In this document: one piece after another, positions 1-64,000 of the stretch | Position numbering within the stretch: position 1 is the stretch's first letter | How the letters are laid out: each line of letters opens with the position of its first letter | Source: a virus | Taxonomy: Duplodnaviria > Heunggongvirae > Uroviricota > Caudoviricetes | Reading direction: 5' to 3' (one strand) | DNA: 64,000 nt | IMG/VR virus record: IMGVR_UViG_3300020061_000005 | Translations under genes and position numbers: made by a program | The notes under the pieces: model-generated | What the model was told of the DNA's origin: nothing | The model's input: only the letters and a program-made list of their open reading frames with translations | Databases searched by the model: none

Positions 1-3000
1 GACGGCTACAACATCCTGGCAGCCGGCACCCAGACGGCAGCAAGCGCCACGACGGTCAACTTCGCCAACTCCAATGGCATCACCTTCGGGATGTCCGGCT
101 CCGCGCAGATCACCGCGAGCCATAACGGCCTCACCTCGCAGAGCGCACAGGCGTTCTCTGCGGCGAATGGCTCCAGCGCTTTCCAGACCCTGAGTTTTGG
201 CGACAGCAACGGTCTGTCCTTCTCGGTATCCAACGGCTCGATCGTCGGCTCGTATGACCAGACGAACCAAACGGTGGGCTTCTACGGGGTGAGCAACACG
301 ACCGGGGATGCGAGCGCAGGCACCTTCGATGCCCGTACCTTGAGCATCCAGGGCGCCGGCATTGCCTCGGTGGGCATGTCCAACGGCTCAGTCATCATTT
401 CGGTCCCGGCAGGCGGTGGCGGTGGGGATGGAGCGAACATCCTGGCGGCTGGCACGCAGACCGCGACCAGCCTGGGCACCGTCGTCTTCTCGAACTCCAA
501 CGGCATCAGCTTCGGCATGTCGGGCTCGACGCGCATCACTGCAAGCGTTGCCGCGCAGACCATCGGTGTCTACGCAGTCTCGAACTCCACGCAGGGCTCC
601 TCGGGCACAGTGGATGCGCGCACCTTAAGCATTCAAGGCGCGGGTATCGCCTCGATCGGCTTCTCGAACGGCTCGTTGATCGTCTCCGTCCCCGCAGGTG
701 GTGGTGTGGGCGATGGTGGCAACATCATCATCGCCGGCACGCAAACCGCGGTGACGCTGGGCTCGGTATCATTCGCGGACTCCAACGGGATCAGCTTCGG
801 GCTCTCTGGATCCACGCGGCTGACCGCCTCTCACAACGGGCTGACCAGCCAAAGCAACCAGGCGCTCTCCGCAGCGAATGGCAGCTTTGCCTTCCAGACG
901 GCGAGCTTCAGCAATGCCAATGGCGTGTCCTTCGGCACCTCGGCCGGGTCTGCCATCACGGCCTCGGTGGCCGCGCAGACGGCGCAAACCGTGGGCTTGT
1001 ACGCCTCTTCGAATACGACGGGGCAGAGTTCCAGCAGCACGGTGGATGCACGCTCTTTGTCGATCCGCGGGGTGGGCAACATCTCGGTTGGCCTGTCAGG
1101 CGGGCAAATCATCATCTCTGGATCTGGCGGTGGCGGCGGTGGGGTCAACCTCTCGGCGGGTGCCAACAGCATCAGCAACGCGCTGGTGGTGTTCAGCAAT
1201 GCCAATGGTGTGAGCTTTGCGCTCAACGGCTCGACCATCACCGCATCCCATGACGGACTGACCTCGCAGTCGAATCAAGCGCTGTCGGCCGCCAATGGCT
1301 CATTCGCCTTCCAGACCGCCAACTTCTCCAATGCGAACGGGATCAGCTTTGGTACGTCCGCAGGTTCGGCGATCACGGCCTCGCACAACGCTCTGACGAC
1401 CGCTGCGCAGTCAAACCACAGCCATGGCAACCCTACCCTGGCGCTCACGAATCTCACGGGCACCACGGCCTCGGCAAGCAATGGCCTGACGCTCTCGCTG
1501 TCCGCGGCGGCGGCGGGTAGCCTGAACCTCTCGGCAGGCACCACCAGCAACAACCTGACGGCGGTCACGTTCTCGAACTCGAACGGGATCAGTTTCGGGA
1601 TGAATGGTTCGACGATGACGGCGAGCCACAACGCTGCCACCTCGAACCACTCGCACGGCAATCCGACGCTGGCGCTGACCAACCTGACCGGCACCACGGC
1701 GAGTGCCAGCAACGGCTTCACGCTCTCGCTAAGTGCCGCGGCGGCCGGCGGGGCGAACTCGTTCACGGTCTACGCGCTCTCCAACACGACCGTGAACTCC
1801 TCGGGCACGATCGCCGCCTCGGCTCTATCGATGCGTGCGTACGGCGTGCTCTCGATCGGCACCAGCAATGGCTCGCTGTTGTTCAGCACGCCAGATCCGG
1901 AGGAGTTCACGCAACTGTCGGTCGGCTTCTCGACCAACGGCAACACGGCGGGCAACACCGGCCTGGTGACCGGGCAGATGGTCCTGGCCGGCGGCGCGAA
2001 CATCACGCTCTCCGGCTCGACCAACGGCAACTCCATGACGGTGAGCGTGATCGGTGGGGCTGGCGGTGGTGGCGGTGGCGTCGGAGTCTCCGCGGGTACG
2101 CAGTCCGTCTCCACCGGAACGATGGTCTTCAGCAACTCGAACAACGTCTCGTTCGGGATGTCCGGCAGCTCCAGGATCACGGCGAGCGCCGTGGTGAATG
2201 TGTCCGGCGGCACCACCAGCAACAATCTCTCGGCGATCGTCTTCTCCAATTCCAACGGCATCTCCTTCGGGATGAATGGGTCGACCATGACGGCCTCCGT
2301 GGGGGCTGGTGGAGCAGCTGGCTCGATCTCAGCCGGTACGACCAGCGTGGGTCTTGGCCAGGTGGTGTTCTCGAACTCCAACGGGGTGTCCTTCGGCCTC
2401 AATGGTTCGACCATCACGGCCAGCGCCGCCGCCGCTGGTGTTGCAACCCTCTCGGTGTTCGGCACCAGCAACACGACGGTCAACAGCTCGGGCAGCTTCG
2501 ATGCGCGCTCCCTGACGATTCGCGCCTACGGCATCGTCTCTATCGGTACTTCGAACGGCTCGTTGCTGCTGTCGAGTCCGGATGCGGTCGATTTCACCCA
2601 ACTCTCCGTGGGCTTCTCCACAAACGGCAATACCGCAGGCAATACCGGACTGTTCACGGGTCGCGTCGTATTCGCGGGCGGCGCCAACATCACTCTGTCT
2701 GGCAGCTCCAACGGCAACTCGGCCACGATCTCGGTCATCGGCGGGGCTGGCGGCGGCGGTGGCGGCGTGGCGGTGTCGGCTGGAACACAGTCAGTGTCGA
2801 CGGGGACGCTGGTGTTCTCGAACAGCAACGGCATCGAGTTCGGGATGAGCGGCTCCAGTCGCATCACGGCGAACGCGACGTTGGACATGTACGCCAACGG
2901 CAACACGACCGGGCAATCCAGCTCGACCTCGCGCTCCATCCAGTCGGTGTTGTTCAACGGCCAGGGCGGTGTGTCGGTCGGCTACTCGGTGGGATCGGGG

Positions 3001-3708
3001 CTCGTCATCTCCGGGCCTGCGGTCTCCAGCCTCTCGGCGACCGGGCAGGTGTCGATCAGCGTCAACGGCAGCACGATCAGCATCGGCGTGCCCAGCCCGG
3101 TGACCAACACCAACGGGTATTTCCCCTATGGCGATCTGCAACTGACCACAGCGCAGGTGGGTCAAGCGTCTTTGTTGTTCGATCCGCAGAGCTTCGACAA
3201 TGTCGCCTTTGATCGCGTCCTGTTCCCGGTTTTCAACACCAACGCGACCAACAGCAGCGGATCCCACACTGTTTCGATCTGGATGGGCCTCTACAGTCGC
3301 AATGTGTCGACGCTCTCATTGGTGGGTAGCACCTCGGGGTCATTCGCAGCAACGCACTCCGGAACGGTGGGTAGTTACTCGCTGTTCTCCGGCATCAGGC
3401 ACTTCTCGGTGGGCAGCACTGCGACCGTCACTGCTGGCAAGTACTGGATGGCTGTCGTGTCGCGTAGCACTTCCGGTGGCGCGGATGGCACGTACGGCAA
3501 CGTGGTGCCATCGAACATGACCAGTGCACCTTTCTTCGGCATCTTCGGCTCTTCGGTGAATGCATCGCGGCAGTTCACGTTGGGCCAGGGATACTACAGC
3601 GCGACCACTAGCGGCATGCCAGCGAGCGTGGCGTTCAGCCAGATCGTTGGTAACAACGGTGGAGCGGTGCAACCCCAGGCTTTGTTGTTCGCTAACTCAA
3701 CTATTTGA
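1..3708 (+). CDS. Repetitive Ser/Gly/Thr/Asn-rich tail fibre/adhesin-like protein, 5'-partial
   Basis: Reading frame is open from nt 1, so the start lies upstream. About 14 degenerate repeats of the GISFGMSGSTRITAS...GGGGG type, then a non-repetitive C-terminal ~230 aa. High GC3. Confidence 0.6.
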   Translation, partial: DGYNILAAGTQTAASATTVNFANSNGITFGMSGSAQITASHNGLTSQSAQAFSAANGSSAFQTLSFGDSNGLSFSVSNGSIVGSYDQTNQTVGFYGVSNTTGDASAGTFDARTLSIQGAGIASVGMSNGSVIISVPAGGGGGDGANILAAGTQTATSLGTVVFSNSNGISFGMSGSTRITASVAAQTIGVYAVSNSTQGSSGTVDARTLSIQGAGIASIGFSNGSLIVSVPAGGGVGDGGNIIIAGTQTAVTLGSVSFADSNGISFGLSGSTRLTASHNGLTSQSNQALSAANGSFAFQTASFSNANGVSFGTSAGSAITASVAAQTAQTVGLYASSNTTGQSSSSTVDARSLSIRGVGNISVGLSGGQIIISGSGGGGGGVNLSAGANSISNALVVFSNANGVSFALNGSTITASHDGLTSQSNQALSAANGSFAFQTANFSNANGISFGTSAGSAITASHNALTTAAQSNHSHGNPTLALTNLTGTTASASNGLTLSLSAAAAGSLNLSAGTTSNNLTAVTFSNSNGISFGMNGSTMTASHNAATSNHSHGNPTLALTNLTGTTASASNGFTLSLSAAAAGGANSFTVYALSNTTVNSSGTIAASALSMRAYGVLSIGTSNGSLLFSTPDPEEFTQLSVGFSTNGNTAGNTGLVTGQMVLAGGANITLSGSTNGNSMTVSVIGGAGGGGGGVGVSAGTQSVSTGTMVFSNSNNVSFGMSGSSRITASAVVNVSGGTTSNNLSAIVFSNSNGISFGMNGSTMTASVGAGGAAGSISAGTTSVGLGQVVFSNSNGVSFGLNGSTITASAAAAGVATLSVFGTSNTTVNSSGSFDARSLTIRAYGIVSIGTSNGSLLLSSPDAVDFTQLSVGFSTNGNTAGNTGLFTGRVVFAGGANITLSGSSNGNSATISVIGGAGGGGGGVAVSAGTQSVSTGTLVFSNSNGIEFGMSGSSRITANATLDMYANGNTTGQSSSTSRSIQSVLFNGQGGVSVGYSVGSGLVISGPAVSSLSATGQVSISVNGSTISIGVPSPVTNTNGYFPYGDLQLTTAQVGQASLLFDPQSFDNVAFDRVLFPVFNTNATNSSGSHTVSIWMGLYSRNVSTLSLVGSTSGSFAATHSGTVGSYSLFSGIRHFSVGSTATVTAGKYWMAVVSRSTSGGADGTYGNVVPSNMTSAPFFGIFGSSVNASRQFTLGQGYYSATTSGMPASVAFSQIVGNNGGAVQPQALLFANSTI
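60..2900 (+). repeat. In-frame degenerate tandem DNA repeats inside the fibre gene
   Basis: Recurring aacggcatcagcttcggc...ggtggcggtgg units. Unit boundaries are approximate. Confidence 0.5.
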
Positions 3709-3721
3709 GGGAGACTACTTA

Positions 3722-4009
3722 ATGAAATTTCTGATAGCCATCACATCCGTGGATCTGCTGGCGCTTCCAGGTCAAATCGTGGTGCGCGGGGACATGTACG
3801 ACAGCGCTGGCGCCACGATCAATGGATATGGGCAAGTGGCGATCAGCGATCTGAAGGTAACAGAACAGTTGGTGGCTGCTGTCGTGGAGGGCCTCAGCGC
3901 AAGCTGGTCTGCCTACCCGGTATTGCCGACTGACGAATTCTTCGTCACAGGGCAGCAGTACGTGGATTTTGACGGCCCACTGGTTCGCGGGCTTGTGCGC
4001 GCGCCATAA
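3722..4009 (+). CDS. Hypothetical small protein (95 aa)
   Basis: ATG preceded by a GGAG RBS. It is internal to the longer track ORF 3560..4009. Confidence 0.45.
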   Translation: MKFLIAITSVDLLALPGQIVVRGDMYDSAGATINGYGQVAISDLKVTEQLVAAVVEGLSASWSAYPVLPTDEFFVTGQQYVDFDGPLVRGLVRAP

Positions 4010-4026
4010 ACAACTTCAGTGTGTAA

Positions 4027-5424
4027 ATGGCCAATGTCTACAAGATCGGCAGCAACATCATCCGCCTCGCTGGAGGGGGCGGATCTGTCTTTGGCACGCC
4101 ATCAGGCACCTTCCCGCTCTCGATCAGTGGCCGGCACCTGCAGACTGCCTCTGGTAGCCCCTTCCTGCTGATTGGCGATGCGCTGTGGTCTCTGGAAGTA
4201 CAGGCGAGCTTGGCGCAGATCACCACCATCCTCACGAACCGCGCGGCCAAGGGCTACACCTGCTTCGTGATGGAGGCGTTCGAGCGGCTGTACAGCGACT
4301 CCACGCCGCCGTGGGCGAACGTCAACGGCAACATCCCCTTCACCACGACCAATAACTCCGGCTCGATGACCTGGACGGCCCACACCGAAGCGTATTGGGT
4401 CTTCCTTGATCACATCGTGAACACGGCTAAGGCGCTAGGGATGGCGGTGATCATCAATCCCGCGTACGCCGGTTACGCTGGCACGGCCAGCACCGATGGT
4501 TGGATGACCGCCATGAATGCCGCCTCGGATGCTGACCTGCAGAGCCACGGCGTCTTCCTCGCCAATCGCTACACGCAGGGCAATGTCATCTGGTGCGAGG
4601 GTGGGGATTACGCAGGCGATGCTGGCGTGACGACGCCTGGGGCCGAGCGCGACAAGATGTGGCAGATCATCCTGGGCATTCGCTCGGTGCGCACCACGGA
4701 TCTGGTGACCGGCCACACCGCGCGCAGCGGCAACACCGGGGCGACCACCGATGGCGATGCGTATGTCGCGTGGAGCACCTACACCGGCTTCAACCTGCCG
4801 AACATCTACGGCAAGTCCGATGCGACGGATACCTATTCGCTCGCTGCGACGGCCTACGCGCGCGGTCTGCCGTTCTTCATGATCGAAGGACCGTACGAGA
4901 ACGATGCCAGCAACAACACCTCGGAGTTCATGCGCAAGGCCATGTGGCAGGCCATGCTCTCGGGTAGCTGCGGTGCGCTGGGCGGCAACTGGCCGCGCTG
5001 GGCGGTTGGCGCAACAGCCGCCGATGGTGCGGGCGTGGCCGACTGCATCACCAATCACCTCAATACGCAGGGCGACACCGACTGCAGCAGCATGGTCGCG
5101 CTGTTATCGTCCTATAACTGGTCGGGGCTGGTGCCGAAGACCGATACCAGCCTGATCACCACGAGTCTGGGGAGCGCCGCTTCGCGCATCTGCGGTGCGC
5201 TCATCGGCAGTTCGGCTGCGCTGATCTACACCCCGGCTGGCGGGTTCACCGTGGCGATGACCGTGTTTGCGCAAGGCAGCGTCCGTGCGCGCTGGTTCGA
5301 CCCGATGGATGGCTCCTTCGCCAACGTATCCGGCCAACCCTTCGCGAACACTGGTACACACGCCTTCACCACCACCGGCAACAACTCAGGCGGTCGGACC
5401 GACTGGGTTCTGGTACTCGACTAA
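4027..5424 (+). CDS. Putative glycoside hydrolase, GH140/DUF4038-like (tail-associated depolymerase candidate)
   Basis: N-terminal SGRHLQTASGSPFLLIGDALW resembles the DUF4038/GH140 'dGkPFfwlgDTaW' opening. 465 aa. Confidence 0.45.
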   Translation: MANVYKIGSNIIRLAGGGGSVFGTPSGTFPLSISGRHLQTASGSPFLLIGDALWSLEVQASLAQITTILTNRAAKGYTCFVMEAFERLYSDSTPPWANVNGNIPFTTTNNSGSMTWTAHTEAYWVFLDHIVNTAKALGMAVIINPAYAGYAGTASTDGWMTAMNAASDADLQSHGVFLANRYTQGNVIWCEGGDYAGDAGVTTPGAERDKMWQIILGIRSVRTTDLVTGHTARSGNTGATTDGDAYVAWSTYTGFNLPNIYGKSDATDTYSLAATAYARGLPFFMIEGPYENDASNNTSEFMRKAMWQAMLSGSCGALGGNWPRWAVGATAADGAGVADCITNHLNTQGDTDCSSMVALLSSYNWSGLVPKTDTSLITTSLGSAASRICGALIGSSAALIYTPAGGFTVAMTVFAQGSVRARWFDPMDGSFANVSGQPFANTGTHAFTTTGNNSGGRTDWVLVLD

Positions 5425-6599
5425 TGGCTGGAATCTGGAAACGTAGCGGCAACATCCTCGTACCACCAGGTGGCGGCGGACTGTGGACGCCACCTGCTGG
5501 CGGCGGCGGTGGCGGCACGTATTCGCATGGCGATGATGTGGTGCTGACAGATCCATCCATCAGCGGCTCGGCCTGGGCGCAAGCGTTTGCCGGCGGCGCA
5601 CAGGGACCGATTGAGACCACCACGGTGGGACAGATTCCGGCCAATACGCTGGGTGGTGTGAACCCGCAGTCGGCAGCTACCAACCCGACTGATGGACCAG
5701 CCACGACGAACAACTCATGGTCCTGGCGCCGCTTCTCCCAACGACCGATCGTTGCCAACGATGCGACCCGCGGCAAAGTCATTGGTGGTGCTTACAGCGG
5801 CTTCGGCTCCAATCCCGATGTGGCGATGGAGTACCGCTTCCCTGGAACAATCGCCAATGGCGGCAGGGTCTACACCAGCTTCAGGACGAAGGTTAGTTAC
5901 TCCCCTGGCAGCGCTGGCCAACACAAGATCTTGCGCCTGTGTGGTGGTAGTGAGTCGGCCATAGAGGACACGCTGACTAACTTCGTGTTCTCGAACCAAC
6001 AATTCAACGGCTCGGTGTCCATGTTGGCTAACACGGCGAACAGCGGCACCAATCAGCAGACCTGGTACAACACCGACGTTTCTCAGTGGGACGATACGAA
6101 TACCGTGTGGCAGTTCACGGAATTGTTCCTGCAGATGTCCTCTGGCACCGGCGTGCGCGATGGCCAGATCTTCATCCGCAATTTCACCGGCGGCAGTGTC
6201 CCAACGCCAGCGAATCCATCGGCCTTCGACGGCAATGGCAATCCGCTCGCCAACAACCTGAACAGCCAGTGGCTCTCCAGGCCATCGAACAACAGCAGCG
6301 CGTTGATGATGTCGTTCCTCTGGGAGAACTATGTCGGCAACTCCTGGACGGCGGCGAATCTCTTTCAGGATGACTACTACGTAAACACGAGCGACTGGCG
6401 CCGGCTGCAATTATGGAATACTGCCAGCGCAGCAACCGCAACCGTACGCGAAGCTCAGGAGCTGAAGTCACTCGGATCAGGCACGCTGACGTTCCGACTC
6501 AACGAAGGCGGCTTGGCACCAGGGGACTACTACGCAACCCTGCTGGGCAACACCGCTTCGGACTCGATCGTCTACCAAGAACTCATCACGTTGGTGTGA
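5424..6599 (+). CDS. Hypothetical virion protein, Gly-rich N-terminus (fibre-like)
   Basis: ATG overlaps the upstream stop (TAATG). GGGG runs in the N-terminal region. Confidence 0.5.
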   Translation: MAGIWKRSGNILVPPGGGGLWTPPAGGGGGGTYSHGDDVVLTDPSISGSAWAQAFAGGAQGPIETTTVGQIPANTLGGVNPQSAATNPTDGPATTNNSWSWRRFSQRPIVANDATRGKVIGGAYSGFGSNPDVAMEYRFPGTIANGGRVYTSFRTKVSYSPGSAGQHKILRLCGGSESAIEDTLTNFVFSNQQFNGSVSMLANTANSGTNQQTWYNTDVSQWDDTNTVWQFTELFLQMSSGTGVRDGQIFIRNFTGGSVPTPANPSAFDGNGNPLANNLNSQWLSRPSNNSSALMMSFLWENYVGNSWTAANLFQDDYYVNTSDWRRLQLWNTASAATATVREAQELKSLGSGTLTFRLNEGGLAPGDYYATLLGNTASDSIVYQELITLV

Positions 6600-6600
6600 T

Positions 6601-7194
6601 ATGGCACTTCCGGCACAAGACAACATGACCGGCACGGAGGGGCAGGGCCTCGCTGTGTACAACCCCAATTGGACGATTGGGCTGGGTGGTTTCACGATCG
6701 ATCAGTTCCCCACGCAGGCGTTGGGGCCGAATGATGCTGCTGACAGCTATGCATGGTGGAACGCAGACGTTTTCCCGAACAGTCAGTACGCGCAATGCCT
6801 CATGCAAGCGCTCGCGGCGGCAGATGCATGGATCGGTGTGGCGGTTCGCTGCAGCCCTGGCGGAAATTTTGTCTTTGCCTACTCCGACAACGTGAACGCA
6901 TACTTCGGCAAGTTCGTGGCTGGGGTGGAGACGCTGTTCCCAGCATCGCCGTTGGCGCCGTGGGCACCAGGGGACGTCCCGCGGTTGGAGTCAGTCGGCA
7001 CACTCATGACGCTCAAGCTGAACGGCGGAACGATCGCCACCGCTACCGCCGCTGATGCAGCCCTGGCTACTGGCGCTGGTGGTGTGTCTGGCTACGGTAA
7101 TCTGTACAGCGCGAACAACATCCGCCTCTGGGAAGCCGGATCTCTTGGCGGCGGCGGAAGCGGTGGCGGACCAATTGCATGGCTCAGGGCTTAA
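6601..7194 (+). CDS. Hypothetical protein
   Basis: ORF immediately downstream with a GGGGSGGG C-terminal tail. Confidence 0.45.
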   Translation: MALPAQDNMTGTEGQGLAVYNPNWTIGLGGFTIDQFPTQALGPNDAADSYAWWNADVFPNSQYAQCLMQALAAADAWIGVAVRCSPGGNFVFAYSDNVNAYFGKFVAGVETLFPASPLAPWAPGDVPRLESVGTLMTLKLNGGTIATATAADAALATGAGGVSGYGNLYSANNIRLWEAGSLGGGGSGGGPIAWLRA

Positions 7195-7206
7195 ACACAG
7201 GCACGT

Positions 7207-7941
7207 ATGAAACCACAGCTCGTTAACTTCGATGGCGGCCAGCACAACGCGGACCTGCCGAAATCCTCGCAACGCATCCTGGAGGGCGGCTCCTGGAAGA
7301 AGCAGCGAGTGATTGTCCTGTTGCCATCGGCGGCGACGATTCCAACGAAGGTAGCCTTCTCGCATTGGTCCCTCGCCTTTCCACCGAACCAGTCGGTGCA
7401 TAGGATGCTCGCACTCGGCATGGAGGTCGGGGATGCGTACAGCAACGCGATTGCGGAGATCATTGCGCACCCGGATCTGAGCCAGTGGGAATACATCCTC
7501 ACGATCGAGGCGGATAATTGCCCGCCAGGGGATGGTCTGGTGAAGCTGATCAAGCAGATGGAAGCGCATCCGGAGTTCGCCTGCATCGGCGGGCTCTACT
7601 GGTGCAAGGGGCCGGATGGGTGCCCGCACATTTGGGGTGATGTGAAAGATCCGCAGCTGAACTATCGACCGCAGGTGCCGATCCCAAACCAACTGGTGGA
7701 GTGCGTGGGCACCTCGATGGGATTCAACCTGTGGCGAATGTCGATGTTCAAGGACGCACGGTTACGTCGACCGTGGTTCGCCACGCTCGATGGCTCAGAG
7801 GGCAAGGGCATCGGCACGCAGGATCTGTATGCGTGGTCTGACTTTAGAAAATACGGCTATCGCTGCGCGGTCGACTGCGGGGTGCTGGTGGGGCACTACG
7901 ATCATGAAGGAAAGTTCGGCTTGCCGGACACAATGTGGTAA
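7207..7941 (+). CDS. Putative GT-A fold glycosyltransferase
   Basis: An acidic EAD/DxD-like motif sits in EYILTIEADNCPPGDGLV. Overall layout resembles family-2-like glycosyltransferases. Confidence 0.4.
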   Translation: MKPQLVNFDGGQHNADLPKSSQRILEGGSWKKQRVIVLLPSAATIPTKVAFSHWSLAFPPNQSVHRMLALGMEVGDAYSNAIAEIIAHPDLSQWEYILTIEADNCPPGDGLVKLIKQMEAHPEFACIGGLYWCKGPDGCPHIWGDVKDPQLNYRPQVPIPNQLVECVGTSMGFNLWRMSMFKDARLRRPWFATLDGSEGKGIGTQDLYAWSDFRKYGYRCAVDCGVLVGHYDHEGKFGLPDTMW

Positions 7942-7955
7942 CCAAAGAGGTACGT

Positions 7956-8957
7956 ATGAAGATACTCGTCACAGGCGGCGCCGGATTTATCGGCCATCAT
8001 TTCGTGGAAGCTTTGCTTAAGCACACGGATTACGACATCACGCTTGTCGATCGGCTGGACAGCTCCGGGAACCTGAATCGCCTGGCCGAGATCGGCGCAG
8101 CGAAGAACAAGCGTGTGCGCTTCGTCTACCACGACCTGCGAGCGCCGCTGAACGATCAGCTCTGTGCACAGATCGGTGCCCACGAGCACATCGTGCACCT
8201 GGCGGCCGGCACGCATGTCGATCGCAGCATCGAGAACCCGATGGAATTCGTGCTCGATAACGTCGTGGCCACCACCAACATGCTCGACTTCGCACGCAAG
8301 GTGGGTTGCGCGAAGTTCATCAACTTCTCCACCGATGAGGTATTCGGTCCGGCGCCCAAGGGCGTTGCGTACAAGGAGGATGACCGCTACAACGCTGGCA
8401 ACCCCTACGCTGCCACCAAGGCCGGTGCGGCGCAGCTCGGTGTCGCCTACCACAACACGTACGGCCTGCCTGTGATCACGACCCACACGATGAACGTGGT
8501 TGGCGAGCGCCAGCATCCAGAAAAGTTTGTACCGATGGTGATCGCGAAGGTGCAGGCCGGGGATCTGGTGACCATCCATGCGGATGCGAAGCGCTCAACC
8601 CCTGGATCGCGCTTCTACATCCATGCGCGCAACGTCGCCTCTGCGGTGCTGTTTCTGCTGGATGGCGGCAGACCGGGTGAGAAGTACAACATCGTGGGCG
8701 AGCGCGAGGTGAACAACCTGGAGCTGGCGCAGATCATCGCAGGCTACATCGGCAAGGATCTGATCGCGGAGCTGGTGGACTTCCATTCCAGCCGGCCAGG
8801 CCACGACCTGCGCTATGCGCTCGATGGCAGCAAGCTCAAAAAGCTCGGCTGGGTGCCGGACAGCTCGATCGATCAGGGCATCAAGGAAATCGTGCAGTGG
8901 ACGCTAGAAAATCCGCATTGGCTGGTGACGCTCCCAGCGACGAAGGTGGCAGCATGA
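7956..8957 (+). CDS. NAD-dependent epimerase/dehydratase, dTDP-glucose 4,6-dehydratase (RfbB)-like
   Basis: GGAGFIGHHF Rossmann motif, STDEVFG, and YAATKAGAAQLGVAYHNTYGLPVITT (YxxxK). AAGAGG RBS before the ATG at 7956. Confidence 0.75.
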   Translation: MKILVTGGAGFIGHHFVEALLKHTDYDITLVDRLDSSGNLNRLAEIGAAKNKRVRFVYHDLRAPLNDQLCAQIGAHEHIVHLAAGTHVDRSIENPMEFVLDNVVATTNMLDFARKVGCAKFINFSTDEVFGPAPKGVAYKEDDRYNAGNPYAATKAGAAQLGVAYHNTYGLPVITTHTMNVVGERQHPEKFVPMVIAKVQAGDLVTIHADAKRSTPGSRFYIHARNVASAVLFLLDGGRPGEKYNIVGEREVNNLELAQIIAGYIGKDLIAELVDFHSSRPGHDLRYALDGSKLKKLGWVPDSSIDQGIKEIVQWTLENPHWLVTLPATKVAA

Positions 8958-9631
8958 GCACCGTAGCAGAGTCGGTGAGCACCGCGATAAACACGCCGAT
9001 CAAGCTCGATATCGGTTGCGGCAAGAACAAGAAGGAAGGCTTCATCGGAATCGACATCTACGACTTTCCCGGTGTGGATATCGTGGCGGACGTACGACGC
9101 AAAACGTGGCTGGCCACACAAGTGCCGGAGGAGCTGAAGGCGCGGATGATCGAAGATGACGGCGAGGATGAGCCGAATGAGTTGGAGGTCATCGCCTGGC
9201 GCTTCCCGGACAACTCGGTGGACGAAGCTCACGCCAGTCACTTCCTGGAGCACCTGACCAACTTCGGCGACAAGTGGGAGCGAGTGAACTTCTTCAACGA
9301 GCTGTACCGCATCCTGAAGCTCGGCGCGCAGGCGTCGCTGATCTTCCCGCATTGGGCATCGAATCGTTACTACGGCGATCCGACGCACAAGGAGCCATTC
9401 AGCGAGATGGGCTTCTACTACTTGAAGCGCGAGTGGCGGCTGGACCAGGGCAACGCACCGCACTCCGACAGCAGCGTGAATCCCAACGGCTACTCCTGCG
9501 ATTTCGAGGCCACCTGGTCGTACACGCTGCACCCTGGGCTTGCCAACCGGCACGTCGAAACGCAGCAGTTCGCCATCACCTGGGGCAAGGAAGCGGTCCA
9601 GGATATCGTGGCGACACTCACGAAGAGGTGA
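8956..9631 (+). CDS. Class I SAM-dependent methyltransferase
   Basis: LDIGCGKNKKEGFIGIDI (motif I). ATGA overlap with the upstream stop. Confidence 0.65.
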
Positions 9632-9634
9632 TCC

Positions 9635-10411
9635 ATGTCATTTCAGCTCGACGCCTTCCAGAGCGGTGCCTTCCAGGGCCCGTATGTGATCCCTGTAACT
9701 GCCGGCATCATCACCGGTATTTACAGCCAGTTCACGCTGGAGATCGCCGAGCTGTTCGAGGAAGCCTTCGAGCGAGCGCAGCTCTCCCCGATGGCGATCG
9801 GCCAGGAGCACATCAATTCCGCGATGCGCTCGGTGAAGTTCCTGCTCTCGGAGTGGCAGACTTGTGGACTGCGCGATCTGGCCATGAAAAACGGCACCGA
9901 AACGTTGGTGAGCGGCACCAACACCTGGACCATGCCGGTAGGTGCGGTTGACATCTTCGATGCGGTGCTGCACCGGGATGGTAACGACACGCCGATGTAT
10001 CGCATGGCGCGCAAGGAGTACCTGGAGATTGCCACCAAGGTGCAGCGTGGCCGGCCGGATCGCTACTTCGTTGATCGTAAGTACAACCAGAACGTGGTCT
10101 ACCTGTGGCCAACGCCTGAGAATTCGACCGACCAGATCGTGTACGAGTACATGCGCTCGCTCTCCGATCCCGGCCGGCCAGCGAACATCCTGGAGCTGCC
10201 ACCGCACATGCTTGAAGCCTTCGTGGCTGGCCTGGCGATGAAGATCTCGCAGAAATACTCGCGGGACGTTTACCCAGACTTGCGCGTTGACTACGGCGGC
10301 CCGCGCTACCCAGAGGCCATGGGCGGCAAGATTCAGCTTGCTCGCATGGAGAACGGTGAGCGCGCGGACGTGATGTTCTCCTTCGGCTACTCGCGCAGGT
10401 ACGGTCGATGA
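9635..10411 (+). CDS. Hypothetical protein
   Basis: GAGGTG RBS. 258 aa with high GC3. Confidence 0.5.
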   Translation: MSFQLDAFQSGAFQGPYVIPVTAGIITGIYSQFTLEIAELFEEAFERAQLSPMAIGQEHINSAMRSVKFLLSEWQTCGLRDLAMKNGTETLVSGTNTWTMPVGAVDIFDAVLHRDGNDTPMYRMARKEYLEIATKVQRGRPDRYFVDRKYNQNVVYLWPTPENSTDQIVYEYMRSLSDPGRPANILELPPHMLEAFVAGLAMKISQKYSRDVYPDLRVDYGGPRYPEAMGGKIQLARMENGERADVMFSFGYSRRYGR

Positions 10412-10755
10412 GTGTATTCGGTCACCTGTTTCCAATCGCTATCAAGAGGGCTATTTTCATGCTTCACAATGCACAACCACGATTCGCTTACGACTCGGAA
10501 GACGACACGATTCTCGACTACGCCACCAGCAAGTCCTACCCGGCCACCGGGAAGATCGACCTGGTGGATGGCGAGTGGGACCTGGACCTGCTGAAAGACC
10601 TGCTGAAGAAGCAGTTGCCGATCTTCGGCGCCTGGAGCGGTGCGCGCGACAAGGTGGAAACTTCCAACGCGCATTTCATCAACGACAATGATCCACCGCC
10701 GTTCAGTGAGCCGGTGAGCGGCCATAGCACCTCGCCCACAGGGCCAACGGAGTGA
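10408..10755 (+). CDS. Hypothetical protein
   Basis: ATGA-coupled ORF. Confidence 0.45.
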   Translation: MSVFGHLFPIAIKRAIFMLHNAQPRFAYDSEDDTILDYATSKSYPATGKIDLVDGEWDLDLLKDLLKKQLPIFGAWSGARDKVETSNAHFINDNDPPPFSEPVSGHSTSPTGPTE

Positions 10756-10758
10756 TCC

Positions 10759-11274
10759 GTGACCGTTGGACGCGAATATGCCCGCGGCACGATGGCGTGG
10801 GCGATCTGCCAGCGGTGCGGCCTGCGCCTGCTGTTGGGAGATTCCGTGTTCGATGGTCGTTTCGCCTGGCTCATAGTGCACCCGGAGTGCTATGAGCCAG
10901 TTCATCCGCAGGAGCGGCTGATCTCGGTATTCGATCCGGTTACGCTGTATCGACCTTCCCCTGAGTCGGACAACACCGTCTCCCCGGTGCTGGACATCCC
11001 GATCGTCACGCCTCCGGTCATCTCACTCACCTGGTCTTCGGCCTTCACCCTGGGCGCCAGGATCGAGGGATACCGGGTAATGCGGTCCACGGACGGCGAG
11101 ACGTATACTCTGGTGGTCGATCTGCCCATCGTCAGGACGTTCCTGGGTGAAATCACCTCCGAACCACTGGCGTACGACGACACTCCAGCGGCCGGCAGCT
11201 ATCTCTACGCAATCGATGCGTACGATTGCTACCAGCACACGCTGCGATCCAATCTTGTGAGCGCAACGGTGTGA
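10759..11274 (+). CDS. Hypothetical protein with FN3-like segment
   Basis: GTG start after a GGAG RBS. C-terminal GYRVMRSTDGETYTLVV is FN3-like. Confidence 0.45.
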   Translation: MTVGREYARGTMAWAICQRCGLRLLLGDSVFDGRFAWLIVHPECYEPVHPQERLISVFDPVTLYRPSPESDNTVSPVLDIPIVTPPVISLTWSSAFTLGARIEGYRVMRSTDGETYTLVVDLPIVRTFLGEITSEPLAYDDTPAAGSYLYAIDAYDCYQHTLRSNLVSATV

Positions 11275-11275
11275 C

Positions 11276-11935
11276 ATGTCCGCATTCACTTATGCCGAGC
11301 TGGTAGCCGCGCTGCAGTCCTGGCCGGAGGATGACGCGAGCGAGTACAACGACGCGCTGCCGCGGATCATTTCTCTGGGTGAGACCCGGCTGATCGTTGA
11401 CTTGAACTTCGAGATCTTCGATCTCACCGATCCCACCATCGTCGTCACTGGCAACAACCAGGTGATCGCCAAGCCTGCTGACCTGATCGTGGGGCGCTCG
11501 CTGTGGCTGCTCACTGGCGGGATTCGCTCCGCGATCGTGCAGCGCTCACGCGACTTCTGCCTGAATTACTGGCCCGATGACAGCGCGCTGGGTGTGCCGA
11601 AGTATTTCTACGATGTGGACGATGCTACTTGGCGGATCGTTCCCACGCCGAACCAGAGTGGCAACGTGGTAGCCACCTACGTCGCGCGTCCCCCTGGTCT
11701 CTCGGTGAGCAACCCCGCGACCTGGCTCTCCACCTACTGCGGGGATCTGCTGTTCTGCTGCTGCCTGATGGAAGCGGAGCAATGGATCAAGGCGGATGAT
11801 CGCTACGGCGACATGAAAACGAAGTACACCACGGAGCTGCTGCCTTCGCGCCGCGCCGAGATGCGCAACCTGATCCGCAACGGCGACTACAACCCTTGGA
11901 AGCCCGCCGCACAGAGGTTAACCGCCAATGGCTGA
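11276..11935 (+). CDS. Hypothetical virion protein
   Basis: ORF coupled to its neighbours. Confidence 0.45.
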   Translation: MSAFTYAELVAALQSWPEDDASEYNDALPRIISLGETRLIVDLNFEIFDLTDPTIVVTGNNQVIAKPADLIVGRSLWLLTGGIRSAIVQRSRDFCLNYWPDDSALGVPKYFYDVDDATWRIVPTPNQSGNVVATYVARPPGLSVSNPATWLSTYCGDLLFCCCLMEAEQWIKADDRYGDMKTKYTTELLPSRRAEMRNLIRNGDYNPWKPAAQRLTANG

Positions 11936-13532
11936 TACATTCTCGTCCTGGCTGAAGGCACGGCTGATCCAGACCGGCGCCTACAACAACACCTGGGGCG
12001 CGGTGCTCAACGCCGACGCCCTGAACATGCTCGATGATGCTATCGCTGGCCGTTCAGATATCACGCTCACCGGGCTCACCTACTCGCTGCCTGCACTCGG
12101 CAACGGCACAGATTCTGACTCGCGCGCTGCGATCCTGCGCTTCATCGGCTCCCCGGCCGGTGCGGTGGATGTGACGGTGCCTGGCGGGGTGACGAGCAAG
12201 CTCTACGCGATCGATAACCAGTCCGGGCAGACGGTCACCATCAAGTATTCTGGCTCGGTCGTGACCGCGGCGATTGCCACCGGCGTGCGCGCCCTGGTGC
12301 TGTGCGATGGCACCAACACCTACCTCTTTGGCGGCGGTGTCACCAACGCGGACACGCTCGGGGGCATTGCGGCCGCAAACTACGCGCGTCGCGATATCGC
12401 CAACACCTTCCTCAAGACCAACAACTACCCCTGGATCACGGTGGTGGAAGATCCGACCACGACGGTCGATGCAGCGCTCGGCAATCACCAGCGGCTGATC
12501 CTGACCGGGGATCGCAACATGGCCACACCGATCAATCCGGTGGATGGCCAGCAGCTCGTGATCCAGGTGGTCCAGGATGCGGTGGGCGGGCGGACGCTCA
12601 ACTGGAGCACGGCCTTTCTCTTCCAGAATGGCCTGCAGCCATCGCTTTCCACCGTCGCCAATGCGGTTGACTTGTTCCTGTGTTTCTACGATGCGTCGAC
12701 CACGAAGTGGATCGTTGCCCAAGCCGGTAGCATCTCCGCGGCGACGGGTGCGAGCTACAACATCACCCTGAGTGCCAACCAGTGCGATGTGAGCCTGGCG
12801 GCTCTCCTGGGCAGCGTGCCGGTGGCTTCTGTCGTGAACCTGGTGATCGCGCAGGGCTGCGTGCTGCAGGCGCTATCCGCGGGCTCCTACGCGCTGGATC
12901 TGTCGAACATCCTCCCGGTGGGTTCGACGCTGAATCTGACCAACCTGGGCTACATCCTGGCGCACGGCGGGGATGGTGGGATCGGCGGGCGGCTGCACAG
13001 CTCGAACTCCAATTCCGTGGTGGTCATCGACGGCGCTGGCAGCGGTTCAGCCGGCGGCGCGGCCATGCGAGCGCCAGGCGCTGGCATCACCTTCAACATC
13101 GTCAACGCGGATGGCCATATCTGGGGCGGTGGTGGCGGCGGTGGCGGTGGCGGCGTGGCATCGACCGGCGGCGGTGGCGGCAAGGCAGCGCAAGGCGGCG
13201 CGGGCGGCGGCGGCGCGGGCGGCGGCCAGGGCGGCTATGGCTTCGGCAACAACTCGACCCCTGGCAGTAAGGGCGCCGATGGTTCGACGGGTGTTAACGG
13301 CACCTTTGGCGCCGGCCAGGCGGGGCACATTGAAAGCGCTGGTAGCGCCGGAGTTGGTGGGTCTGGTGGAACCTGGGGCGCCGCGGGCGCATCCGGTGGC
13401 GCTGTGAGCAGCACCAACAACGGCATCCAGGGCGCTGGAGGCGCGGCTGGCAAGGCCATCGAATTGGCCGGTGGTACCGCGACCTTCGTCTCTGGTAGCG
13501 GCTCGCCGAATGTGATCGGAGCCGTTAGCTGA
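11928..13532 (+). CDS. Tail fibre-like protein with Gly-rich C-terminal region
   Basis: 534 aa. The C-terminal third is GGGGGGGG / GxGGxG rich. Confidence 0.5.
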   Translation: MADTFSSWLKARLIQTGAYNNTWGAVLNADALNMLDDAIAGRSDITLTGLTYSLPALGNGTDSDSRAAILRFIGSPAGAVDVTVPGGVTSKLYAIDNQSGQTVTIKYSGSVVTAAIATGVRALVLCDGTNTYLFGGGVTNADTLGGIAAANYARRDIANTFLKTNNYPWITVVEDPTTTVDAALGNHQRLILTGDRNMATPINPVDGQQLVIQVVQDAVGGRTLNWSTAFLFQNGLQPSLSTVANAVDLFLCFYDASTTKWIVAQAGSISAATGASYNITLSANQCDVSLAALLGSVPVASVVNLVIAQGCVLQALSAGSYALDLSNILPVGSTLNLTNLGYILAHGGDGGIGGRLHSSNSNSVVVIDGAGSGSAGGAAMRAPGAGITFNIVNADGHIWGGGGGGGGGGVASTGGGGGKAAQGGAGGGGAGGGQGGYGFGNNSTPGSKGADGSTGVNGTFGAGQAGHIESAGSAGVGGSGGTWGAAGASGGAVSSTNNGIQGAGGAAGKAIELAGGTATFVSGSGSPNVIGAVS

Positions 13533-15892
13533 TGGCTGGCCAGCGCCAAGCGAAAGACACTGACCTGATCCTCCAGCCAGGCGTTGTCACCAATCTCACG
13601 GACCGCGATGCACGCGGTCGATGGAAGGACTCCAACCGCATCCGTTGGCACAAGGGTTTGCCAGAGAAGCTCGGCGGCTGGGTGCGCCAGCTCCTCACAG
13701 GTGCAAACAATGGTATCTACATTGGCGTGGCCCGCGCGCTGCACGATTGGTCATCGCTCGACACGCAGCAGTGGATCAGCATCGGCACTAACTGCAAGCT
13801 GTATCTCATCAACAACGGCACGCTGTTCGATATCACGCCGCTGCGCAAAGCCTCGAACACGACGAACAGCCTCTCCGTCACGATGGGCTCGCCGATCATC
13901 ACGGTTACCGATATCGACCATCGAGCAAGCGATGGCGATCACGTCAACATCACCGCCTCCTTGCCGATCGGCGGCTTCGTGGTGAGCGGCACCTTCGATA
14001 TTGCCTCGATCATCGACCCGGATACTTACACGGTCACCTTCACCTCAAACTTCTCCAATAACGAAGTGGGTGGCGGAGATGTGACGATCGAGTACGACAT
14101 CTCCTGTGGCCTGGAGGAGAACGGCGAACTGCTGGGCTACGGCACCGGTGAATACGGCATGGGCACCTTCGGCACGCCGCGCCCGGTGGGCTCAGGCGTT
14201 CCAGCGCGCGCGCGTACCTGGTCACTCGACAATTGGGGCGAGGATCTGGTCTCCTCGTATTCCGATGGCGAGTTCTTCTGGTGGGACAAGACCACCGGGC
14301 CGAACTCGCGCGCGGTGCTGATCCCAGAGGCTCCGACTGATATCCAGCGGATGCTGGTGAACCCGGAGAATCGGCACGCCATTGCGATTGGCTGCTCGGG
14401 GCTGGATGGCGTGGCCGATCCGATGCTCATTCGCTGGTGCTCGCAGGGCGACTTCAGCGACTGGATTCCCACCAAGGAGAACACCGCGGGGGATAAGCGC
14501 CTGGATTACGGCTCGCGCATGATCACCGGCATCAAGAGCCGCTCGCAGAATTACCTGTGGTCCGACACGCAGATGTACACGATGCAGTACGTCGGGCCGG
14601 ACTTCATCTTCGTGTTCGACCCCAAGGGCGCCTGCAAGATCGTCGGGCCGAACGCCGCGGTGGACGTGAACGGCACCGCCTATTTCATGGCCTTCGATGA
14701 CTTCTTTATCTACGACGGCACGCTGCGCGTCATGGATTGCGATGTGCACACCCGGATCTTCGGGGACGAGGATCGCAACGTCGAAGGGGACTTCGATCGC
14801 ACGCAGGCCACCACGGTCTATTGCGCAAGCTACATGCCGAAGAACGAGGTGACCTGGTACTACCTGGCCACCACCGGGGTGATCCGCTACGTCACCTACA
14901 ACTATGCGGTGAACTGCTGGTATTACGGGGCAATGCAGCGCACCGCGTTCCATGATGTGTCCGAAGCCATCACCGGTTACAAGACCAACCCTTACGGGGT
15001 GAACGGTGGCTACCTCTACAAGCACGAAGCTGGCACCGATGAGATCGAGGGCGAAGAGATCAATCCGCAAGACTGGTTCCTGGAGTCCTACGACAACAAC
15101 GTGGGCGGCTCGGATGCAGTGATGTTGATCAACCGCATTATCCCGAACTTCGATCGACTGTCAGGCTCGATGCGGATGCTGCTGCGCAAGAAGTCCAAGC
15201 CGCGTCAGGCGCTGTACCAGGAACGCGGTCCGTATCTGATTGAGGAGGACACATTGGAGTTGGGCGTGCGCTGCAAGGCGTCGCAGATCGCGCTGCGCCT
15301 GTATAGCAACCAAGAGCTGGGAGAGGACTTCCGCATGGGCGTCTTCCAGGTGCAGGCAACCCCGTACGGCGGACGGGTAGGCAATGAGACCGGTGTCGCT
15401 CCTTCGCCCCCCGGTCCGGTGGTGCTGGCCGCTGAGTGGTTCGGTCCCGATGCCCCGCCAGCCCTGCCAGTGATTCTGGATGCTGCACTGTTGAACTATG
15501 CCGGAGTCATCCCTTATTACGGTTACAACACCATTCACGGGACGAGCGATCCTTACATGGCGGCCAATTGGGGTGATTTCAGTGAGACAGAAGTCCTGGA
15601 TATTTACACCCTTATTTCTCTGGTCTACGCGCCCGACACGGACCAGGGGATGTACTTCGCACTGCAGGGCGCCACGCTGCCGCCGAATGATGCGTTTGTC
15701 TCGCTTTCGTGGACGGATGATGGTGATGTTGAGCGTACGCTGCTTGCGACGGATGCAACTATTTTGCTGATCGATGGCGGCGTCGGTGCTGGCGTGGTTA
15801 AGGTGTGGAGATGGCAAAACGCCACGGGGAATTGGCCTTTCCCGACGAATGCGGGCTTCACTGAAAACAGCTATGAGATAACGATAGCCTGA
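13532..15892 (+). CDS. Large virion structural protein (786 aa)
   Basis: Size and position fit a tail tubular or baseplate-type protein. No enzymatic motif seen. Confidence 0.5.
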   Translation: MAGQRQAKDTDLILQPGVVTNLTDRDARGRWKDSNRIRWHKGLPEKLGGWVRQLLTGANNGIYIGVARALHDWSSLDTQQWISIGTNCKLYLINNGTLFDITPLRKASNTTNSLSVTMGSPIITVTDIDHRASDGDHVNITASLPIGGFVVSGTFDIASIIDPDTYTVTFTSNFSNNEVGGGDVTIEYDISCGLEENGELLGYGTGEYGMGTFGTPRPVGSGVPARARTWSLDNWGEDLVSSYSDGEFFWWDKTTGPNSRAVLIPEAPTDIQRMLVNPENRHAIAIGCSGLDGVADPMLIRWCSQGDFSDWIPTKENTAGDKRLDYGSRMITGIKSRSQNYLWSDTQMYTMQYVGPDFIFVFDPKGACKIVGPNAAVDVNGTAYFMAFDDFFIYDGTLRVMDCDVHTRIFGDEDRNVEGDFDRTQATTVYCASYMPKNEVTWYYLATTGVIRYVTYNYAVNCWYYGAMQRTAFHDVSEAITGYKTNPYGVNGGYLYKHEAGTDEIEGEEINPQDWFLESYDNNVGGSDAVMLINRIIPNFDRLSGSMRMLLRKKSKPRQALYQERGPYLIEEDTLELGVRCKASQIALRLYSNQELGEDFRMGVFQVQATPYGGRVGNETGVAPSPPGPVVLAAEWFGPDAPPALPVILDAALLNYAGVIPYYGYNTIHGTSDPYMAANWGDFSETEVLDIYTLISLVYAPDTDQGMYFALQGATLPPNDAFVSLSWTDDGDVERTLLATDATILLIDGGVGAGVVKVWRWQNATGNWPFPTNAGFTENSYEITIA

Positions 15893-15909
15893 GCCATGGA
15901 CACATCACC

Positions 15910-16605
15910 ATGAATTTACCAGAGGACACGCTGTCGATCGCCACAGGAACTCCGGTTGTTGGCAACAACATCGATGTGGACCTGACACTGGATGGTGCTG
16001 CGGTGTCAGGTGGGGTCGCATCCTTCGCCGTGTCTGTGCAACTGATCTTCACCATCGACGTGCTCGATGCTGGCGGCGGCGGGCAGATCGGTACCTTCCA
16101 CATCACTGGCGAACTCGACGGCAATCTAGTGACTGAGGACGTCTCGTTCACGAACGACAATACGTTCGGTCAAACCTGTCAGTCGATCAATAGCTACGAC
16201 AGTGTTTCGCTGATCAACTTCACCATGATGAGCGGCCCTGACGCGCTGCTTCGCGCTGGCAACTTGGCGGGCGGCAGCGCGCAAGGGGAATTTATTGACC
16301 TGAGCTGGACGGAGGCGACTGCTGGCACTTTCCCGATTGCGCAATACCGCCTTTTCCGCGGTGTGAATGGTGGGGCCATGTCGCTGCTGACGACAGTAGC
16401 GGCAGAATCTCCGCGCGTGTATACGGACATGGATGTGATCGGGGACCTCAACACCTATGCCTATGAAGTTATTGTGCGCGACACGAGCGGCTTGGATTCA
16501 GTGCCTTCGAATGTGGTGATCCTGCCGTTCTTCCGTATCGCTGAAGACGGGCGGGCGCGCGAGATCGAGCAGAACATTGATCGTCGAATAGTCGAGGAAC
16601 TGTAA
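15910..16605 (+). CDS. Hypothetical protein with FN3-like segment
   Basis: The second ATG is used, because the first ATG hits a stop after 5 codons. LSWTEATAGTFPIAQYRLFRG is FN3-like. Confidence 0.45.
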   Translation: MNLPEDTLSIATGTPVVGNNIDVDLTLDGAAVSGGVASFAVSVQLIFTIDVLDAGGGGQIGTFHITGELDGNLVTEDVSFTNDNTFGQTCQSINSYDSVSLINFTMMSGPDALLRAGNLAGGSAQGEFIDLSWTEATAGTFPIAQYRLFRGVNGGAMSLLTTVAAESPRVYTDMDVIGDLNTYAYEVIVRDTSGLDSVPSNVVILPFFRIAEDGRAREIEQNIDRRIVEEL

Positions 16606-17277
16606 ATGGCCAACGTAAAGATCACTGAGATGCCAAACGCCACACTGCCGCTCGCCGGCACCGAGCCGCTGGAGGTGGTGCAGGGCGGTCAAAGCAGGCA
16701 GGCACCCGCATCCGCCTTTGGCGGCGGCGGTGACGTGGTGGTCCTGGCGACCGACTTCAACACGAATTTCAAGGCAGCAAACGACACAGCAACGAGTGTC
16801 CTTTTGGAATACACCATCCCAGCCGGAACGCTGATCGGGGTGCGGTTGCTGGAGGTAGAGTCTTGGTACAAATACACCAATGTGCTCTTCGTTGGCGGCA
16901 CCACTCCACGATGGGAACTGACGAGTCGAGTCGATAGCACGGAGCTTTTTGATCAAGTCATGCCGGCCAACGCGCCTACTGATACTTTCTGGTTTGGTGG
17001 TGGCTATTTGCGATTGAACCTGCGTTTTCAGGCATTCAATGCTCCAGACGCGCAGCGCAACACCTTCGTGCTCGATGAGATGCTCCTTTATCAGACCGTG
17101 GGTGCTTTCGCGCTCACCAGGCCAATTCAATTCAATAGTGGCCAGTTATCGCTAAACGAATCTGCATTCGACATGACCGGTGATCGCGTGTTGCAGATTA
17201 GAGCGAAGGGCAATCAAGGCGCCGGGACTTCTCTGCTGACGCACCACTACACGCGCATGATGAGATACGGCGCGTGA
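16606..17277 (+). CDS. Hypothetical virion protein
   Basis: ORF. Confidence 0.45.
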   Translation: MANVKITEMPNATLPLAGTEPLEVVQGGQSRQAPASAFGGGGDVVVLATDFNTNFKAANDTATSVLLEYTIPAGTLIGVRLLEVESWYKYTNVLFVGGTTPRWELTSRVDSTELFDQVMPANAPTDTFWFGGGYLRLNLRFQAFNAPDAQRNTFVLDEMLLYQTVGAFALTRPIQFNSGQLSLNESAFDMTGDRVLQIRAKGNQGAGTSLLTHHYTRMMRYGA

Positions 17278-17816
17278 TCGCAATCACCATCCCGAGCGAT
17301 GACCACGTGAAGGCTGGGTTTGCGATGTGCTTGGCGGATCTGTGCGCGTACTCCGCTCTGAATGGCATCCAGTATTGGCGGCAGAATCCGCGCAGCAGCA
17401 GCATCGTGGCGAGCCGCTGTCATGGGGTACACACAGCGGTGGATATTGGTGCTTCGCATATCCTGTGGCTGGACTCAGACCTAGAATTCCCCGCCGACAC
17501 GCTGGAACGCTTTCTTGCGCATGACGTGCCAATCGTCGGGGCGACCTATCGCGGTCGGCGCATCCCGTTCGATGATTTGGCGGTCAACACGCAAAATCCC
17601 AACGAAGCGCAGGCGCTGCCAGGCGGATGCTTGCTGGTGCGCACTGAGGTCTACGTTAAGTTGGGCCGCCCGTACTACCGCTCGCCGCAGACCGAAGATT
17701 ACCAGGTGGGCGAGGATTATGATTTCAGCCGGCGCGCGCATGATGCCGGTTACACCCTGCACATTGATCGCTCCATCCACCTGACGCATCTTGGCGAAGC
17801 GCGGCTGAATCTATGA
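17274..17816 (+). CDS. Putative glycosyltransferase (DxD)
   Basis: GTG start overlaps the upstream stop (GTGA). HILWLDSDLEFPADTLERF carries a DxD motif. Confidence 0.4.
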   Translation: MIAITIPSDDHVKAGFAMCLADLCAYSALNGIQYWRQNPRSSSIVASRCHGVHTAVDIGASHILWLDSDLEFPADTLERFLAHDVPIVGATYRGRRIPFDDLAVNTQNPNEAQALPGGCLLVRTEVYVKLGRPYYRSPQTEDYQVGEDYDFSRRAHDAGYTLHIDRSIHLTHLGEARLNL

Positions 17817-18091
17817 CCGTCCAACAGATCAAGCAGGTGGATATCCAGTTTCCGGAGGATGAGAAGCTGGCGCGGCTGGTGCAGTCGTTGCGTAGCACGC
17901 AGAGCGCGCTCAACGCGATCATCACGGCGAACAACGCAGCGCAGCTTCTGAAACCATCGTCAGATGCGACCAACGAGCTGGCGCCAGGGCAGTGGGAAGC
18001 GGTGGTGGTTGATGATGGGGTCGCGCCGGTGCTGAGAGTCCGCTATAACCGCGCGGGCTCCACATTCACCGCAGAGGTTCCCCTGGTATGA
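17813..18091 (+). CDS. Hypothetical protein
   Basis: ATGA-coupled ORF. Confidence 0.4.
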   Translation: MTVQQIKQVDIQFPEDEKLARLVQSLRSTQSALNAIITANNAAQLLKPSSDATNELAPGQWEAVVVDDGVAPVLRVRYNRAGSTFTAEVPLV

Positions 18092-18672
18092 ACATTTACT
18101 CCATCGTGGTCGATGACTTCCTGGCTGACTTCGAAGCGGCCCGCAAGTATGCGGACAGCGCGGTCTACAAGGATGTCGAGAATCCGGCCGATGGGGTGAT
18201 CTACCCGATGATCAGTCCGGATCTCGCACCCGGCATGGGCAGTGAGATCGCAATGAACCTGATGTTCATCATGGGCAAGCCGATCTACATGAACATGGCC
18301 TTCATGCGGCTCTCCCCGGCCGGGGTCTACGTGCCGCACCAGGCGCACACCGACAAGCTGATGGGCGAGTGGTCGATGATGCTGTACCTGAATAGGCCAG
18401 AGCATTGCTCCGGTGGCACCTCAGTGCTACGCCACGTCACTGGTATGGATCGGCACCCCACGCAGCCGGAGGATATCCAGATTTGGCGCGAGGACATGAA
18501 CGATGAATCGAAGTGGCAGATCACCGATTTCTGCCGTATGCAGACCAACCGGGCTTTCATCTTCCGCTCCGACCTGTTCCACCGAGCGGAGCCGGCTGGT
18601 GGCTTCGGCCGCGGGCCGCGCAATGGCCGGTTGGTCTGCACGGCGTTCTTCAACACCACGGAGCCAACATGA
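18088..18672 (+). CDS. Hypothetical protein, possible 2OG-Fe(II) oxygenase-like
   Basis: An HxD...H arrangement (HQAHTD ... LFHRAEP) with an RxS motif. Weak evidence. Confidence 0.3.
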   Translation: MNIYSIVVDDFLADFEAARKYADSAVYKDVENPADGVIYPMISPDLAPGMGSEIAMNLMFIMGKPIYMNMAFMRLSPAGVYVPHQAHTDKLMGEWSMMLYLNRPEHCSGGTSVLRHVTGMDRHPTQPEDIQIWREDMNDESKWQITDFCRMQTNRAFIFRSDLFHRAEPAGGFGRGPRNGRLVCTAFFNTTEPT

Positions 18673-19160
18673 TCGCCCGCCACGCGACACCGGCTGATAT
18701 CCCCCGGATCATCGAGATGGGGCGCCCCTTCTGGGAGCAAACCCTGTACCGGGACACACCGTACGACCCGGATTCGATGGATCACTTCTGCCGCGTCATG
18801 CTCGACATGAACATGCTGCTGGTGGCGGAATTCGACGGGAAGGTGGTCGGCGCGGTGGGTGGGGTGCTCTCCCCGCTGTATGCCAACATGGATGTCCTGG
18901 CGGGGGCGGAGCTATTCTGGTGGGTAGAAGAAGGGTATAGAGGCGGGGGTGCAGGTAAACTCCTGCTCCACGGAATCGAAGAGGCAGCGGCAAAGGCCGG
19001 TGTCACCTATTGGGCGATGATGGTCCTTGAGGGTGCTGGTGACCCCGAGCGCGCTGCTGCCATCTATCTCGCCAACGGCTATCAGCGGGCAGAGAGAACC
19101 TTCATGAAGAGGTTGTCATGGCCGCCATCACCGGAGCCGCAATCGCCGCCGCAGGCGTAG
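18669..19160 (+). CDS. GNAT family N-acetyltransferase
   Basis: Internal ATG with GGAG and ATGA coupling. YRGGGAGKLLL is motif A. 163 aa. Confidence 0.65.
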   Translation: MIARHATPADIPRIIEMGRPFWEQTLYRDTPYDPDSMDHFCRVMLDMNMLLVAEFDGKVVGAVGGVLSPLYANMDVLAGAELFWWVEEGYRGGGAGKLLLHGIEEAAAKAGVTYWAMMVLEGAGDPERAAAIYLANGYQRAERTFMKRLSWPPSPEPQSPPQA

Positions 19161-20155
19161 CGAACAGCGCGTATCAGGGCAGCAAGAACCGTCAATCCAT
19201 CCGGGATCAGAACAACCGGACAGCCTGGATTGGCGACGCCCAGCAAGATCTTGTCTCGCGCTCCACCGAGATCGCGGATCGTCCCTATACGCCTTACAAC
19301 GGCAATCGGGTAGCTGACCTGTCGCAAAACGAAACGACTGCGATCGGAATGGCGAACAACGCCACCAACTTCAACGACTCGCGCGGCTATCTCGATAAGG
19401 CTGGCCAGCAGGCCGACCTGGTAGCCAACAACGACTGGAACGCCGACACCGCACAGAAGTACATGGACCCGTACATCGGCCAGGTGGTCGACAACTCGCT
19501 CAAGAAAGAGAACACCGCCTACCAGCAGAATCAGAACCAGATCCGCGGCAATGCAGCCAAGGCCGGCGCCTTCGGTGGAAGCCGCGCCACGCTGTTGGAG
19601 ACGCAGGGCACCGGGGAGCACCTGCAGGCGGTTGGCGATATCACCAGCAAGGGCTACTCCGATGCGTACCGCACGGCAATCAATACGTGGCAAGCGGACA
19701 ACTCGCGCCGCCTGCAGGCATCGCAGGCGTATTCCAATGTGGGCGGCGATATTTCAAAGCTCAACTCATCGCAGATCACTGACCTGCTGCGCACCGGCCA
19801 GGCCGACCGGGTGCTGCGCCAAGCGAATGCCGACTTCGATTACCAGCAGTTCATCGAGAACCGGGATTGGGATGTCAACAACCTGGATCCGCTGTTCAAA
19901 GCAGTCGGGGGTGCAACGGGTGGACCTACGCCGCAGCAAGTGCCGCGAGACAACACTGCGGGGCAATTGCTGGGTTTGGCGGGAACGCTAGTGGGCTACT
20001 TCGGTGGCACCGGCGATAGTGGAGGTAGCAGCGCGCCTTCTGCCATGTGGAGTTCGGATCGCATCGAGCAAGCGGGGCTCGCGCAGAACCAGCAGAACCT
20101 GAATGCCTATTGGGATGCGCAGCCCGTGCCTGACCTGGCGCCGATGGAGGGTTGA
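19118..20155 (+). CDS. Internal virion protein-like (Gln/Asn-rich)
   Basis: 345-aa ORF sitting directly before the giant protein. Confidence 0.45.
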   Translation: MAAITGAAIAAAGVANSAYQGSKNRQSIRDQNNRTAWIGDAQQDLVSRSTEIADRPYTPYNGNRVADLSQNETTAIGMANNATNFNDSRGYLDKAGQQADLVANNDWNADTAQKYMDPYIGQVVDNSLKKENTAYQQNQNQIRGNAAKAGAFGGSRATLLETQGTGEHLQAVGDITSKGYSDAYRTAINTWQADNSRRLQASQAYSNVGGDISKLNSSQITDLLRTGQADRVLRQANADFDYQQFIENRDWDVNNLDPLFKAVGGATGGPTPQQVPRDNTAGQLLGLAGTLVGYFGGTGDSGGSSAPSAMWSSDRIEQAGLAQNQQNLNAYWDAQPVPDLAPMEG

Positions 20156-21444
20156 TCATGGATCTCACGAGCTATCGAGACCAGCTACGCAAGCGCATCG
20201 ACTCGATGCAGTTGCCGACCATGGGAGCCACCGAAGGCGATCTGGTGCCACCGCAAGCTGGTGGGGCAATGCAGCCAACGCCATCACCGCAGCCGCCCAA
20301 CACGCCACCGTTCACCGATACCGGCGAGGGTCCGTGGGTGGATGAAGGCGGTGAGCCTGCGCCGCCTGCTGATCAGGCAGCGGATCTCACTGCGGGACAA
20401 GGCGGTGCTGGTCCTTCGCCGCAGCAAGGTACTGGCGGTGCGCCAGGAGCACCTGGTGGAGCAAAGCCGCCGTTCGAGATCAAATACAAAGAAGGCGCGC
20501 TCGATGAGGTGAAGGGGTTCGGCGATGTCGTGAAGGCGATGCAGCCGAAATCACAGAACAAATACATGGATTGGTGGGAGCAGCAATACGGCTCCATCGA
20601 TCAGAAGTGGGATGCGCTGCAGTCGGAGCTGGGTAAGCGGCCAGACCCGAAGGGCAAGCTATCACGCAAAGAGAAGTTCGGGCTCCTGATGGAGTTCGGG
20701 CTGGAACTCATGCGTGCATCGCAACCTGGACAAGACACCGGAGGTGGGGCGACGACTGCAGCGTATAACGCCGTCCGGAACACGCAGGCCGAGCGCAAGG
20801 GTGATCAGCGCGATTGGGATATCCAGAATCAGCTGGTGACGCAAGGCCGGCAGAAAGATCTCTCCGCCATCGGCTCGCGCGGCCAGGCCATGGCGACGCA
20901 ATCGAGGATGGATGCCGATCAGTCACGTTCTGCCAAAGACCTGGCCATCGCTGGTCGTCCGCCGAAGAAGCAGACGATCAACACCGACCAGGGCGTGATG
21001 GATATCTCCGGGGATGAGCCCAAGGCGATGACGGTCGACGGCAAGCCGCTCACCAACCTGAAAGTTGGATCACGTGGTGGTGCTGCGCATGACACGCGCC
21101 CTGCGGAGCAGAAGAAGTACGAGCACCTGGTGAGCCTGGGCGTTGGTGATGAGACCGCGCGGCGCATCGCGTATCGTCAATCGAGCGGTGATCCTCGCAA
21201 GGACTACAAGGATGTGTTGAACGCGACGCTGCGCGCGAATGGCGGCGATCAGGATGCCGCGAAGCAAGGTGCGCAGGAGTTCATCGATATGGCCTACGGT
21301 CCGGATGCGATCAACAACGCGCGCACGCCGGACATCAACAAGCCGAACCAGATCAACTCGCAAACTGACTACGACGCACTCCCCGTGGGCGCGACCTACA
21401 CCGCACCCGATGGCAAGCTACGCAAAAAACAAGCTCCAAAGTGA
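20152..21444 (+). CDS. Pro/Gly-rich internal virion protein-like
   Basis: 430-aa ORF with a low-complexity N-terminal half. Confidence 0.45.
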   Translation: MIMDLTSYRDQLRKRIDSMQLPTMGATEGDLVPPQAGGAMQPTPSPQPPNTPPFTDTGEGPWVDEGGEPAPPADQAADLTAGQGGAGPSPQQGTGGAPGAPGGAKPPFEIKYKEGALDEVKGFGDVVKAMQPKSQNKYMDWWEQQYGSIDQKWDALQSELGKRPDPKGKLSRKEKFGLLMEFGLELMRASQPGQDTGGGATTAAYNAVRNTQAERKGDQRDWDIQNQLVTQGRQKDLSAIGSRGQAMATQSRMDADQSRSAKDLAIAGRPPKKQTINTDQGVMDISGDEPKAMTVDGKPLTNLKVGSRGGAAHDTRPAEQKKYEHLVSLGVGDETARRIAYRQSSGDPRKDYKDVLNATLRANGGDQDAAKQGAQEFIDMAYGPDAINNARTPDINKPNQINSQTDYDALPVGATYTAPDGKLRKKQAPK

Positions 21445-21447
21445 ACC

Positions 21448-24400
21448 ATGGCCAATTTCTGGGACAACGATCCGGTTGAGGCAGAGCCGTGGGAAGCTGA
21501 TCCGGTAGTCGATCTCAACCCTGCGAAGAAGTCAGTGGAGGCGCCGATCGAGGCACCTTCGTATCTGGATGCGCTGAAGGAACGCACCGCGGATCTCGGC
21601 GACTCGCTGATGCACCTACCCGGTGAAGTGAAGAACCTGGTGGGGCCAACGGCACGCGAGATGGGCGCTGGTATCAACCGTGCTGGTTACGATCTGCTGG
21701 CCAAGTCGAAGGACTACCAGGCGCGGCGCCTGCGTGATCTCTCCATTCCGGAGCTGCGTGAAGGTGGCAACACGCCGGCCGATGTGGCAAGCGAAGAAGC
21801 GTTCAACGCTGAGATGAAATCCGGCGCTGCCGGTCGCGTCGCGCGTCGCGCCAACCTTGAACAGCAGGAGGCAATCCGTCCTGAAGCTGGTCCACTGGAA
21901 AGCGCCGCCGCGCAGGGCCTATCGAGCGCGGCGATCTCCGCGCCTGCGATCCTGGCGGCTGGACCGGTGATGGGCTCTGCGTTGCTCGGCGCCGGCACCG
22001 GTGGCCAGCGCTACACGCAGCTCCTGGACAAAGGTGTGCCGCAAGCTGCCGCGGCGAAGAGCGCGCTCATGATGGGCTCGCTTGAAGGGCTGACCGAATT
22101 CCTCCCCGGCCAGGCGCTCGTCAAGAACGTGCCGGGATTCTGGAAGCATCTGGGCGAGTTCATGGTGGCGGAGCTTCCAGGGGAGAACATCAACTCGGTC
22201 GCGCAGTTGATCGATGACTACCGCCTGCAGCTACGCGATGACGTCACCAAGGATGACTTGCTCAAGGCGATCGAGGACACGACGCTGCAGACCATTATTG
22301 CCGGCGGCGCGCAGACCGGTGCGGCTCACCTGCTGCAGCAAAGTGTCGATAAAGCGAACCAGGCGAAGCCAGCAGCGGGTAAGACTCCACAGTTCACGAT
22401 GCCCGAGCCGGTGGTGCCTGAGCCGGCGCCGCTGTCCCTGCCAGCGCCAGGTGCCACCTGGACACCGCCTGATGCTGATTTCGTGGTGGATGCGGCCGGC
22501 AACGCCGCCCCTCCTGGTGAGCAACAGAAGGCGCTGCCACACTTGCCGGAAGCGCCCACCGGACAGTTCGAAGCTGGACAGGAGGGTGTCCGACAGCTCA
22601 CTACACCAGAGGTTTCAGCCCGTGAGCAAGAAGAAGAGCGACGCCAATCACTTGGGCTCGGAAACGTCGAGCGAGTCCCAGGATCTGAGCCTGTTTCACG
22701 GGGAACGTCGCCGCAGGAGACCACCGACCTATCGGCGCTCCAAGCGGCCAAAGATGGCACTGCTACGCCGGAACAACTCGCCGGACTGAAGGGGTTCGTC
22801 AACGGGAGCGGCCAGATCCTACCCGCTGGCCGGCGCGCGCTCAAGAGCGCGCAAACCGAGCAGGTAAACGCAGCCGCCACGCTCGCCGGTCCAAAGGCGC
22901 GCATCACTGTAAAGCCACGTGAGGGTCGCTGGGTCGTCGCAATGGACGGCGAGGAGCAGGTGGTGGTCGACAGCGAAGCGCTCGCCAGGGACATCGCCAA
23001 GGAGGCCAGGCAGCACCTGTCGGGTCCGGTGGAAGTGCTGGGCCAGCAAGTGGAGCATCCAACCGATCCCACCGAAGGCCAGAAGGACGCCGGCAACTAC
23101 AAGAAGCCGACGATCAATTTCGCAGGGATGGAGATCGCGATCGAAAACCTCACCGGCTCAACCCGCCAGGGAAAGGATGCGAGCGGCAAGCCGTGGTCGC
23201 GCGTGATGCGCGCACCGTACGGCTACGTGAAGCGCACCGAAGGGGCTGATGGTGATCCGGTGGACGTGTATCTCGGGAAGAACCCGCAGTCCGACTCGGT
23301 GTACGTGATCGACCAACTCTCGCCCAATGGCAAAGCGTTCGATGAACACAAGGCCGTGATCGGAGTGAACAACCAGCAGGAGGCCGAGGCGCTGTACCTC
23401 AAGCACTACCCTGCCGGGTGGAAGGGCATGGGCGCGGTGACGCCGATGCCGGTTGCGAAGTTCAAGGAGTGGGCGCGCAGCGGCAACACCAAGGCGCCAG
23501 TCACCTGGAAAGATCCGGCGCTGCTGCCGAAGCGCTCGACCAAAACGCCACAGGCGCAGCACGACTCGATCCTGGAATTCATCTCGAAGACGAAGCTGCA
23601 CTCCGCTGAGAAGAACGGGCTCGACCTGGATGCGCTGGTGGCTGAAGGGCTCGATCCGAAAGAGCTGCGCGCCGCGAAGGGCCACGGGATCAATCGGCCG
23701 TTCACCAAGGGCGGTGCATCGCTCGATGCGATGGCTGAGATGCTGAATGATGCCGGCTACCCGGTGCAGAACGAGAAGGGCGACTACGACAAGAACAAGT
23801 TGCTCGATCTGATCACGAAGGAGCTGCGCACCGGATCGCGCGTCACCGCGCAGGCCAAGAATTTCGACATGGAGCTGGAGGATCTGTCGAAGAAGTACGA
23901 CCAGCCGGCCAAGGATCTCGACATTCCTGATGACCTGACCGGGATGACGGATGAGGAGCTGTCTGCGCTGTCGCGCCGGATCGATGAGATGAGTGCCAAG
24001 CTCGATGAGGCCGAGGCCAAGGTGGAGGCGACGCGCGAGCGCAAGTCAATCCAGGATGAGCCGATGTTCCAGCGCGACAAGAGCGCTAAGGATCGCGTGG
24101 ATGAAGAAAAAGAGCGGCGCGCCGAGAAGAATCTGCTGATCCAACACAACCTGACGGCGGCGAATCTGCTGCACTCCGTGAAGATGGGCGGCATCCCGAT
24201 TCCTTCGCTTGCGATCACGAAGAAGGACCAGGGTCTCACCAACTTTGGTGAGATCACCTTGCTGGGTCCGGTCCAGATGGCCGATCCGCGAGGCTACGCG
24301 CGCACTCGTGTGTTCGGTGCGGATGTGTACTCGCCGCGGTATCCCAGCGTCTCGTACTCGGTGAGCAGCAAGGCTGTGGATCGACTGTCCGCGTTGATCG

Positions 24401-27400
24401 CGCCGCACGCGAAGCGATTGGGGCATCGTGAATTCATCGGCGGGGATGAGCTGAAGGATGGTCCGCGGGAGTTGGAGAACACTGCTGCCGTGATGGATAT
24501 GTTCCTTGCCAGTAAGGGCATCACCGTCAAGGTAGATCCGAAGGAGGAGCAGTCTTACGTGGCCACCGAAGCGCTGCGCAAGCGCATCCGCACGGAGGGT
24601 ATGGAGGAGGAGTTCAGCGATTATGTCTCCGAGCTGTTCGCCTCGCTGTCGCCGGCCGAGCGGCTGTTCCAGGGATTCACCTACTCGGGTAATCGCCGCT
24701 ACAAGCCGCACACCCTGGCCAATGTGATGGCGATGCTGAAGAAGGAGCTGCGCGGCGGTGAAGGCTTCAACTACGGTGTGGGATCGCTGCGCTCGAAGTT
24801 CACGCCGCAATTCAGTAGCCTCAAACAGATCAGCGAGAATCAGGATCGCCTGCTGACCGAAGAAGAATTCAAAGCCGTCAAGGAGCAGATCGATACTGAG
24901 TTTTGGGAAGTCGCTGGCAAGCTCGCGCCGTACAGCGGGCGCGGCAAGGAATTCGGCTGGGGCGACACCGTGATCCACATCATGGAGGACGCCGCGAAGA
25001 TGGGGATCGGTCGTGCGCTCAACGAGTACAGCATCGAAGATGTCTCCGATGACGTTCAGAACGACATGCGCGAGTTCATGGGCAAGCTGCGCACGCTACC
25101 CACGGAGTACTTCGAAGCGAAGATCATGCGCGAGGTGGATCTGGCCGAGTTCGCGCACGCCGTGGCGCCCAAGGGAACCTCACAGAAGGCGCTCGATGCG
25201 CTGGCAGCGCGTGGTGTCAAGGTCACGTTCTACAAAAAGGGTGATGATGCGGATCGGCGCCGAGCCATCCAGCAAGCAGCCGAATCATCTTCCAATGTGC
25301 TGTTCAAGAAAGGTGAGGCGCCGCCAGCCGGTGCGCGCACGCTCACTAGTCGAGATATTCGCGATGAAGTGAACCGCATCCTCAAGGAGTTCAAGACCCG
25401 GCCGCGGCTGCTGGTGGTGGACAACGGCAACCAATTCCCGCCGGATCTGCTGGCGCAGATGAAGGGCGGTCGCTCCGATCCCAACGAGGTGCACGCGGTC
25501 CAGTGGAACGGCGGCATCTACATCAACGCCTCTAAGTACACCAACCTGGAGGATGTGTTCGACACCGTGATGCATGAGACGGTGGTTCACTTCGGGCTGC
25601 GCTCGGTGCTGGATATCGACACGCACACCGCGATCCTCGATGGCATTGCCGCGAGCCAGCCGATGGCGGTTCGTCGCATGGGCCAGTTGGAGTACGGTAG
25701 CAAGTTCAATTGGGAAAACCTGCAGCAGCGCCGCATCGCAGCCGAAGAGGTGCTGGCCTACTACGCACCGCTGTACCTGAAAAATAAACCGGTGCCTGGC
25801 GCGCTCAAGCAGTGGCTGAAGCAGTTCATCGACGCGATCAAGGCGTTCATCGCGCGCGTTCGCGGCACGAAGCCCGACACGATGGTGTTGCCTGATGACT
25901 TCGATAAGAAGGCGATGAACAACATCATCGACTCGCTGCACGACTACCTGAAGGGCGGCAAGCAGCCCGACTACGTGGAGACCGCAGAGCAGGCGATGGC
26001 ACAGAAGCCAGCGCCCACCTTCTACTCCGCGCTCACTCGCTCCGCGATGGAAGCCAAGCGCACCATCGGCACCGCGGCGGAGTGGCTGAACACGCTGCGC
26101 AACATGCCTGGGGTCAAGAAGGAAGAGATGGAGTGGTCCGGCCTGGAGGAGTGGATCAACGGCCTGGATCATCGCGCCACGCAAGCGGAGGTGGTCGACT
26201 ACCTGCAGAAGAACGAGATCGAGGTGCAGGATGTCGTGAAAGGCGCCGAGTTCGAAGGACAGGACACGCCAGCGCAGGCGTTGAAGCGCCAGAACGATGA
26301 TTTGGTGGTGAAGATCAGCGCGCTGGGATTTGCCCCGAGCATGTATGACGGCACCTCGGACATGTTTCTCTACCGCAACGATGTCAATGAAACCTACCGC
26401 CACGTCGGCACCAACGTTGGTCGGTGGAAGGATTTTGCCACCGGTGCATGGGCACCTGATGCGGTAGCTAAACTCGCCGATGAGTTGCGTGCCGTGCGCC
26501 AGGAGATGATCAACGTGTCCTGGAAGCGCGACCGCAACGCGGCCACGCAGTACGACCAGTACACCACGCCAGGCGGTGAGAACTACCGCGAGCTGCTGAT
26601 GACGCTGCCAGCGCAGCCGTCGCCTGATGCTGGACCGCGCGGCTGGGGAGATACCGGTGGCGGCACCTACGATACGGTCAACTATCACTCCTCGCATTGG
26701 GATGAGCAGAACATTCTGGCGCACGTCCGCTTCGATGAGCGCACCGACGCCGATGGCAAGCACGTGCTGTTCATCCAGGAGATCCAGAGTGATTGGCACC
26801 AGGCTGGGCGCAAGCGCGGCTACAACGAACCGGACACCATGCAGAAATACATGGAGGCCAAGAAGAGGAAAGGCCAAGCCCGTGAGGAAGCTGCTGCCGC
26901 ACTCAGGCGCAACGACTATCTTGGTTTCGACCAAGTGGTGGATGCAGCGGAGGCGGTGCGTTCGCATCCTGACTGGCTGCAACGCTGGCACGTAGAGGAT
27001 GCCGCAGATGTCGCCGCTATCCAGGAGTACGTCGATGCGCACCAGGAAGTGGAGCGCTTCGGCAAGATGAGTGATGTGCCAGATGCTCCCTTCAAGACCA
27101 CCTGGCCGGAGCTGGCCTTCAAGCGAATGATCCGGTGGGCTGCGCAGCATGACTTTGATCGTATCGCTTGGACGCCAGGGCAGATCCAGGCAGATCGGTA
27201 CGACCTGAGCAAGCAGGTTGGCAGCGTGATCGCCACCAGGGAACGCAGCGATACTGTCTGGCTGGAGATCCGCAAACCAAACGGTGCGTTGATCGACCGC
27301 GGTGAACGGCAGATGTCGCGCCTGGAGGAGATGGTCGGGCAAGACCTGGCGCGCAAGATCGAAGCGCTGCCAGTTGGTGAGGCTCGTAAGTTTACCGGCC

Positions 27401-30252
27401 TGGATCTGCGTGTCGGCGGCGAGGGCATGATCGGCTTCTACGACAAAATCTTGCCGCAGACCGTCAACAAGATGGTGAAGCGCTTCGGTGCGAAAGTCGG
27501 CACGACGAACATGTCGGTTGGCGAATTTCGCGGTGCGGTGAGTGGCCAGATGGTTATGGAGGATCTTGGAATCCCGGAAGAACAACGCCGCGACTATTGG
27601 GGTGGACTTGAGTCTGTCCGGCGCAGCGAGTTGATGAATGAATATCGAAGCAGGGCACAGACTCGCACGCAGCCATTTCACTCCGTCGATGTCACCGACT
27701 CCATGCGCGCCTCTGCGATGGAAGGCCAGCCGATGTTCCAGCAGCGTCACAACGAGGAAGCGGTGGAGCGCACCCGGCCGGTGGGCGAGCAGATCGCCGG
27801 CTACAAGGCAGCGGCACAGCGCGCCATTGATGCCTGGAACCACAAGGTTGGCTGGCTGTGGGGACCGCTGGGCAAGCTGCCCGAGAAGGACAACTATCTG
27901 CGGCTGCGTTACCGAACACTCGGTGACCTAACGGAGATTCGCGTGATCTCGCGCGATATCTTCGACACACTGATGAAGTCCACACCGGAGGACAGCCAGG
28001 CGGCTTATGAGTACCTGACCAACCGCGAGGCGAAGGCAGACACCATCCAGGATCAGAAGATCCGGGCCACCGCAGAGCGCGTGAAGGCGATGTTCGATGT
28101 ACAGGGCCAGCGCCTGGTCGACGCCGGACTGATCCCGCAGGAGTCCTTCGATACTTACGCCGGCCAATATCTGCCGCGGCTGTACCTGAAGCACATCCTG
28201 GGCGACCAGCTGCACGCAGCGATGGGCTCGGGCAAGAAGATGTCGAACCTCGGGCAGACCAAGAAGCGCGACAACACCATTCCCGAAGAGGTCCGCAAGG
28301 TGATTCTCGGGCAGATCCAAGACCCGGCGTTCCTCGCCTCCTTCGGCGTGTCACGCACCATGCGGGATCTGGCGATGATGGATTTCCTCTCCGAAGTGTC
28401 GAAGAACGAGGCATGGACGCCCCCTGAGATGCTGGTCGAGTGGAATGGCCGCAGGGTCTCGCCGTTCTGGATGCACAGCGAGGCGGTACGGCTGCGCAAG
28501 ATGGCCGACTTCATGAAGGGTCACGAGCTGGCTGGTAAGGCGCGTGCCGTGGCGGATCGCATGGACACGCTGGCGAACGCGGCCATTGCGAGGCTTGAGC
28601 GTGCGGAGCTGGATGGCTTCAAGCAGATCCCAGATACACCCTCCTACGGCGCGCTGCGCGGACTGTGGGTGCGCAATGAGATCTACGAAGACCTGGTGGG
28701 TGCGGCGAACTTCATCGATCCGAACTCCGCGGAAGCCTGGATGCGCAAATGGTCCGGCAAGATCACGCGCGCCTGGAAGACCAGCAAGGTGGCGCTCAAC
28801 CCGCCTTCGCACTTTCGCAATATGATGGGCAACTCGATCATGATGCAGTTGGGTGGCGTGCCTTTCCGCACGCAGCCGCTGCGCATGGTGCAAGCGATCA
28901 ACTCGCTGCGTCACAAGGATCGCTTCTACCAGGTTGCCAAGAAGTACGGCATGTTCGAAGCCACCTTCGCGAACGTGGAGCTGGCGCGCATCGCGGATGA
29001 GTGGTTGTCGCTGCAGGACACCAAGGGCTCGCATTTTGGCAAACTGAATGCGATGGCCGGACGTGTGACGAATGCGATCGGCGATCTCTACCAGTTCGAG
29101 GAGGCGCTGTTCAAGCTGATGAAGCTGCGCCACAACATTGAGCAAGGCATGGAGGAAGGGGACGCGATGATCGACGCCCACAAGTGGCTGTTCGATTATT
29201 CCCTGGTGCCGCGCTGGGTTCGCTGGATGCGCAATGCGCCGTTGGGCGTGCCATTCCTCACCTACACCTACAAGGCGGTCCCGCGGATGCTCGAAGCCGC
29301 GATCCTCACCCCGCATCGGTACTTGCCGTACATCGCTGCGGTTTATGCCTTGAAGGAGCTGCTGGAGTATGCCTTCGATGTCGATGACGATGATCTGAAG
29401 AAACTCAAGCAGGCATACCCGAGTTACATGGAGAACAAGGGCGGCCTGATGCTGCTGCCCACGCGCGACGCCAACGGCAACCTGCAGCTCTTCGACATGG
29501 GCTATATCGTTCCCTGGGGCATGGCCGCAGATGTCGCCCGCCAAGGCGAGCACATGGAAGGTGGGATGATCCTTGACTCGCTTGGCATTATGAGTGGACC
29601 GATCGCCGACAACATCGCCGCCTGGAAGACCGGCATCGATCCCTTCACCCGCAAGCCGATCGTGAACCCGAGTGACAGCACGAAGGATCAGATGAAGCAA
29701 CGGCTGTGGTACGCATGGTCGCTCGCCGCACCGCCATTCCTCACTCCCTCTGGTGCTGGCGGCAAGCTCTACGACTACGCCACTGGCGCGGTCGACAAGC
29801 GCACTGGCGAGCAGAAGCTGACCGGCGGCCAGGTGGCGGCACGCTTCTTCGGCCTCACGATCTATCCGGTGAATCCACAGAAAAGCCGTGACACCAACAT
29901 CTACTTCATGCAGAAAGAGATCGATGAGATGCAGTTCCGGGAGCGGCAGCTCACGCGCGACAAGAACCTGGATGCAGCCGGCAAGGCCGAGATCCACAAA
30001 GCGTTTCGCGAGATGGTGAAGCAGAAGCGCACTGAGCTACAGCAGTACAAAAAGGACTCGGAGGTTCACCCGAACCTGCGAAATCAGGAGATAGAGGACA
30101 AGGTTGGAGCCTTGATCGATGGGAAACGGAAGCCCGAAGCGGTAAAAGCGCTGCGTGATGCCGGCTACCCAGCGCTCGCCGGACTACTTGAGGAAATGCC
30201 AGCTCGACACCGGCCGGTGGTTGCGCAGGCACTTCAACAAATGATGGCGTAG
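21448..30252 (+). CDS. Giant multi-domain protein (2934 aa); polyvalent or ejection protein-like
   Basis: Single 8.8-kb ORF with high GC3 throughout. It embeds an inorganic pyrophosphatase-like signature, DGDPVDV...FDEHKAVIGV...YLKHYPAGW. It also carries an HW(D/E)EQNILAH...FIQEIQSDWHQ block. Confidence 0.7.
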   Translation: MANFWDNDPVEAEPWEADPVVDLNPAKKSVEAPIEAPSYLDALKERTADLGDSLMHLPGEVKNLVGPTAREMGAGINRAGYDLLAKSKDYQARRLRDLSIPELREGGNTPADVASEEAFNAEMKSGAAGRVARRANLEQQEAIRPEAGPLESAAAQGLSSAAISAPAILAAGPVMGSALLGAGTGGQRYTQLLDKGVPQAAAAKSALMMGSLEGLTEFLPGQALVKNVPGFWKHLGEFMVAELPGENINSVAQLIDDYRLQLRDDVTKDDLLKAIEDTTLQTIIAGGAQTGAAHLLQQSVDKANQAKPAAGKTPQFTMPEPVVPEPAPLSLPAPGATWTPPDADFVVDAAGNAAPPGEQQKALPHLPEAPTGQFEAGQEGVRQLTTPEVSAREQEEERRQSLGLGNVERVPGSEPVSRGTSPQETTDLSALQAAKDGTATPEQLAGLKGFVNGSGQILPAGRRALKSAQTEQVNAAATLAGPKARITVKPREGRWVVAMDGEEQVVVDSEALARDIAKEARQHLSGPVEVLGQQVEHPTDPTEGQKDAGNYKKPTINFAGMEIAIENLTGSTRQGKDASGKPWSRVMRAPYGYVKRTEGADGDPVDVYLGKNPQSDSVYVIDQLSPNGKAFDEHKAVIGVNNQQEAEALYLKHYPAGWKGMGAVTPMPVAKFKEWARSGNTKAPVTWKDPALLPKRSTKTPQAQHDSILEFISKTKLHSAEKNGLDLDALVAEGLDPKELRAAKGHGINRPFTKGGASLDAMAEMLNDAGYPVQNEKGDYDKNKLLDLITKELRTGSRVTAQAKNFDMELEDLSKKYDQPAKDLDIPDDLTGMTDEELSALSRRIDEMSAKLDEAEAKVEATRERKSIQDEPMFQRDKSAKDRVDEEKERRAEKNLLIQHNLTAANLLHSVKMGGIPIPSLAITKKDQGLTNFGEITLLGPVQMADPRGYARTRVFGADVYSPRYPSVSYSVSSKAVDRLSALIAPHAKRLGHREFIGGDELKDGPRELENTAAVMDMFLASKGITVKVDPKEEQSYVATEALRKRIRTEGMEEEFSDYVSELFASLSPAERLFQGFTYSGNRRYKPHTLANVMAMLKKELRGGEGFNYGVGSLRSKFTPQFSSLKQISENQDRLLTEEEFKAVKEQIDTEFWEVAGKLAPYSGRGKEFGWGDTVIHIMEDAAKMGIGRALNEYSIEDVSDDVQNDMREFMGKLRTLPTEYFEAKIMREVDLAEFAHAVAPKGTSQKALDALAARGVKVTFYKKGDDADRRRAIQQAAESSSNVLFKKGEAPPAGARTLTSRDIRDEVNRILKEFKTRPRLLVVDNGNQFPPDLLAQMKGGRSDPNEVHAVQWNGGIYINASKYTNLEDVFDTVMHETVVHFGLRSVLDIDTHTAILDGIAASQPMAVRRMGQLEYGSKFNWENLQQRRIAAEEVLAYYAPLYLKNKPVPGALKQWLKQFIDAIKAFIARVRGTKPDTMVLPDDFDKKAMNNIIDSLHDYLKGGKQPDYVETAEQAMAQKPAPTFYSALTRSAMEAKRTIGTAAEWLNTLRNMPGVKKEEMEWSGLEEWINGLDHRATQAEVVDYLQKNEIEVQDVVKGAEFEGQDTPAQALKRQNDDLVVKISALGFAPSMYDGTSDMFLYRNDVNETYRHVGTNVGRWKDFATGAWAPDAVAKLADELRAVRQEMINVSWKRDRNAATQYDQYTTPGGENYRELLMTLPAQPSPDAGPRGWGDTGGGTYDTVNYHSSHWDEQNILAHVRFDERTDADGKHVLFIQEIQSDWHQAGRKRGYNEPDTMQKYMEAKKRKGQAREEAAAALRRNDYLGFDQVVDAAEAVRSHPDWLQRWHVEDAADVAAIQEYVDAHQEVERFGKMSDVPDAPFKTTWPELAFKRMIRWAAQHDFDRIAWTPGQIQADRYDLSKQVGSVIATRERSDTVWLEIRKPNGALIDRGERQMSRLEEMVGQDLARKIEALPVGEARKFTGLDLRVGGEGMIGFYDKILPQTVNKMVKRFGAKVGTTNMSVGEFRGAVSGQMVMEDLGIPEEQRRDYWGGLESVRRSELMNEYRSRAQTRTQPFHSVDVTDSMRASAMEGQPMFQQRHNEEAVERTRPVGEQIAGYKAAAQRAIDAWNHKVGWLWGPLGKLPEKDNYLRLRYRTLGDLTEIRVISRDIFDTLMKSTPEDSQAAYEYLTNREAKADTIQDQKIRATAERVKAMFDVQGQRLVDAGLIPQESFDTYAGQYLPRLYLKHILGDQLHAAMGSGKKMSNLGQTKKRDNTIPEEVRKVILGQIQDPAFLASFGVSRTMRDLAMMDFLSEVSKNEAWTPPEMLVEWNGRRVSPFWMHSEAVRLRKMADFMKGHELAGKARAVADRMDTLANAAIARLERAELDGFKQIPDTPSYGALRGLWVRNEIYEDLVGAANFIDPNSAEAWMRKWSGKITRAWKTSKVALNPPSHFRNMMGNSIMMQLGGVPFRTQPLRMVQAINSLRHKDRFYQVAKKYGMFEATFANVELARIADEWLSLQDTKGSHFGKLNAMAGRVTNAIGDLYQFEEALFKLMKLRHNIEQGMEEGDAMIDAHKWLFDYSLVPRWVRWMRNAPLGVPFLTYTYKAVPRMLEAAILTPHRYLPYIAAVYALKELLEYAFDVDDDDLKKLKQAYPSYMENKGGLMLLPTRDANGNLQLFDMGYIVPWGMAADVARQGEHMEGGMILDSLGIMSGPIADNIAAWKTGIDPFTRKPIVNPSDSTKDQMKQRLWYAWSLAAPPFLTPSGAGGKLYDYATGAVDKRTGEQKLTGGQVAARFFGLTIYPVNPQKSRDTNIYFMQKEIDEMQFRERQLTRDKNLDAAGKAEIHKAFREMVKQKRTELQQYKKDSEVHPNLRNQEIEDKVGALIDGKRKPEAVKALRDAGYPALAGLLEEMPARHRPVVAQALQQMMA

Positions 30253-30280
30253 CCATGGAACCACGCTGCGATCAGGTGTC

Positions 30281-30598
30281 GTGATGATGGAGCCGTGGGC
30301 TTGGGCCATCATCCTCCCAGTCATCATCGGTCTGATCGGTGTCATTTACACTGCTGGTCAACGCCGCGATGATAAGCAGGATGTACGCATGGAGAAGAAC
30401 GAACAGGCGTTCGATGACAAGGTGAAAGCTGACGCGGCGCTACACGAGCGAGTGGTGCGCACCGAAACCAAGGTTGAAATCAACGTGGACGAGATTGCTA
30501 AACTTCGGGACATGCGCCACAGCATCTTGGATGACGTAACTAAAACACTGGCTGGCTGGTACAGCGAAATCATGGATCAGATAAGAAAATGGAAATAG
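30281..30598 (+). CDS. Membrane-anchored coiled-coil protein (lysis cassette; holin/antiholin/spanin-like)
   Basis: N-terminal TM segment WAIILPVIIGLIGVIYTA followed by charged helical repeats. Confidence 0.45.
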   Translation: MMMEPWAWAIILPVIIGLIGVIYTAGQRRDDKQDVRMEKNEQAFDDKVKADAALHERVVRTETKVEINVDEIAKLRDMRHSILDDVTKTLAGWYSEIMDQIRKWK

Positions 30599-31119
30599 AA
30601 ATGACACCGGAAACGCTCCTCAAGATCATGCCGTACACCGCCTCGCGCGCCGGCACCTATGCGCCACTGCTAACGGCAGCAATGGTTGAGTTCAATATCG
30701 ACACCGCGCTGCGCCAGGCTGCGTTCTTGGCGCAGGTGTGCCACGAGTCTGGATCGCTGCGATACACGCTGGAGGTTGCGGATGGACGGGCATACGAGGG
30801 CAAAGCCGATTTGGGTAACACCCAGCCAGGAGATGGACCACGCTATCGAGGTCGGGGGCTCATACAGATCACCGGACGAGCCAACTACGGGGCCGCAGGA
30901 TTGGCGCTCGGACAGGATTTACTTGCGACTCCCGAAATGCTGGAGCAACCCGCGCTTGCTGCTCGCTCTGCAGGTTGGTTCTGGAAAAGTCGAGGACTGA
31001 ACGCGATGGCCGACACGGATGCATTCGGCTCGATGACCAAGAAAATCAACGGCGGCTACAACGGTCTGGATGACCGCCTGGTTCACTGGCTACGGGCTCG
31101 CAAGGTACTCGGGCTATGA
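30589..31119 (+). CDS. Endolysin, glycoside hydrolase family 19 (chitinase-like lysozyme)
   Basis: AAFLAQVCHESGSLRYTLE ... YRGRGLIQITGRANY ... WFW ... INGG are GH19 hallmarks. Confidence 0.8.
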   Translation: MEIEMTPETLLKIMPYTASRAGTYAPLLTAAMVEFNIDTALRQAAFLAQVCHESGSLRYTLEVADGRAYEGKADLGNTQPGDGPRYRGRGLIQITGRANYGAAGLALGQDLLATPEMLEQPALAARSAGWFWKSRGLNAMADTDAFGSMTKKINGGYNGLDDRLVHWLRARKVLGL

Positions 31120-31448
31120 ACAAGCAACAGTGGTTGAGTTGGGCTGAAGTGTTTGACTCCTGGCGCGTCATTCCGCGGGTCTTCTTCACGGCCTGTTTCA
31201 TCTGGGTGGTCTACACGACGGACGTGCTTTTGCGCTGGTATGTCGCGTTGCCGAAGGATGAGCGTGGTTTGGAAGCGGCTGGTTTCGGCGCGATCGTCTT
31301 TACTGCGCTGGTCGGGTTCCTCAAACTGGTGTTCGATACCTACTCGAAGAACGGACGGGATTGGAATCAGCAGCCTATCCAGACCACCAGCACCACGATG
31401 CAACAGACCACCATCTCAACGCCCCCTAAACCAGTGGAGCCGGAATGA
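31116..31448 (+). CDS. Holin-like protein (2 TM)
   Basis: ATGA-coupled to the endolysin. Two hydrophobic segments. Confidence 0.5.
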   Translation: MNKQQWLSWAEVFDSWRVIPRVFFTACFIWVVYTTDVLLRWYVALPKDERGLEAAGFGAIVFTALVGFLKLVFDTYSKNGRDWNQQPIQTTSTTMQQTTISTPPKPVEPE

Positions 31449-31678
31449 TCTTCGAGCCAGGTAAAGAGAAGGACCGCGTGCCGGTACTGCAAGACGGCCT
31501 GCCTGTGTGGGCAGAGCATGGTGAGTACGTGATCTCGCGCGCAGTGACGGCGGTGGGCATTCGCTCGGATGCCTGGCTGCGACAGTACGATGCCAGCGGA
31601 CGGCGTGATCTCCCTCTTCAATTGGCTGGTAGTGTCACAGCGCGCGAAGCGCTCAAAGCCTGCCAGGGACCACGCTAA
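31445..31678 (+). CDS. Hypothetical protein
   Basis: ATGA-coupled ORF. Confidence 0.4.
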   Translation: MIFEPGKEKDRVPVLQDGLPVWAEHGEYVISRAVTAVGIRSDAWLRQYDASGRRDLPLQLAGSVTAREALKACQGPR

Positions 31679-31689
31679 ACAGGTGACTC

Positions 31690-32742
31690 GTGAAAAAACT
31701 ATTCCTTAGCCTTGCGCTTCTCGCCTTGGGCACCGTCCAGGCTGAAGGCGTCTACGTCAGTTCCTGGGTGGTTGGCCAGCAGCCCAACTATCCCGCGCAG
31801 TACAGCGTTGTTGCCAAGCCGGGGCCGACCGCGATTGTTTCCGTGTGCGATAGCGCCGCGACGCCGGTGGGCCCGGTGGACATGTGGAGCTGTCCACGCC
31901 GCTGGGTGCTGCAGAGCACGGTGAAGCCGACTGACAAGATCGGCTATTGCTACGGTGCGGGCACAGTGGTGGCCAACTGCACGCAGGGGTTCCAGCTGGC
32001 CAGCGTGATCTGGGGAGGAGTGACGCCGGAGCCGCCGGTGATCGAGCCGCCCGTTGTCGGCAACAACACCATCAACGTGAAGTGGATACCGCCGACGCAG
32101 AACACGGACAACTCACCGGTTACCAATCTGGCCGGCTACCGCATTGAGTACGGCAGGGCCACCGGCGGCGGTGCGTTCTCGTGGTATCAGCTGATCGAGG
32201 TTCCTGGCGCGACCGTCAAGACCTACACCATCACGGCATTGCCGGATGGGACTTACCAGATCAGCGTCAAGGCGTACACGTCGACAGGCGCCGAATCAGA
32301 TCCATCGGCCACAGTGAGCGTGACCAAGGGCGGCACGACTCCACCGGCCTGCACCGCACCGAAGCCAGCGAACAAGGTGAACGCCTGCCCGCCTGGGACC
32401 ACGGGCACGTGGACGCAAACCTATGTGGCCGCTGCTTACCCCACCTGCTGGACTGCGACGCCTACCAGCGCTCCGGCGGGCGCGTGCGTGGCTGTTCCGC
32501 CGCCCACGAAGACGCTCAAGACCGCTGAGACGATCGGCTACAAGCTGAACATCGGCAACGCGAACAAGGGCACGTACCAGCGAGTGGGAACGTTCCCCGC
32601 GCCCGTGGCCTGCACTGTGGCCGCATACAGCGATCTGAACGGGCTGGTGCGCAACGTGATCAGCGACTACCGCAAGGTGGTGGTGGATGCTGTCGGGAGC
32701 AAGCCGCCATTGCAGGTGTATGCGAAGTGCGCGCTGCAATGA
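31690..32742 (+). CDS. Secreted Cys-rich protein with FN3-like domain
   Basis: GTG start after AGGTGA. Signal peptide MKKLFLSLALLALGTVQAEG. Confidence 0.5.
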   Translation: MKKLFLSLALLALGTVQAEGVYVSSWVVGQQPNYPAQYSVVAKPGPTAIVSVCDSAATPVGPVDMWSCPRRWVLQSTVKPTDKIGYCYGAGTVVANCTQGFQLASVIWGGVTPEPPVIEPPVVGNNTINVKWIPPTQNTDNSPVTNLAGYRIEYGRATGGGAFSWYQLIEVPGATVKTYTITALPDGTYQISVKAYTSTGAESDPSATVSVTKGGTTPPACTAPKPANKVNACPPGTTGTWTQTYVAAAYPTCWTATPTSAPAGACVAVPPPTKTLKTAETIGYKLNIGNANKGTYQRVGTFPAPVACTVAAYSDLNGLVRNVISDYRKVVVDAVGSKPPLQVYAKCALQ

Positions 32743-32960
32743 CAGAGAAGAGGAAGGCCAAGGGACGGCCGATTGCGGTAACGGAGAAAGATCGAGGCAT
32801 GTGGTGGCGGTTGTACTTGCATGGCCTGACTCCCAAGGCAATCGCCGTCAAGTACGAGGTATCGGAGGGGGCCGTGCGCCGCGACCTGTTCGGCCGGCCC
32901 GCCAGGGATGGTTACAACAGGGGCCAATTGTGCGGGATGCGCATCGGCATTTACGAATGA
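32727..32960 (+). CDS. Small HTH DNA-binding protein
   Basis: GLTPKAIAVKYEVSEGAVRR is HTH-like. Confidence 0.4.
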   Translation: MRAAMTEKRKAKGRPIAVTEKDRGMWWRLYLHGLTPKAIAVKYEVSEGAVRRDLFGRPARDGYNRGQLCGMRIGIYE

Positions 32961-32968
32961 GGTGAGCC

Positions 32969-33460
32969 ATGGGCCTGATCCTGAAGTTTCTCGGCGGACC
33001 GCTTGGGCTGTATGCGCTGATCGCGGTGGGCGCGAGCCTGGCTGGCCTCACTGCCTACGGCTATGTGCAGCACGCGAACGCAGCGCGCTACCAGGTGGAG
33101 CGCGACCAGGCGCGCACGCAAGTCAAGGGCCTCGTGGTGGCCGTGGAGTCGAAGGACAAGCTGATCGCAGATCTCACGACAGCACTGCAAACCTGGCAGA
33201 AACGTGCTACGGAAAGCAAGGTGGCCTCCGATGCGGCTGGCGATCGTGCCCAGCAATACCAATCCCAACTCAGCGCCGCCAGAACCAAGATCCACGCGCT
33301 GTCGGAGAGTGACCGTGCGTTACCTGATTGCTCGAAGCTACTGGCTGTTGATCTCGCTGCCGTTTGTCCTGGGAACGCTCTGCGGATGCGCGAGTGGACC
33401 AAGCGTGGTCTACAAGGACCGAGTGGTGGAAGTGCCAACCCCGGTAGTCCAACCGGTTGA
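32969..33460 (+). CDS. i-spanin (Rz-like)
   Basis: GAGGTGA RBS. N-terminal TM then a coiled-coil. Carries the embedded +1-frame lipoprotein gene. Confidence 0.6.
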   Translation: MGLILKFLGGPLGLYALIAVGASLAGLTAYGYVQHANAARYQVERDQARTQVKGLVVAVESKDKLIADLTTALQTWQKRATESKVASDAAGDRAQQYQSQLSAARTKIHALSESDRALPDCSKLLAVDLAAVCPGNALRMREWTKRGLQGPSGGSANPGSPTG

Positions 33461-33620
33461 TCCGCGGCTGCTGGGGGACTGCGCACCGGTGATCAGCCTG
33501 CCAGGCACCGGCGCACTGACGATCAACGATCTGCTGGAGCGTCTGGGAGCGGTGGAGTTCGCGCTGGATCTGTGTCGGAACGACAAGGCGGAGCTTCGGA
33601 AGTCTCAGCCTGTTCCTTGA
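33315..33620 (+). CDS. o-spanin (Rz1-like) lipoprotein, embedded in and extending past Rz
   Basis: GTG seven nt after GGAG. Signal peptide MRYLIARSYWLLISLPFVLGTLCGC with a lipobox-like Cys, followed by a Pro-rich mature part. Confidence 0.55.
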   Translation: MRYLIARSYWLLISLPFVLGTLCGCASGPSVVYKDRVVEVPTPVVQPVDPRLLGDCAPVISLPGTGALTINDLLERLGAVEFALDLCRNDKAELRKSQPVP

Positions 33621-33777
33621 AATGCTCATCGAGCCAGCCCTTCAGCCAGCGGCACCACAGCAGGCATTGGTGTGAGTGTTGCTTGAGCGGCGTGAGCGCC
33701 CAGCCATCATAAGGATTCACTTCGGAGCCGGCGTGAAAGGCCATGACACCTGCGGTGTACGCCTGCCGCGCCTCCAT
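33523..33777 (-). CDS. Ribosome modulation factor (Rmf)-like protein
   Basis: ARQAYTAGVMAFHAGSEVNPYDG...WLKGWLDE parallels Rmf (RAHQRGYQAGIAGRSKEMCPY...WLGGWREA). Its ATG overlaps the upstream stop (TGATG). Confidence 0.4.
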   Translation of the reverse strand: MEARQAYTAGVMAFHAGSEVNPYDGWALTPLKQHSHQCLLWCRWLKGWLDEHFKEQAETSEAPPCRSDTDPARTPPLPDAPADR

Positions 33778-34103
33778 CAAGTGGCGGCGTCGCTGCTCTC
33801 TGGTTTCGGTGGTGTTGTCGTAGCGCACACTGCCTCGTATTCCTGCCACTTACTGCATGCTGGTGTGCGCGCCAGGATGTCGGTACCGCGACCGTGTGTC
33901 CACCTGGCGCGGATCAGCTCGCACTTGAGCCAGCGCCGCCCGCGCACGGCGAACTTGCATGAGCCGCACGTCTCATCGGTCGGACCAGTGCCAGGCATGG
34001 CGGCATAGCCCTTGGGCTGGACGTAGTGCTTGCCGCCCTTCGGGCCGCGGCCTCTGGTGGTCGGCTGGGATTGCTCAGGTGCGTCGCCGAAGAGATCTTT
34101 CAT
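33777..34103 (-). CDS. Hypothetical Cys-containing protein
   Basis: ORF with CGSCKF...C...C. Confidence 0.45.
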   Translation of the reverse strand: MKDLFGDAPEQSQPTTRGRGPKGGKHYVQPKGYAAMPGTGPTDETCGSCKFAVRGRRWLKCELIRARWTHGRGTDILARTPACSKWQEYEAVCATTTPPKPESSDAAT

Positions 34104-34341
34104 TCAGCTTCTCCCACGCATTCAGCACGATGTGGCCCACGGTGTTGAGGCGGTAGAGCGGGCGCGCGATCGACGGGCCTCTATCCACGTCGACCACGCC
34201 CTTGATCTCCAGTCGCTTGAGGAACACGTACACCGAGGAGAGATTGATTCCCCGCACCGAAAGCTGCTTGCCATACTGCCAGTCCCTGTTATTCAGGGCT
34301 CGCATGACGGTAATTTCTCCAGGTGAGGGGAAGGTAATCAT
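34075..34341 (-). CDS. Winged-helix transcriptional regulator-like
   Basis: GEITVMRAL...GINLSSVYVFLKRLEIKGVV is wHTH-like. Confidence 0.4.
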   Translation of the reverse strand: MITFPSPGEITVMRALNNRDWQYGKQLSVRGINLSSVYVFLKRLEIKGVVDVDRGPSIARPLYRLNTVGHIVLNAWEKLNERSLRRRT

Positions 34342-34504
34342 TTACGTCTTCGCGCATCTCGCTGCGCTTGAGCGTAGCCACGTATATAGCCTGAGTTCCA
34401 GTATTGCCGCAGGACAGTCGTTAGTTCATTCGGTGGCACCGGTCGTGTCCACCTTATGAACCGGGCCGCTGCAGCCGCAGCCCGGCCATGGAGAGACTTG
34501 CGTT

Positions 34505-35035
34505 TCATTGCATTAGCAACTGTGGTTGATCGCCAGGCTCTTCCTCCTCTTCTTCCTCGTCCTCCGCAGCGCCGAACATCTCCTCCTGCGTCGCCTCGAA
34601 TTCGATATCGCAGTCGGTGTCCATCATCTTGATCAGCCGCGCCGCATCGCGCTCGGCATCGATCTCCACCTGCAACGTGCCCGTCACCTGGATCTCGTGC
34701 CGGTTGTTGAAGGTGATCTCGATGTTCTTCAGCTTGCCGCCGCTGAACGACAGGTACGGCTTCTTGAGGTCGATGCCATACATGCGGATGTCCAGCCCTT
34801 CTGGCTTGCGGTGCACTTTGAGCGGTGAGAGGTAGGGGAAGAGAAACGCGCCGCCTTCATAGGCTATGTCGCTGAACTTGCCATCCTGCACCGGGATGAA
34901 GCGATCGATGTCGCGCTTGGTGCCACGGAAGGAGATGGGGATATCGACGGCGGGTACTTTGTCTTTGCCGTGCAGCTCGTTGCGAGTGTTGAGCTTGCCT
35001 ACGTGCATCGTTCGTCGGTCAATGATTAGTCGCAT
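34505..35035 (-). CDS. Hypothetical protein with poly-Glu C-terminal tail
   Basis: 176 aa ending EDEEEEEEEPGDQ. Confidence 0.5.
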   Translation of the reverse strand: MRLIIDRRTMHVGKLNTRNELHGKDKVPAVDIPISFRGTKRDIDRFIPVQDGKFSDIAYEGGAFLFPYLSPLKVHRKPEGLDIRMYGIDLKKPYLSFSGGKLKNIEITFNNRHEIQVTGTLQVEIDAERDAARLIKMMDTDCDIEFEATQEEMFGAAEDEEEEEEEPGDQPQLLMQ

Positions 35036-35036
35036 A

Positions 35037-35279
35037 CTATTTCGGTCGCCTCATGCTGGTGAGAATAACTCTGGTGCCTTTGTCGGTCCGCTCCACTGTA
35101 TAGATCACGCCACGTTTTCGGGATTGCTTGGAAGCCTGCACCCTAATCGACTGTTCATCCTTGCGTCCAGGTACGTGGAAGTCGTCACCCTTCTTTTTCA
35201 ATGCATCCCATGGGTAGCTTCGTCGGATGGGGGCAGGCTTGCCAGACCTGACTGAAATTTCTTGTGATGGAACTGTCAT
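35037..35279 (-). CDS. Hypothetical basic protein
   Basis: ORF. Confidence 0.45.
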   Translation of the reverse strand: MTVPSQEISVRSGKPAPIRRSYPWDALKKKGDDFHVPGRKDEQSIRVQASKQSRKRGVIYTVERTDKGTRVILTSMRRPK

Positions 35280-35288
35280 AGAGGACGG

Positions 35289-35312
35289 AATTTACAAGGT
35301 AATACGGGTTAT
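35289..35312 (+). promoter_or_regulatory. Phage direct-repeat motif instance (TTTACA-A-GGTAATAC-GGGTTATAGC)
   Basis: Lies in the intergenic region below the sigma-factor gene. In + orientation it would read antisense into that gene. Confidence 0.35.
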
Positions 35313-35314
35313 AG

Positions 35315-35863
35315 CTAGAAGGATGCACCGCGCCTGCCCCTCTTGATGGGAATCCGTTCCATATAATCCTGTAGCGCTTGAGAATTTCGCAGCGCTGCGT
35401 ACGCGCGAGCCAGATCACGAAGCACGGTGCGGTAAGTCAAATGATACTTATCGGCTATCTGCTTGTAGGTGAGCTTTTCGAAGGCGTGCTCCATCAACAG
35501 GTACGCCTGTCGCGGTGGAAGCGTCTCCAATGCCCGATACAACACCACCTCGAACTCCTCGGCTGAGAGAATGTCATCTGGCGTACCGCGCTCGATCTCA
35601 ATGTCCTCCAGTCCCTCATCATCATGTGGATGGGCGTTGCGGCTGCGCTCACGCCATTCATTCGCGACGTTGGCAGCGATGCGGAAGAGATAGCTCTGCG
35701 GGTTAGTGATCAGCACATCATCGCTGTAGCGCAGGACGCGAAGGAACACTTCTTGGGCAAGATCATCTATGTCGGCGGTGGGAATGGAGGAGCGAGTAGC
35801 GAGCCACCGTTTTATCGGGGCTTGCCACGTGGAGAACAGTGCAGCCAGGTTATTGGCCGGCAT
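35315..35863 (-). CDS. ECF-type sigma-70 family RNA polymerase sigma factor
   Basis: Region 2 is DDLAQEVFLRVLRY...YLFRIAANVANEWRER. Region 4 is LPPRQAYLLMEHAFEKLTYKQIADKYHLTYRTVLRDL. Start taken at the internal Met to avoid overlap with Lar. Confidence 0.7.
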   Translation of the reverse strand: MPANNLAALFSTWQAPIKRWLATRSSIPTADIDDLAQEVFLRVLRYSDDVLITNPQSYLFRIAANVANEWRERSRNAHPHDDEGLEDIEIERGTPDDILSAEEFEVVLYRALETLPPRQAYLLMEHAFEKLTYKQIADKYHLTYRTVLRDLARAYAALRNSQALQDYMERIPIKRGRRGASF

Positions 35864-36128
35864 TCCCCTTATCCTCTGCTCTCGTTTCCATCCTTGCTCT
35901 CGCGCGTTCCTGTTCAACTGGGCAGTGCGGAGCATGCCAACCTGGTCCTAAAGTCCGCGGTCCATCACAACAATTCTCCACGTACACTGTTGCCCTGGTG
36001 TTCCAGCGCTTCAGCGATTGAGCCGTGGCGCCACAGGTCTCGCATTCAGGCCCGCGCTCGCCTTCGCCATTGAGCCAGCCGTTCGGATCGACGCTGCCAC
36101 CACAGAACGGACAGTCGAGGTCACTCAT
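35850..36128 (-). CDS. Lar-family restriction alleviation protein-like
   Basis: Begins MSDLDCPFCGG...CETCG. GGAGAGGAAG RBS. Confidence 0.5.
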   Translation of the reverse strand: MSDLDCPFCGGSVDPNGWLNGEGERGPECETCGATAQSLKRWNTRATVYVENCCDGPRTLGPGWHAPHCPVEQERARARMETRAEDKGNAGQ

Positions 36129-36235
36129 TCACTTCCTCTCCCGCAGCAGCTCGTGCATCGACCAGTGCTTGCGCCCACGCAATTGTCTTTTCATCCCACA
36201 GCCAGGGACTTTTCAGGACGAGTACTGGATCTAGG

Positions 36236-36598
36236 TCAATCATCGTTCTCTCCCTGAGTCGGACGTTTGAACTGCAGCACCTTTGCCGTCGGCGCGGGCT
36301 CGCCGAAGAACTCCGCTTTCCCGCGCTCCCACTTCAGTGCCAGCTCCGGAAGGAAACGTAGCCTATATTCCAGCTTGCGCATGTACGCGGAGCGCAGAGT
36401 TGCCTCCGTGATGACGTGATAGACGTCCAACGTCACCAGCTGCGCCATCGGCTTCTGTGCGGTCGGCCGTAACTCAAGCGCGGTGATTCGTTCTTCGCTC
36501 CCCGGACCGATCAGCACCCACAGGTCGCCGACGCGAAGGGGTATTGCACGGCGTTCGCGCAGCTTTCTGACGCGGTACGTCACGACTGGTCCTCGCAC
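36236..36598 (-). CDS. Hypothetical protein
   Basis: GTG start. Confidence 0.45.
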   Translation of the reverse strand: MRGPVVTYRVRKLRERRAIPLRVGDLWVLIGPGSEERITALELRPTAQKPMAQLVTLDVYHVITEATLRSAYMRKLEYRLRFLPELALKWERGKAEFFGEPAPTAKVLQFKRPTQGENDD

Positions 36599-36939
36599 TT
36601 CGTTGCGGTTGAGTAGCGCTCAAGCTCGCTGATCGCCTCGCATACGTGGCACTCCGGGCCGAAGTCCAGATGCTTACGCAGAGAAGGCAAGATCCACGCG
36701 GCGATACGCTGTATATCTTCGAGCGGAACCGTTGGCCTGGCGGCCTTTTTCGCCCGACCGAATTCCTCTAACTGGTTGGCACCTTCCAGCCAGCTCACGA
36801 TCATCATCTCGCGCGCCGCCTTTATCGAGATCCGCAAATCATCTGGGATACCCAGCGGTACAGCCTGCGCGACTGAGGCGGTGGCTTGCGCGAACAGCGG
36901 GTGATCGAGCAGATCCTTGTATTCTATGCACTTGGTCAT
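36580..36939 (-). CDS. Hypothetical protein
   Basis: ORF. Confidence 0.45.
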   Translation of the reverse strand: MTKCIEYKDLLDHPLFAQATASVAQAVPLGIPDDLRISIKAAREMMIVSWLEGANQLEEFGRAKKAARPTVPLEDIQRIAAWILPSLRKHLDFGPECHVCEAISELERYSTATKCEDQS

Positions 36940-37184
36940 GGCTTGGGCCGGATTGCTGGCGTGTCGATGGAAATCTTTACCAGATCGAAGGGATAGCAGC
37001 CTTGCGCTATGGTGCCATCCCAGCCAAAGCGAGCCACCGCCTTGTCGAACTTCACGAAGCAGGTGTTGAGATCGCTCACGCTCGATATGGCACCATCCTC
37101 GCAGTCGTGATGGCGGATGTCATCGTAGGCGTGGCCAGGGACGTAGCGCACCCGATCGCCTGGCTTGAATTGTGTGGCGCTCAT
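36936..37184 (-). CDS. Hypothetical protein
   Basis: Internal ATG coupled to the upstream stop. The longest ORF starts at a TTG. Confidence 0.4.
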   Translation of the reverse strand: MSATQFKPGDRVRYVPGHAYDDIRHHDCEDGAISSVSDLNTCFVKFDKAVARFGWDGTIAQGCYPFDLVKISIDTPAIRPKP

Positions 37185-37591
37185 TCCAGGATGAACTCCT
37201 CTTCGCAATGCGGACAGGTGACCTTCTTGCCGGTGACGGCGACTTCCACGCGAGAGGCCACGCCATCCTCGCCGATCACCAGCCGCCAGCGATCTGTAAT
37301 ATCTTCGCCCTGCGCTTGCAGCTCGCCAATGAGACCGAAGCGCGGGAATTCCTTGCGCATGTGTTCGACCACGGCGTTGACTTGCTTCTCCATCTCATAG
37401 GTCTTTTCAGCACCGTTCCATTCGAGTCCGCCGCGCTTGATCTCCAGATCGATGTACGCCAGATCCTTGACCTTCCACGGATGGATGGCCTGGTCATCGT
37501 TCAGGATGCTGTTGAGGAAAGCGCGCTCTACGGCACCGCTCAGAGGCGGATCGAAGTGCAGCGTGCCAACGAATCGAGTGGTGTAGCCCAT
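37181..37591 (-). CDS. Hypothetical protein (C-terminal CxxC)
   Basis: ATG at 37591 after GGAGA. The longest ORF begins with TTG. Confidence 0.45.
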   Translation of the reverse strand: MGYTTRFVGTLHFDPPLSGAVERAFLNSILNDDQAIHPWKVKDLAYIDLEIKRGGLEWNGAEKTYEMEKQVNAVVEHMRKEFPRFGLIGELQAQGEDITDRWRLVIGEDGVASRVEVAVTGKKVTCPHCEEEFILE

Positions 37592-37653
37592 GAGATCTCC
37601 AGAAAAAGAGGGCGCCGGCCAATGGGAGGACAAGCCACCGGCGCCCGTAAAAC

Positions 37654-39036
37654 TTACTCTTCCTCGTCGTACTCCACCTCGGTCTCCTCGCCAGCCACGA
37701 TGTTGCGCATCACGGCGTCGAGGGTGATCTTCTGCTTCGGCTTCTTGCCATTCAGCAGCTCGATCTGCGGCAGGATGGTGTTGGCCGCATCCAGCAGCGC
37801 ATCCCCGGACAGCATCGAGACCATCGTGCCAGGCTCCTGCAGCGCGAGCTGCGCGATCTTGGCGCGCTTCACCACCTCGGCCACGACAGCCGGGATGTTG
37901 CCGGCCAGCAACTCGCCCACGGGCGCGAGATCTGCCGCAGGGTCGATCGCGCCCTTGCCGTACGCCAGGATCAACCTGGTGATCGCCTCGCCATCAGGCG
38001 GTGGCACCTCGATCACTGCATCCAGGCGGCCTGGGCGCAGCATGGCGCGGTTGATCTTGTCCATGTGGTTGGTGGTCAGCACCACGATGATGTTGGCGGT
38101 CTTGCTGTCGATGCCATCGATCGTGTTCAGGATATCGTCCATCTTCACGGAGCGGTCCCCGGTCACGACCCGATCGATGTCCTCGCAGAAGATCACGCAG
38201 GCGGGTGACTGGTACTGCTTGGCGAAGCTGATCGCCTCGGCCAGCTCATCCGCGCGCGGGATGTAGAGGTAGGTGATCCCTGCGCGCACCGCGAGCTTGG
38301 AGGCCACTGCTGCGGTCATCGTCTTGCCGGTGCCGTAGATGCCACCGAGCAACACGCCGCGCTTGAGCGCGATGCCGTTGGCCAGCAGATCCTTTGTGCG
38401 GGTGATCGGCGTGAACAGGTTCACGTTTACCATGCGCTCGATCGACTTCGGCAGGATCAGCATCTTCTCATCGATGTTCTCGGTCTCCAGGAATTTCGGC
38501 TCCGGCATGAGTAGCTTGCCACCCGCATCATCGAAGAAGCGGATGCGCAGCGCCTTGCCGCGATAGATGCTGTTGGTGGCGATTTGCTCGCGCAGATCCG
38601 CAAAGATCGCCTTGATGGTCGGCTCGTCCTTGCGCAGCACGGAGGCCGCGACGGCGAACACGTATCGACCGTTCTTCATCGAGAACGAGTTCTGGATGAT
38701 GCCTGTGATGTTGGGTAGCTTGAACTTGCCCCATGGCACCTGGCACACCTGGTTGAACCCGATCTCGACGTTGATCATCTGCGGGTAGAAATCAGCGGAA
38801 GGGATAAAGCCGAAACGGCGTGTGAGTACAGCTTCGAGCTGCACTGCGCCGTCCAGCGGGAATACTTCGAAGGCTTCGGTCAGGTTGATCTCCTGCTGCT
38901 CGTAGACCCGGCGAGCCTGGATCAACTTCTCTGCTTCATCGAGTGTCATGCCATCGGGGAGAATCATCTTCTCTCCCATGAACACGATGTCGGCAGCAAC
39001 GTGTCGGGTGATGGCGTCTTTCAGTTCCGTAGGCAT
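37654..39036 (-). CDS. AAA+ ATPase
   Basis: Walker A GGIYGTGKT, Walker B VIFCEDID, and SRH MLRPGRLD. GGGAGA RBS. Confidence 0.75.
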   Translation of the reverse strand: MPTELKDAITRHVAADIVFMGEKMILPDGMTLDEAEKLIQARRVYEQQEINLTEAFEVFPLDGAVQLEAVLTRRFGFIPSADFYPQMINVEIGFNQVCQVPWGKFKLPNITGIIQNSFSMKNGRYVFAVAASVLRKDEPTIKAIFADLREQIATNSIYRGKALRIRFFDDAGGKLLMPEPKFLETENIDEKMLILPKSIERMVNVNLFTPITRTKDLLANGIALKRGVLLGGIYGTGKTMTAAVASKLAVRAGITYLYIPRADELAEAISFAKQYQSPACVIFCEDIDRVVTGDRSVKMDDILNTIDGIDSKTANIIVVLTTNHMDKINRAMLRPGRLDAVIEVPPPDGEAITRLILAYGKGAIDPAADLAPVGELLAGNIPAVVAEVVKRAKIAQLALQEPGTMVSMLSGDALLDAANTILPQIELLNGKKPKQKITLDAVMRNIVAGEETEVEYDEEE

Positions 39037-39068
39037 ACAGCGTCTCCCATTGGGTTAGTGTTTCAAGG

Positions 39069-39092
39069 CGGCGCGAGTATTACCTGTGTTAC
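39069..39092 (-). promoter_or_regulatory. Phage promoter-motif instance (TTGCGG-N-GGTAACAC-AGGTAATAC) upstream of AAA+ ATPase operon
   Basis: + strand reads GTATTACCTGTGTTACC, between the PurA-like stop and the AAA start. Confidence 0.45.
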
Positions 39093-40216
39093 CTCAGATC
39101 CGCAACCGAATCTCGCGTTTGACCGTCGCTGGTGTAGCTGGCGTACGGTTGCAGTGCGTCTGGCATCGGTAACTGATCGATGTGCGAGACCGCGAGGCGG
39201 CAGAGCACACGGTTGCCGATCGCATCGTTCGCGGTGTTGATGATCATTTGCTTCACGTCCAAATACCCGAAACGCAGCGTGCCCTGGAATTCGTGCGGTG
39301 CGTTGGTGTCATCGGCGAATTTCATCTCAGGTTCTTCGCCTGGCAGCGGCCCTGCACCGTGGCGTGTGAGATAGGTGCGTGTGCAATAGATCGCCTCCAA
39401 TTCATCGATTCCCCATTCGTTCGCGAGCGTCGCCACGTTCTTGGATCCGGTGTTGGAGCGGGTGAGGTGCGGGAAGTCCGCCGTGTTGTTCTGATCCAGC
39501 AGCAGCCCCTGCGCGCCTTCGAATACAATTCTCTGTGGTCGGTTATGCTCATTCGGCGGCGGTACCAAGAGCACTCGCTGGGTGAACATCATCACGTCAT
39601 ACAGGAACCCATCGATCGCATCCTTCGAGTTCCATTGCTTGGAGTACTGGTTGAAAACGTCTGGCTCTATCCCAGCGATTCCCAACTCGAAAGAGCTGTG
39701 TGCTTGGATTGCGGCAATCAGGTGGCGCACCCCGGTAGTGCTACGGTAAAGATCACGCACCGTTAGCGGGATCTTGCGGTGCCGCTCGATGGTCTGGTTG
39801 AAGCCAACCCCGCAGCTCCCGTGTCGGGCTTCGCCGCGGTGATTCTCCTGGAGCTGGTTCACCATCATGTCCCACGGCGTCGTCACCATGCACTCGCCGT
39901 CGACAAACACACGTGGCCAGTTGTTGGTGAAGCAGCCCTTGCCGTGGCCTTCCAGCTCCACGCTCTCCTGGTTGAACAGGATGGGATTCACCACAAAGAA
40001 TCGGCTCAGGTACGTGGGCACGTTCAGGAACGTCCCCGAGCCGAAGTGATGGAACACATGGCGGCGGCCATCGGGAGTCACGACGGTGTGCCCTGCCTGC
40101 GCGCCTCCGTTGAAGCGCACGACAAGATCGACTGTGTGCCTTGAGCACAAGTAGTCGACCATCTTTCCCTTACCCTCGTCGCCGTAGTTGGCGCCGATGA
40201 CCGCCCATGCCTTCAT
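39089..40216 (-). CDS. Adenylosuccinate synthetase family protein (PurA paralogue; candidate PurZ-like)
   Basis: GANYGDEGKGKMVDYL, GGAQAGHTV and FEGAQGLLLD...TRHGAGPLPGE match PurA. 375 aa, shorter than canonical PurA. ATGA-coupled to the VWA gene. Confidence 0.75.
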   Translation of the reverse strand: MKAWAVIGANYGDEGKGKMVDYLCSRHTVDLVVRFNGGAQAGHTVVTPDGRRHVFHHFGSGTFLNVPTYLSRFFVVNPILFNQESVELEGHGKGCFTNNWPRVFVDGECMVTTPWDMMVNQLQENHRGEARHGSCGVGFNQTIERHRKIPLTVRDLYRSTTGVRHLIAAIQAHSSFELGIAGIEPDVFNQYSKQWNSKDAIDGFLYDVMMFTQRVLLVPPPNEHNRPQRIVFEGAQGLLLDQNNTADFPHLTRSNTGSKNVATLANEWGIDELEAIYCTRTYLTRHGAGPLPGEEPEMKFADDTNAPHEFQGTLRFGYLDVKQMIINTANDAIGNRVLCRLAVSHIDQLPMPDALQPYASYTSDGQTRDSVADLR

Positions 40217-41133
40217 ACCCTGACTGCGCCTCCCGTATCGGTGCCCTTGGCCAGCGCGCTCGTTGCCGTGCGCACCACCAAAGCAGTGGAACCATCCCAG
40301 CTATTCACCACCGCATCCACGTCCGCACCCTCGTTGATCTGGATGGTGGATACGATCACCTCGCCCAGCTTCGTATGGTCCGACAGCAGTAGCGCTCGCT
40401 CGCCCAGCACCTTGCGCCAGGCGGGCAGGAAGCGGTCGCTGTAGGAACCTTCCTGAACGACCAGGTGGAACACGTGGTACATGCGCTGCGCGAGCTGCAG
40501 CAGTTCGGCTGCGGAGTAATCGCGCTCCACATCATCGCCGATGAAGCGCTTCAGGTGGTCCTTGGTGAGACCGGCCGGCACGCTTTCATCCCCGAGCGTG
40601 AACAGGTAGCCCTTCTTGTTGCGCTTCTCCAGGCAATCGATGGAGGTGTGCAGGCCAGCGAAATACCAGGGCAGATCGTAGGATTCGGTCTGGTTGCCAC
40701 CACCGTCGCCCTCGATGTAGATATCGGTGAGCTGATCCACGATGCGGTTATCCGCCTCGAACTGCGATACCTGCAGCGGCACCTGGTCGCTGCGCGCATC
40801 GCCGATCGCCATGAACATCAGATGCGGATCGGTGACCGGCTTGCGTGACAGGATCTCGTTGAACAGCGTGCCCAGGCCGTGCTTCGCGATCTTCTCGGCC
40901 AGCATTCCCATGCTGCCTGTCACATCCACGCCCACGATGATCGCGGTGGAGTTCGGGTTGTCGATCGAATCGCGGGACTCGCGGATCTTCACGCCGTGGG
41001 GATTGAGGTGCTTGGCAGCACCGGTGAGCACAGCCGATGCCGTGCGGGTCTTGTATATGTCATCGACGCTCTTGCTCGCGATGTTCGCCGAGTAACTTGC
41101 GTACGCATTGGAGTCAAACCTTCCACTACCCAC
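40213..41133 (-). CDS. von Willebrand factor A domain protein
   Basis: MIDAS motif in IIVGVDVTGSMG. GTG start six nt after GGAGA. Confidence 0.65.
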   Translation of the reverse strand: MGSGRFDSNAYASYSANIASKSVDDIYKTRTASAVLTGAAKHLNPHGVKIRESRDSIDNPNSTAIIVGVDVTGSMGMLAEKIAKHGLGTLFNEILSRKPVTDPHLMFMAIGDARSDQVPLQVSQFEADNRIVDQLTDIYIEGDGGGNQTESYDLPWYFAGLHTSIDCLEKRNKKGYLFTLGDESVPAGLTKDHLKRFIGDDVERDYSAAELLQLAQRMYHVFHLVVQEGSYSDRFLPAWRKVLGERALLLSDHTKLGEVIVSTIQINEGADVDAVVNSWDGSTALVVRTATSALAKGTDTGGAVRV

Positions 41134-41144
41134 TAGAATTCTCC

Positions 41145-41624
41145 TTACCTTGAAAATTTGCGACTCTCAGCGGGAGTCGTGACCGCTTTGGCTCGGTTCC
41201 AGCCATAAACCTTGATGCGACGATATGCCGTCTGGTACTTAACGACGCCATGCTTTCGCACGGCGCGGGTCAGTGTCAATCTCTCGCCGCCGATTCGGAC
41301 CATCACGTTGGAGCGAGAGTTATTGTTCTGCTCTTCCTTTGAGGTGAAGCGACAATTGCCGGGTGAGTAGTTGCCATTATTGTTTTCGCGATCGAGCGTG
41401 TGGCCGCTCGGGATAGTCCCCTGCTGATCGCACCATCTCAGGAACGCATGAGGGCGGCTTCGCCAGGCGCAACATACACTGATGCCGCGAGCACCATAGC
41501 GGTTGTAATCCTTAGAGGAAGTGACATGGCAGCGCTGCACCATCGCGTGCCAGGTGCCGTAGAACCTATGGTGAGACAGGCCATGCGTCCGATTACGCTC
41601 CGCTAGATCAAGTCTTTGCCACAT
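41145..41624 (-). CDS. HNH/AP2-like DNA-binding or homing endonuclease-like protein
   Basis: YGTWHAMVQRCH...YGARGISVCCAW pattern, as in phage HNH/AP2-type proteins. Confidence 0.4.
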   Translation of the reverse strand: MWQRLDLAERNRTHGLSHHRFYGTWHAMVQRCHVTSSKDYNRYGARGISVCCAWRSRPHAFLRWCDQQGTIPSGHTLDRENNNGNYSPGNCRFTSKEEQNNNSRSNVMVRIGGERLTLTRAVRKHGVVKYQTAYRRIKVYGWNRAKAVTTPAESRKFSR

Positions 41625-42639
41625 AGATATCTTCTGCTGTGAGCTTCAGCTCCACGAACTTGCGCGGGCCGTAGCTCTCTTTCAAAACTCTCGACCAATC
41701 GGCGTACTCCTCGAAGGCGGGAAGATACGCGGTGCTGCGAAGCCAGTGAACCAGGGGCTTCGGATACTTCATGGAAAGGAGGCGCGAACCGATGGTGTCC
41801 CCTAGCAGCTCGCGCCCCGTGGCCTTGATCAACTCGGAGTTCATCCTGTCGATCGCCTTCTTGTCCGGCAGCAGCGGCGTCCCGTATTGAACGGTGCGCG
41901 GTGGCAGTGCAATCAGCCTTTCCCCTTCGCGCCTGGCGTACCACCAGCCACCAAAAAGCGCCGCGTCGTGATCGGCCGGGTGAATAAACACGTTACGCGG
42001 CGAAATATCGCAATGCACCAAACCGGCCAGCTTCAGGTAACAGTTCAGGTTGTAGAGGCAGCTCAAGATCCAGGCGACATGGCGCTCCTCGATCTTGCCG
42101 CCAAGGTGCGTCAGGACGTCGCTCAAGCGCAGATAGGCTGGGTTCTTCTCGATGACCAGGTAGTAGCCGGTCTTCACCTGGATGAGCCGCTGGAGCCTTG
42201 GGAGGTGCCTGCTGTGCTCTGCCTTCAGGTGGCCATCGGCGAAGGTAAAGTGCCGCTCCATGTGGTCCTGGGCGACGCGCACCAGGTCGGCATATTCATC
42301 ACGGATGTAGTACGCCAGCACTGATTTACCAATGTAGGCGCGTCCCAGCTCGAACTCCTCGGATTTGAGATACCCGAAGGCGAAGTTATGGCCGCGCACG
42401 TCGGCGAACATGAGCTGCCCCATCCCGCGCCAGGTGCCGCCGTCGATCGCATCCATGGCGCGATCGTAGAGCGCGTTGATGTGCGCCATGACGGCCGGGT
42501 TCACGGAGTTGGTGTCCGGGTGCCACTTGGAGCGCAGGCGCTGCCATTGGGCTTTGGCGGCCGGCCGCACCCCGGTGAACAGCCGCTCGGGCATGTCCAC
42601 CGGGATCGCCAGGATCTGGGCTTCGGTCAACTCCGTCAT
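41608..42639 (-). CDS. J-domain / protein-kinase-like fusion protein
   Basis: N-terminal RLRSKWHPDTN...INALYD is a J domain with HPD. Downstream HCDISPRNVFIH looks like a kinase catalytic loop. Confidence 0.5.
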   Translation of the reverse strand: MTELTEAQILAIPVDMPERLFTGVRPAAKAQWQRLRSKWHPDTNSVNPAVMAHINALYDRAMDAIDGGTWRGMGQLMFADVRGHNFAFGYLKSEEFELGRAYIGKSVLAYYIRDEYADLVRVAQDHMERHFTFADGHLKAEHSRHLPRLQRLIQVKTGYYLVIEKNPAYLRLSDVLTHLGGKIEERHVAWILSCLYNLNCYLKLAGLVHCDISPRNVFIHPADHDAALFGGWWYARREGERLIALPPRTVQYGTPLLPDKKAIDRMNSELIKATGRELLGDTIGSRLLSMKYPKPLVHWLRSTAYLPAFEEYADWSRVLKESYGPRKFVELKLTAEDIYVAKT

Positions 42640-42870
42640 ACGCTGATCGGAACGTTCAGCTCGCGCTGCTTGGCGTTGATCTCTTCCTTGGTGAAAGGAC
42701 CGAAGTCGTAGTCCGCTGGGTCATCGCTTTGGCAGGTGGCGAACCACTCCAGGCAATGCCAGCAGCGACACGAATACTGGTGGTTGCTCGCCACCAGCGT
42801 CACCTCGCGCTCGCGCGGCGTCATGCCTTCCAGCAGCTCGTCCGCCATCTCTTGAATCTGATCGGCCATG
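42636..42870 (-). CDS. Small Cys-rich protein
   Basis: ATG at 42870. SCRCWHC...C cluster. Stop overlaps the next start. Confidence 0.4.
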
Positions 42871-42871
42871 G

Positions 42872-43024
42872 TTACCTCGATGTCGAAGGTGGCGAAGACT
42901 GCTCGATGGTCTGCGGTGCCCGCGCCTTCTTGTGTTTCGTGGCACTGAGCGCTATCACAACCAGGATGCCAACGATCACGACTGTGACCAGCAGCTCGAT
43001 GAGGGTGAAGCCGCGGCGCTTCAC
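42872..43024 (-). CDS. Prepilin-like micro-protein (50 aa)
   Basis: GTG start overlaps the SPFH stop (GTGA). Encodes MKRRG|FTLIELLVTVVIVGILVVIA, a type IV pilin class III signal. Sits inside the longer track ORF 42872..43135. Confidence 0.35.
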   Translation of the reverse strand: MKRRGFTLIELLVTVVIVGILVVIALSATKHKKARAPQTIEQSSPPSTSR

Positions 43025-43815
43025 TTGGGCGGCTCGACACTGATGAAGGGAATCGCGCCATTGCCACCGCTCCAGGACGGGACCGTGCCGTTCCATTTCT
43101 GGATGGCGGCGCGCTGCACCTGCAGGCGTTCCCACTCGATCAGTCCCTGGTTCTCGCGAATGGCGCGCGCTCGATCAGCCATCGCTTCGGCGTCTGCCTT
43201 AGCGCGGGCTTTGTTCTGCTCACCCTCCTGCACCACCTCAGAGGTCTTGTTCGCAGCAGCGAGCGCATCCTGGGCAGCAACCACCTTGCGCTCGACCGAA
43301 TTCTCATAGCCATCATCGAAGTCGATGTTGGTCACCGCAAGGCCGGTCACCTGGACGTGCTTCGGTGCCAGCACCTTGCGCACCTCATCGTACATCTCGG
43401 TGATCGCGCGGCCACGGTTCGATATCAGCTCGGCCGCCTCGTACTTGCCGGCGATGCTCTTGATGCCATCGAACACGTCCTGGCCCACCAGCTTGTCCGC
43501 CCATTCGGTGCCCACCTCGGCCAGCACAGCCGGCGCAGCCGCTGGCTCCAGGCGATAGTTCACGGTCACATCGAGGTCCGCTTTCTGGATGTCCTTGGTG
43601 TAGACGGGCGTCTTGAATTCCCACTTCAGCACGCGCACGTCCATCTCGGTGATGTTGTCGGTGATCGGGTTGTACCAGTGCAAGCCTTCCCCGAGTGATT
43701 CTGGGTGCACCTTGCCATAAGTGGTCTGCACACCGCGGTGGCCGGTGTCGACGATCTCGAAGCCGCAGCCGGTCAGGGCGAAGGCAAGCAGGCAAAGCAC
43801 GATCAGTCGCGTCAT
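43021..43815 (-). CDS. SPFH/band-7 (HflC/prohibitin-like) lipoprotein
   Basis: Lipobox LTGCG. SPFH core, then an Ala/Glu/Gln-rich coiled-coil. Confidence 0.7.
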   Translation of the reverse strand: MTRLIVLCLLAFALTGCGFEIVDTGHRGVQTTYGKVHPESLGEGLHWYNPITDNITEMDVRVLKWEFKTPVYTKDIQKADLDVTVNYRLEPAAAPAVLAEVGTEWADKLVGQDVFDGIKSIAGKYEAAELISNRGRAITEMYDEVRKVLAPKHVQVTGLAVTNIDFDDGYENSVERKVVAAQDALAAANKTSEVVQEGEQNKARAKADAEAMADRARAIRENQGLIEWERLQVQRAAIQKWNGTVPSWSGGNGAIPFISVEPPK

Positions 43816-43819
43816 ACGA

Positions 43820-44026
43820 TTACTCCTTGAACAGATTGAAGATGTCGAACAGGATCTGCCGGCCAGGCTTGGTCATGATTGCCAGCGGCCAGATCAGCAG
43901 CATTTGGAACTCACGCAGGAAGCGCTTGCCATCGCGCGTGAACATCACCCGCGTGAGCGAGAAGCACAGCGCCAGCAGTTGCATGGTGATGTACAGCTCC
44001 AGCGCCGTGATCAGCAAACGGTTCAT
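43820..44026 (-). CDS. Small membrane protein
   Basis: Two hydrophobic helices. Directly upstream of the SPFH gene. Confidence 0.4.
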   Translation of the reverse strand: MNRLLITALELYITMQLLALCFSLTRVMFTRDGKRFLREFQMLLIWPLAIMTKPGRQILFDIFNLFKE

Positions 44027-44433
44027 TTGTTTAGCTCCTGTGCTTCGTAGTCGGCGTTAGTGTGAGAGTCATCACACCCATAAGGCTCACGAAGCCATTT
44101 GATGTGGGCCTTGATCTCGCGAACCACGTGGCTCACGGGGCGATCTGACTGGTAATAGAAGATCTCCTCGGTGCCAATACCGCCGAAGAACGAACGTGCA
44201 TCAGTGATGTCGTAATTACCCTTTTTATCGAAATTCAGCGTGAAGCCGCGGCGCCTGAACCACGGGTCCAGCCCGCAATGGCCAGCCGCGCAGGCGATGG
44301 TTCCGCACTCGGTGAGGTTGCCCCAAATACCCATGTCCCAATGATTGCGCTTGACGTGCGCCGGTAGTGCCTGCAGGACGCGCGCTGCGTTCTCCCAGCG
44401 CTCGATGATTAGTGGACCGGTGGCCGTTTTCAC
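44023..44433 (-). CDS. Hypothetical protein
   Basis: GTG start. Contains CGTIACAAGHC. Confidence 0.45.
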   Translation of the reverse strand: MKTATGPLIIERWENAARVLQALPAHVKRNHWDMGIWGNLTECGTIACAAGHCGLDPWFRRRGFTLNFDKKGNYDITDARSFFGGIGTEEIFYYQSDRPVSHVVREIKAHIKWLREPYGCDDSHTNADYEAQELNK

Positions 44434-45377
44434 TTCGTCGCTCCCTTCGGTGGTGGTTCTTCCGCCAGCTCGTGGCGCAGCTTCTTGTACTCATCCTCGA
44501 TGTCTGGCGGCACGGGTTCGCCACAGAAGTCGAAGTCCTCCAGGATCACGTTCCACAGCGGCTCCAGCGCCTTGCGGTTGGCCGCGGTGCGCAGCAACTT
44601 GACGGCGTTCTCGCTGGTGTACTGCGGTTTGCGCTTCTCGCCAGGCGGGTCGATCGGCACGTCGGTAGGAAGTTCATCAGCCTTGAGGGTTGCCGGAGGA
44701 ACATCGCCCACCAGGGTTGCGGTGGCGTCGCCTGCTTTGGCGCTGCCGCCGACCATCCGCCGTGCCGCTTCGGTCGCTGCGCTGGTGCGCGAGGCGCCAG
44801 GCGTGACGTTCACCGGCTGTGCGTCGGCCTGGGCCGCGAGGATGCGCTGCGCTTCGTCCTCGTCGTAGATCCCAGCGAAGCCGAAGGCCACGCGCGCGCA
44901 CTGGATCAGGGTCTTGTGGCGCAGCATCCGGTTCGGGTGCGTCTGCCACGGTCCCGCGTTCGCACGGAAGCACTCCTCCATGTACTCCGTAATCGAGATA
45001 GGGCGGCTGCGGTCCTTGCGCCAGATCGAGCAAGTCATCTCGACCACCTTGCCGGCCTCGTCCTTGAACGCCGCGAACTCGATGCCGTCCATCTGCGGAT
45101 GTTCATTGATGATCCGCACCCAGCCGTCTACCGACACGATCGGAACGATGCCCTTATACCTGTCCGGGTAGGCGTAGATCTCTTTCGTGAAAGGATTTAG
45201 CGAATACTGATCCGCCACGATCAGCAGACTCATCATCTGCTCGTTGCTGATCTCCTTGTCCGACTGGAAGGCGGTGGCCTTCAGCGTCGTGAGGAGCTTG
45301 TCGGGATCGACGCCGTACTTACCGGCGAACTTGGAGACCAGACCCTGCGAGGGCGGCTTGGAGACAACGGCGTTCAT
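44430..45377 (-). CDS. RecT/Bet-family single-strand annealing protein
   Basis: LLIVADQYSLNPFTKEIYAY...GIVPIVSVDGW is the RecT family core. Confidence 0.7.
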   Translation of the reverse strand: MNAVVSKPPSQGLVSKFAGKYGVDPDKLLTTLKATAFQSDKEISNEQMMSLLIVADQYSLNPFTKEIYAYPDRYKGIVPIVSVDGWVRIINEHPQMDGIEFAAFKDEAGKVVEMTCSIWRKDRSRPISITEYMEECFRANAGPWQTHPNRMLRHKTLIQCARVAFGFAGIYDEDEAQRILAAQADAQPVNVTPGASRTSAATEAARRMVGGSAKAGDATATLVGDVPPATLKADELPTDVPIDPPGEKRKPQYTSENAVKLLRTAANRKALEPLWNVILEDFDFCGEPVPPDIEDEYKKLRHELAEEPPPKGATK

Positions 45378-46321
45378 TTCTTACCTTTAACGGTGGAGGG
45401 TTTCTTGGTGCGCAGCACGCGATAGGCCGCGCGCTTCTTGTAGTAAGGGGAGAGGTTGATGTCCGGATGGCCTTTCTGCAGGGCGTCCGTATCGAAGTAG
45501 CTGGAGCCGGCCTGTGATTTGTAGGTGGCGAGCAACTTGCCGCTGGAATCGACCAGCTCCGGGGAATCCCCGAAGGCTTCGCCGATCATCGCGTAGAGCT
45601 GTTCCTGGCGCTCCTCCAGGTTCTTCAGTAGCAGCTTATTCGCTTCGAACTTGGTGAATGCGGATAGCACGTCTACGCTCGCGATAGCCGGTTTCATGCC
45701 GTGCACGTCGTAGGGATAGAGGATCTTCAGATCCTGCTTCGTGGTGGCCGGCGGTGGATCGCTCTCGGTGACGTGACGCCAGAAGCGCTTCTCGCCTTCG
45801 CGCAGGATCTCAATCAACTCCTCGTTGCGCTCGACGCGGTAGATGCGGATACGGGTGTTGCCGATGATGACCGGCACCCACGCCGCGCCGAGGTCAGCGC
45901 AGTCCAGGTCGTGCTGGATCTGGTAGATGTACTGCAGCGGGATCTCGTCCGTATCGTCCTTTCCCCATTGCTGGCCGATGAAGCCTGCGGTCTTCGCCTC
46001 CACCAGCAAGCCATCGGAGCCGATGCCATCGACCGTTGCGCGGCGCCACGGATTCTTCGGATCAACGAAGCGGGTCTGGCGCGAATGGATTGCGATCTTC
46101 TTCTTCTGCTCCAGCTTCAAGAGCACCAGCGGCTCAACCAGCTGGCCCACCTGCGCGGGGAGGTTCAGATCCTCCTCCTCGTCCATATCCTCCGCGAGTC
46201 CCTTCTTCTCCCGATAGAGCTGCAGCGGGGACTTCCATTGTGATAATCCGATCGCGGCTGCGCACTCTGAGCCTCCCAGAAAATCACGCCGCTCGATCAA
46301 TTCGTCTTTCGTCAATGCCAT
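45374..46321 (-). CDS. YqaJ-like (lambda Exo-type) recombination exonuclease
   Basis: Start taken at MALTKDELIERRD...GGSECAAAIG. PD-(D/E)xK-like core. ATGA-coupled to RecT. Confidence 0.65.
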   Translation of the reverse strand: MALTKDELIERRDFLGGSECAAAIGLSQWKSPLQLYREKKGLAEDMDEEEDLNLPAQVGQLVEPLVLLKLEQKKKIAIHSRQTRFVDPKNPWRRATVDGIGSDGLLVEAKTAGFIGQQWGKDDTDEIPLQYIYQIQHDLDCADLGAAWVPVIIGNTRIRIYRVERNEELIEILREGEKRFWRHVTESDPPPATTKQDLKILYPYDVHGMKPAIASVDVLSAFTKFEANKLLLKNLEERQEQLYAMIGEAFGDSPELVDSSGKLLATYKSQAGSSYFDTDALQKGHPDINLSPYYKKRAAYRVLRTKKPSTVKGKK

Positions 46322-46352
46322 GTGGCCGCACCTTGTTTCGTGTAGGTGGATT

Positions 46353-46377
46353 GTGTTACCACTATTACCTTGAGAAT
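46353..46377 (-). promoter_or_regulatory. Phage promoter-motif instance (GGTAATAGTGGTAACAC, minus orientation) upstream of exo-recT operon
   Basis: Motif copy GTGTTACCACTATTACC on the + strand. Confidence 0.4.
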
Positions 46378-46398
46378 AACAATTTGCAAGGGGATCGA

Positions 46399-46596
46399 AT
46401 GGCCGGCACATTCAGCTACCACGTCAACCGCAGTGACATGACGAACTTCCAGTGGGATACCTGCAGGATCTGCAGCGAGTCGATCATCACCGCGCACGTA
46501 AAGATGCAGCACCGCAGCTTCGATCCGAAGCCGACCGGCGGTACGGAGATGAACCCGGTCTATTCCACGCACGTCTGTCCGAGGAAGGATGATTGA
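46399..46596 (+). CDS. Small Zn-ribbon-like protein
   Basis: GGGGA RBS. Contains CRICS...H...C. Confidence 0.4.
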   Translation: MAGTFSYHVNRSDMTNFQWDTCRICSESIITAHVKMQHRSFDPKPTGGTEMNPVYSTHVCPRKDD

Positions 46597-46898
46597 ACCG
46601 CGAGCGCAGGCGGCAGCGTCGGGTCAAGCGTCGGCAGTTCAAACACCAGAAGGGCCTGTGTTGCTGGTGCAATGAACGCATGGCGATCAGCGATGAGGTG
46701 CCGAACGAGCATCCGCGCAAGGCGAGCTGGGAGCACGTGATCCCGAAAAGCCAGGGTGGCGGCAGTCGCCTGGAGAACCTGGTCCTGGCCCACCGCAAGT
46801 GCAACCTGGATCGCGGCGTGGAGGTGCGGGTGCCCCTTTACTCCTCCTATAAGCTGGCTGCAACAAAACAGAAAAAATTGACGGTGCTGAATTCCTGA
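46593..46898 (+). CDS. HNH endonuclease
   Basis: CCWCN...WEHVIPKSQGG...LVLAHRKCN. Confidence 0.7.
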   Translation: MNRERRRQRRVKRRQFKHQKGLCCWCNERMAISDEVPNEHPRKASWEHVIPKSQGGGSRLENLVLAHRKCNLDRGVEVRVPLYSSYKLAATKQKKLTVLNS

Positions 46899-46907
46899 GC
46901 GTAAAAA

Positions 46908-46950
46908 GACAACGCCTCGGCAGGTTTCCCCGTCGAGGCGTTGGTGGATC
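46908..46950. terminator. Stem-loop terminator candidate (10-bp perfect stem CAACGCCTCG/CGAGGCGTTG); U-run on minus strand
   Basis: AAAAAGA sits before the stem on the + strand, which gives a TCTTTTT run after the stem on the minus strand. Confidence 0.4.
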
Positions 46951-47065
46951 ACGAAGGGCGCATCCTTCGGGAGCCGGTGTAAGGCGAAGCTGGACGCACG
47001 CCTGACATCGCAGATGATGCACATCTAGTGCTACATCCGCAAGCGATAAACATCGCTAAATCCCG

Positions 47066-47090
47066 AAAGTTCCGTATTACCTCTGTTACC
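47066..47090 (-). promoter_or_regulatory. Phage promoter-motif instance (GGTAACAGAGGTAATAC, minus orientation)
   Basis: + strand reads GTATTACCTCTGTTACC. Points leftward, toward the terminator at 46.9 kb. Confidence 0.4.
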
Positions 47091-47462
47091 TGCCATCTCG
47101 TGGCCGTTGTGCTGTGCACGCGGGGGTGGCCTGAAGCCGTCCAGCGCAGGGGTGGGTCCCAGACCAAGCACCTTTGCGCTACACGCTTGGCTGGTAACCA
47201 AGTCAATCACTACACCGTGTAACTGGATGCAAGTTCCAGCTCGCCGCAAGGCGATGTGGGTTAAATGCGCCGCGCACTCGTCAAGAACCAGCGGCCCAGC
47301 TCAACGCAGTCACCGCGAGAACGTGGCAGGCGGCGGAGTTCCCTAACCTCACCAGTTGCGTGGGGTTAGGGGGCTCCGTCTGTGGGGTTTCAGAGTTCTA
47401 CAAGATTCCAGGAAAAGATTCCGGAAGAAGAACGGTATGAGCTGTCATCGAAACACTTGCAG

Positions 47463-47488
47463 CCTTGAGGTAACAGAGGTAATACTTC
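47463..47488 (+). promoter_or_regulatory. Phage promoter-motif instance (GGTAACAGAGGTAATAC) upstream of gene at 47528
   Basis: Inverted copy of the site at 47066-47090. Confidence 0.45.
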
Positions 47489-47527
47489 GAGTGCCAGATA
47501 AAACCCTTCAACCTTGAGGACACGCAC

Positions 47528-47956
47528 ATGGATCCACTGAACCCATTGGCTCACATCCAGAAGCTCGTTGCGAATCAGCGCGATCCGGAGAACACCGGCC
47601 AATTTCACGCTGAGATGGCCAGCGCCTTTGACTGCCTGGCGGCGGCGGCGCGTCTTGGCCACCTCAAAGCCATGACCGTCGTGACGCTGATTTCGGAGGA
47701 AGGTGCCAAGCTGGGCGACTACGGTTGCGGTCCTGGTATCGTGTTCGCGAAGCGCTCGAACAAAAATCACATTTCGCAGCATCTGCGTGCGCTCGCCGAT
47801 ACGATCAATGCTGACAATGAATCTCCGGCGGACGGCATTCGCTCGCTGCTGGAGAGCCTGCTGCGCGACCGCGGTGTGGAGGTGCATGTTACTAGGATCG
47901 ATATGGATGATCTGTTGAACAGCGCTGCGGACAAGCCAGCGGAGCGGGGGAATTGA
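47528..47956 (+). CDS. Hypothetical protein
   Basis: ORF. Confidence 0.5.
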   Translation: MDPLNPLAHIQKLVANQRDPENTGQFHAEMASAFDCLAAAARLGHLKAMTVVTLISEEGAKLGDYGCGPGIVFAKRSNKNHISQHLRALADTINADNESPADGIRSLLESLLRDRGVEVHVTRIDMDDLLNSAADKPAERGN

Positions 47957-48222
47957 AGCGCGTCACCCTGTGCATCTGCGGCGCCACGATGCAGCGCACC
48001 GAGACTGCGATGGAGTCCGGCAAGCGCTGCATCGTCTTTCAATGCGCAAACTGCTACACCAGGGAGGTCGAGCTTCAATCGCGCTCGGGCGCTCTGCTTC
48101 GATGGTCGCGCGACAAGCACAATCCAGGAGAGCGCAATGGGAGCATTGATCATGATCGGCCTGATCGTGGCGGCGATGATCGTCGAGAATGGCCTGCTGG
48201 AAATAGCGCGATCGATACGTAA
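47953..48222 (+). CDS. Small Zn-finger protein (TTG start); C-terminal extent doubtful
   Basis: CICG...C..C..C. GC3 collapses after about 48130, where an alternative-frame membrane peptide ORF (48136..48246) has high GC3. Confidence 0.4.
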   Translation: MKRVTLCICGATMQRTETAMESGKRCIVFQCANCYTREVELQSRSGALLRWSRDKHNPGERNGSIDHDRPDRGGDDRREWPAGNSAIDT

Positions 48223-48224
48223 CT

Positions 48225-48297
48225 GCGGCAGCAAAAAGGCCGGGTAGTAAGAATTTCAACTCTGAAACCGTGGGTTCGATTCCCACCTGCCGCGCCA
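48225..48297 (+). other. tRNA-like element: canonical T-arm plus 7-bp acceptor plus CCA, but no foldable D or anticodon arms
   Basis: gcggcag...gtgggttcgattcccac-ctgccgc-g-cca. Possible degenerate tRNA, tRNA mimic or att remnant. Confidence 0.3.
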
Positions 48298-48394
48298 ACC
48301 TGGAGGGACTTGTGTCATGTGGTGAATGCATACGTGGACCGCCCTAATCGTGCGGCGCTGGGTTTCCCCAACAATTCACGAGTAGAGGTGTGAG

Positions 48395-48880
48395 ATGGAC
48401 GGACGAGTATTTTTGAAGGTCAAGATCAAGTCGTTAGCCGAGGAGTCGAAGATCATTCGCCACGAGGAGCGCAAGCGGAAGGTGCCACAGCGTGATCGCA
48501 AGCACGGTAAGACGGATACCCCGGTGACGCTGTTCGACGCGGCAGAGCGACGCGAAGGTGATCGCGTGTGGAGAAAGGCGCGACGCGATCGAGCGTGGTA
48601 TCCGCAGTCGGTGGCCGAGCTGCATCAACTCCAGTTGCATCGGGTGAACGTGGTGAGCAAGGAGGCGCGGCTGTCGCACCTCGCGTATGGCTACATCCGC
48701 GGTCGCAACCTAGTGCAAGTCGATGGCTGCAAGGGGCTCACGTACGAGGATGCGGCGCGCGTGAAGGTGATGGTCAAGAAGTACGGCCAGGTGGGTGCCG
48801 AGGATTCGTTCTACGGCTGGCTGGGCGTCCCGCCACCGGATGTAACGGTTGCGCCGACGATGGCGCTGGTAGCAAATTAA
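48395..48880 (+). CDS. Hypothetical basic protein
   Basis: ORF. Confidence 0.5.
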   Translation: MDGRVFLKVKIKSLAEESKIIRHEERKRKVPQRDRKHGKTDTPVTLFDAAERREGDRVWRKARRDRAWYPQSVAELHQLQLHRVNVVSKEARLSHLAYGYIRGRNLVQVDGCKGLTYEDAARVKVMVKKYGQVGAEDSFYGWLGVPPPDVTVAPTMALVAN

Positions 48881-48980
48881 ATGGTGACCGGCCCGCGCGG
48901 ACCTGTGGCGTATGCTGTTTGGACTCACCGTACGCAGGTTCAGTCCGATCGCGCGGGCCGGCCATCTCCAGCGGAGAAAA

Positions 48981-49250
48981 ATGATGAGTGAATTTACCGC
49001 GGACCAGATTTTCCTCTCGGTCAGGCTGCACGAAATCCTCTCGAAGCGTGAGCTGGAAGTGGCCGGACTGATCGCGGATGGCCAGCCACCGGAGGCGATC
49101 TCGAAGAAGTTGGCGCTGAGTGTCAAAACCGTATCGACGTACCGCGCCCGCGTGATGGACAAGCTAAAGCCGCACGGCGTTGAGAGCAACGCGCGCCTGG
49201 CGGTGCTGCTGTTCCAGGCTGGGCTCACTCCTGCGGTCAAGCTGCAATGA
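48981..49250 (+). CDS. LuxR/GerE-type HTH transcriptional regulator
   Basis: LSKRELEVAGLIADGQPPEAISKKLALSVKTVSTYRARVMDKL. GGAGAAAA RBS. Confidence 0.6.
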   Translation: MMSEFTADQIFLSVRLHEILSKRELEVAGLIADGQPPEAISKKLALSVKTVSTYRARVMDKLKPHGVESNARLAVLLFQAGLTPAVKLQ

Positions 49251-49888
49251 GCCATTACGACACCTTGGGCGTTGCGCGCGATGCCACGGCGGCGGAGATC
49301 AAGCGCGCCTATCGCAAGCTCGCGAGCAAGCACCACACCGACCGCGACCATGGCGATCACGACACAATGGCGCAGATCAACCGCGCCTATGAAACGTTGT
49401 CGAATCCGGAGAAGCGCAAGCGCTACGATGCGAGCGGCGAGGACGGTCCCGCGCCGAAGTCGATCGAGGAGAGCGCCACCGAGGCCGTGATGCAAGTCAT
49501 GACGCAGATGGTGGACTCAGATTTCGATGGCAATATTGTGGCGGAGTTGAACAGTCACTTCCGCAAGATGCTCTCTAAGATGACCGCGCAGAACACCGCC
49601 TGCGAGGCAAAGATCGCGAAGCTGCTGAAGCGCCGAGCGAAGATCAAAGCCAAGGAGGGCGTGGTGAATTTCATGCACCAGATCATCGATGAGGCGATCG
49701 GTAAGCTGAAGCAGCGCATCGAAGGTAACAAGCAGCAGGTGCCGTTGTGCGAGATGGCGCTGGCGATCGTTGCGGACTTCACTGACGAGTCGTCGGTTGT
49801 CAAAGCTGACGATGATATGTTCGGCGTCATGCTGCAGATCTTGGAATCGCAGCGCGGCGGTAAACGCGGAGGTGCGTATGGATTCTGA
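49247..49888 (+). CDS. J-domain protein with non-canonical HTD tripeptide
   Basis: YDTLGV...EIKRAYRKLASKHHTDRDHG...AYETLSNPEKRKRYD. The canonical HPD is replaced by HTD. Confidence 0.6.
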   Translation: MSHYDTLGVARDATAAEIKRAYRKLASKHHTDRDHGDHDTMAQINRAYETLSNPEKRKRYDASGEDGPAPKSIEESATEAVMQVMTQMVDSDFDGNIVAELNSHFRKMLSKMTAQNTACEAKIAKLLKRRAKIKAKEGVVNFMHQIIDEAIGKLKQRIEGNKQQVPLCEMALAIVADFTDESSVVKADDDMFGVMLQILESQRGGKRGGAYGF

Positions 49889-50321
49889 GCACATCGAATT
49901 GGTGAAGCGCTTCCGCCGCTTGGTGGTCGACGTGCAGGCCAAGGTGACCGAGATGGACCAGATCGTCACCATGCTGGCCGATGAGATACCAACGCGCCAG
50001 GTGAAAGAGCAGGATGAGTACGGCGAGCCGACCTGGGCCTACATGGTGAAGGTGGCGATCCCGAAGGACATTAAACTCACGCGCCGGCTGCGCGAGTACG
50101 CGGTAGAGGCTGGCTTCCAGGAGAGCGCGGTGTCTGAGCTATGGAATGGTGGGCCCACCTCTGAGGGCTTCGTGCGCTATTACCGGCGCACCGGCAGGAG
50201 GTGGCTCAACTGGTCTTTGGTGTGGATGAAGTGGGTGAGAGATGAAAAAGTCAGGAAACACGGGGTTCCCGCGCGAGGTGGCGAGTCGCGCTTCGACCGA
50301 CTCAGCCGAGTGGGGAAATAA
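49878..50321 (+). CDS. Hypothetical protein
   Basis: GGAGG RBS. Internal Met of the longer ORF. C-terminal part overlaps the next gene. Confidence 0.4.
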   Translation: MDSEHIELVKRFRRLVVDVQAKVTEMDQIVTMLADEIPTRQVKEQDEYGEPTWAYMVKVAIPKDIKLTRRLREYAVEAGFQESAVSELWNGGPTSEGFVRYYRRTGRRWLNWSLVWMKWVRDEKVRKHGVPARGGESRFDRLSRVGK

Positions 50322-50904
50322 GGCGGCCAACATCGTATGGAAGGCACTGCGTGAATCATTCGGTACATCGTGGATCGACAAATTCGGCACCGAGCCATCG
50401 GGTGCCTGGATCGAGGAGATGGGTGGGCTCAAGTACCCACAGATCAAGGGCGCCCTTACCAAAATCAGGAACCACCAGGTTCCGTATCCTGGTTGGGTGC
50501 CATCGCTATCTGAGTTCCTGGGCTTCGTGCGCGGCGTCACGGTCGGCGCCACGGTGCATGATCCAGGGCCGCAGCTCGATGCGGTTGAGATCACGGCCAA
50601 CAAGGTTCTTTTCAGCTACCTACTGAAGCGCAACGCATGTTCAAGCACATCCTTGGCGAAGATGCTGGCAGCAAAGAAGCTGGTGGAGGAGGCGTACCGG
50701 ATCATCATCACGGAGGAGGAGGTGACGAAGGGGGAATTCCAGGACAAGCTGGAGATCCAGTTCAACCGGGTGTACCAGCCAGCGTCGCCGGAGGAGATCG
50801 AAGGCTTCCGGGACCGGCGATTCCATCGATCATCGCGTACTCAGGGGATGTCGAACTCCTCAACGCCAACTGGTCCCTCGACTCAGGCAGAACTTTTGAG
50901 GTGA
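50242..50904 (+). CDS. Hypothetical protein
   Basis: GGTGAGAG RBS. Confidence 0.45.
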   Translation: MKKSGNTGFPREVASRASTDSAEWGNKAANIVWKALRESFGTSWIDKFGTEPSGAWIEEMGGLKYPQIKGALTKIRNHQVPYPGWVPSLSEFLGFVRGVTVGATVHDPGPQLDAVEITANKVLFSYLLKRNACSSTSLAKMLAAKKLVEEAYRIIITEEEVTKGEFQDKLEIQFNRVYQPASPEEIEGFRDRRFHRSSRTQGMSNSSTPTGPSTQAELLR

Positions 50905-51512
50905 GGTTGATCGAAGCCGATGATGATCCCGATCGAGTGCATCCCCTCAAACAGTACGTGCGCCGCCGTGGTGGCCGAGTTGGACAGCTCTTCCATGGGG
51001 TCATCATCCACCATGGTGATAACCATCCGGTCTACGACGACATGGTGCAGTTGGCCGGCTGGGCCGACACCGAGCGAGGAAAAACGGGGCGCTTTTGGCT
51101 CGATGAGGAGGCTGAACGCCATCCGTTCGCAGGTTACAAGAAACGCAATGCAAAGGAGCCAGGGTCTCTTTTCGGCTTTGTGCTTGTACAGCTCACCGAT
51201 GACCATAAACCCGTGGACCAGGATGCGCTGGCCAGTGCGGAGGCGCTTCAGCAGCCGCCAGGGAAACGCAAACTATCGGCCGAGGCGCACCTGATGGTGA
51301 CCAGCCACTGGTTCGTGCAGTACCTGAAGGAGCGCGTGAAGCAACCCAGATCGGGACCGTGGACCGCGGAGAGCGCCAGGCGCTGGGTGAAGTGGAAGAT
51401 CCAGATCGAAAGCCTCTCTGACCTGGACCGCAGCGAGGAGAAAGCGCACCGCTTCCATGAGGAGATTCGCAAACCGTTCGCCAAGTGGAGTGGACCGCGT
51501 GACCGAGACTAA
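50901..51512 (+). CDS. Hypothetical protein
   Basis: GTG overlaps the upstream stop (GTGA). The longer 50637 ORF reading runs against the upstream gene. Confidence 0.4.
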   Translation: MRLIEADDDPDRVHPLKQYVRRRGGRVGQLFHGVIIHHGDNHPVYDDMVQLAGWADTERGKTGRFWLDEEAERHPFAGYKKRNAKEPGSLFGFVLVQLTDDHKPVDQDALASAEALQQPPGKRKLSAEAHLMVTSHWFVQYLKERVKQPRSGPWTAESARRWVKWKIQIESLSDLDRSEEKAHRFHEEIRKPFAKWSGPRDRD

Positions 51513-51708
51513 TGCCGAGCAACTGATCGAGATCAACAAGTTGATCGCCGAAATGGAGCCGAAGGACCGCGTGTTCGTGGAGCGCTTCGCAAATCACTTC
51601 CGCAGTGTGCTCAAGGAAGGTGGCCATCACGCTGGCTGCGCCTACGCGCAGGTCGGCTGCGAGATGGCCGTCATGGTCGAGCGAGAAGCACTAAGCAACA
51701 AGCACTAA
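51457..51708 (+). CDS. Hypothetical small protein (start uncertain; GTG at 51490 or 51502 likely)
   Basis: ORF overlaps the previous gene. Confidence 0.3.
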   Translation: MRRFANRSPSGVDRVTETNAEQLIEINKLIAEMEPKDRVFVERFANHFRSVLKEGGHHAGCAYAQVGCEMAVMVEREALSNKH

Positions 51709-51954
51709 ATGACGTTCGATGAATCTTATCGGTGGCTGCAGATCCACGGCCTGGATATCGGCCAGCTCGCGCTCAACGGGTACGAGCTGGCCAAGCATGT
51801 GATCCTCGCCTATCAGGAGTGGCATGTGGACAAGCTCAACCCGATGAAGCAAGCCAAGCTACTGAAGCTGGTGAACGAGATGGCCCTGGCGAGCCTCACG
51901 GACAGTGAATTGGCCGAGCTGCAGCGGCTGTACGGGTTTAAGCTGCATGAATGA
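51709..51954 (+). CDS. Hypothetical protein
   Basis: ORF. Confidence 0.4.
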   Translation: MTFDESYRWLQIHGLDIGQLALNGYELAKHVILAYQEWHVDKLNPMKQAKLLKLVNEMALASLTDSELAELQRLYGFKLHE

Positions 51955-52406
51955 AGCGCGTACCGCAGGAGATCCGGGAACATTGGCAGCGAGTAGTAGA
52001 GCTGGGCTGCGTCGTGTGCGGCAACATGCTCACCACCATCCACCACGTGCATTCGCGCGAGCTGTCGGCCATGGAGCTAGGTCGCGGGATCTCGCAAAAA
52101 GTAAACCATTGGCTGGTCATTCCGCTGTGCGTGAAGCACCACACCGGCGAGGAGGGCGTTGATGTCATCGGAATCGAAAGCTGGGAAAAAAGGTTCGGAT
52201 CGCAAGTTGACCTACTCCGATCCGTGGGGCATCGAATCGGAATCGACCCATACGAGCGAGCCCGATCTGCTGGACCCTATCGAACAGAGGCCGAACGCAG
52301 TTATAAAAAACGGCGGGCCGCAATTGCTCAAAGGGCTGATGCTGCCGCTGCCGCCATCGGCCAATCGGTACTGGAAGAGCTTCCTGATGGTGCGCAAGGG
52401 GACTAG
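51951..52406 (+). CDS. Hypothetical Cys/His-containing protein
   Basis: CVVCGN...HHVH. Confidence 0.4.
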   Translation: MKRVPQEIREHWQRVVELGCVVCGNMLTTIHHVHSRELSAMELGRGISQKVNHWLVIPLCVKHHTGEEGVDVIGIESWEKRFGSQVDLLRSVGHRIGIDPYERARSAGPYRTEAERSYKKRRAAIAQRADAAAAAIGQSVLEELPDGAQGD

Positions 52407-52782
52407 GTTCCCGCTGCTGATTGCTTCCATGAAGGCGCTCTACACACACGTGCGGCACATGAATGCGCCAGGCGAGGATGCGGTGGCCTACTCCAAGCAC
52501 CTGGAGGAAGTCGCCAACCAACGCGGCTTTCGCTTCTTCACCAACAAGCCACTGCGCGTCGACTTGGTAGTGTGCCCGCGTGATCGGCGCTCGATCGATG
52601 CGCACAACTACGCGAAGGTGATCCTCGATGTGTTCGAGCACATTGGGGTGTACGAGGATGATGCGCAGGTGGAGGACTTGCGGGTGCGGCTGGGTCCGGT
52701 GATCCCTGGCGGGCGAATCCTGGTGTCGCTGTGGGAGATCCAGCCAGAGAAGCAAAAGATTCTCGATGAGGCGTGGCGATGA
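52339..52782 (+). CDS. RusA-family Holliday junction resolvase
   Basis: MLPLPPSANRYW...SIDAHNYAKVILDVF...GVYEDDAQVEDLRV parallels RusA. Confidence 0.65.
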   Translation: MLPLPPSANRYWKSFLMVRKGTRFPLLIASMKALYTHVRHMNAPGEDAVAYSKHLEEVANQRGFRFFTNKPLRVDLVVCPRDRRSIDAHNYAKVILDVFEHIGVYEDDAQVEDLRVRLGPVIPGGRILVSLWEIQPEKQKILDEAWR

Positions 52783-52982
52783 AGCGTGTGGTGTGGCGCT
52801 GCAAGTACCGGCTGAAGCGCGGCCCGCGGGCTGGCCAGATGTGCCAGGCGCCAATCGAGTATTGCTTAGGGCATGTCTCAAACTTCTGCTTGGAGCACCG
52901 GCTTCAGGATCTGATCAAGCGGGCCAATGATGCTGCCGCTCAAGCAGCTCCAGGCAGCGGCCCGCATTCTCCGAAGCCTTGA
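52773..52982 (+). CDS. Small Cys-rich protein
   Basis: WRCKYRLKRGPRAGQMCQAP...C..H. Confidence 0.35.
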   Translation: MAMKRVVWRCKYRLKRGPRAGQMCQAPIEYCLGHVSNFCLEHRLQDLIKRANDAAAQAAPGSGPHSPKP

Positions 52983-53238
52983 TGTACCGCAGGCGCCACT
53001 GCGCCAGGTTCTCGACACCGTGCGCCAGGCGGATCTGGGCGACGCAGGAGTGCATGTCCTTCCAGGCGTAGAGATAGCGCTGTCCTTCCGGTGTATCCTC
53101 TACCCGGCGGTGAAACTCTCGCATGTCGATGTCTTTGATCATGCAACTCGTAATGGACACGATCTTCTGTGACTCGCTGGAATTTACCATTCCATCGGTC
53201 CACCTGACCAATCGCCCCTTCGTGGCGGTCGAGGACAA
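52915..53238 (-). CDS. Hypothetical protein (minus strand)
   Basis: GC3 is about 70% on the minus frame against about 45% for the competing + ORF at 52927..53172. Confidence 0.35.
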   Translation of the reverse strand: MSSTATKGRLVRWTDGMVNSSESQKIVSITSCMIKDIDMREFHRRVEDTPEGQRYLYAWKDMHSCVAQIRLAHGVENLAQWRLRYIKASENAGRCLELLERQHHWPA

Positions 53239-53364
53239 GGTGCGCTTCGCCTGCGAGATGGTGGGGATCGAGCTGATGAACTACGACACGGCGATGATCA
53301 TCCCCAAGCCCGACGCCAATAGCGACGCGCGCGTGTACGGCAAAACCTGGATACGAAAACAGCA

Positions 53365-54045
53365 ATGAGGCGCTGGGCGGCTGGATCCAAGAAAGGACGC
53401 GAGCCGAACAACGAACGGGAGAAGAAGTTCGCCGATGCGTACCTGCGCTCGCACGACGCGCAAGCCGCGTGGCTCGAAGCGGGTTACTCACCCCACACCG
53501 GCACGCGTGAGGCGGCCGTGAAGGTGCAGCTCCTGGCGCCGTACATCGAGCGAACGCAAAACGCCATCGCCAAGGAAGTGAGTAAGGTGTTCGTGCTCGA
53601 TCAGCAGACCATCCTGGATGAGATGATCGCGGTGGCCTTCGCCAATCCGCAGGACTATATCGATGAGGTGGTGCAGATCGTGGATGGCCAGGAGGTGCGC
53701 AAGCACGTGCGCAAACCCATCATGTCGCTCACTCGCTCGCAGGCCGCGGCGATCTCGGAGATCACATTCAACCCGGATGGCACGGTGTCATACGTGCTAC
53801 CTGGCCCGAAGGAGAAGCACCCCTTCCAGAAGGATCTTGGCCAGCACTTAGGGCTATTCCATCCGAAGCTGATCCAGGAGCATCGCCATCGGCATATGCA
53901 CGCGCACATCGACATGAAGGATGTCGACCAGAAATCCCTGTTGGGCGCGGAACAAATGCTACTGCAGGCGCTTGGGCACCGTGGGAACCTGCTTTTGGGC
54001 TTGCAGCCACACCCGGATGACGAGGACGAGTCGGAAAATATTTGA
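53365..54045 (+). CDS. Terminase small subunit (Terminase_2-like)
   Basis: EKKFADAYLRSHDAQAAWLEAGYSPHTG. ATGA-coupled. Confidence 0.65.
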   Translation: MRRWAAGSKKGREPNNEREKKFADAYLRSHDAQAAWLEAGYSPHTGTREAAVKVQLLAPYIERTQNAIAKEVSKVFVLDQQTILDEMIAVAFANPQDYIDEVVQIVDGQEVRKHVRKPIMSLTRSQAAAISEITFNPDGTVSYVLPGPKEKHPFQKDLGQHLGLFHPKLIQEHRHRHMHAHIDMKDVDQKSLLGAEQMLLQALGHRGNLLLGLQPHPDDEDESENI

Positions 54046-54070
54046 CAGGGAAGGTTATACGGGTAATATT
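54042..54070 (+). promoter_or_regulatory. Sigma70-like promoter TTGACA-N17-TAATAT containing the phage direct-repeat motif GGTTATAC-GGGTAATATT
   Basis: Exact -35 and a near-consensus -10 at 17-nt spacing. Sits over the TerS stop codon. Confidence 0.5.
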
Positions 54071-54094
54071 CGCGCCCACAGGAGGTCCAGGGCT

Positions 54095-54274
54095 GTGCGT
54101 GCAAACGTCATTGTGAGAAGCGAATCCAACAGCATCGTTCACCTCGTTGATACCAACATCGACGAGCAGAGCGTGCTGGACGTGGTGGCGCGACTTCGCA
54201 GGGACTACGGCGCCGGCTACAAGATCGACCTGGCACAAATTGAATTGGCGCGGCTGGCAGCAGCCACGCAGTGA
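54095..54274 (+). CDS. Small protein (59 aa)
   Basis: AGGAGG nine nt upstream of a GTG. GC3 about 72%. Confidence 0.4.
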   Translation: MRANVIVRSESNSIVHLVDTNIDEQSVLDVVARLRRDYGAGYKIDLAQIELARLAAATQ

Positions 54275-54278
54275 AAGG

Positions 54279-55045
54279 CGAGCCGGATTGCGGCGGGTTA
54301 ACACCGTTAATGCTATCCCCGTCACTGTTGACACGTTCGCCCCTGATTGAAGTATGCGAGCCGGAGCACCGAGGGTTATCTTCCAAATCTGACATCCCTC
54401 ACCGCACTTACACGTTCGCAGCCGAGTGTGATTCAAGCTGGTTGAGCTGCCTTCGGGTGGATCGATTCAGTGGCAAAAGCCCACCGCATGTACCCGGCGA
54501 TATAGGGGCAACGATTTTGAAAGGCGAGTCGGAAGTGGTTCGTTATCGACTTGTAATCGAGAGGTCGTGGGTTCGAGTCCCATCGGGTGCTTCGGTGCCT
54601 GTAGCTCAGTTGGTCAGAGCGCTAAACGCGGACTGCATTTACACATTCGCCGCTGATTGAGGAAGACGAGCCGGAGTTGAAGGGTTAACGCAAAACTGTG
54701 GGTCGTGGGTTCGAATCCCATCATTCGCTTCGGCGGGTGTAGCTCAGTCTGGTAGAGCAATAGTAAAATATCCTTCTGCGCTACACGTTCGTCGTTTGAA
54801 TTCGGAAGATGGGCCGATAGGGATTGGTTATCTTGGTTAACGTAGGTTCGACTCCTATCGTCACCTGGGCGAAAGCAGAGGTGGCGTAATCCGATCTCGC
54901 ATTACACGCCCATCGTTGATTTTGGTATTCGGGCCGGAAGGGTCTCGTTATCCTTCGCCAAAACTTGAAGGCTTGGTGTAATCAGGTGCACGCCGTTTCC
55001 AACAGGGGACGGAGGATGGGTTCGAATCCCGAGCAAAACGCGAGG
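54279..55045 (+). ncRNA. Array of Y-RNA-like / tRNA-mimic modules (YrlA-like candidates) upstream of Ro60 gene
   Basis: ORF-free region. Two tRNA-like D-arms sit at 54602-54620 and 54740-58. Four T-arms with GGTTCGANTCC loops sit at 54567-83, 54705-21, 54842-58 and 55016-32. Adjacent halves do not pair into tRNAs. Six copies of GRGYCGGARG...GGTTAWC units occur, each preceded by TTACACGTTCGCC...TGATTGA. Boundaries are approximate. Confidence 0.5.
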
Positions 55046-55101
55046 TCTGCTGACACGTCCGAATTTGTTTCTTCCACGACTCAGTATGAGAGGGTCCGAT
55101 C

Positions 55102-56757
55102 ATGGTCAACTACGCAAAGCACGTCTCCCCTGCTGCGACTCCGCAGTCCCAGCCACTTCCTGGCCGCACCGACATGGTGAAGAACGCAGGCGGTGGCTAC
55201 GTCTTTCAGGTGTCCGACATGGAGCGTGTCCGTCGCTTCCTGATCCTGGGTTCCGAGGGCGGCACTTACTACGCATCCGAAGCCAAGCTCACGCGCGACA
55301 ACGCGGCCACCGTGCTGGCTGCGCTCGACGCAGATGCGACGAAGGTCATCGACTTGGCGGTGGAGGTTTCCGACAAGGGCCTGGCACCGAAGAACGATCC
55401 TGCGATCTTCGTCCTGGCGCTCGCGTCAGTCTCGAAGGACGTGGGCACTCGCCAGTACGCGCTGTCGAAGCTCTCGGAGATCTGCCGCATCCCGACGCAC
55501 CTGTTCACTTTCGTGCAGTTCCGCCATGATCTGGGCGGTGGCTGGGGTCGTGGTGCGCGCAAGGCGGTTGCTGCCTGGTACACGAAGCAGTCGCCCACGG
55601 GGCTTGCGATCAATGCGCTCAAGTACCAGTCGCGCAACGGCTGGGCTCACCGCGATCTGCTGCGCCTGGCGCACCCGGTCACGAAGGATGCTGGCATGGT
55701 CAAGGTGTTCGATGCGATCAGCCAGCCAGCGGGTGGCGAGCGTCGTGCGCCGAGCACCTCGAAGACCGAGCCACCGCGTAATCGTGGTGATGGTGCTGGC
55801 TGGGAAGGTCTGCGCTCGATCAGCGTGGTGGATGGCTGGCTGAAGATCCAGGCGGGCGATCTGAAGCCTGCGCAGGCGGCCAAGGTCATCACGGACCATC
55901 GCCTGCAGCGTGAGTTCATCCCGACCGAGCTGCTTACCAGTGCAGAGGTGTGGGAGGCATTGCTGCCGAACCTGGGTTACACGGCGCTGCTGCGCAACCT
56001 GGGCACCATGTCGAAGGTGGGGCTGCTCGCTCCATTGTCGGCCGCCTCGAAGTACGTGCAGGCCAAGCTGGGCGAGGGTGAGTCGATCACCAAGGCTCGC
56101 GTGCATCCGTTCAGCGTGCTCCTGGCGCTGCGTACGTATGCACAGGGCCATGGCTTCAAGGGCAGCAACACCTGGACGGTGGTGCCGCAGGTAGTCGACG
56201 CACTGGATTCGGCGTTCGATCTGTCGTTCGGCAACATCGTGCCAACCGGCAAGCGCTTCATCCTGGGCATCGACGTCTCCAGCTCAATGTCCACGCAGAT
56301 CAACGGTAGCCCGATCAGCTCGGCAGAGGCGGCGGCGGCGTTTGCGATGATCACGGCGCGCACCGAGCCGGCTTATGGTGTGTTTGGCTTCACGGATCGC
56401 TTCCAGGATCTGAAGGTGACGGCGCGCGATTCGCTGGCCACGGTGTGCACGAAGGTGCAGCAACGCAATTTCGGTTCGACCGACTGCGCGGTGCCGCTGC
56501 GCTGGGCTCGTCAGAACAAGGTGGTGGCCGATGCGGTGCTCGTTTACACGGATAACGAGACGCACGCGGGTCCGACGCACGCGCTGACGGAGCTGCAGGC
56601 GTACCGCAAGGAGTCGAGCATCAACACCAAGCTGGGCCTGGTGGCGTTCACCGCGACCGCGCATTCGGTAGCAGACCCGACCGATGCCGGCTCGATGAAC
56701 TTCGTGGGCCTGGATGGTTCGCTGCCTCAGGCGATTGCGGCGTTCGTGACTGGCTGA
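55102..56757 (+). CDS. rsr: Ro60/TROVE-domain protein (Rsr ortholog) with C-terminal vWA
   Basis: GGYVFQVSDMERVRRFLILGSEGGTYY, ICRIPTHLFTFVQFRHDLGGGWGRGARKAVAAWY, KYQSRNGWAHRDLLRLAHP, TALLRNLG, ARVHPFSVLLALRTY and PTGKRFILGIDVSSSMS are all colinear with human Ro60. Confidence 0.9.
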   Translation: MVNYAKHVSPAATPQSQPLPGRTDMVKNAGGGYVFQVSDMERVRRFLILGSEGGTYYASEAKLTRDNAATVLAALDADATKVIDLAVEVSDKGLAPKNDPAIFVLALASVSKDVGTRQYALSKLSEICRIPTHLFTFVQFRHDLGGGWGRGARKAVAAWYTKQSPTGLAINALKYQSRNGWAHRDLLRLAHPVTKDAGMVKVFDAISQPAGGERRAPSTSKTEPPRNRGDGAGWEGLRSISVVDGWLKIQAGDLKPAQAAKVITDHRLQREFIPTELLTSAEVWEALLPNLGYTALLRNLGTMSKVGLLAPLSAASKYVQAKLGEGESITKARVHPFSVLLALRTYAQGHGFKGSNTWTVVPQVVDALDSAFDLSFGNIVPTGKRFILGIDVSSSMSTQINGSPISSAEAAAAFAMITARTEPAYGVFGFTDRFQDLKVTARDSLATVCTKVQQRNFGSTDCAVPLRWARQNKVVADAVLVYTDNETHAGPTHALTELQAYRKESSINTKLGLVAFTATAHSVADPTDAGSMNFVGLDGSLPQAIAAFVTG

Positions 56758-56850
56758 TACGGTGGCGGCCTGGTAGCAACCTGGTCGCCATCTCTAACTC
56801 AACTGAAGGAGGTTCCCATGACGAAATGAAGCCGATAAGGAGGCAACGTC

Positions 56851-57015
56851 ATGGCCCACAAAGAGGGCAAGAAGAACCGCAAGTACGCCAGCAACAAGGT
56901 GGTGTGCGCGCGTTACCGCAGCGAGGGGCGCCAGGAGAAGAACCGCAAGCGCCGCATCCTGCGTCACCTGAAGAAGTTTCCCAACGATCTGTCCGCGCTC
57001 AAGGCTCTGCAATAG
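56851..57015 (+). CDS. Small highly basic protein (54 aa)
   Basis: AAGGAGG seven nt from the ATG. Preceded by a 3-codon uORF (ATGACGAAATGA) with its own GAAGGAGG. Confidence 0.45.
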   Translation: MAHKEGKKNRKYASNKVVCARYRSEGRQEKNRKRRILRHLKKFPNDLSALKALQ

Positions 57016-57048
57016 CGCGGCAACCAGGATTGATCAGCCAGGGATGGC

Positions 57049-57138
57049 CGTTAGGGGATTAGCTCAGTCTGGTAAGGGGATGCCGGACTCGAACCGACGA
57101 CCATTCGCTCCCAAAGCGAACGCTCTTAGCAGCATCCG
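57049..57138. other. Degenerate or rearranged tRNA-like remnant (minus-strand anticodon arm UGG/Pro-like plus T-arm; plus-strand D-arm half)
   Basis: Minus strand carries TTCGC-TTTGGGA-GCGAA and GTCGG-TTCGAGT-CCGGC. + strand carries GGGGATTAGCTCAGTCTGGTA. No complete cloverleaf on either strand. Confidence 0.3.
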
Positions 57139-57182
57139 GGTTGTGGTAGATTTCCGTCCCATCTCACATAACGAGGTGGCCC

Positions 57183-57422
57183 ATGCCCAACCGCAGCATC
57201 CGCGACGAGCGCCAAGAGTACGGCCGTCCCAAGGTCGGACCCGCCGACCCAGCCACCATCCACGCCAAACTAGAGGAGCGCCTGGCCGAGCGTGAACCAG
57301 CGCCGCCGAAGGCCGCAGCCCCCGCCGAGACACCCAGCCCAACCAAGGATCTTTCCCTGGTCGGCGCGGCCGGCAAGATCCGCGGGCGCAAGTCGAGGAT
57401 CGATGAGGCTTCCGATTTCTGA
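57183..57422 (+). CDS. Hypothetical protein
   Basis: GAGGTGG RBS. Confidence 0.45.
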   Translation: MPNRSIRDERQEYGRPKVGPADPATIHAKLEERLAEREPAPPKAAAPAETPSPTKDLSLVGAAGKIRGRKSRIDEASDF

Positions 57423-57673
57423 TGACTGTGGCGCTCGCCGAGATCCCCAAGGAGCTATCCGCGATTGACCAGGTGAAGCTGGTCTTCATCGACGGGCTGA
57501 ACGCGCGCATCGAGAAGATGTTTCCGAGCCGCTACAAGGCGGCCGAGTTTCTGGACCAGGGGCAGGACACCCTGAGCTTCGTGCGCCACCGGCAGTACAA
57601 CAAGGTCTCATTGGCCTGGCTGGTGCAGCAGACCGATCGCCTGGGAGCGAAGATCACGATCACGATCGAATAG
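57422..57673 (+). CDS. Hypothetical protein
   Basis: ATGA-coupled ORF. Confidence 0.45.
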   Translation: MTVALAEIPKELSAIDQVKLVFIDGLNARIEKMFPSRYKAAEFLDQGQDTLSFVRHRQYNKVSLAWLVQQTDRLGAKITITIE

Positions 57674-57698
57674 CTCTCTCCCCACGGGAACCCGTGCG

Positions 57699-59339
57699 AT
57701 GCTCGATGAACACACCGCACGGCTGATTGCCGGCGAGAAGAAACCAACTCCCATTCAATTACTCACGATGGTTGCGGCCGAGCGTATGCGCCGCGAGTTC
57801 ATCACGTTCGCGCAGCGTGCCTGGCACATCATCGAGCCGAAGTCCTGCAAGTGGAACTGGCACATGGATGCTATCGCCGAGCACCTGGCGTACGTGACTA
57901 CCGGGGATATTCGCTTCCTGATGGTGATGATCCCACCGCGCATGTCGAAGTCGCTGCTGTGCACGGTGCTGTGGCCCGCCTGGCACTGGTTGCAAAAGCC
58001 GCAGACGCAGTTCATCTGTGCGAGCTACAACGCAAATCTCTCCCTGGGTCACTCCGCGCTCTCGCGCCGCATCATCGAGTCTGGCTGGTTCCAGCAGTTC
58101 TACGCGAATGAGTGGTACCTGTTGCCCGATGAGAATCGCGTCGACAAGTTCCGCAACTCGATGGGCGGCTACCGGCTCACCACCTCGGTCGATGGGCGCA
58201 CCACCGGTGAGGGCGGCGATGTCCAGTTAGGCGATGACTTCCACGATGCGAAGAAGGTCGAGTCCGATGCGGTGCGGCAATCTGCGCTCGCCTGGCACGA
58301 CAACGCCTGGCGCTCGCGCGTGAACGATCCGAACAACTCGCAAAAGGTCTACATCGCGCAGCGCACGCACGATGCTGATGTCATGGGCCACGTGATCCAG
58401 CAGGAGGGCCAGCGCTGGGTGCAGCTGTGCCTTCCCATGGAGTTCGATCCCCACCGCAGGTGCATCACGTATCTGAACAAGGGCCGCGGGGATATCAAGG
58501 ACAAGGAGATCTTCCGCGATCCGCGCGTGAAGGAGAACGAGCTACTGAACCCAAAGCGCTTCAACAAGGAAACTTCCGCGATAGAGAAGGCTTCGGGCAT
58601 GACACCGCGCGCCTGGAACGCGCAATACCAGCAGCAGCCCGAAGGACAGGGCGGCCTGATCCTGAAACGGCACTGGTGGCGGCAGTGGGTGTATCCGGAC
58701 TGGCATGAACTCGCCGGCCAGGATCGGCCGTTGCCTGACTTCTTCGAGGTCATCCAGGTTTACGACACCGCGTTCGAGACCGATGAGGAGGCGGACTTCT
58801 CGGCCATGACGTGCTGGGGCTTGTTCACATATCGAGAGAATGATCGCAACCCGAAGACCGGGCTCATGCGTGAGGGGCAGCAGCGCGTGTGCGCCATGCT
58901 GCTGGACAAAATGTGCGATCGATACGCTTATCCAGAGCTGCGCGAGAAGGTGATTTACTACGACAATGAATACGCACCGGATTGGGTGTTGATCGAGAAG
59001 AAAGCGAGCGGGCATTCTCTGATCCAGGAGCTGAAGCGCAAGAAGATCCCCATCAAGGCGGTGAAGCTCACGGATGGCGGGGATCTGATCGCGCGCGTGC
59101 ATGAAGCGTCCCTCATGCTGTACTCGGGCTGCATCTGGTACGTTCCAAGGCAGTGGGCGTACAGCGTGATCGACTCGGCCGCCAAGTTCCCAGCCGGCGC
59201 GCACGATGACTTGGAGGCGACGCTTGCCATCGCCTGGCAGTACATGCGCCGCTACTACGATCTAACCCTGCCAGATGATGAGCCGATCGATGAGATCAGT
59301 CCCTTCCGCTGGAAGCGCGAGCGTCGCAGTTACGCTTGA
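57699..59339 (+). CDS. Terminase large subunit
   Basis: 546 aa. N-terminal ATPase-like region (GDIRFLMVMIPPRMSKS) and a C-terminal nuclease-like region. Typical TerL size. Confidence 0.65.
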   Translation: MLDEHTARLIAGEKKPTPIQLLTMVAAERMRREFITFAQRAWHIIEPKSCKWNWHMDAIAEHLAYVTTGDIRFLMVMIPPRMSKSLLCTVLWPAWHWLQKPQTQFICASYNANLSLGHSALSRRIIESGWFQQFYANEWYLLPDENRVDKFRNSMGGYRLTTSVDGRTTGEGGDVQLGDDFHDAKKVESDAVRQSALAWHDNAWRSRVNDPNNSQKVYIAQRTHDADVMGHVIQQEGQRWVQLCLPMEFDPHRRCITYLNKGRGDIKDKEIFRDPRVKENELLNPKRFNKETSAIEKASGMTPRAWNAQYQQQPEGQGGLILKRHWWRQWVYPDWHELAGQDRPLPDFFEVIQVYDTAFETDEEADFSAMTCWGLFTYRENDRNPKTGLMREGQQRVCAMLLDKMCDRYAYPELREKVIYYDNEYAPDWVLIEKKASGHSLIQELKRKKIPIKAVKLTDGGDLIARVHEASLMLYSGCIWYVPRQWAYSVIDSAAKFPAGAHDDLEATLAIAWQYMRRYYDLTLPDDEPIDEISPFRWKRERRSYA

Positions 59340-59345
59340 AAAAAG

Positions 59346-59376
59346 TTGACACGGTAATATTACCCGTATTACCTTC
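59346..59376 (+). promoter_or_regulatory. TTGACA -35 plus phage direct-repeat motif containing 12-bp palindrome GGTAATATTACC
   Basis: Sequence is TTGACACGGTAATATTACCCGTATTACC. Lies upstream of the 59443 gene. Confidence 0.4.
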
Positions 59377-59442
59377 TACCTCGACGAAGCACATCGCTTC
59401 AGTTGGTTCACCGGCGCCGAGTCCGGTATCGAGGATCTAGCA

Positions 59443-60534
59443 ATGTCAACTCTCACACAGGCTTCAACGCAGTGGATGAATCGCCCTTCCGACCAGCGTT
59501 TCACCTCGCTCATCGAGCTGAACGCACACTGTCTGGAAGCTCGCCGCACCTCCATCGCCAAGACTCTCTCCTCCCGCGGGATCACTGCGCAGCCGGTCGA
59601 TGGCCAGCGCGATGGCCTGCAAGTCATCGGTCCTAACGGTGGCGCCGTCAACCTCACGCATTGGTCTTTCGGGCAGCTCGCGCAACGCGCTGGCGCACCC
59701 GCAGGCTACCTGCGTGATCTGCCTTCGCCGATCGCAGCCGACTGCATCAACTACGGGCTCAAGTACCACCGCGATGTCGAGGATCTGGGCATCCTGCTTC
59801 ACCAGAATGGCGGTCCTGCCGAGCTACGCGCGGTCACCGGCCCGAACTATGGCCGCGTGTGGAACAACACCATCACGGATTCCCTGGTCAAGCGCTTTGG
59901 CGATGGCGTCACTGGTCACTTCCGCGTCCCTGGCGAGTTCGGCAAGCGCGTGGATGTCACCAAGGCCAACACGACCCTCTACGCTTCGGACCGCGACATG
60001 TTCGTGTTCCTGGCTGATGAGGAGAACCGCATCGAGATCCCGAACCGTCGCGATGGCCAGGCTGGCACGCTCGCTCGTGGCTTCTTCGTGTGGAACTCTG
60101 AGGTGGGTTCAACCTCCTTCGGGATCGCGATGTTCCTGTTCGATTACGTGTGCTGCAACCGCATCGTGTGGGGCGCGCAGGGGTACGAGGAGATCCGCAT
60201 CCGCCACACCACGAGTGCGCCTGATCGTTGGATCGAGGAAGTGGTTCCGGCCATCGAGGCATACGCTTCCAGCTCCGCGGTGCCGGTGCGCCAGGCGATC
60301 ATGGCGGCGCAGGCCAAGCGCCTGGATGATATCGATTCGTTCCTCAAGGGCCGATTCAGCAACACGCAGGTGTCGGGCATCAAGGCCGCGCACATGGCGG
60401 ATGAGCAGCGGCCTATAGAAACCCTCTGGGACGCAGCCACAGCCGTCACGGCCTACGCTCGCGGCATCCAGTACCAGGACGAGCGGGTCAAGCTCGAACG
60501 CGAGGGTGGCAAGATTCTCAAGCTCGCTGCCTGA
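59443..60534 (+). CDS. DUF932-like phage/plasmid protein
   Basis: SFGQLAQRAGAPAGYLRDLP resembles the DUF932 family core. Confidence 0.45.
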   Translation: MSTLTQASTQWMNRPSDQRFTSLIELNAHCLEARRTSIAKTLSSRGITAQPVDGQRDGLQVIGPNGGAVNLTHWSFGQLAQRAGAPAGYLRDLPSPIAADCINYGLKYHRDVEDLGILLHQNGGPAELRAVTGPNYGRVWNNTITDSLVKRFGDGVTGHFRVPGEFGKRVDVTKANTTLYASDRDMFVFLADEENRIEIPNRRDGQAGTLARGFFVWNSEVGSTSFGIAMFLFDYVCCNRIVWGAQGYEEIRIRHTTSAPDRWIEEVVPAIEAYASSSAVPVRQAIMAAQAKRLDDIDSFLKGRFSNTQVSGIKAAHMADEQRPIETLWDAATAVTAYARGIQYQDERVKLEREGGKILKLAA

Positions 60535-60588
60535 GTCTCCTGCTGTGATGCGCCTGCCTTTCGGGGGCGCATCCACAAGGAGATTCAC

Positions 60589-60795
60589 ATGACGAGGATT
60601 ATTCACGTGCGCAAGCGCATCGCTGAAGGGTTCGATTATCGCGTGCAGCAACCAGCCGCGCGTCCGGTCGCAGACTGGCGGGCCGACGCTGCCGCTGCGC
60701 TCGCCGAGGGCGGGATGCGCCGGGTCGAGAATGGCGAGACGTTCATCAAGGACCGTGCTGGCAAGATTCTCTTCGAGGTCTACGCATTCGTATGA
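60589..60795 (+). CDS. Hypothetical protein
   Basis: AAGGAG RBS. Confidence 0.45.
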   Translation: MTRIIHVRKRIAEGFDYRVQQPAARPVADWRADAAAALAEGGMRRVENGETFIKDRAGKILFEVYAFV

Positions 60796-60983
60796 AGCAC
60801 GAAACCGAACCTGAGACGCGCGCCGGCAACTGCTGCGGCTGCCACACCTGGCCGGTGCTGCTGTTCAGGGTGCCTGGTCCCTTTCGCTATCGCTGCGCCG
60901 CGTGCTTCGAGAAAGAAACCGGTGCGCCGCACCACCTGGCGCCGCGCCCGGTCACCATCGCTGATCACATGGGAGCACAATGA
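60792..60983 (+). CDS. Small Cys-rich protein
   Basis: CCGC...C..C. ATGA-coupled. Confidence 0.4.
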   Translation: MKHETEPETRAGNCCGCHTWPVLLFRVPGPFRYRCAACFEKETGAPHHLAPRPVTIADHMGAQ

Positions 60984-61124
60984 TGTACGCCAACGATGAT
61001 TCTGTAAGCCTGGGCCGCAGCGTGATCAACATCGCCAAGGGCATTGCCTGCCTGGGCGCGATCGTCCTGGGGCTGATCTTCCTGGCCGTGCATCGCGAGT
61101 GAGCCCTGCCTTCAAGCTGTTCCT

Positions 61125-61448
61125 GTGGGCCATGATCTTTATGGCCTGCAGCCTTTCACTCTGGATACTCGAATGAAGCCACGAATCCCGATCACGCTAC
61201 GCCAGCTCTCCACCTATGCGGTGTACTGGTTCGATGCGCGCGAGCGCAACATGCTTTCGCTCGGGCGCTGGTATCAGTGTTGGGCATTCCGTGCTGGCTC
61301 CCCTGAGCGTAGCGCGCACAACCTGCAGGACTTGCGCGACACGATCGACCTGGCGCGCTATCGGCAGATCGAGTTCACGCGCCGCAATCATTGCAAGATC
61401 CCGAAGCGGCGTCTGCGCTTGGTGCGAAGCGTGAGGGCCGCACAGTGA
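61125..61448 (+). CDS. Hypothetical protein
   Basis: ORF. Confidence 0.4.
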   Translation: MGHDLYGLQPFTLDTRMKPRIPITLRQLSTYAVYWFDARERNMLSLGRWYQCWAFRAGSPERSAHNLQDLRDTIDLARYRQIEFTRRNHCKIPKRRLRLVRSVRAAQ

Positions 61449-61699
61449 GGTACGAGATCCAGGAGATCCCTGGCTACGGCGGCGGCTACCGCATCACCGA
61501 CACCATCGGGGATAATCGTGTGGCCACCTGTTGGGACCCGCACAACGCCAGGCTGATCGTCTCCGCGCTGAACGCCTTCAACGGTACGCACGACTGCGAC
61601 AACGCCAAGCCCTGCGATGCGGCGCATCCCTGGCGCTGCCGCAATCAGCGCGCCATGACGCCTTGCCTGTGCCTATGCCACCGGCCGGCGGACGTATGA
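61445..61699 (+). CDS. Small Cys-rich protein (GTG start)
   Basis: GTGA overlap with the upstream stop. Confidence 0.35.
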   Translation: MRYEIQEIPGYGGGYRITDTIGDNRVATCWDPHNARLIVSALNAFNGTHDCDNAKPCDAAHPWRCRNQRAMTPCLCLCHRPADV

Positions 61700-62157
61700 G
61701 CAAGATTCGCTACGAGCAGCGCACCGTCACCGCGGCGATCGCTGGCATGGGCGTTGCGTTCGCGGCCAACTTCAGCGGGGACGAATACATAATCGTCGCC
61801 GCGGACATCAACGCGCTGGAGAAAGCCTGGCGCCGCATGTGCACCGACAAGGCGCCGCTGCTGGATATCGAGAAACTCAGGCAGGTGGCGGTCTTCGGCC
61901 GCGCCTCCACCATCATTCACGTAGAAGGGGAGTCGTATGCTGTGGCGTCTGATCGGGTGGGTGGTGACGAGGCCGCGGATCACGGATTGGCTGATCCGGC
62001 GGGCGCAACGGCGCCCCTTCACGCACCTGAAGGGCTACATGAACCGCTGGTGGCTGTTCAACCCGCGCTGGCACCTAAGCCGCTGGCCGCTGAAGTCCCT
62101 CCCAGCGATCCGCATTCACCAGATCCTGCGTCGGGATCTGGATCCAGCTCTGCATGA
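61696..62157 (+). CDS. Hypothetical protein; 3' ~220 nt overlap next gene in a low-GC3 frame
   Basis: ATGA-coupled start. GC3 is high up to about 61935, then drops. Confidence 0.4.
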   Translation: MSKIRYEQRTVTAAIAGMGVAFAANFSGDEYIIVAADINALEKAWRRMCTDKAPLLDIEKLRQVAVFGRASTIIHVEGESYAVASDRVGGDEAADHGLADPAGATAPLHAPEGLHEPLVAVQPALAPKPLAAEVPPSDPHSPDPASGSGSSSA

Positions 62158-62443
62158 TCACCCCTTCGACTGGCGCACGATCGTGCTGCGTGGCTCCTAC
62201 ATCGAGGAGGATGTGTTCGGGGATCTCGCGCCGCGCTATGTGGGGGACACCTGCTTTCGGCGCGCCACCGAGTTTCACAACATCATTCATGTTTCCCCTG
62301 GCGGTGTGTGGACGCTGTTCATTTGCGGCCGCAAGGTTCAACGCTGGGGATTCCTGGTTGGGACGCCGGCACGCAAGGTATGGCATCGACGCCACAACCA
62401 GGAGCGCGCCCCGCTAACCGATGAGGTGAGTCATGCTGAGTAA
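61937..62443 (+). CDS. Hypothetical Trp/Arg-rich protein
   Basis: GGGGAG RBS. GC3 about 85%. Confidence 0.5.
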   Translation: MLWRLIGWVVTRPRITDWLIRRAQRRPFTHLKGYMNRWWLFNPRWHLSRWPLKSLPAIRIHQILRRDLDPALHDHPFDWRTIVLRGSYIEEDVFGDLAPRYVGDTCFRRATEFHNIIHVSPGGVWTLFICGRKVQRWGFLVGTPARKVWHRRHNQERAPLTDEVSHAE

Positions 62444-62564
62444 GGTTCTCTCCTTCTGCCTGGCCGCTGCCATGGTGGGGATCTGCCTCACTGCCAGCAC
62501 CTGGCTGATCTTCTCCATCTGCGTAGTGCTGTGGGCGATCGACCATTCGGGGATGCTCAAGTCA

Positions 62565-62860
62565 TGAGCGAGCCATTCCACGTGGGTGAGATCGTGCTGA
62601 CACAGAACCTGCCGGCCTACTTCGCCCCCAACCTGGTCGACGGCCAGGAGGTCGAGGTCTGCGCCCTGGAGGGCCACCACCTGGCGATGCTGAAGGGCGA
62701 GCTTGGCGTCTTCACCGGTTTCGTGGTCAGCGATTTGCTCGGCGACCAGTATGGGGTTTGCCGTAACCATCTGCGCAAGCGCCAGGCACCGCAGGATTCG
62801 CGCACCATCACCACCTGGGACGAGTGTCCCTTCCAACCCGCCAAGGAGCCCGCCGTATGA
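62565..62860 (+). CDS. Hypothetical protein
   Basis: ATGA overlap with the small membrane ORF at 62433..62567. Confidence 0.45.
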
Positions 62861-63054
62861 TCAAGTCACGATTCTCAGAGTGGGGCGAGACCGCGGAGCA
62901 CCGCGCCCGCCTGGAGCGCGTAGAGCGCACCCGCACAGACCGCTCACTACGTATCCGCCAGCGCCAGATCGACGCCCAGCGCCGCCTGAAGGAAGAGCTG
63001 GCCACCATGACAGCCAATCCCTTCGCTGTCCGCGAAGGCCACACCACTCGCTGA
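62857..63054 (+). CDS. Hypothetical protein
   Basis: ATGA-coupled ORF. Confidence 0.4.
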   Translation: MIKSRFSEWGETAEHRARLERVERTRTDRSLRIRQRQIDAQRRLKEELATMTANPFAVREGHTTR

Positions 63055-63063
63055 CCTACACCC

Positions 63064-63276
63064 ATGTCAGTAGGTAACAAGGCGGCTGGGGTTGAATGCG
63101 CTCGCCTCATCCGTGAGGGTGGAGTTCGCAACGTGGATCTCGCCGCCGTGATCGGCGTACACCCCAAGCGGATCTCCCAATGGAAGCACCAGCGCCATCC
63201 TCCAGCCGCCTATGCCCCTGCTGCCATCAAGTGGGGCCTTTTGGTGCTCGGCAAGTCAGTGAAGATCAAACCATGA
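63064..63276 (+). CDS. Putative HTH DNA-binding protein
   Basis: VDLAAVIGVHPKRISQW is HTH-like. Confidence 0.4.
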   Translation: MSVGNKAAGVECARLIREGGVRNVDLAAVIGVHPKRISQWKHQRHPPAAYAPAAIKWGLLVLGKSVKIKP

Positions 63277-63569
63277 CGCAACCCTTTCTTTCTCCTGAAG
63301 ATATCAAACTCCTGTTCGAAGTGAATGGGATCACCAATGACACCACCTTCCTGGTCGATCAGTTGGGCGCCAAGGCCAACTACTCGATCCCCTTCATCCT
63401 GGCGCGCGTGGATGAGATCCCGCAGGTGTGGGGCACGACATCCACCAATGAAGCCGAGGTGCGCTGGGCCGTCACCAAGCGCTTCCTGGAGCTGCTGGCC
63501 GCAGAGGTGAGGCGGCTGCAGCTCATTGAAAAGGTTTACACGCAACTACTCCTGAAGGTCGGACAGTGA
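63273..63569 (+). CDS. Hypothetical protein
   Basis: ATGA-coupled ORF. Confidence 0.4.
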   Translation: MTQPFLSPEDIKLLFEVNGITNDTTFLVDQLGAKANYSIPFILARVDEIPQVWGTTSTNEAEVRWAVTKRFLELLAAEVRRLQLIEKVYTQLLLKVGQ

Positions 63570-63769
63570 GCATCTCTGAAGCCTTGGACGCGGTGCATAC
63601 GCTGCATCGGCGCTACGGGACCGGCATTCACTGCAGCCAGCCGACCTGCAGCGTGTGCGCCTGTTTCGCCCTGGCCAAAGAGGTCGAGCGGTTGAGGGTC
63701 AAGGCCAAGCTGTGCACGCACTGCGATGAGCCTATGGTTGACGGGATCTGCGCCAGATGCAGCCTGTGA
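63566..63769 (+). CDS. Small Cys-rich protein
   Basis: GTG start. CxxC...CxxC pairs. Confidence 0.35.
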   Translation: MSISEALDAVHTLHRRYGTGIHCSQPTCSVCACFALAKEVERLRVKAKLCTHCDEPMVDGICARCSL

Positions 63770-63857
63770 CGCAAGATTCCACCGGTAGAAGCTCAACACG
63801 CGCCGCGTTCCAGCAAAATTCACGAGCCGCTATAGCAGGTAATTGCGTGAGGAGCCC

Positions 63858-64000
63858 ATGAGCGACTACACCCCCGAGGAGCTGGCTTTCATCGAGCGCA
63901 TGAAGGGTGAGGCGATTCACTGCCTGGTCAAGATGCCAACCGGTGAGTGGGCTGGGCTGCACCAGTTCTTCTTCACCACGGGTCTGCTGCTGGGTGTGAC
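63858..64000 (+). CDS. Hypothetical protein, 3'-partial at window end
   Basis: ATG with the frame still open at 64000. Confidence 0.35.
   Translation, partial: MSDYTPEELAFIERMKGEAIHCLVKMPTGEWAGLHQFFFTTGLLLGV

Follow-up and report, generated by a model that had tools for sequence, protein, structure and literature searches.

Giant viruses encode glycosylation genes of their own, among them Mimivirus R141/L780 and L230 and chlorovirus PBCV-1 A064R, which combines two rhamnosyltransferase domains with a methyltransferase domain; with 4,6-dehydratases, GT-A transferases and sugar methyltransferases, these viruses decorate surface fibres or the capsid in the cytoplasm. Adhesins paired with cytoplasmic glycosyltransferases (GTs), such as AIDA-I/Aah, TibA/TibC, HMW1/HMW1C and serine-rich repeat proteins/GtfAB, likewise combine the gene of a repetitive surface fibre with that of a soluble GT acting before export or assembly. 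Interchangeable tailspike or depolymerase systems have been described for G7C (gp63.1/gp66), CBA120 (TSP1-4) and K1-5, and the temperate phages P22 and SfV carry Gtr serotype-converting cassettes (GtrA/GtrB/GtrC), whose membrane proteins are encoded beside the integrase. Finally, mycobacteriophage Corndog encodes an O-methyltransferase and glycosyltransferases within its structural operon (PMC4351075). In mycobacteriophages (Corndog/Cluster O, Che8), soluble GT(s) and an O-methyltransferase are encoded between the head genes, the enzymes are not virion components, and their products are glycans on virion proteins, namely on the C-termini of the capsid and tail-tube subunits of these siphoviruses of Actinobacteria (Freeman et al. 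2023, per PMC12619734).

Here, we compare these systems with a gene block of an uncultured short-tailed phage (podovirus, 60% GC), contained in a window, i.e., the whole stretch of DNA analysed, of 64,000 nucleotides (Table 1). A sequence-only reading had noted seven sugar-modifying genes scattered among fibre and structural genes. All seven ORFs exist and are located on the + strand, within a tightly packed block of 23 co-directional genes (gaps between genes of -43 to +17 nt), where no promoter or terminator signals above shuffled expectation were found. Five of the seven, encoding the GH140-like, RmlB-like, MT, GT244 and GT180 proteins, are credibly carbohydrate-active. The remaining two, 2OG oxygenase and GNAT, are genuine members of their families whose tie to sugars is unsupported. 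No membrane-spanning segments were found in the flagged enzymes. In the source phage, the cassette is positioned after the capsid gene. Replication genes are found at about 37-46 kb, far from the sugar genes of the structural block, and a PurZ-like gene is present elsewhere in the window.

Table 1 Features of the structural block and the flagged enzymes (positions in the window).
Feature	Position	Strand	Remarks
C0, fibre protein	1..3708	+	C-terminal 1,235 codons of 1,423 aa; cut by window edge
Small 95-aa protein	3722..4009	+	Directly 3' of C0; gene call in L095-L097
GH140/apiosidase-like glycoside hydrolase	4027..5424	+	C-terminal Collagen_bind_2 domain
391-aa variable-slot protein	5424..6599	+	N-terminal peptide MAGIWKRSGNILVPPGGGG, same type as that of the GH140-like protein
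197-aa variable protein	6601..7194	+	No Pfam, PHROG or NCBIfam family assigned
GT244, predicted GT-A fold glycosyltransferase	7207..7941	+	AF2 and Foldseek
RmlB-like NDP-hexose 4,6-dehydratase	7956..8957	+	Pfam, PDB
MT, class I SAM-dependent methyltransferase	8954..9631	+	225 aa
GT180, shorter GT-A-like protein	17274..17816	+	Between tail genes and ejection-protein genes
2OG-Fe(II) oxygenase (DUF6445, P4H-like)	18088..18672	+	Pfam
GNAT acetyltransferase	18669..19160	+	Pfam, PHROG

Rather than being loosely scattered, GT244, MT and C0 are linked across 94 related phage and bacterial loci, which were gathered via the GT, so that the sample comprises C0 genes accompanied by a GT. In each of the 78 evaluable loci, MT follows the GT within 2.5 kb; the C0 tip domain is encoded upstream of the GT on the same strand in 66 of 71. 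Among the 79 loci with a called GT, 46 have C0 directly upstream of it, and the gap between the end of C0 and the start of the GT has a median of ~36 nt (<100 nt in 30/56). Taken with the short gaps and the constant order, this co-occurrence excludes incidental clustering for these three genes. The cassette appears as a conserved, transferable virion-surface module with a core of C0, GT244 and MT, and its place among the structural genes differs between loci. The C0→GT→MT order also occurs in CPR/Saccharimonadales chromosomes, among housekeeping genes (judged by eye, from N-termini). These chromosomal loci contain the triad among secreted proteins and no capsid genes, and their C0 homologues mostly carry an N-terminal membrane anchor, a layout like that of the adhesin/GT pairs.

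Within the module, GT244 shows the highest conservation. Profile searches of Pfam, PHROG and NCBIfam gave no match, and Foldseek matched its AF2 model (pLDDT 75.5) exclusively with GT-A glycosyltransferases, including LH3 (5.7e-7), ColGalT1, Mimivirus R699 and SpsA as well as viral GT-A proteins such as the Megavirus/Moumouvirus PLOD-like GT domains, those from giant viruses at fold level only (identity 9-22%). The predicted structure therefore points to a GT-A glycosyltransferase of an unclassified family, in line with the earlier GT-A assignment; the DxD motif proposed with it is instead ExD (E101, D103). Both residues are invariant, as are D206 and H230, and D103 aligns with the second D in the TDDN segment of SpsA. 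Metagenomic homologues number 4,956, the best 120 of which are at least 69% identical. Among phages whose adaptor and nozzle proteins share only 25-35% identity with their counterparts in the source phage, identity of the GT remains at 62-85%, suggesting a conserved acceptor and donor. Median identity is 66.5% for the GT vs 32% for the C0 tip, and identities correlate between GT and MT (Spearman 0.56) but not between GT and fibre tip (-0.006), so the acceptor site, if in the fibre, must lie outside the tip.

The identity of MT as a SAM methyltransferase was confirmed by Methyltransf_11 (23.1 bits vs cut-off 21.2; 1.2e-4) and motif I (LDIGCG), while the start previously placed at 8956 is out of frame. 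Further matches are phrog_6636 (5e-9) and PDB 3sm3 (1.4e-3). Methyltransf_11 is a generic model whose match does not identify the substrate, and MT could target a protein instead of a sugar. For the RmlB-like protein, Pfam (GDP_Man_Dehyd, 2.7e-54; Epimerase, 3e-48) and PDB (dTDP-glucose 4,6-dehydratases, 2e-56, with TGGAGFIG, STDEV and YAATK aligned) agree with the RfbB-like dTDP-glucose 4,6-dehydratase read from the sequence, at 270.5 bits against the NCBIfam equivalog, under its cut-off of 365.1. It is an optional cassette member, encoded directly 3' of the GT in 12/78 evaluable loci. A finished sugar donor requires more than RmlB, and the ORFs scanned in the 64-kb window (of a ~77-kb contig) yielded neither RmlA nor RmlC or RmlD; they comprised those within 1-21444 and, outside it, ORFs of at least 300 aa and a sample of shorter ones.

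The first ORF of the window, C0, was overlooked in the sequence-only reading and belongs to the same unit as the sugar genes. It encodes a long, Ser/Thr/Asn/Gly-rich protein with an N-terminal RPSxWNSGH motif, lying outside the window, FSNSNGISFG-type repeats and a conserved, CBM-like beta-sandwich tip of ~200 aa. The protein is nearly uncharged (4% charged residues) with about 27-29% S+T, and its NxS/T sequons show no more than a mild enrichment (47 vs 32.6±4.3).

Of the three roles suggested earlier, virion protein decoration has the most support, which comes from the comparative gene neighbourhood. With middling confidence, we propose cytoplasmic glycosylation of the fibre with a methylated sugar, possibly a 6-deoxy one, the GH140-like protein being a candidate depolymerase. 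Gene adjacency suggests the link between GT and fibre. Late in infection, GT244 would transfer a sugar from a nucleotide sugar, host-made or phage-boosted, onto C0, most likely onto its repeat region, and MT would then methylate the transferred sugar. In the source phage, the RmlB-like enzyme may supply an NDP-4-keto-6-deoxyhexose, which host RmlC/RmlD could convert to a rhamnose-type donor. Compared by gene layout, the mycobacteriophage system differs in that the constant partner here is a dedicated S/T-rich fibre of uncultured podoviruses, the GT falls into no Pfam family, and CPR chromosomes carry the module as well. Giant viruses have eukaryotic hosts and much larger pathways, and the resemblance of GT244 to their enzymes is at fold level only. 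Adhesin/GT pairs, also likened by layout, use enzymes of GT-B, GT41 or heptosyltransferase folds or families and have no obligate methyltransferase.

The GT acceptor could also be a protein other than C0. GT244 and MT may modify another virion protein of capsid or tail, with the fibre gene merely a neighbour in a mobile cassette, which we consider unlikely. The cassette adjoins the capsid gene here and lies between portal and scaffold/capsid genes in L040 and L050 (read from translated sequences), there is no co-variation between GT and fibre tip, a GT180 homologue is encoded one small gene past the major capsid gene in MW202711, and capsid and tail tube are the modified proteins in the mycobacteriophage precedent (PMC12619734, PMC4351075). 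Yet the loci diverge strongly in their capsid and other structural proteins, C0 being the only constant neighbour, and the CPR triad loci lack capsid genes.

A role in altering a host envelope glycan, whether for receptor masking, superinfection exclusion or debris release, as part of a host-range cassette with fibre and glycanase, is similarly improbable. Such a role would fit the CBM-like tip, the glycanases nearby and the RmlB-type sugars that O-antigens typically contain, and soluble phage-encoded GT-A enzymes acting on cell-wall polymers exist, e.g., prophage TarP of S. aureus. The GT would, however, be expected to diversify with tip and glycanase, both of which vary freely while the GT remains ~66% identical, and the enzymes sit in a late structural block. 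The Gtr cassettes share with this locus a phage-encoded GT2-like transferase in surface sugar chemistry; unlike Gtr proteins, the enzymes here are soluble, membrane components are absent, and neither an integrase nor Gtr-like proteins were found among the scanned window ORFs of at least 300 aa. O-antigen modification or serotype conversion, as raised earlier, is thus unsupported.

Depolymerisation, the third suggested role, fits the GH140-like protein in its variable glycanase slot, but not the remaining enzymes. Its proposed identity was borne out by Pfam (Apiosidase, 2.1e-38; Collagen_bind_2, 7.4e-12; both exceeding the cut-off) and by apiosidase 8t9w in PDB (5e-17), and it is a candidate virion-associated glycan depolymerase. 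The slot lies between C0 and GT244 and holds this protein and the 391-aa protein, which has no family match in Pfam, PHROG or NCBIfam; at other loci, it is occupied by GH5, GH140, CHB_HEX_C or beta-helix-like proteins. The N-terminal peptide of the GH140-like protein, MANVYKIGSNIIRLAGGGG, resembles those of slot proteins at other loci, many of which have it in common, and we know of no prior counterpart of this motif. Slot proteins are probably interchangeable glycan-degrading or -binding subunits that would dock on the virion, resembling tailspike systems in their variable domains behind a short common N-terminal peptide; unlike in those systems, docking is here a proposal, and a second GH140 in the same slot, in L044, lacks the motif. 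The position of the 197-aa protein before the GT is taken by variable proteins of ~210-310 aa at other loci.

The GT180, oxygenase and GNAT genes at 17274-19160 are poorly conserved among relatives. For GT180, also read earlier as a GT-A/DxD protein, the DSD motif supports the claim, whereas the Pfam matches are all sub-threshold (Glyco_trans_2_3, 2e-4; Anp1, 1.5e-3). It matches phrog_1574 (6e-15), its DSD and GEDYDF motifs are invariant in a three-sequence alignment and align with the GT244 family in hhalign (E 0.0037), and Manatee Spring podoviruses have homologues that carry a glycosyltransferase annotation. Family membership also holds for the oxygenase (DUF6445, 3.8e-8, above cut-off; 2OG-FeII_Oxy_3, 1.2e-5; AHTD ... 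FHR by reading) and the GNAT (Acetyltransf_1, 1.5e-8, above cut-off; phrog_1249, 1.1e-20; acetyl-CoA motif RGGGAG read from the sequence), but a sugar role for either does not, as no tie to carbohydrate was found. The oxygenase has no match in a PDB sequence search and three weak phage matches. Possibly, the three proteins form a separate set acting on other virion proteins. Genes of 2OG oxygenase, GNAT and GT type are common as auxiliary genes of aquatic phages, and incidental clustering is possible for this group; that the enzymes as a whole represent auxiliary metabolic genes or morons and share no target is quite improbable given the co-occurrence, spacing and order of the core. Hypermodification of phage DNA by the GTs and oxygenase is highly improbable: phage GTs frequently glycosylate DNA (bioRxiv 10.1101/2023.12.21.572611), a PurZ-like gene is in the window and GT180 has an oxygenase nearby, but the oxygenase matches DUF6445/P4H-type models with TET/JBP models absent from its matches, the MT match is generic, the genes belong to the structural block, which is distant from the replication genes, and the CPR triad is set among secreted proteins.

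Two further features of the cassette were also observed. Extra GTs and a second MT lie beside the GT-MT pair in the relative MW202524, and the position of the 95-aa protein, itself lacking a family match, is taken by an ORF of 80-108 aa in some ten further loci, among them L004, L011, L016, L018, L019, L032, L042, L044, L049 and L060.

A Ser/Thr-rich fibre (C0, the family of the first ORF of the window), a predicted GT-A-like glycosyltransferase of 244 residues (GT244) and a putative SAM-dependent methyltransferase (MT) are encoded in this order here and in related loci. The sampled loci, 80 from IMG/VR and 14 from genome or MAG assemblies, were all found through GT244; all their ORFs were clustered, and the census was repeated by tblastn with all cluster members. 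In the tblastn census, an MT-family gene lies at most 2.5 kb downstream of the glycosyltransferase in 78/78 evaluable loci. In 66 of the 71 evaluable loci, the C0 C-terminal domain is encoded on the strand of the glycosyltransferase, no more than 6 kb upstream of it; of the five other loci, at least three (L020, L031, L080) have, judging from the clusters, a C0-like gene that is diverged or short. C0 directly precedes the glycosyltransferase in 46 of the 79 loci where the latter was called, and an RmlB gene follows the glycosyltransferase in 12 of 78. The glycosyltransferase has a median pairwise identity of 66.5%, MT one of 52% and the fibre tip one of 32%, with identity correlations of 0.56 between glycosyltransferase and MT and -0.006 between glycosyltransferase and tip; as it does not co-vary, the tip was dropped as a candidate acceptor. 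The adaptor and nozzle proteins of the same loci are 25-35% identical to those of this phage, compared with 62-85% for the glycosyltransferase. The triad is found 3' of the capsid gene here, between the portal and scaffold/capsid genes (our own reading) in L040 and L050, and 3' of adaptor-like genes in L003, L012 and L081, and these differing positions within structural modules thus point to the behaviour of a mobile cassette. A complete 42.6-kb Manatee Spring podovirus (MW202524.1, 3147-11978) encodes a GT244 homologue, three more annotated glycosyltransferases and two methyltransferases, and these glycan genes adjoin a 598-aa C0-like protein; its set of glycan genes at this position is far larger than that of the window. 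ORF cluster C11 appears to be an artefact read antisense to MT, judging from the rise of the count to 78/78 once MT sequences were used in tblastn. No description of the triad was found in the searchable literature, which is not proof of absence.

The window has a GC content of 60% and comes from an uncultured podovirus-like phage. Its sequence is also present on a 76,925-bp metagenomic contig (ERZ27268014 k141_1606173), which extends 13 kb beyond the window. Megablast of the region against GenBank phages gave no match, and the only relatives found by tblastn with the 786-aa nozzle/'stabilization' protein, at ~30% identity, were DSL-LC04, roseophages CRP-901/902, pelagiphages HTVC023P/027P and Planktothrix phages. 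The homologue scan of genome assemblies returned only MAGs and no cultured host. From 1 to 30252, every gene is on the plus strand with intergenic gaps of -43 to +17 nt. The gene order, compiled from profile hits and the precomputed annotation of the larger contig, runs from the major capsid protein (just beyond the window edge) through 227-aa and 107-aa proteins to C0, a 95-aa protein, a GH140 hydrolase, 391-aa and 197-aa proteins, GT244, an RmlB-like dehydratase and MT. These are followed by an SU10-adaptor-like protein, two small proteins, a second adaptor-like protein, a 534-aa fibre with a Gly-rich C-terminus, the nozzle, two further small proteins, a second GT-A-like protein of 180 residues (GT180), a 92-aa protein, a 2OG oxygenase, a GNAT, the ejection proteins and a 2,934-aa internal protein. 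Scans of the window found fewer promoter-like and terminator-like sites than in shuffled sequence, no Rfam family at threshold (Y-RNA included) and no tRNA.

Features of the window and the matches on which their annotation is based
Feature	Position	Strand	Matches or remarks
Fibre C0	1-3708	+	ORF open from base 1
GH140 hydrolase	4027-5424	+	catalytic domain 133.1 bits (cut-off 26.5); C-terminal Collagen_bind_2 45.4 bits (cut-off 22)
GT244, GT-A-like	7207-7941	+	
RmlB-like dehydratase	7956-8957	+	passes curated Pfam threshold; solved dTDP-glucose 4,6-dehydratases 2e-56
MT, putative methyltransferase	8954-9631	+	Methyltransf_11 23.1 vs 21.2 bits (marginal); phrog_6636
Fibre-like 534-aa protein	11928-13532	+	Gly-rich C-terminal third; collagen-like run GSK-GAD-GST-GVN-GTF-GAG
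GT180, GT-A-like	17274-17816	+	
2,934-aa protein	21448-30252	+	InPase domain 1.7e-50 (residues 544-676); PBECR5 nuclease-like 3.5e-24; DarB-like similarity
ECF-type sigma factor	35315-35935	-	sigma-70 regions 2 and 4
Adenylosuccinate-synthetase homologue, 375 aa	39089-40216	-	phrog_1211 PurZ-type 2.1e-62; Pfam Adenylsucc_synt 4e-45
SPFH/Band 7 protein	43021-43815	-	
RecT/RecE-like recombination pair	44430-46411	-	
Ro60 homologue	55102-56757	+	TROVE 1.8e-39; Ro60 vWA 8.9e-51

GT244 has no match in Pfam, PHROGs or NCBIfam and reaches no curated glycosyltransferase family threshold. Its AF2 model (pLDDT 75.5, pTM 0.76) displays a single Rossmann-like alpha/beta/alpha GT-A fold, and the top Foldseek matches in PDB and BFVD are all GT-A proteins (probability 1.00, TM up to 0.58-0.67), including LH3 and ColGalT1 as the best, Mimivirus R699, SpsA, hyaluronan synthase and many uncultured-phage GT-A proteins. 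Based on the predicted structure, GT244 is accepted as a GT-A-like glycosyltransferase. The residues invariant in an alignment of 26 homologues include E101-A-D103, D206 and H230. Following the strand 96-100, the invariant E101-x-D103 is positioned at the end of strand 4, which makes the predicted metal-binding motif a variant of the ExD type. The alignment of D103 with the second D in TDDN of SpsA comes from a PDB sequence search that was itself noise, as was the one with GT180. The family comprises ~5,000 clusters at 90% identity, with 4,956 homologues at E <= 1e-3, the best 120 of which are 69-100% identical; at 50% clustering it reduces to a few clusters followed by remote relatives (892 at E <= 1e-3, 100 at E <= 1e-30). 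Among the long homologues, examined as possible Rosetta-stone fusions, nothing but an intein turned up: the 562-aa homologue P0222 is split, just ahead of the conserved WGD, by an intein-like insertion that contains a LAGLIDADG domain. An HNH-like gene (cluster C9, HNH read by eye) adjoins the glycosyltransferase on its 3' side in L017, L022, L031 and L034 and on its 5' side in L040. The very conserved GT244 gene thus appears to be targeted by selfish elements, the family being conserved enough for an intein and for homing endonucleases. A 543-aa 'fusion' glycosyltransferase in L022 proved to be an ORF-calling artefact with an upstream extension out of frame.

The RmlB-like protein contains the TGGAGFIG NAD site (GxxGxxG), STDEV (catalytic T-D-E) and YAATK (YxxxK), aligned with 6bi4. 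It scores below the TIGR01181 equivalog cut-off (270.5 vs 365.1 bits, E 1.7e-80), still by far its best family, and owing to this shortfall against the NCBIfam cut-off the nucleotide specificity of the predicted enzyme is not fixed by score; an earlier assignment as a dTDP-glucose 4,6-dehydratase holds for the dehydratase, with dTDP as a possible nucleotide. MT displays motif I as KLDIGCGKN and aligns with 3sm3, and is a real class I SAM-dependent methyltransferase with a sugar or protein as putative substrate; the gene had been placed at 8956, which is out of frame, and starts at 8954. The GH140/DUF4038-like hydrolase stands as proposed, with both domains above their Pfam cut-offs and residues 34-465 aligned with the PDB apiosidase 8t9w, GGD and P-YE-N segments being among the aligned parts.

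The window edge truncates C0, and a 1,205-aa ORF starting at 91 is an artefact of that edge. The true length of C0 is 1,423 aa, as seen after the major capsid gene on L095 (2231-6502). The protein consists of 17.7% Ser, 15.6% Gly, 11.2% Thr, 11.2% Ala and 8.1% Asn, with 0.1% Lys and 0.4% Glu. Across the family, Ser and Thr together make up 27% of residues and charged residues 4.3%, compared with 12% and 20.8% in the other locus proteins. An F-S-N-S-N-G-I-S-F-G-type repeat occurs 4.2 times per 1,000 residues in the family and 0.005 times elsewhere, and its variable number accompanies sizes from 240 to more than 3,000 residues. An N-terminal RPSxWNSGH motif is found in 24 members and in no other protein, while the C-terminus is a ~200-residue beta-sandwich. 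From these features, we take C0 to be a fibre on the virion surface, of either head or tail, whose tip is of a carbohydrate-binding type. The 534-aa fibre-like protein is probably an ordinary tail fibre or adhesin, encoded beside the genes for adaptor and nozzle; the precomputed annotation gives it a GP38 (T-even adhesin) match and a weak Phage_phiTE_241_C match, and our own Pfam scan at E <= 0.01 gave none.

Late in infection, GT244 would add a sugar to fibre C0 in the infected cell, and MT would then methylate this sugar on the fibre. Where present, the RmlB-like enzyme would increase the supply of NDP-4-keto-6-deoxyhexose, which host RmlC/RmlD could convert to a rhamnose-type donor. We regard the chances as about even that the fibre is glycosylated by GT244 and methylated by MT late in infection, with the sugar a guess, the loci ascertained through the glycosyltransferase and protein as a possible MT target. 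The arguments for fibre glycosylation are the strict linkage of the triad, the solubility of the enzymes, their packing in the late operon and the mycobacteriophage precedent (PMC12619734). The extra glycosyltransferases and second methyltransferase around the glycosyltransferase-MT pair in MW202524 are counted as further support. Here, glycosyltransferase and methyltransferase genes lie inside the virion structural operon, as glycosyltransferase and O-methyltransferase genes do in the mycobacteriophage layout, and the Corndog structural operon is comparable in this respect (PMC4351075). Decoration of virion proteins, one of three roles proposed by the sequence-only reading, gains from the linkage of C0, GT244 and MT in a structural operon, as read from the genes. 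There is a small chance that another virion protein is the acceptor; C0 is the sole partner kept by the glycosyltransferase and MT in both phage and cell. Modification of a host glycan is similarly improbable, as the glycosyltransferase is conserved while fibre tips and glycanases vary, which favours an acceptor that is itself conserved over a host glycan that varies. Serotype conversion, also proposed earlier, is unlikely: the enzymes are soluble, with a maximum 19-residue Kyte-Doolittle hydropathy below 1.6, and no integrase or Gtr family was found among the scanned window ORFs (300 aa or more), with 13 kb of the contig lying outside. That unrelated auxiliary genes are involved is less probable still and concerns mainly 17274-19160, and DNA modification is very improbable.

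As far as could be found, phage-particle glycosylation has been demonstrated for mycobacteriophages only, and theirs is the system closest to the proposed function of the triad. Giant-virus fibril glycosylation and bacterial adhesin-glycosyltransferase pairs resemble the triad in architecture. However, it differs from these known systems in its dedicated fibre partner, unclassified glycosyltransferase family, obligate MT, breadth in uncultured podoviruses and CPR counterpart. This counterpart, C0-like gene, glycosyltransferase (37-47% identical) and MT, recurs in three CPR/Saccharimonadales MAG contigs (L086, L091 and L094; an 829-kb chromosome, 233 kb and 108 kb), with flanks read from N-termini as FtsE/FtsX, pyruvate kinase, phosphoglycerate kinase, triose-phosphate isomerase, MurB and SecA. 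Signal-peptide proteins are among the neighbours. The C0 homologue is membrane-anchored at its N-terminus in L086, L091 and the short MAG contig L089 but not in L094. The layout is that of a bacterial adhesin with a dedicated cytoplasmic glycosyltransferase and suggests, possibly, a glycosylated cell-surface fibre in CPR bacteria. If the triad acts as laid out, virion glycosylation would be widespread in uncultured podoviruses and rely on an unclassified GT-A family. More tentatively, and with the balance somewhat against it, the triad could represent an undescribed, very widespread module in which a Pfam-less GT-A enzyme and a dedicated MT, sometimes with their own 4,6-dehydratase, coat a charge-free Ser/Thr-rich fibre with methylated deoxy-sugars, common to thousands of environmental podoviruses and the CPR/Saccharibacteria surface. 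If true, virion glycosylation would be a common trait beyond the actinobacteriophages, and a cassette for a glycoprotein fibre would have passed between phages and ultra-small bacteria. The three genes of the triad could also be cloned to test protein glycosylation by a phage system in E. coli.

Between C0 and the glycosyltransferase, many loci carry three kinds of genes: one for a small protein of 80-108 aa, one for a protein of middle size that varies, and one, likewise variable, for a protein of ~210-310 aa. The mid-sized protein is a GH140 hydrolase in the window and L044, a GH5 cellulase-family protein in L051 and a CHB_HEX_C/Fn3_assoc protein in L041; that of L035 has no Pfam match and is beta-helix-like by our own reading of its repeat pattern. 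Many of these proteins, otherwise unrelated, open with the peptide M-x-x-(I/V)-x-(M/L/K)-x-G-(G/S)-(N/K/R)-I-(L/V)...GG..F...GGG, including the GH140 hydrolase and the 391-aa protein of the window (4027-4110 and 5424-5520; examples MANVYKIGSNIIRLAGGGG and MAGIWKRSGNILVPPGGGG) and proteins of L021, L034, L035, L041, L045, L051 and L067. The shared peptide may serve to dock interchangeable glycanase or binding subunits. The depolymerase role suggested earlier is favoured by the variable slot and shared N-terminal peptide for GH140 only, and slots with this peptide provide a catalogue of candidate depolymerases.

The second group (17274-19160) is less widely shared. A search of 5.8 billion proteins gave only three homologues of GT180, which reaches no curated glycosyltransferase threshold (Glyco_trans_2_3 21.7 bits < 27, Anp1 18.5 < 28.8). 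Its D67-S-D69, a canonical DxD, and GEDYDF are invariant in an alignment of three sequences only, and both match EAD and GTQDLY in the GT244 family column by column (profile-profile, E 0.0037, 166 columns, at low hhalign probability). GT180 is accepted as GT-A-like on these sequence motifs, less certainly than GT244; of two glycosyltransferases described as GT-A/DxD, both can keep the fold assignment, with DxD in GT180 (DSD) and ExD in GT244. Conservation of GT180 is confined to close relatives (L005), with more distant homologues in Synechococcus myoviruses and Manatee Spring podoviruses, one of the latter lying one small gene after the capsid gene. The 2OG oxygenase matches DUF6445 (34 vs 24 bits) and falls just short of 2OG-FeII_Oxy_3 (26.6 < 27), with AHTD and FHR (HxD...H) read in the sequence and no relative in a PDB sequence search. 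The GNAT matches Acetyltransf_1 (35.3 vs 20.7 bits), with RGGGAG (R/QxxGxG/A) read in the sequence. Neither of these two is conserved in related loci, and no tie to carbohydrate was found for either. Most annotations of the proposed seven-gene sugar set hold, apart from this tie: in Pfam searches GH140, the RmlB-like protein, the 2OG oxygenase and GNAT exceed curated thresholds and MT does so marginally, and the catalytic YxxxK and SAM motif I are both present. As pure speculation, glycosylation could be hydroxylation-dependent and collagen-like, given that GT244 best matches LH3 and ColGalT1; the fibre, however, is almost without lysine.

Elsewhere in the window, the 2,934-aa protein, encoded 3' of the ejection-protein genes, is a giant internal or ejected virion protein. 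In addition, the adenylosuccinate-synthetase homologue suggests that adenine in the phage DNA may be replaced by 2-aminoadenine. Finally, the sigma factor, the SPFH/Band 7 protein and the RecT/RecE-like pair are all encoded in the early/middle region.

What the first reader, a model, noticed from the sequence alone, without database searches (positions are those of the whole stretch)
21448..30252. 2934-aa giant protein with an embedded inorganic-pyrophosphatase-like signature
The region is one uninterrupted ORF of 8.8 kb with uniformly high GC3. It follows two putative internal-virion proteins and precedes the lysis genes, so it is probably an ejected/internal virion or polyvalent protein.

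- Around nt 23180-23440 it carries DGDPVDV...FDEHKAVIGV...LYLKHYPAGW.
- That block matches the family-I PPase PROSITE pattern D-[SGDN]-D-[PE]-[LIVMF]-D-[LIVMGAC] and its surrounding architecture.
- Further downstream it carries a conserved HWDEQNILAH...HVLFIQEIQSDWHQ block.
- It also has HETVVH, which is HExxxH and not HExxH.
Basis: partly seen in the sequence, partly recalled or inferred. Interest (0 to 1): 0.7.

Follow-up and report, generated by a model that had tools for sequence, protein, structure and literature searches.

The report
Giant phage polyvalent effector protein

Summary
One ATG-to-TAG ORF, 21448..30252 (+), encodes 2,934 aa, and every quoted motif lies where stated. The identical protein was assembled independently from two sequencing runs.

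Residues 544-676 match Pfam PF18823 "InPase" (E=1.7e-50), the pyrophosphatase-like domain defined for phage polyvalent proteins by Iyer et al. 2017. Residues 888-1043 match PBECR5, a predicted RNase. HETVVH is the published HEXXXH variant of the polyvalent-protein zincin peptidase: H1376, E1377, H1381 and E1434 are conserved.

The last 830 aa form an all-helical module. It is C-terminal in all 13 relatives that aligned to it, whatever effector domains they carry.

The gene closes the structural operon, after ejection-protein-like genes and before the endolysin, and this order recurs in relatives.

Virion packaging, injection and enzyme activities are inferred, not shown. The PPase fold was not modelled here.

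Verdict: a new member of a known kind. Interest is moderate to low, apart from the unannotated modules.

The parts
21448..30252 (+). Whole gene: 2,934-aa polyvalent protein, stop codon included
   Evidence: identical product in two independent assemblies
21448..22572 (+). M1, N-terminal conserved module (aa 1-375). It contains the protein's only strongly hydrophobic stretch, an Ala/Gly-rich segment at aa 161-181 (nt 21928-21990). No family annotation.
   Evidence: Shared with 9 relatives, near the N-terminus in all. Hydropathy. No hit in Pfam, NCBIfam or PDB sequences. In P0032 it follows LPD22 but is not LPD22.
22573..23052 (+). Low-complexity Ala/Gly/Pro/Ser/Thr/Gln/Glu-rich linker (aa 376-535)
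   Evidence: Composition 0.6-0.7 AGPSTQE; few relatives align here
23077..23475 (+). InPase domain (aa 544-676), the polyvalent-protein clade of family-I pyrophosphatase-like domains. It holds DGDPVDV, FDEHK and LYLKHY.
   Evidence: PF18823 E=1.7e-50. Conserved in 52 non-redundant relatives: E566, R573, W583, Y591, D601, D603, D606, D622, Q623, D632, E633, K635, Y650. Pa193 portal C-terminus E=1e-41. hhalign to E. coli Ppa: 74% probability over 28 columns.
23515..24102 (+). Highly charged, probably helical linker (aa 690-885)
   Evidence: KRDE fraction up to 0.47; only weak coiled-coil-type Pfam noise
24109..24576 (+). PBECR5 domain (aa 888-1043), a predicted metal-independent endoRNase of the Barnase-EndoU-ColicinE5/D-RelE fold
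   Evidence: PF18814 E=3.5e-24. H900 (HN[LI][TS]) is present in all 7 relatives that reach that column, and S920 (PS[LV]A) in all 8 aligned relatives. The active-site scheme comes from Iyer 2017.
24577..25299 (+). M5 (aa 1044-1284), an unannotated module that travels with PBECR5
   Evidence: phrog_22978 aa 1031-1276. It co-occurs with PBECR5 in 8 relatives. The whole PBECR5+M5 cassette is absent from the closest relative P0002, whose alignment to the query breaks at aa 877-1284; the equivalent stretch of P0002 starts with a sub-threshold ART-PolyVal match at 874-919.
25300..25977 (+). M6 (aa 1285-1510), zincin-like metallopeptidase (MPTase) of the HEXXXH clade. HETVVH lies at aa 1376-1381.
   Evidence: H1376, E1377, H1381 and E1434 conserved in >=80% of 16 sequences. 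The AF2 model shows an N-terminal helix, three strands, a helix bearing HEXXXH and a later helix bearing E1434, matching the published description. No Pfam peptidase model hits.
25981..27750 (+). M7 (aa 1512-2101), an unannotated and very widespread module holding HWDEQNILAH and HVLFIQEIQSDWHQ. It has a small N-terminal helical sub-domain and a GNAT-like alpha/beta core.
27751..30249 (+). M8 (aa 2102-2934), an all-helical C-terminal module. Proposed to be the delivery or virion-anchoring chassis.
   Evidence: It reaches to within about 180 residues of the C-terminus (mostly within 20) in all 13 relatives that aligned to it. 51 invariant columns in 11 sequences. AF2 pLDDT 67, all helices. No specific PDB fold match. 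Foldseek against BFVD gives E~6e-21, TM~0.6 to segments of viral polyvalent proteins carrying other effectors. 2 of 11 members weakly hit phrog_22602 "virion structural protein".
18088..21444 (+). Upstream syntenic block: DUF6445/2OG-Fe(II)-oxygenase-like gene (18088-18672), GNAT acetyltransferase (18669-19160), 345-aa ejection-protein-like gene (19118-20155) and a 430-aa unannotated gene (20152-21444)
   Evidence: The same order (DUF6445, GNAT, two proteins, a 101-aa BubE gene, giant, endolysin) precedes the relative P0003.
30281..31119 (+). Downstream lysis genes: a 105-aa protein with a weak spanin-like match and a GH19 endolysin

Best explanation
The gene encodes a phage-type polyvalent protein in the sense of Iyer et al. 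2017.

Shown here: it is a mosaic of at least four recognisable enzyme-like modules strung between two conserved terminal modules.
- InPase, aa 544-676.
- PBECR5 RNase, aa 888-1043.
- HEXXXH zincin peptidase, aa 1285-1510.
- A GNAT-like module, aa 1512-2101.
- The terminal modules are M1 (aa 1-375) and M8 (aa 2102-2934).

Also shown: it is the last gene of the late structural operon of a podovirus-like phage.

Inferred mechanism:
1. The protein is made late and built into the capsid interior together with the two smaller ejection-type proteins encoded just upstream. The conserved terminal modules, M8 above all, would serve as the assembly and translocation chassis.
2. At infection it is threaded through the tail into the cell with the DNA.
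3. The HEXXXH peptidase then cuts the long low-complexity or charged linkers and frees the effector modules.
4. The InPase domain hydrolyses a phosphoanhydride. This is either PPi, to pull early transcription and replication forward, or a nucleotide-derived defence signal.
5. PBECR5 cleaves host or defence RNAs.
6. The GNAT-like module acylates an unknown host target.
For: Domain calls:
- PF18823 E=1.7e-50 and PF18814 E=3.5e-24.
- HEXXXH plus a downstream Glu are conserved, and this clade is described in the literature.
- The InPase acidic and basic residues matching E. coli PPase E20, R43, Y55, D65, D67, D70, D97, D102, K104 and Y141 are conserved in 52 relatives.
- The PBECR5 His and Ser are conserved.

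Mosaic nature:
- Relatives share single modules in different orders and with different partners.
- In the closest relative, P0002, the PBECR5+M5 cassette is replaced.

Late or virion context:
- The gene starts 4 nt after the upstream gene.
- An SU10-type adaptor and virion structural genes lie upstream, with an ejection-protein-like gene; the endolysin lies downstream.
- The giant gene is likewise the last gene of the block before the lysis genes, or before the strand switch, in three relatives.

M8 as a shared chassis:
- It is C-terminal in all 13 relatives that aligned to it.
- It is structurally matched (E~1e-20) to segments of viral polyvalent proteins carrying ART, Zeta toxin, helicase, methylase, RelA/SpoT or lytic transglycosylase domains.

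Other support:
- An InPase domain occurs on the capsid-internal C-terminus of the Pa193 portal. The 2024 cryo-EM paper saw no density for residues 529-765.
- Some relatives carry an SLT lytic transglycosylase, as the T7 internal virion protein gp16 does.
Against: - There is no direct evidence of packaging or injection.
- No MuF or portal domain is fused to the protein.
- M8 has no relative with an experimentally proven virion location. The only hints are a weak PHROG hit in 2 of 11 members and an unverified "Tail protein" label for Anabaena phage A-4L.
- The classical PPase profile is below threshold, and I did not model the InPase fold.
- No Pfam peptidase or GNAT model hits M6 or M7.
- No cleavage sites are known.
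Confidence: 0.8

Rival explanations
1. The protein is mainly a structural internal-core or ejectosome protein, the functional equivalent of T7 gp16. It would be needed to build the channel across the cell envelope. The enzyme-like domains would be passengers of minor importance or inactive.
For: - It occupies the third and largest position after two smaller ejection-type genes and before lysis.
- The 830-aa helical M8 and the M1 module, with its Ala/Gly-rich hydrophobic segment, are the most syntenically constant parts.
- Some relatives carry SLT domains.
Against: - There is no sequence or fold similarity to any solved ejection protein.
- There is no lytic transglycosylase domain in this protein.
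- The catalytic residues of InPase, PBECR5 and the peptidase are conserved, which argues for active enzymes.
- This reading is compatible with the best explanation rather than exclusive of it.
Confidence: 0.3
2. The InPase domain does not act on inorganic pyrophosphate. It would instead degrade a nucleotide-like phosphoanhydride, such as an alarmone, a defence second messenger or an NTP derivative. In that case the domain is an anti-defence enzyme rather than a metabolic helper.
For: - Iyer et al. raise this possibility because related InPase domains are linked to NUDIX, GNAT and TmrB genes.
- The clade lacks the beta-hairpin of classical PPases. In E. coli PPase that region carries K29 and E31 (my knowledge of the enzyme).
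- The position equivalent to K142 is not conserved; it is Pro655 here and mostly Ser or Glu in relatives.
- The partner domains (RNase, GNAT-like) are conflict-type effectors.
Against: - The metal-binding Asp cluster and the Lys and Tyr of classical PPases are retained, so PPi hydrolysis remains the simplest expectation.
- No substrate data exist. The only paper in the library that uses the term InPase is the 2017 computational study.
Confidence: 0.3
3. The protein is not packaged. It would be a late-expressed cytoplasmic multi-enzyme acting inside the producing cell, for example in superinfection exclusion or host shut-off late in infection.
For: Packaging was not shown, and there is no MuF or portal fusion.
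Against: - The gene sits in a conserved position inside the virion-gene block.
- M8 is shared with viral polyvalent proteins.
- The class as a whole is associated with virion genes.
- A giant multi-effector protein has a clear rationale only if it is delivered before any phage gene is expressed.
Confidence: 0.1
4. The 8.8-kb ORF is an assembly or sequencing artefact that fuses several genes.
For: The source is metagenomic, and several modules also occur separately elsewhere.
Against: - The sequence is identical in two independent assemblies.
- Relatives of 2,800-4,700 aa are collinear over most of the length.
- The codon-position GC pattern is uniform.
Confidence: 0.02

Closest known systems
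Phage-type polyvalent proteins (Iyer, Burroughs, Anand, de Souza & Aravind 2017, J Bacteriol 199:e00245-17)
   Same: It is a giant single polypeptide combining unrelated enzymatic domains. It carries InPase, PBECR and the zincin MPTase hub domain in its HEXXXH variant. It is encoded among late virion genes, and modules are shuffled extensively between relatives.
   Different: Only about 290 of the 2,934 residues match a Pfam polyvalent-protein model above threshold. M1, M5, M7 and M8 have no Pfam, NCBIfam or PDB match. I could not check them against the authors' LPD alignments that never entered Pfam.
Family-I soluble inorganic pyrophosphatase (E. coli Ppa; Pfam PF00719; PROSITE PS00387)
   Same: The DGDPVDV signature is identical to that of E. 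coli Ppa, and the YGY motif is shared. Equivalents of the metal- and phosphate-binding residues are conserved.
   Different: PF00719 scores 14-15 bits against a cut-off of 23.5. PDB PPases reach only E 0.3-1.4 with a family profile. According to Iyer et al. the clade lacks the beta-hairpin between strands 1 and 2. The K142 equivalent is not conserved. The domain is embedded in a giant protein rather than standing alone as an oligomeric enzyme.
Portal protein gp19 of Pseudomonas phage Pa193 and PB1-like phages (PDB 9B41)
   Same: It carries the same InPase clade domain, at residues 635-762 of 765 (E=1e-41). The domain therefore sits on a capsid-internal part of a virion protein.
   Different: There the domain is fused to a portal, not to a polyvalent protein. 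Residues 529-765 gave no cryo-EM density, so no experimental structure of this clade exists.
T7 gp16 / gp14-gp15-gp16 internal core (ejectosome) proteins
   Same: It is the largest and last of a run of ejection-type genes at the end of the structural operon. Some relatives carry an SLT lytic transglycosylase, as gp16 does.
   Different: No sequence or fold similarity was detected, and this protein has no transglycosylase domain.
Phage P1 DarB and phage N4 virion RNA polymerase (giant virion-packaged, injected proteins)
   Same: They are comparable in size and set a precedent for injecting a protein of 2,000-3,500 aa. phrog_10089 "DarB-like antirestriction" aligns to aa 115-688.
GNAT-fold proteins (TacT/AtaT tRNA-acetylating toxins, NatD, Rv1916/ICL2 C-terminal domain)
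   Different: Sequence identity is 3-14% and no GNAT Pfam model hits. The module is 590 aa with large insertions, perhaps two GNAT-like lobes. CoA binding has not been tested.

Membership tests
Polyvalent proteins (Iyer et al. 2017) | Two or more domains of disparate biochemical activity in one polypeptide | tested here: met
   InPase, PBECR5, HEXXXH zincin and a GNAT-like module
Polyvalent proteins (Iyer et al. 2017) | Phage type: encoded next to late or virion genes of a portal-terminase phage | tested here: met
   Adaptor, virion structural and ejection-like genes upstream, endolysin downstream, TerL in the window
Polyvalent proteins (Iyer et al. 2017) | Packaged in the virion and delivered into the host with the DNA | not testable with these tools
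   Needs virion proteomics or an infection assay
Pfam PF18823 InPase | Score above the curated gathering cut-off | tested here: met
   170.8 bits against 26.8; aa 544-676 cover positions 2-134 of the 135-position model
Family-I inorganic pyrophosphatase (PF00719 / PS00387) | PROSITE signature D-[SGDN]-D-[PE]-[LIVMF]-D-[LIVMGAC] | tested here: met
DGDPVDV at aa 601-607.
Family-I inorganic pyrophosphatase (PF00719 / PS00387) | Profile score above the Pfam or NCBIfam cut-off | tested here: not met
   PF00719 scores 14.3-14.8 bits against 23.5. NF002317 scores 14 bits against 200. PDB PPases reach E 0.3-1.4.
Family-I inorganic pyrophosphatase (PF00719 / PS00387) | Full set of active-site residues (E. 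coli E20, K29, E31, R43, Y55, D65, D67, D70, D97, D102, K104, Y141, K142) | tested here: inconclusive
   Equivalents of E20, R43, Y55, D65, D67, D70, D97, D102, K104 and Y141 are conserved. Only Y55-D70 is aligned by a tool; I mapped the rest by eye. The K29/E31 hairpin is reported absent, and K142 is not conserved.
Family-I inorganic pyrophosphatase (PF00719 / PS00387) | OB-fold barrel structure | not tested
Pfam PF18814 PBECR5 | [quoted passage not shown] | tested here: met
   86.4 bits against 25. H900 is present in all 7 relatives that reach that column, and S920 in all 8 aligned relatives. The assignment of these residues as catalytic is by analogy.
Zincin-like MPTase of polyvalent proteins, HEXXXH clade | HEXXXH on a helix, a Glu on a later helix, and a three-stranded sheet with an N-terminal helix | tested here: met
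   H1376, E1377, H1381 and E1434 are conserved. The AF2 secondary-structure order matches the published description.
Zincin-like MPTase of polyvalent proteins, HEXXXH clade | Match to a curated peptidase profile | tested here: not met
   No Pfam or NCBIfam peptidase family hits the query or 15 relatives
GNAT acyltransferase superfamily (module M7) | GNAT fold | tested here: met
GNAT acyltransferase superfamily (module M7) | Motif A (Q/R-x-x-G-x-G/A) and acyl-CoA binding | tested here: inconclusive
   R-V-G-G-E-G at 1988-1993 fits the pattern and is conserved as [KRQ]-[VI]-G-G-x-G. No GNAT profile hits, and binding cannot be tested here.
T7 gp16-type internal virion protein | Sequence or fold similarity, and an N-terminal lytic transglycosylase | tested here: not met
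N4-type virion RNA polymerase | Single-subunit RNA polymerase domain | tested here: not met

The most novel reading that the evidence does not exclude
About 1,400 residues (M7 plus M8) may represent two protein modules that have not yet been described.

M7 is a very widespread module: 11,594 cluster representatives, but only 5 of 50,697 deposited phage genomes. It is elaborated and GNAT-like, with invariant Glu, Gln, His and Tyr residues. It could be a new injected acyltransferase-type effector.

M8 could be the common delivery or anchoring chassis onto which podovirus-like phages of Betaproteobacteria and other hosts hang interchangeable effector cassettes.
Probability: 0.3. Interest if true: 0.55.

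Novelty: new member of a known kind. Interest (0 to 1): 0.33.

Why it matters
Polyvalent proteins are thought to be the first phage proteins to act in a newly infected cell, before any phage gene is expressed. They are therefore a reservoir of anti-defence and host-takeover enzymes. None of the domains found here has been tested biochemically in this setting, and the only paper in the held library that uses the term InPase is the 2017 computational study.

This example adds no new principle. It does give a clean, complete and independently re-assembled instance. In it, a conserved N-terminal and C-terminal chassis flanks swappable effector cassettes.

It also draws attention to a 590-aa enzyme-like module that is abundant in metagenomes, absent from Pfam and NCBIfam, and almost absent from cultured phages.

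Tried and rejected
- **Near-identical DNA in deposited phage genomes:** none. The protein-level search found only mosaic hits, the best covering 27% of the protein.
- **NCBIfam, on ten overlapping pieces:** only noise.
- **PDB sequence searches** with profiles of M6+M7 and M8, and with M1 and the two upstream proteins: nothing significant.
- **N4-like virion RNA polymerase, T7 gp16, DarB helicase or methylase:** no supporting domain.
- **Membrane protein:** only one hydrophobic stretch, aa 161-181, in 2,934 residues.
- **M7 equals LPD23**, suggested by an NCBI product name on Pseudomonas plasmids: rejected. LPD23 is a separate 58-residue domain elsewhere in those proteins.
- **M1 equals LPD22:** rejected. 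In P0032, LPD22 lies at 24-107 and the M1-like part at 114-375.
- **Names for short M7-containing proteins:** all are "hypothetical".
- **Promoter and terminator scan around the gene:** not above the shuffled expectation.
- **Experimental work on InPase:** none in the library.
- **Published virion proteomics for Anabaena phage A-4L "Tail protein":** one search listed nothing directly about it, and I did not pursue it.
Full report
**Observation**

The window holds one ORF from 21448 to 30252 on the + strand. It starts at ATG, ends at TAG and encodes 2,934 codons. It begins 4 nt after the stop of the upstream gene.

GC3 is 0.77 overall and 0.70-0.83 in 300-codon windows, with the coding pattern GC3 > GC1 > GC2 throughout.

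The identical 2,934-aa protein is called on contigs assembled from two different runs, SRR7015886 and SRR7015887. A frameshift or chimeric artefact is therefore very unlikely. The large antisense ORFs inside the gene are ordinary shadow ORFs of a high-GC3 gene.

**What the recognisable parts are**

- **InPase.** Pfam places aa 544-676 in PF18823 "InPase" (E=1.7e-50, nearly the full model). It places aa 888-1043 in PF18814 "PBECR5" (E=3.5e-24). Both families were defined by Iyer et al. 2017 for polyvalent proteins of phages and conjugative elements.
- **Relation to classical PPases.** The classical PPase family PF00719 reaches only 14-15 bits. A 28-sequence profile of the domain finds classical PPases in the PDB only at E 0.3-1.4. 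hhalign against E. coli Ppa (sequence recalled from memory) gives 74% probability over 28 columns around YGY...DGDPVDV.
- **InPase active site.** In 52 non-redundant relatives these residues are invariant or nearly so: E566, R573, W583, Y591, D601, D603 (Asp or Glu), D606, D622, Q623, D632, E633, K635 and Y650. By the tool alignment for Y55-D70, and by my own inspection for the rest, they correspond to E. coli PPase E20, R43, Y55, D65, D67, D70, D97, D102, K104 and Y141.
- **What this means for the domain.** It is a member of the polyvalent-type InPase clade with a largely intact PPase-like active site. It is not a member of the classical family by profile score. I did not model its fold.
- **PBECR5.** The PBECR5 part keeps the His and Ser expected for an active BECR RNase: H900 in all 7 relatives that reach that column, and S920 in all 8 aligned relatives.

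**HETVVH**

In an alignment with 15 relatives, H1376, E1377, H1381 and a downstream E1434 are conserved. The AlphaFold model of aa 1285-2101 has mean pLDDT 80.8. It shows an N-terminal helix, three short strands, a helix carrying HETVVH, inserted helices, and a helix carrying E1434.

This is the architecture Iyer et al. give for the zincin-like metallopeptidase of polyvalent proteins. They explicitly describe a clade with HEXXXH instead of HEXXH. No curated peptidase profile hits it.

**The HWDE...EIQSDWHQ block**

The block lies in a 590-aa module, M7 (aa 1512-2101), shared with at least 31 of the first 120 relatives. Neither the query nor 30 relatives' segments match any Pfam family. NCBIfam and PDB sequences give nothing either.

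An exhaustive phmmer search of 1.84 billion cluster representatives finds 11,594 proteins at E<=1e-3 and 5,054 at E<=1e-30. Among the 150 best listed, all but 3 are 1,000-7,000 aa long. Those checked are unnamed. In contrast, only 5 of 50,697 deposited phage genomes and 5 of 72,556 plasmids contain it.

E1715, E1778, Q1780 and Y1998 are invariant. H1750, H1759, R1761, S1781 and D1782 are nearly so. A loop [KRQ]-[VI]-G-G-x-G (R1988-G1993) precedes a long helix, in the form of GNAT motif A.

I read M7 as an elaborated GNAT-like enzyme module, possibly with two lobes, of unknown substrate. It may coincide with one of the LPD domains of Iyer et al. that never entered Pfam. I could not check this.

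**The ends of the protein**

- **M8 (aa 2102-2934)** reaches to within about 180 residues of the C-terminus in all 13 relatives that aligned to it, and has 51 invariant columns among 11 sequences.
  - Its model is all-helical with moderate confidence (pLDDT 67).
  - It has no specific match among solved structures.
  - Against predicted viral structures it matches segments of polyvalent proteins at E~6e-21 and TM~0.6. Their annotated domains are quite different: ART, Zeta toxin, helicase, methylase, RelA/SpoT and lytic transglycosylase. It also matches a protein labelled "Tail protein" in Anabaena phage A-4L.
  - Two of 11 members weakly hit a PHROG of virion structural proteins.
- **M1 (aa 1-375)** lies near the N-terminus in nine relatives. 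It contains the only hydrophobic stretch of the protein, an Ala/Gly-rich segment at aa 161-181.
- **The cassette between the ends.** The closest relative, P0002, aligns at 57-64% identity over the ends. Its alignment breaks across aa 877-1284, the PBECR5+M5 cassette. The equivalent stretch of P0002 starts with a sub-threshold ART-PolyVal match.

**Context**

The window is a phage genome far from any cultured phage; TerL is 38% identical to Roseobacter phage CRP-901 at best.

Upstream of the giant gene, on the same strand, lie:
- an SU10-type adaptor;
- fibre-like and virion structural genes;
- a DUF6445/2OG-oxygenase-like gene;
- a GNAT gene;
- a 345-aa protein matching "DNA ejection protein" (phrog_4287, E=2e-21);
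- a 430-aa unannotated protein.

Downstream lie a GH19 endolysin and other small lysis-type genes.

The same order precedes the relative P0003, with a small BubE gene inserted just before the giant gene. P0013 likewise closes its block just before a phage lysozyme gene. In the podovirus MW202615 the M8-bearing protein is the last gene before the strand switch.

M8 relatives in bacterial genomes are mostly from Betaproteobacteria (Pelomicrobium, Rhodocyclaceae, Uliginosibacterium). They include an ORF of at least 2,750 aa in an isolate genome.

**Mechanism**

Shown: the domain composition, the conservation of catalytic-type residues, the mosaic evolution, and the position in the late operon.

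Inferred:
- The protein is built into the capsid with the two smaller ejection-type proteins and enters the cell with the DNA.
- The HEXXXH peptidase releases the modules by cutting the long low-complexity or charged linkers (aa 376-535 and 690-885).
- The InPase, the RNase and the GNAT-like enzyme then act on PPi or nucleotide signals, on RNA, and on an unknown acyl acceptor.

The inference follows the argument of Iyer et al.. It is strengthened by two findings. First, the Pa193 portal carries the same InPase clade on its capsid-internal C-terminus. Second, M8 behaves as a shared chassis. No experiment on any of these domains was found.

**Verdict**

The thing itself is a new member of a known kind, so its overall interest is modest. 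The part that could repay further work is the unannotated two thirds of the protein. Within that, the best candidates are the very widespread GNAT-like module M7 and the conserved C-terminal module M8.

Noticed in passing
window 39089-40216 (-): A 375-aa adenylosuccinate-synthetase homologue (PF00709 E=4e-45; phrog_1211, the PurZ-type family, E=2e-62). It is shorter than the 416-position PF00709 model. This raises the possibility that the phage replaces adenine with 2-aminoadenine (Z) in its DNA. The neighbouring genes (AAA ATPase 37654-39036; 40213-41133; 41145-41624; 41608-42639) gave no Pfam hit that would identify DatZ or MazZ partners.
   Followed up: partly
window 18088-19160 (+): A DUF6445/2OG-Fe(II)-oxygenase-like gene and a small GNAT acetyltransferase gene sit among the ejection-protein-like genes just upstream of the giant gene. 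The same pair precedes the relative P0003 in locus L004. They may be further packaged or injected enzymes encoded as separate genes.
   Followed up: partly
window 24079-25299 (aa 877-1284 of the giant protein): The alignment to the closest relative P0002 (57-64% identity over the rest of the protein) breaks across aa 877-1284, the stretch that holds PBECR5+M5 here. The equivalent stretch of P0002 starts with a sub-threshold ART-PolyVal match at its residues 874-919. This looks like an example of effector swapping inside a conserved chassis.
   Followed up: partly
window 25981-27750 (module M7): There is a striking imbalance. The module has 11,594 relatives among 50%-identity cluster representatives from genomes and metagenomes. 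Yet it occurs in only 5 of 50,697 deposited phage records and 5 of 72,556 plasmid records, and it has no Pfam or NCBIfam family.
   Followed up: yes
PDB 9B41 chain L (Pseudomonas phage Pa193 portal gp19), residues 635-762: The portal of PB1-like myophages ends in an InPase domain (E=1e-41 with the family profile). The cryo-EM paper reports no density for residues 529-765 and does not mention a pyrophosphatase. The domain appears to have gone unremarked there.
   Followed up: partly
window 25285-27843 (-) and 28351-29997 (-): Antisense ORFs of 852 and 548 aa lie inside the giant gene. I regard them as shadow ORFs caused by high GC3, not as genes. They were not tested further.
   Followed up: no
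window about 35315-35863 (-), 43021-43815 (-), 44430-46411 (-), 7935-8957 (+): Other cargo of the phage: an ECF-type sigma-70 family factor (Sigma70_r4_2), an SPFH/Band 7 protein, a RecE/RecT-like recombination pair and a nucleotide-sugar epimerase. A 1,205-aa ORF at 91-3708 has no hit in Pfam or PHROGs.
   Followed up: no
locus L006 190-8442 (Pelomicrobium sp. G1, NZ_JBQACR010000005.1): An ORF of at least 2,750 aa ending in an M8 module (39% identity) lies on a 178-kb contig of an isolate genome. It is probably a prophage relative and would be a culturable system for testing packaging.
   Followed up: partly

What the first reader, a model, noticed from the sequence alone, without database searches (positions are those of the whole stretch)
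35289..59376. Seven copies of a phage-specific ~18-bp direct-repeat promoter motif at operon starts
Motif instances, all oriented toward the downstream genes:
- 54053-70: GGTTATAC-GGGTAATATT
- 59350-59376: GTTGACAC-GGTAATATT, plus an inverted half
- 47465-85: GGTAACAG-AGGTAATAC
- 47068-88, minus orientation
- 39072-90, minus, upstream of the AAA operon
- 46355-75, minus, upstream of exo-recT
- 35295-35312: GGTAATAC-GGGTTATAGC

Other points:
- The second half-site doubles as a -10 (TAATAT/TAATAC).
- Two instances have an exact TTGACA at 17 nt.
- The phage also encodes its own ECF sigma (35315-35863), a LuxR-type regulator and a wHTH regulator.

The motif may be a phage middle/late promoter class, or an operator for one of these regulators.
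Basis: seen in the sequence. Interest (0 to 1): 0.7.

Follow-up and report, generated by a model that had tools for sequence, protein, structure and literature searches.

The report
Tandem-heptamer operator in phage promoters
An uncultured phage carries seven copies of a 16-bp direct repeat that sits inside its host-type promoters and most likely is the docking site of a phage regulator, possibly a small protein that no gene caller annotated.

Summary
The motif is real. GGTWAYA-NN-GGTWAYA, a 7-2-7 direct repeat, occurs exactly seven times, with zero expected by chance and no degenerate copies. All seven copies are intergenic.

- Sites 35298 and 59358 point against the flanking genes.
- At 59350-59376 the full repeat is on the minus strand.

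Sites 39078, 46354, 47469 and 54053 are embedded in sigma-70-type promoters. A TTG-type -35 lies 15-18 bp upstream of a half-site that serves as the -10. This holds for 11 of 12 forward sites across five related phage contigs, against a 6% null. Reversed sites have no -35 in the motif's own orientation.

The motif is conserved at matching positions (upstream of the AAA gene and the exo gene) in related uncultured phages of 49-62% GC. A reversed copy always precedes a conserved but uncalled 80-aa gene (35037-35279, minus strand). One diverged phage has a different repeat (GTGACA-W-GGTGAC) at both the exo and the small-gene positions.

Best reading: an operator for a phage-encoded protein that binds tandem half-sites and occludes early or middle host-type promoters. 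The 80-aa protein is the leading candidate binder, but this is unproven. A promoter class read by the phage sigma factor is not supported.

Verdict: a new member of a known kind, of moderate interest.

The parts
35298..35313 (+). Site 1: GGTAATACGGGTTATA. It is inverted relative to the flanking minus-strand genes. It lies 1 nt after the stop of the sigma gene and 19 nt upstream of the ATG of the 80-aa ORF. It has no -35 on either strand, so it is an operator-only site.
   Evidence: The same inverted site is conserved at the same place in L162 and L163.
39078..39105 (-). Site 2: GGTAACACAGGTAATA (39078-39093) with -35 TTGCGG (39100-39105). This reads as TTGCGG-17-TAATAC or TTGCGG-18-AATACT. It lies 41 nt upstream of the AAA ATPase ATG at 39036.
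   Evidence: The orthologous sites in L162, L163 and L164 have TTGACA or TTGACT at 16-17 bp (alignment).
46354..46389 (-). Site 3: GGTAATAGTGGTAACA (46354-46369) with -35 TTGCAA (46384-46389). It is best read as TTGCAA-17-AATAGT, so here the first half-site is the -10. It sits in the 77-bp divergent gap between exo (start at 46321, minus strand) and the 65-aa gene 46399-46596 (plus strand).
   Evidence: Sites also lie upstream of exo in L171 and L172.
47075..47090 (-). Site 4: GGTAACAGAGGTAATA. Together with site 5 it forms a perfect 18-nt inverted pair (AGGTAACAGAGGTAATAC) 376 nt apart. It has no recognisable -35 and no credible gene directly downstream. It may be an auxiliary operator or a weak leftward promoter.
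47457..47484 (+). Site 5: -35 TTGCAG (47457-47462), then GGTAACAGAGGTAATA (47469-47484). It reads as TTGCAG-17-TAATAC or TTGCAG-18-AATACT. It lies 43 nt upstream of the ATG at 47528 and heads the rightward gene block.
54042..54068 (+). Site 6: TTGACA (54042-54047), a 16-bp spacer, then TAATAT inside GGTTATACGGGTAATA (54053-54068). It lies after the small terminase gene and ahead of a 59-aa ORF (54095-54274), the Y-RNA-like modules and the Ro60 gene. It is the only site that passes the strict sigma-70 scan.
59346..59373 (-). Site 7: GGTAATACGGGTAATA on the minus strand (59358-59373), inverted relative to the plus-strand genes. An overlapping plus-strand half-site (59353-59359) gives the palindrome GGTAATATTACC. 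A plus-strand TTGACA lies at 59346-59351, with a possible weak -10 TACCTT at 18 bp. The site lies between the large terminase gene and the DUF932 gene.
   Evidence: The promoter reading is my inference.
35037..35279 (-). Conserved 80-aa basic protein that is not called by the public gene callers. It is the leading candidate for the motif-binding protein. It is always preceded by an inverted tandem or triple repeat.
   Evidence: codon-wise conservation in L162 and L163; family of 31 representatives; AF2 pLDDT 83.6, beta-alpha-beta-beta; upstream repeats in L168, L169, L171, L172, L173.
48984..49250 (+). LuxR/GerE-type HTH protein. It is an alternative candidate binder.
   Evidence: PF00196, E = 7e-14. 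No homologue was found in the fetched stretches of relatives.
35315..35863 (-). ECF-like sigma factor with regions 2 and 4. It is the rival reader of the motif.
   Evidence: It is absent from the orthologous stretch of L162 and L163. It shows no similarity to phiEco32 gp36 by tblastn.
46399..46596 (+). 65-aa CxxC-containing protein transcribed divergently from exo across site 3. It is conserved at that position in L171 and L172 and is a minor candidate binder.

Best explanation
The 16-bp element is an operator. It consists of two identical 7-bp half-sites (GGTAAYA) in tandem with a 9-bp period. It is bound by two copies, or two dimers, of one phage-encoded sequence-specific DNA-binding protein.

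In four window sites (39078, 46354, 47469, 54053) the operator is built into a host sigma-70-type promoter. One half-site supplies the -10 (TAAYAC/T, or AAYACT one base later). The other half-site fills the spacer or, at 46354, the start-site region. A TTG-type -35 lies 15-18 bp upstream. Site 47075 is co-oriented with the leftward genes but has no -35. A protein bound at the promoter-embedded sites would exclude RNA polymerase. The element therefore most likely shuts down, or feedback-limits, the early and middle transcription units:
- the divergent control region;
- the exo-recT operon;
- the AAA-ATPase operon;
- the Y-RNA/Ro60 unit.

Sites 35298 and 47075 lack a usable -35. They would act as binding sites only, for example for autoregulation or roadblock of the small gene, or as an auxiliary or looping site. 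Site 59358 is an inverted operator lying in the spacer of a rightward TTGACA promoter.

The most likely binder is the conserved, unannotated 80-aa basic protein at 35037-35279 (minus strand), which would then autoregulate.

Shown here:
- the sites, their statistics and their intergenic position;
- the -35 association;
- conservation at orthologous positions;
- the change of the repeat in a diverged phage.

Inferred:
- that a protein binds the element;
- that binding represses;
- which protein it is.
For: 1. There are seven perfect sites against 0 expected, no degenerate copies, and all are intergenic.
2. Eleven of 12 forward sites in five phage contigs have TTG 15-18 nt upstream of the second-half-site hexamer, against a 6.3% background (binomial 7e-13). 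None of 4 inverted sites has one. In 9 of 12 forward sites the second half-site is followed by T, giving AAYACT with A-11 and T-7 (sequences).
3. Both half-sites, including the one in the spacer, form a conserved island upstream of the AAA gene in L162, L163 and L164 (67-72% protein identity), while the surrounding non-coding DNA has diverged. Sigma-70 alone does not need the spacer half-site or the GG.
4. The motif recurs upstream of exo and other genes in L171 (62% GC) and L172 (49% GC), with spacing of 9 or 10 bp.
5. The operator shifts by one half-site relative to the promoter at site 46354. It is inverted at 35298 and 59358. This is the behaviour of a binding site, not of a polymerase recognition element.
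6. An inverted tandem or triple repeat lies 3-27 nt upstream of the small gene in every homologous locus with an upstream gap: window, L162, L163, L169, L171 and L172.
7. In the diverged phage L168/L190 the repeat is GTGACA-W-GGTGAC at both the small-gene and the exo positions. L173 has the same variant at the small gene. Their small protein differs in the conserved helix: ALRQQAYRRK against S[ILV]RxQASK[QK].
8. Thirty-eight more distant relatives (675 kb) have no 7-2-7 site even with one mismatch. Only two of them have a remote small-protein homologue.
Against: - No binding or transcription data exist, because the phage is uncultured.
- Co-occurrence of the small protein and the motif may simply reflect shared ancestry.
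- The covariation rests on one diverged lineage (L168/L190 and L173).
- Most -10 hexamers are non-consensus. The strict sigma-70 scan calls only one of the seven sites. A positive role, or a non-sigma-70 holoenzyme, is therefore not excluded.
- Only 10-20 kb of each relative was available, so the absence of sigma or GerE there is weak evidence.
- About 4.5 kb of this genome was not examined.
Confidence: 0.55

Rival explanations
1. The motif is a phage-specific promoter class read by host core polymerase carrying the phage ECF-like sigma (35315-35863). This would follow the model of phiEco32, where gp36 reads a single -10-like element.
For: - The phage encodes a sigma with regions 2 and 4.
- There is precedent. 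phiEco32 middle and late promoters have only AATGTA centred at -11.5 and are read by gp36 (PMC12276001).
- Most -10 hexamers here are poor for sigma-70 (TAATAC), and the strict scan finds only 1 of 7.
- Five of 7 sites point toward the genes downstream.
Against: - Two identical half-sites 9 bp apart cannot be the -35 and -10 contacts of sigma domains 4 and 2.
- A separate TTGACA-like -35 is already present.
- Two of 7 sites are inverted, and the inversion at the small gene is conserved.
- The operator register shifts at site 46354.
- None of the seven sites precedes a structural or lysis gene.
- The sigma gene itself lies inside a motif-headed operon.
- Sigma is absent from the orthologous stretch of L162 and L163, which keep the motif.
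- The variant repeat GTGACA in L168 is not -10-like.
- There is no similarity to gp36.
Confidence: 0.12
2. The element binds a phage activator, or a factor that remodels polymerase, and this factor is needed to fire promoters whose -10 is weak. Its action would be positive rather than negative.
For: - The -10 hexamers are non-consensus, mostly with C at -7 in the TAATAC reading.
- The fixed register in most forward sites, with the second half-site as the -10, is also what a co-recognition mechanism would give.
Against: - A protein occupying about -25 to -9 on duplex DNA overlaps the sigma region 2/3 contacts.
- Known activators bind upstream of or at -35, or, as in the MerR family, on dyad sites within 19-20 bp spacers. 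That statement rests on general knowledge.
- The spacers here are 15-18 bp.
- Read one base later, 9 of 12 hexamers have A-11 and T-7, so they need no help.
- The inverted and promoter-less sites remain unexplained.
Confidence: 0.12
3. No extra factor is involved. The seven sites are copies of one strong host-type promoter core that spread by duplication and is kept by selection for promoter strength alone.
For: - The -35 and -10 architecture is present.
- Sites 4 and 5 are identical over 18 nt.
Against: - The spacer half-site and the GG before each TAAYA are conserved across phages whose other intergenic DNA has diverged.
- There are sites without any -35, and sites inverted relative to the genes.
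- A diverged phage replaces both orthologous sites with a repeat that does not resemble a -10.
Confidence: 0.05
4. The repeats are bound by a host protein, for example a response regulator of the OmpR/PhoB type. The CpxR box GTAAA-N5-GTAAA is similar. Alternatively they serve a function that is not transcriptional, such as replication iterons or terminase or partition sites.
For: - The core reads GTAAY-N4/5-GTAAT. The resemblance to the CpxR box comes from memory only.
- An unrelated viral contig (L176) has an array of at least 8 GGTTACAC(T)-type copies, several as tandem pairs with a 9- or 10-bp period. They lie in a roughly 2.7-kb stretch with no convincing ORF next to its small terminase gene.
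- Sites 6 and 7 follow the two terminase genes.
Against: - The sites are dispersed as single pairs at gene starts, not clustered as iterons or pac sites would be.
- They are tied to -35 elements.
- The repeat changes between related phages.
- The motif is kept in phages of 49-62% GC, which probably infect different hosts.
Confidence: 0.06

Closest known systems
Mycobacteriophage L5 (cluster A) repressor with its dispersed asymmetric operators and 'stoperators' (PMC9283540)
   Same: - Many copies of a non-palindromic site are scattered over the phage genome.
- The sites lie both in promoters and in short intergenic spaces.
- One protein controls many transcription units.
- Orientation largely follows the direction of transcription.
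   Different: - L5 sites are single 13-mers bound by a monomer with two domains. Here there are two identical heptamers in tandem.
- L5 has more than 20 sites. Here there are 7.
- L5 is temperate and its protein is the immunity repressor. No integrase or immunity module was seen here.
- Orientation is not strict here, with 2 of 7 sites inverted.
Omega (ParB) ribbon-helix-helix repressor of plasmid pSM19035 and its 7-bp heptad arrays (PMC9499535)
   Same: - The half-sites are non-palindromic 7-bp units.
- A single unit is not enough and two adjacent units are needed.
- The arrays overlap promoters, including the promoter of the regulator's own gene.
   Different: - Omega heptads are contiguous, with a 7-bp period and 7-10 copies, in direct or inverted order.
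- Here the period is 9 bp (10 in L171, 8 in L168). There are 2 copies, or 3 in L172, and only direct repeats.
- The candidate protein is predicted as beta-alpha-beta-beta, not ribbon-helix-helix.
phiEco32 gp36-dependent middle and late promoters (PMC12276001)
   Same: - A phage of similar genome size with SU10-type adaptor proteins.
- The phage has its own ECF-like sigma.
- A short phage-specific A/T-rich element lies at the -10 position of several promoters.
   Different: - The phiEco32 element is single, strictly oriented, lacks a sigma-70 -35, and heads middle and late genes.
- Here the element is a tandem repeat with a normal -35. It is sometimes inverted and never lies in front of a structural or lysis gene.
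- The sigma is unrelated by tblastn.
NarL/GerE-family '7-2-7' heptamer sites (general knowledge)
   Same: - Heptamer half-sites are separated by 2 bp.
- A LuxR/GerE-type HTH protein is encoded in the window.
   Different: - The classical high-affinity 7-2-7 site is an inverted repeat. These sites are direct repeats.
- The half-site sequence is unrelated to TACYYMT.
- The GerE gene was not found in the fetched parts of the relatives that carry the motif.
Phage P1 C1 repressor with dispersed asymmetric 17-bp operators (general knowledge)
   Same: One repressor acts on asymmetric operators scattered over the genome, many of which overlap promoters.
   Different: - The P1 operators are single 17-mers.
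- P1 is a temperate plasmid prophage.
- C1 is a 283-aa protein unrelated to any candidate here.

Membership tests
Sigma-70-type (housekeeping) promoter | A -35 hexamer resembling TTGACA, 16-18 bp upstream of the -10 | tested here: met
   Window sites have TTGCGG (39078), TTGCAA (46354), TTGCAG (47469) and TTGACA (54053, and 59346 on the plus strand). Eleven of 12 forward sites, including relatives, have one, against a 6.3% null. It is not met at 47075 or 35298.
Sigma-70-type (housekeeping) promoter | A -10 hexamer resembling TATAAT, with A at -11 and T at -7 | tested here: inconclusive
   The strict scan accepts only site 54053. Read one base later, 9 of 12 forward sites give AAYACT or AATATT with A-11 and T-7 (sequences). 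This re-reading is my own.
Sigma-70-type (housekeeping) promoter | A mapped transcription start about 7 nt downstream of the -10 | not testable with these tools
   The phage is an uncultured metagenomic one and there are no RNA data.
Phage-sigma single-element promoter class (phiEco32 gp36 type) | A single -10-like element without a sigma-70 -35 | tested here: not met
   The element is a tandem repeat and a TTG-type -35 is present.
Phage-sigma single-element promoter class (phiEco32 gp36 type) | The element is always co-oriented with the downstream genes and heads middle and late (structural) genes | tested here: not met
   Two of 7 sites are inverted. None of the seven sites precedes a structural or lysis gene, and none lies anywhere in window 1-34000 or 60000-72443.
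Phage-sigma single-element promoter class (phiEco32 gp36 type) | The motif co-occurs with the sigma gene in relatives | tested here: inconclusive
   Sigma is absent from the orthologous stretches of L162 and L163 and from the 20-kb pieces of L171 and L172. The full genomes were not available.
Dispersed asymmetric phage repressor operators (L5 gp71 or P1 C1 type) | Multiple non-palindromic sites dispersed in intergenic DNA, some overlapping early promoters | tested here: met
   All 7 sites are intergenic. Four lie within promoter cores, and a fifth lies in a promoter spacer.
Dispersed asymmetric phage repressor operators (L5 gp71 or P1 C1 type) | An identified cognate repressor that binds the site | not testable with these tools
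   There are only candidates: the 80-aa protein, the GerE protein and the 65-aa CxxC protein.
Dispersed asymmetric phage repressor operators (L5 gp71 or P1 C1 type) | A temperate life style, with the repressor as the immunity function | tested here: not met
   No integrase, partition or CI-like gene was found among the genes annotated by PHROGs or Pfam. About 4.5 kb of the genome and many small ORFs remain unannotated.
Omega/RHH heptad operators | Contiguous 7-bp repeats bound by a ribbon-helix-helix dimer per heptad | tested here: not met
   The period is 9 bp, not 7. The candidate protein is predicted as beta-alpha-beta-beta. No RHH Pfam hit was found among the proteins scanned with Pfam.
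NarL/GerE 7-2-7 sites | Two heptamers with a 2-bp spacer arranged as an inverted repeat, bound by a LuxR-type HTH dimer | tested here: not met
   All sites are direct repeats. No inverted 7-2-7 arrangement exists in 72.4 kb.

The most novel reading that the evidence does not exclude
The unannotated 80-aa beta-alpha-beta-beta protein (35037-35279, minus strand) founds a new family of sequence-specific DNA-binding regulators. It would recognise tandem heptamers, autoregulate, and act as the master switch that silences host-type early promoters in a whole group of uncultured phages of about 65-77 kb. Its recognition helix and its operator would co-evolve, from S-I-R-x-Q-A-S-K-Q with GGTAAYA to A-L-R-Q-Q-A-Y-R-R with GGTGAC.
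Probability: 0.3. Interest if true: 0.65.

Novelty: new member of a known kind. Interest (0 to 1): 0.45.

Why it matters
The finding defines the regulon of an uncultured phage lineage from sequence alone.
- It gives a set of host-type promoters that can be used directly as regulated parts.
- It points to a small protein, missed by gene callers, as a possible new type of DNA-binding regulator with a simple and testable recognition code.
- It shows that 'phage-specific promoter motifs' seen by eye can be operators embedded in ordinary promoters. That changes which protein should be purified for follow-up.

The regulatory principle itself, one phage protein acting on dispersed operators in promoters, is well known.

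Tried and rejected
- **Scan of viral contigs with GGTAAYASWGGTAATAC.** It was uninformative, and loci L039-L158 should be ignored.
- **Scan with TTGACW-N4-6-motif.** It gave 16 hits, mostly a conserved topoisomerase-like coding motif. None shares proteins with the window. Only L176 was curious.
- **Thirty-eight relatives found through the AAA ATPase at 50-59% identity.** None has the motif, so they could not be used for footprinting.
- **Search for a second, ECF-type (GGAAC...CGT) motif in intergenic DNA.** Nothing convincing was found.
- **Word-indexed homologue search with the 80-aa protein.** It found nothing because gene callers skip the ORF. The exhaustive HMMER search did find the family.
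- **Single-sequence AF2 model of the 80-aa protein.** It was poor, with pLDDT 44. The alignment-based model reached pLDDT 83.6, but the PDB and viral fold searches were not diagnostic, and afdb50 was unavailable.
- **Pfam and PDB sequence-profile searches of the family.** Both were negative.
- **Attempts to fetch the last 4.5 kb of the genome.** They failed.
- **Nearest cultured phages by large terminase.** Identity is only about 38% or less. Megablast finds only a 73-76% identical stretch of 375-564 bp in the AAA gene of KPP25-like Pseudomonas phages. No annotated relative exists.
- **RNA-level binding by the small protein.** I rejected this because the forward and inverted sites would give complementary, different RNA sequences.
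- **tRNA search and Rfam at gathering thresholds.** Both were negative.

Full report
**1. What is in the sequence**

The seven instances were read directly. They all fit GGTWAYA-NN-GGTWAYA: two copies of one 7-bp half-site in tandem, with a start-to-start distance of 9 bp.

- The pattern has exactly 7 matches in the 64-kb window, against 0.00 in dinucleotide-preserving shuffles.
- Allowing two mismatches adds nothing, so the sites are all-or-none.
- The half-site alone occurs 30 times against 5.9 expected. Fifteen of those 30 lie in the seven sites.
- No other spacing (0-7 bp) and no inverted arrangement occurs in 72.4 kb of the genome. The one exception is an extra plus-strand half-site at 59353-59359, which overlaps site 7 and gives the palindrome GGTAATATTACC.

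**2. Genome context**

The window is part of a metagenomic phage contig of about 76.9 kb (ENA ERZ27268014 k141_1606173).

- GC content is about 60%.
- Plus-strand genes fill window 1 to about 33,600. They are virion and lysis genes, including a 2934-aa protein.
- A minus-strand block runs from 46,321 down to 33,777.
- A plus-strand block starts at 47,528.

Annotated genes:

| Gene | Window coordinates |
|---|---|
| ECF-like sigma | 35315-35863 (-) |
| AAA ATPase | 37654-39036 (-) |
| PurZ-like adenylosuccinate synthetase | 39089-40216 (-) |
| RecT | 44430-45377 (-) |
| YqaJ/RecE-type exonuclease | 45374-46321 (-) |
| GerE/LuxR protein | 48984-49250 (+) |
| RusA | 52159-52782 (+) |
| Small terminase | 53365-54045 (+) |
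| Ro60/TROVE | 55102-56757 (+) |
| Large terminase | 57699-59339 (+) |

All seven sites lie in intergenic DNA, which makes up 8.3% of the 72.4 kb examined. The extension beyond the window (window-equivalent 64,001-72,443, locus L167) has no further site. About 4.5 kb could not be fetched.

**3. Orientation**

Five sites point the same way as the genes downstream: 39078-, 46354-, 47075-, 47469+ and 54053+.

Two sites do not:
- Site 35298(+) lies between the stop of the minus-strand sigma gene and the next minus-strand gene.
- Site 59358(-) lies between the plus-strand large terminase and DUF932 genes.

**4. Promoter architecture**

In the forward sites a TTG-type -35 lies 15-18 bp upstream of the hexamer formed by the second half-site.

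| Locus and site | Architecture |
|---|---|
| Window 39078 | TTGCGG-17-TAATAC |
| Window 47469 | TTGCAG-17-TAATAC |
| Window 54053 | TTGACA-16-TAATAT |
| L162 | TTGACA-16-TAACAT |
| L163 | TTGACT-17-TAATAC |
| L164 | TTGACT-16-TAATAC |
| L172, first site | TTGACA-17-TAATAC |
| L172, second site | TTGACT-15-TAATAC |
| L171, first site | TTGACA-17-TAACAC |
| L171, second site | TTTGCT-16-TAATAC |

- Eleven of 12 forward sites have TTG in this window, against 6.3% of random positions (binomial 7e-13). The orthologous sites are not fully independent. None of the four inverted sites has one.
- In 9 of the 12 the half-site is followed by T. One base later the hexamer then reads AAYACT or AATATT, with the two critical positions A-11 and T-7. 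This reading is mine.
- The tool's strict scan accepts only site 54053.
- At site 46354 the best promoter is TTGCAA(46384-46389)-17-AATAGT. It uses the first half-site as the -10, so the repeat is shifted by one unit relative to the polymerase.
- Site 47075 has no -35. Over 18 nt it is a perfect inverted copy of site 47469, 376 nt away.
- Site 59358 lies in the spacer downstream of a plus-strand TTGACA (59346-59351).

**5. Conservation in relatives**

The closest relatives by AAA ATPase (67-72% identity) are L162, L163 and L164.
- All three carry the motif in the short gap between the PurZ-like and AAA genes.
- The two half-sites form a conserved island there. The -35 is conserved as TTGAC in the three relatives and as TTG in the window, while the rest of the non-coding DNA has diverged.

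L171 (62% GC) and L172 (49% GC) are syntenic phages found through the small protein.
- Both carry the motif upstream of the exo gene and of one other gene.
- Both sites in L171 have 7-3-7 spacing.

Thirty-eight more distant relatives (675 kb) have no such site, even with one mismatch.

**6. The small gene**

Downstream of site 35298 lies an 80-aa ORF (35037-35279, minus strand) that the public gene callers do not call.
- It is real. L162 and L163 keep it open, at 58-63% identity by tblastn, with a codon-like substitution pattern.
- An exhaustive HMMER search finds a family of 60-100-aa proteins, with 31 representatives.
- The family has no Pfam or PDB sequence match.
- The alignment-based AlphaFold model (pLDDT 83.6) is beta-alpha-beta-beta, with a basic disordered N-terminus.
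- Fold searches give only weak hits to IF3-C-like, R3H and Alba folds, and to uncharacterised phage proteins.

In every locus where the homologue has an upstream gap, that gap holds tandem repeats in the same inverted orientation, 3-27 nt before the ATG:

| Locus | Upstream repeat (read in the gene direction) |
|---|---|
| Window | TATAACC-CG-TATTACC |
| L162 | TATTACC-CG-TATTACC |
| L163 | TGTTACC-GG-TATTACT |
| L169 | TATTACC-GC-TGTTTCC |
| L172 | TATTACT-AC-TGTTTCC-TT-TATTACT (triple) |
| L171 | GTTAACC-AG-AGTTACC |

In L168/L190 the repeat is different. It reads GTGACA-A-GGTGAC before the small gene and GTGACA-T-GGTGAC before exo, with an 8-bp period. L173 has the same variant before its small gene. 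Their small proteins differ in the conserved helix: ALRQQAYRRK against S[ILV]RxQASK[QK]. This is one covariation event across two orthologous operator positions.

**7. Interpretation**

- Two identical half-sites imply two copies of one DNA-binding module. They do not fit the two different domains of a sigma factor.
- The spacer half-site is conserved although sigma-70 does not read it.
- The register can shift, as at site 46354.
- The element can be inverted, or can stand without a -35.
- A diverged phage swaps the sequence at orthologous places for one that is not -10-like.

Together these observations point to an operator embedded in host-type promoters. Because it covers the spacer and the -10, occupancy should exclude polymerase, which means repression. 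This last step is inferred.

None of the seven sites precedes a structural or lysis gene. The units they head are:
- the two arms of the divergent control region;
- the exo-recT operon;
- the AAA ATPase operon, which contains the sigma gene;
- the 59-aa ORF, Y-RNA and Ro60 unit;
- the unit after the large terminase.

This fits a switch that limits or shuts off early and middle transcription.

The binder is not established. The 80-aa protein is favoured because of constant adjacency, phyletic co-occurrence and the covariation. The GerE protein, the 65-aa CxxC protein that diverges from exo (conserved in L171 and L172) and others remain possible.

**8. Rivals**

A promoter class read by the phage sigma has a precedent. 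In phiEco32, gp36 reads AATGTA centred at -11.5 (PMC12276001). That reading conflicts with:
- the -35 already present;
- the tandem symmetry;
- the inverted sites;
- the lack of sites before late genes;
- the absence of sigma from the orthologous stretches of L162 and L163.

The sigma also shows no similarity to gp36.

An activator role is not excluded, because many -10 hexamers are weak. A pure promoter-core explanation, a host factor, and an iteron or pac function are all unlikely, for the reasons given under the rival explanations.

**9. Comparison with known systems**

In logic the arrangement is closest to the dispersed asymmetric operators and stoperators of mycobacteriophage L5 (PMC9283540), and to the P1 C1 operators (general knowledge).

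In half-site grammar it is closest to the omega-repressor heptads of pSM19035 (PMC9499535) and to NarL-type 7-2-7 sites.

It differs from each in a defining feature:
- it is a tandem pair rather than a single 13-mer;
- its period is 9 bp rather than 7 bp;
- its repeats are direct rather than inverted;
- there is no sign of a temperate life style;
- no RHH or HTH binder has been identified.

**10. Verdict**

The 'promoter motif' is best described as a tandem-heptamer operator built into sigma-70-type promoters of an uncultured phage lineage. A previously unannotated small protein is the candidate regulator. This is a new member of a known kind of regulation. Interest is moderate, and it would rise if the small protein proves to be a new DNA-binding family.

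Noticed in passing
window 54520-55050 (+), with Ro60/TROVE gene at 55102-56757: Several tRNA-like, YrlA-like (Y RNA) modules lie upstream of a Ro60 orthologue, between the small and large terminase genes. They score below the Rfam gathering threshold (YrlA 41 and 33 bits against 69). tRNA-like matches score 23-29 bits, and ARAGORN finds no tRNA.
   Followed up: partly
window 39089-40216 (-): An adenylosuccinate-synthetase homologue falls in the PHROG annotated as the PurZ type (phrog_1211, E = 2e-62). It raises the possibility of a 2-aminoadenine (Z) genome. No MazZ-like or DatZ-like gene was recognised nearby. It is conserved in L162, L163 and L164, next to the AAA ATPase.
   Followed up: no
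window 35037-35279 (-): A conserved 80-aa protein-coding gene is missed by the gene callers of the public assemblies. It belongs to a family of small basic phage proteins with no Pfam family.
   Followed up: yes
window 47334-47378 and 46910-46943: A 19-bp-stem hairpin lies in the middle of the 629-bp gene-free divergent region between sites 4 and 5. A 15-bp-stem hairpin lies just after the HNH gene. They may be terminators or an RNA element. The 378 bp between the two sites has no ORF.
   Followed up: no
window 46593-46898 (+) and 41145-41543 (-): There are two HNH endonuclease genes. The first is transcribed against the surrounding leftward block, between sites 3 and 4, and may be a homing-type insertion.
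   Followed up: no
window 21448-30252 (+): A 2934-aa protein carries InPase and PBECR5 domains. Homologues of 2379 to 3933 aa (some cut at locus ends) occur in the syntenic phages L171 and L173, with ART-PolyVal domains.
   Followed up: no
L176 11280-11560 (IMGVR_UViG_3300033069_000472): An unrelated viral contig has at least eight copies of GGTTACAC(T) on both strands. Several are tandem pairs with a 9- or 10-bp period. They lie in a roughly 2.7-kb stretch with no convincing ORF next to its small terminase gene. The half-site matches GGTWAYA, but the contig shares no protein with the window.
   Followed up: partly
window 35864-36235: A 372-bp gene-free gap lies directly upstream of the sigma gene, inside the leftward operon. 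It contains no motif copy, so the sigma gene may have its own unidentified control region.
   Followed up: no
window 49247-49888 (+) and L167 18485-18940 (window-equivalent 70421-70876): The phage encodes a DnaJ-domain protein and a GroES (Cpn10) homologue. DnaJ-domain genes sit directly upstream of the small gene in L168, L172 and L173, and two genes upstream in L171.
   Followed up: no
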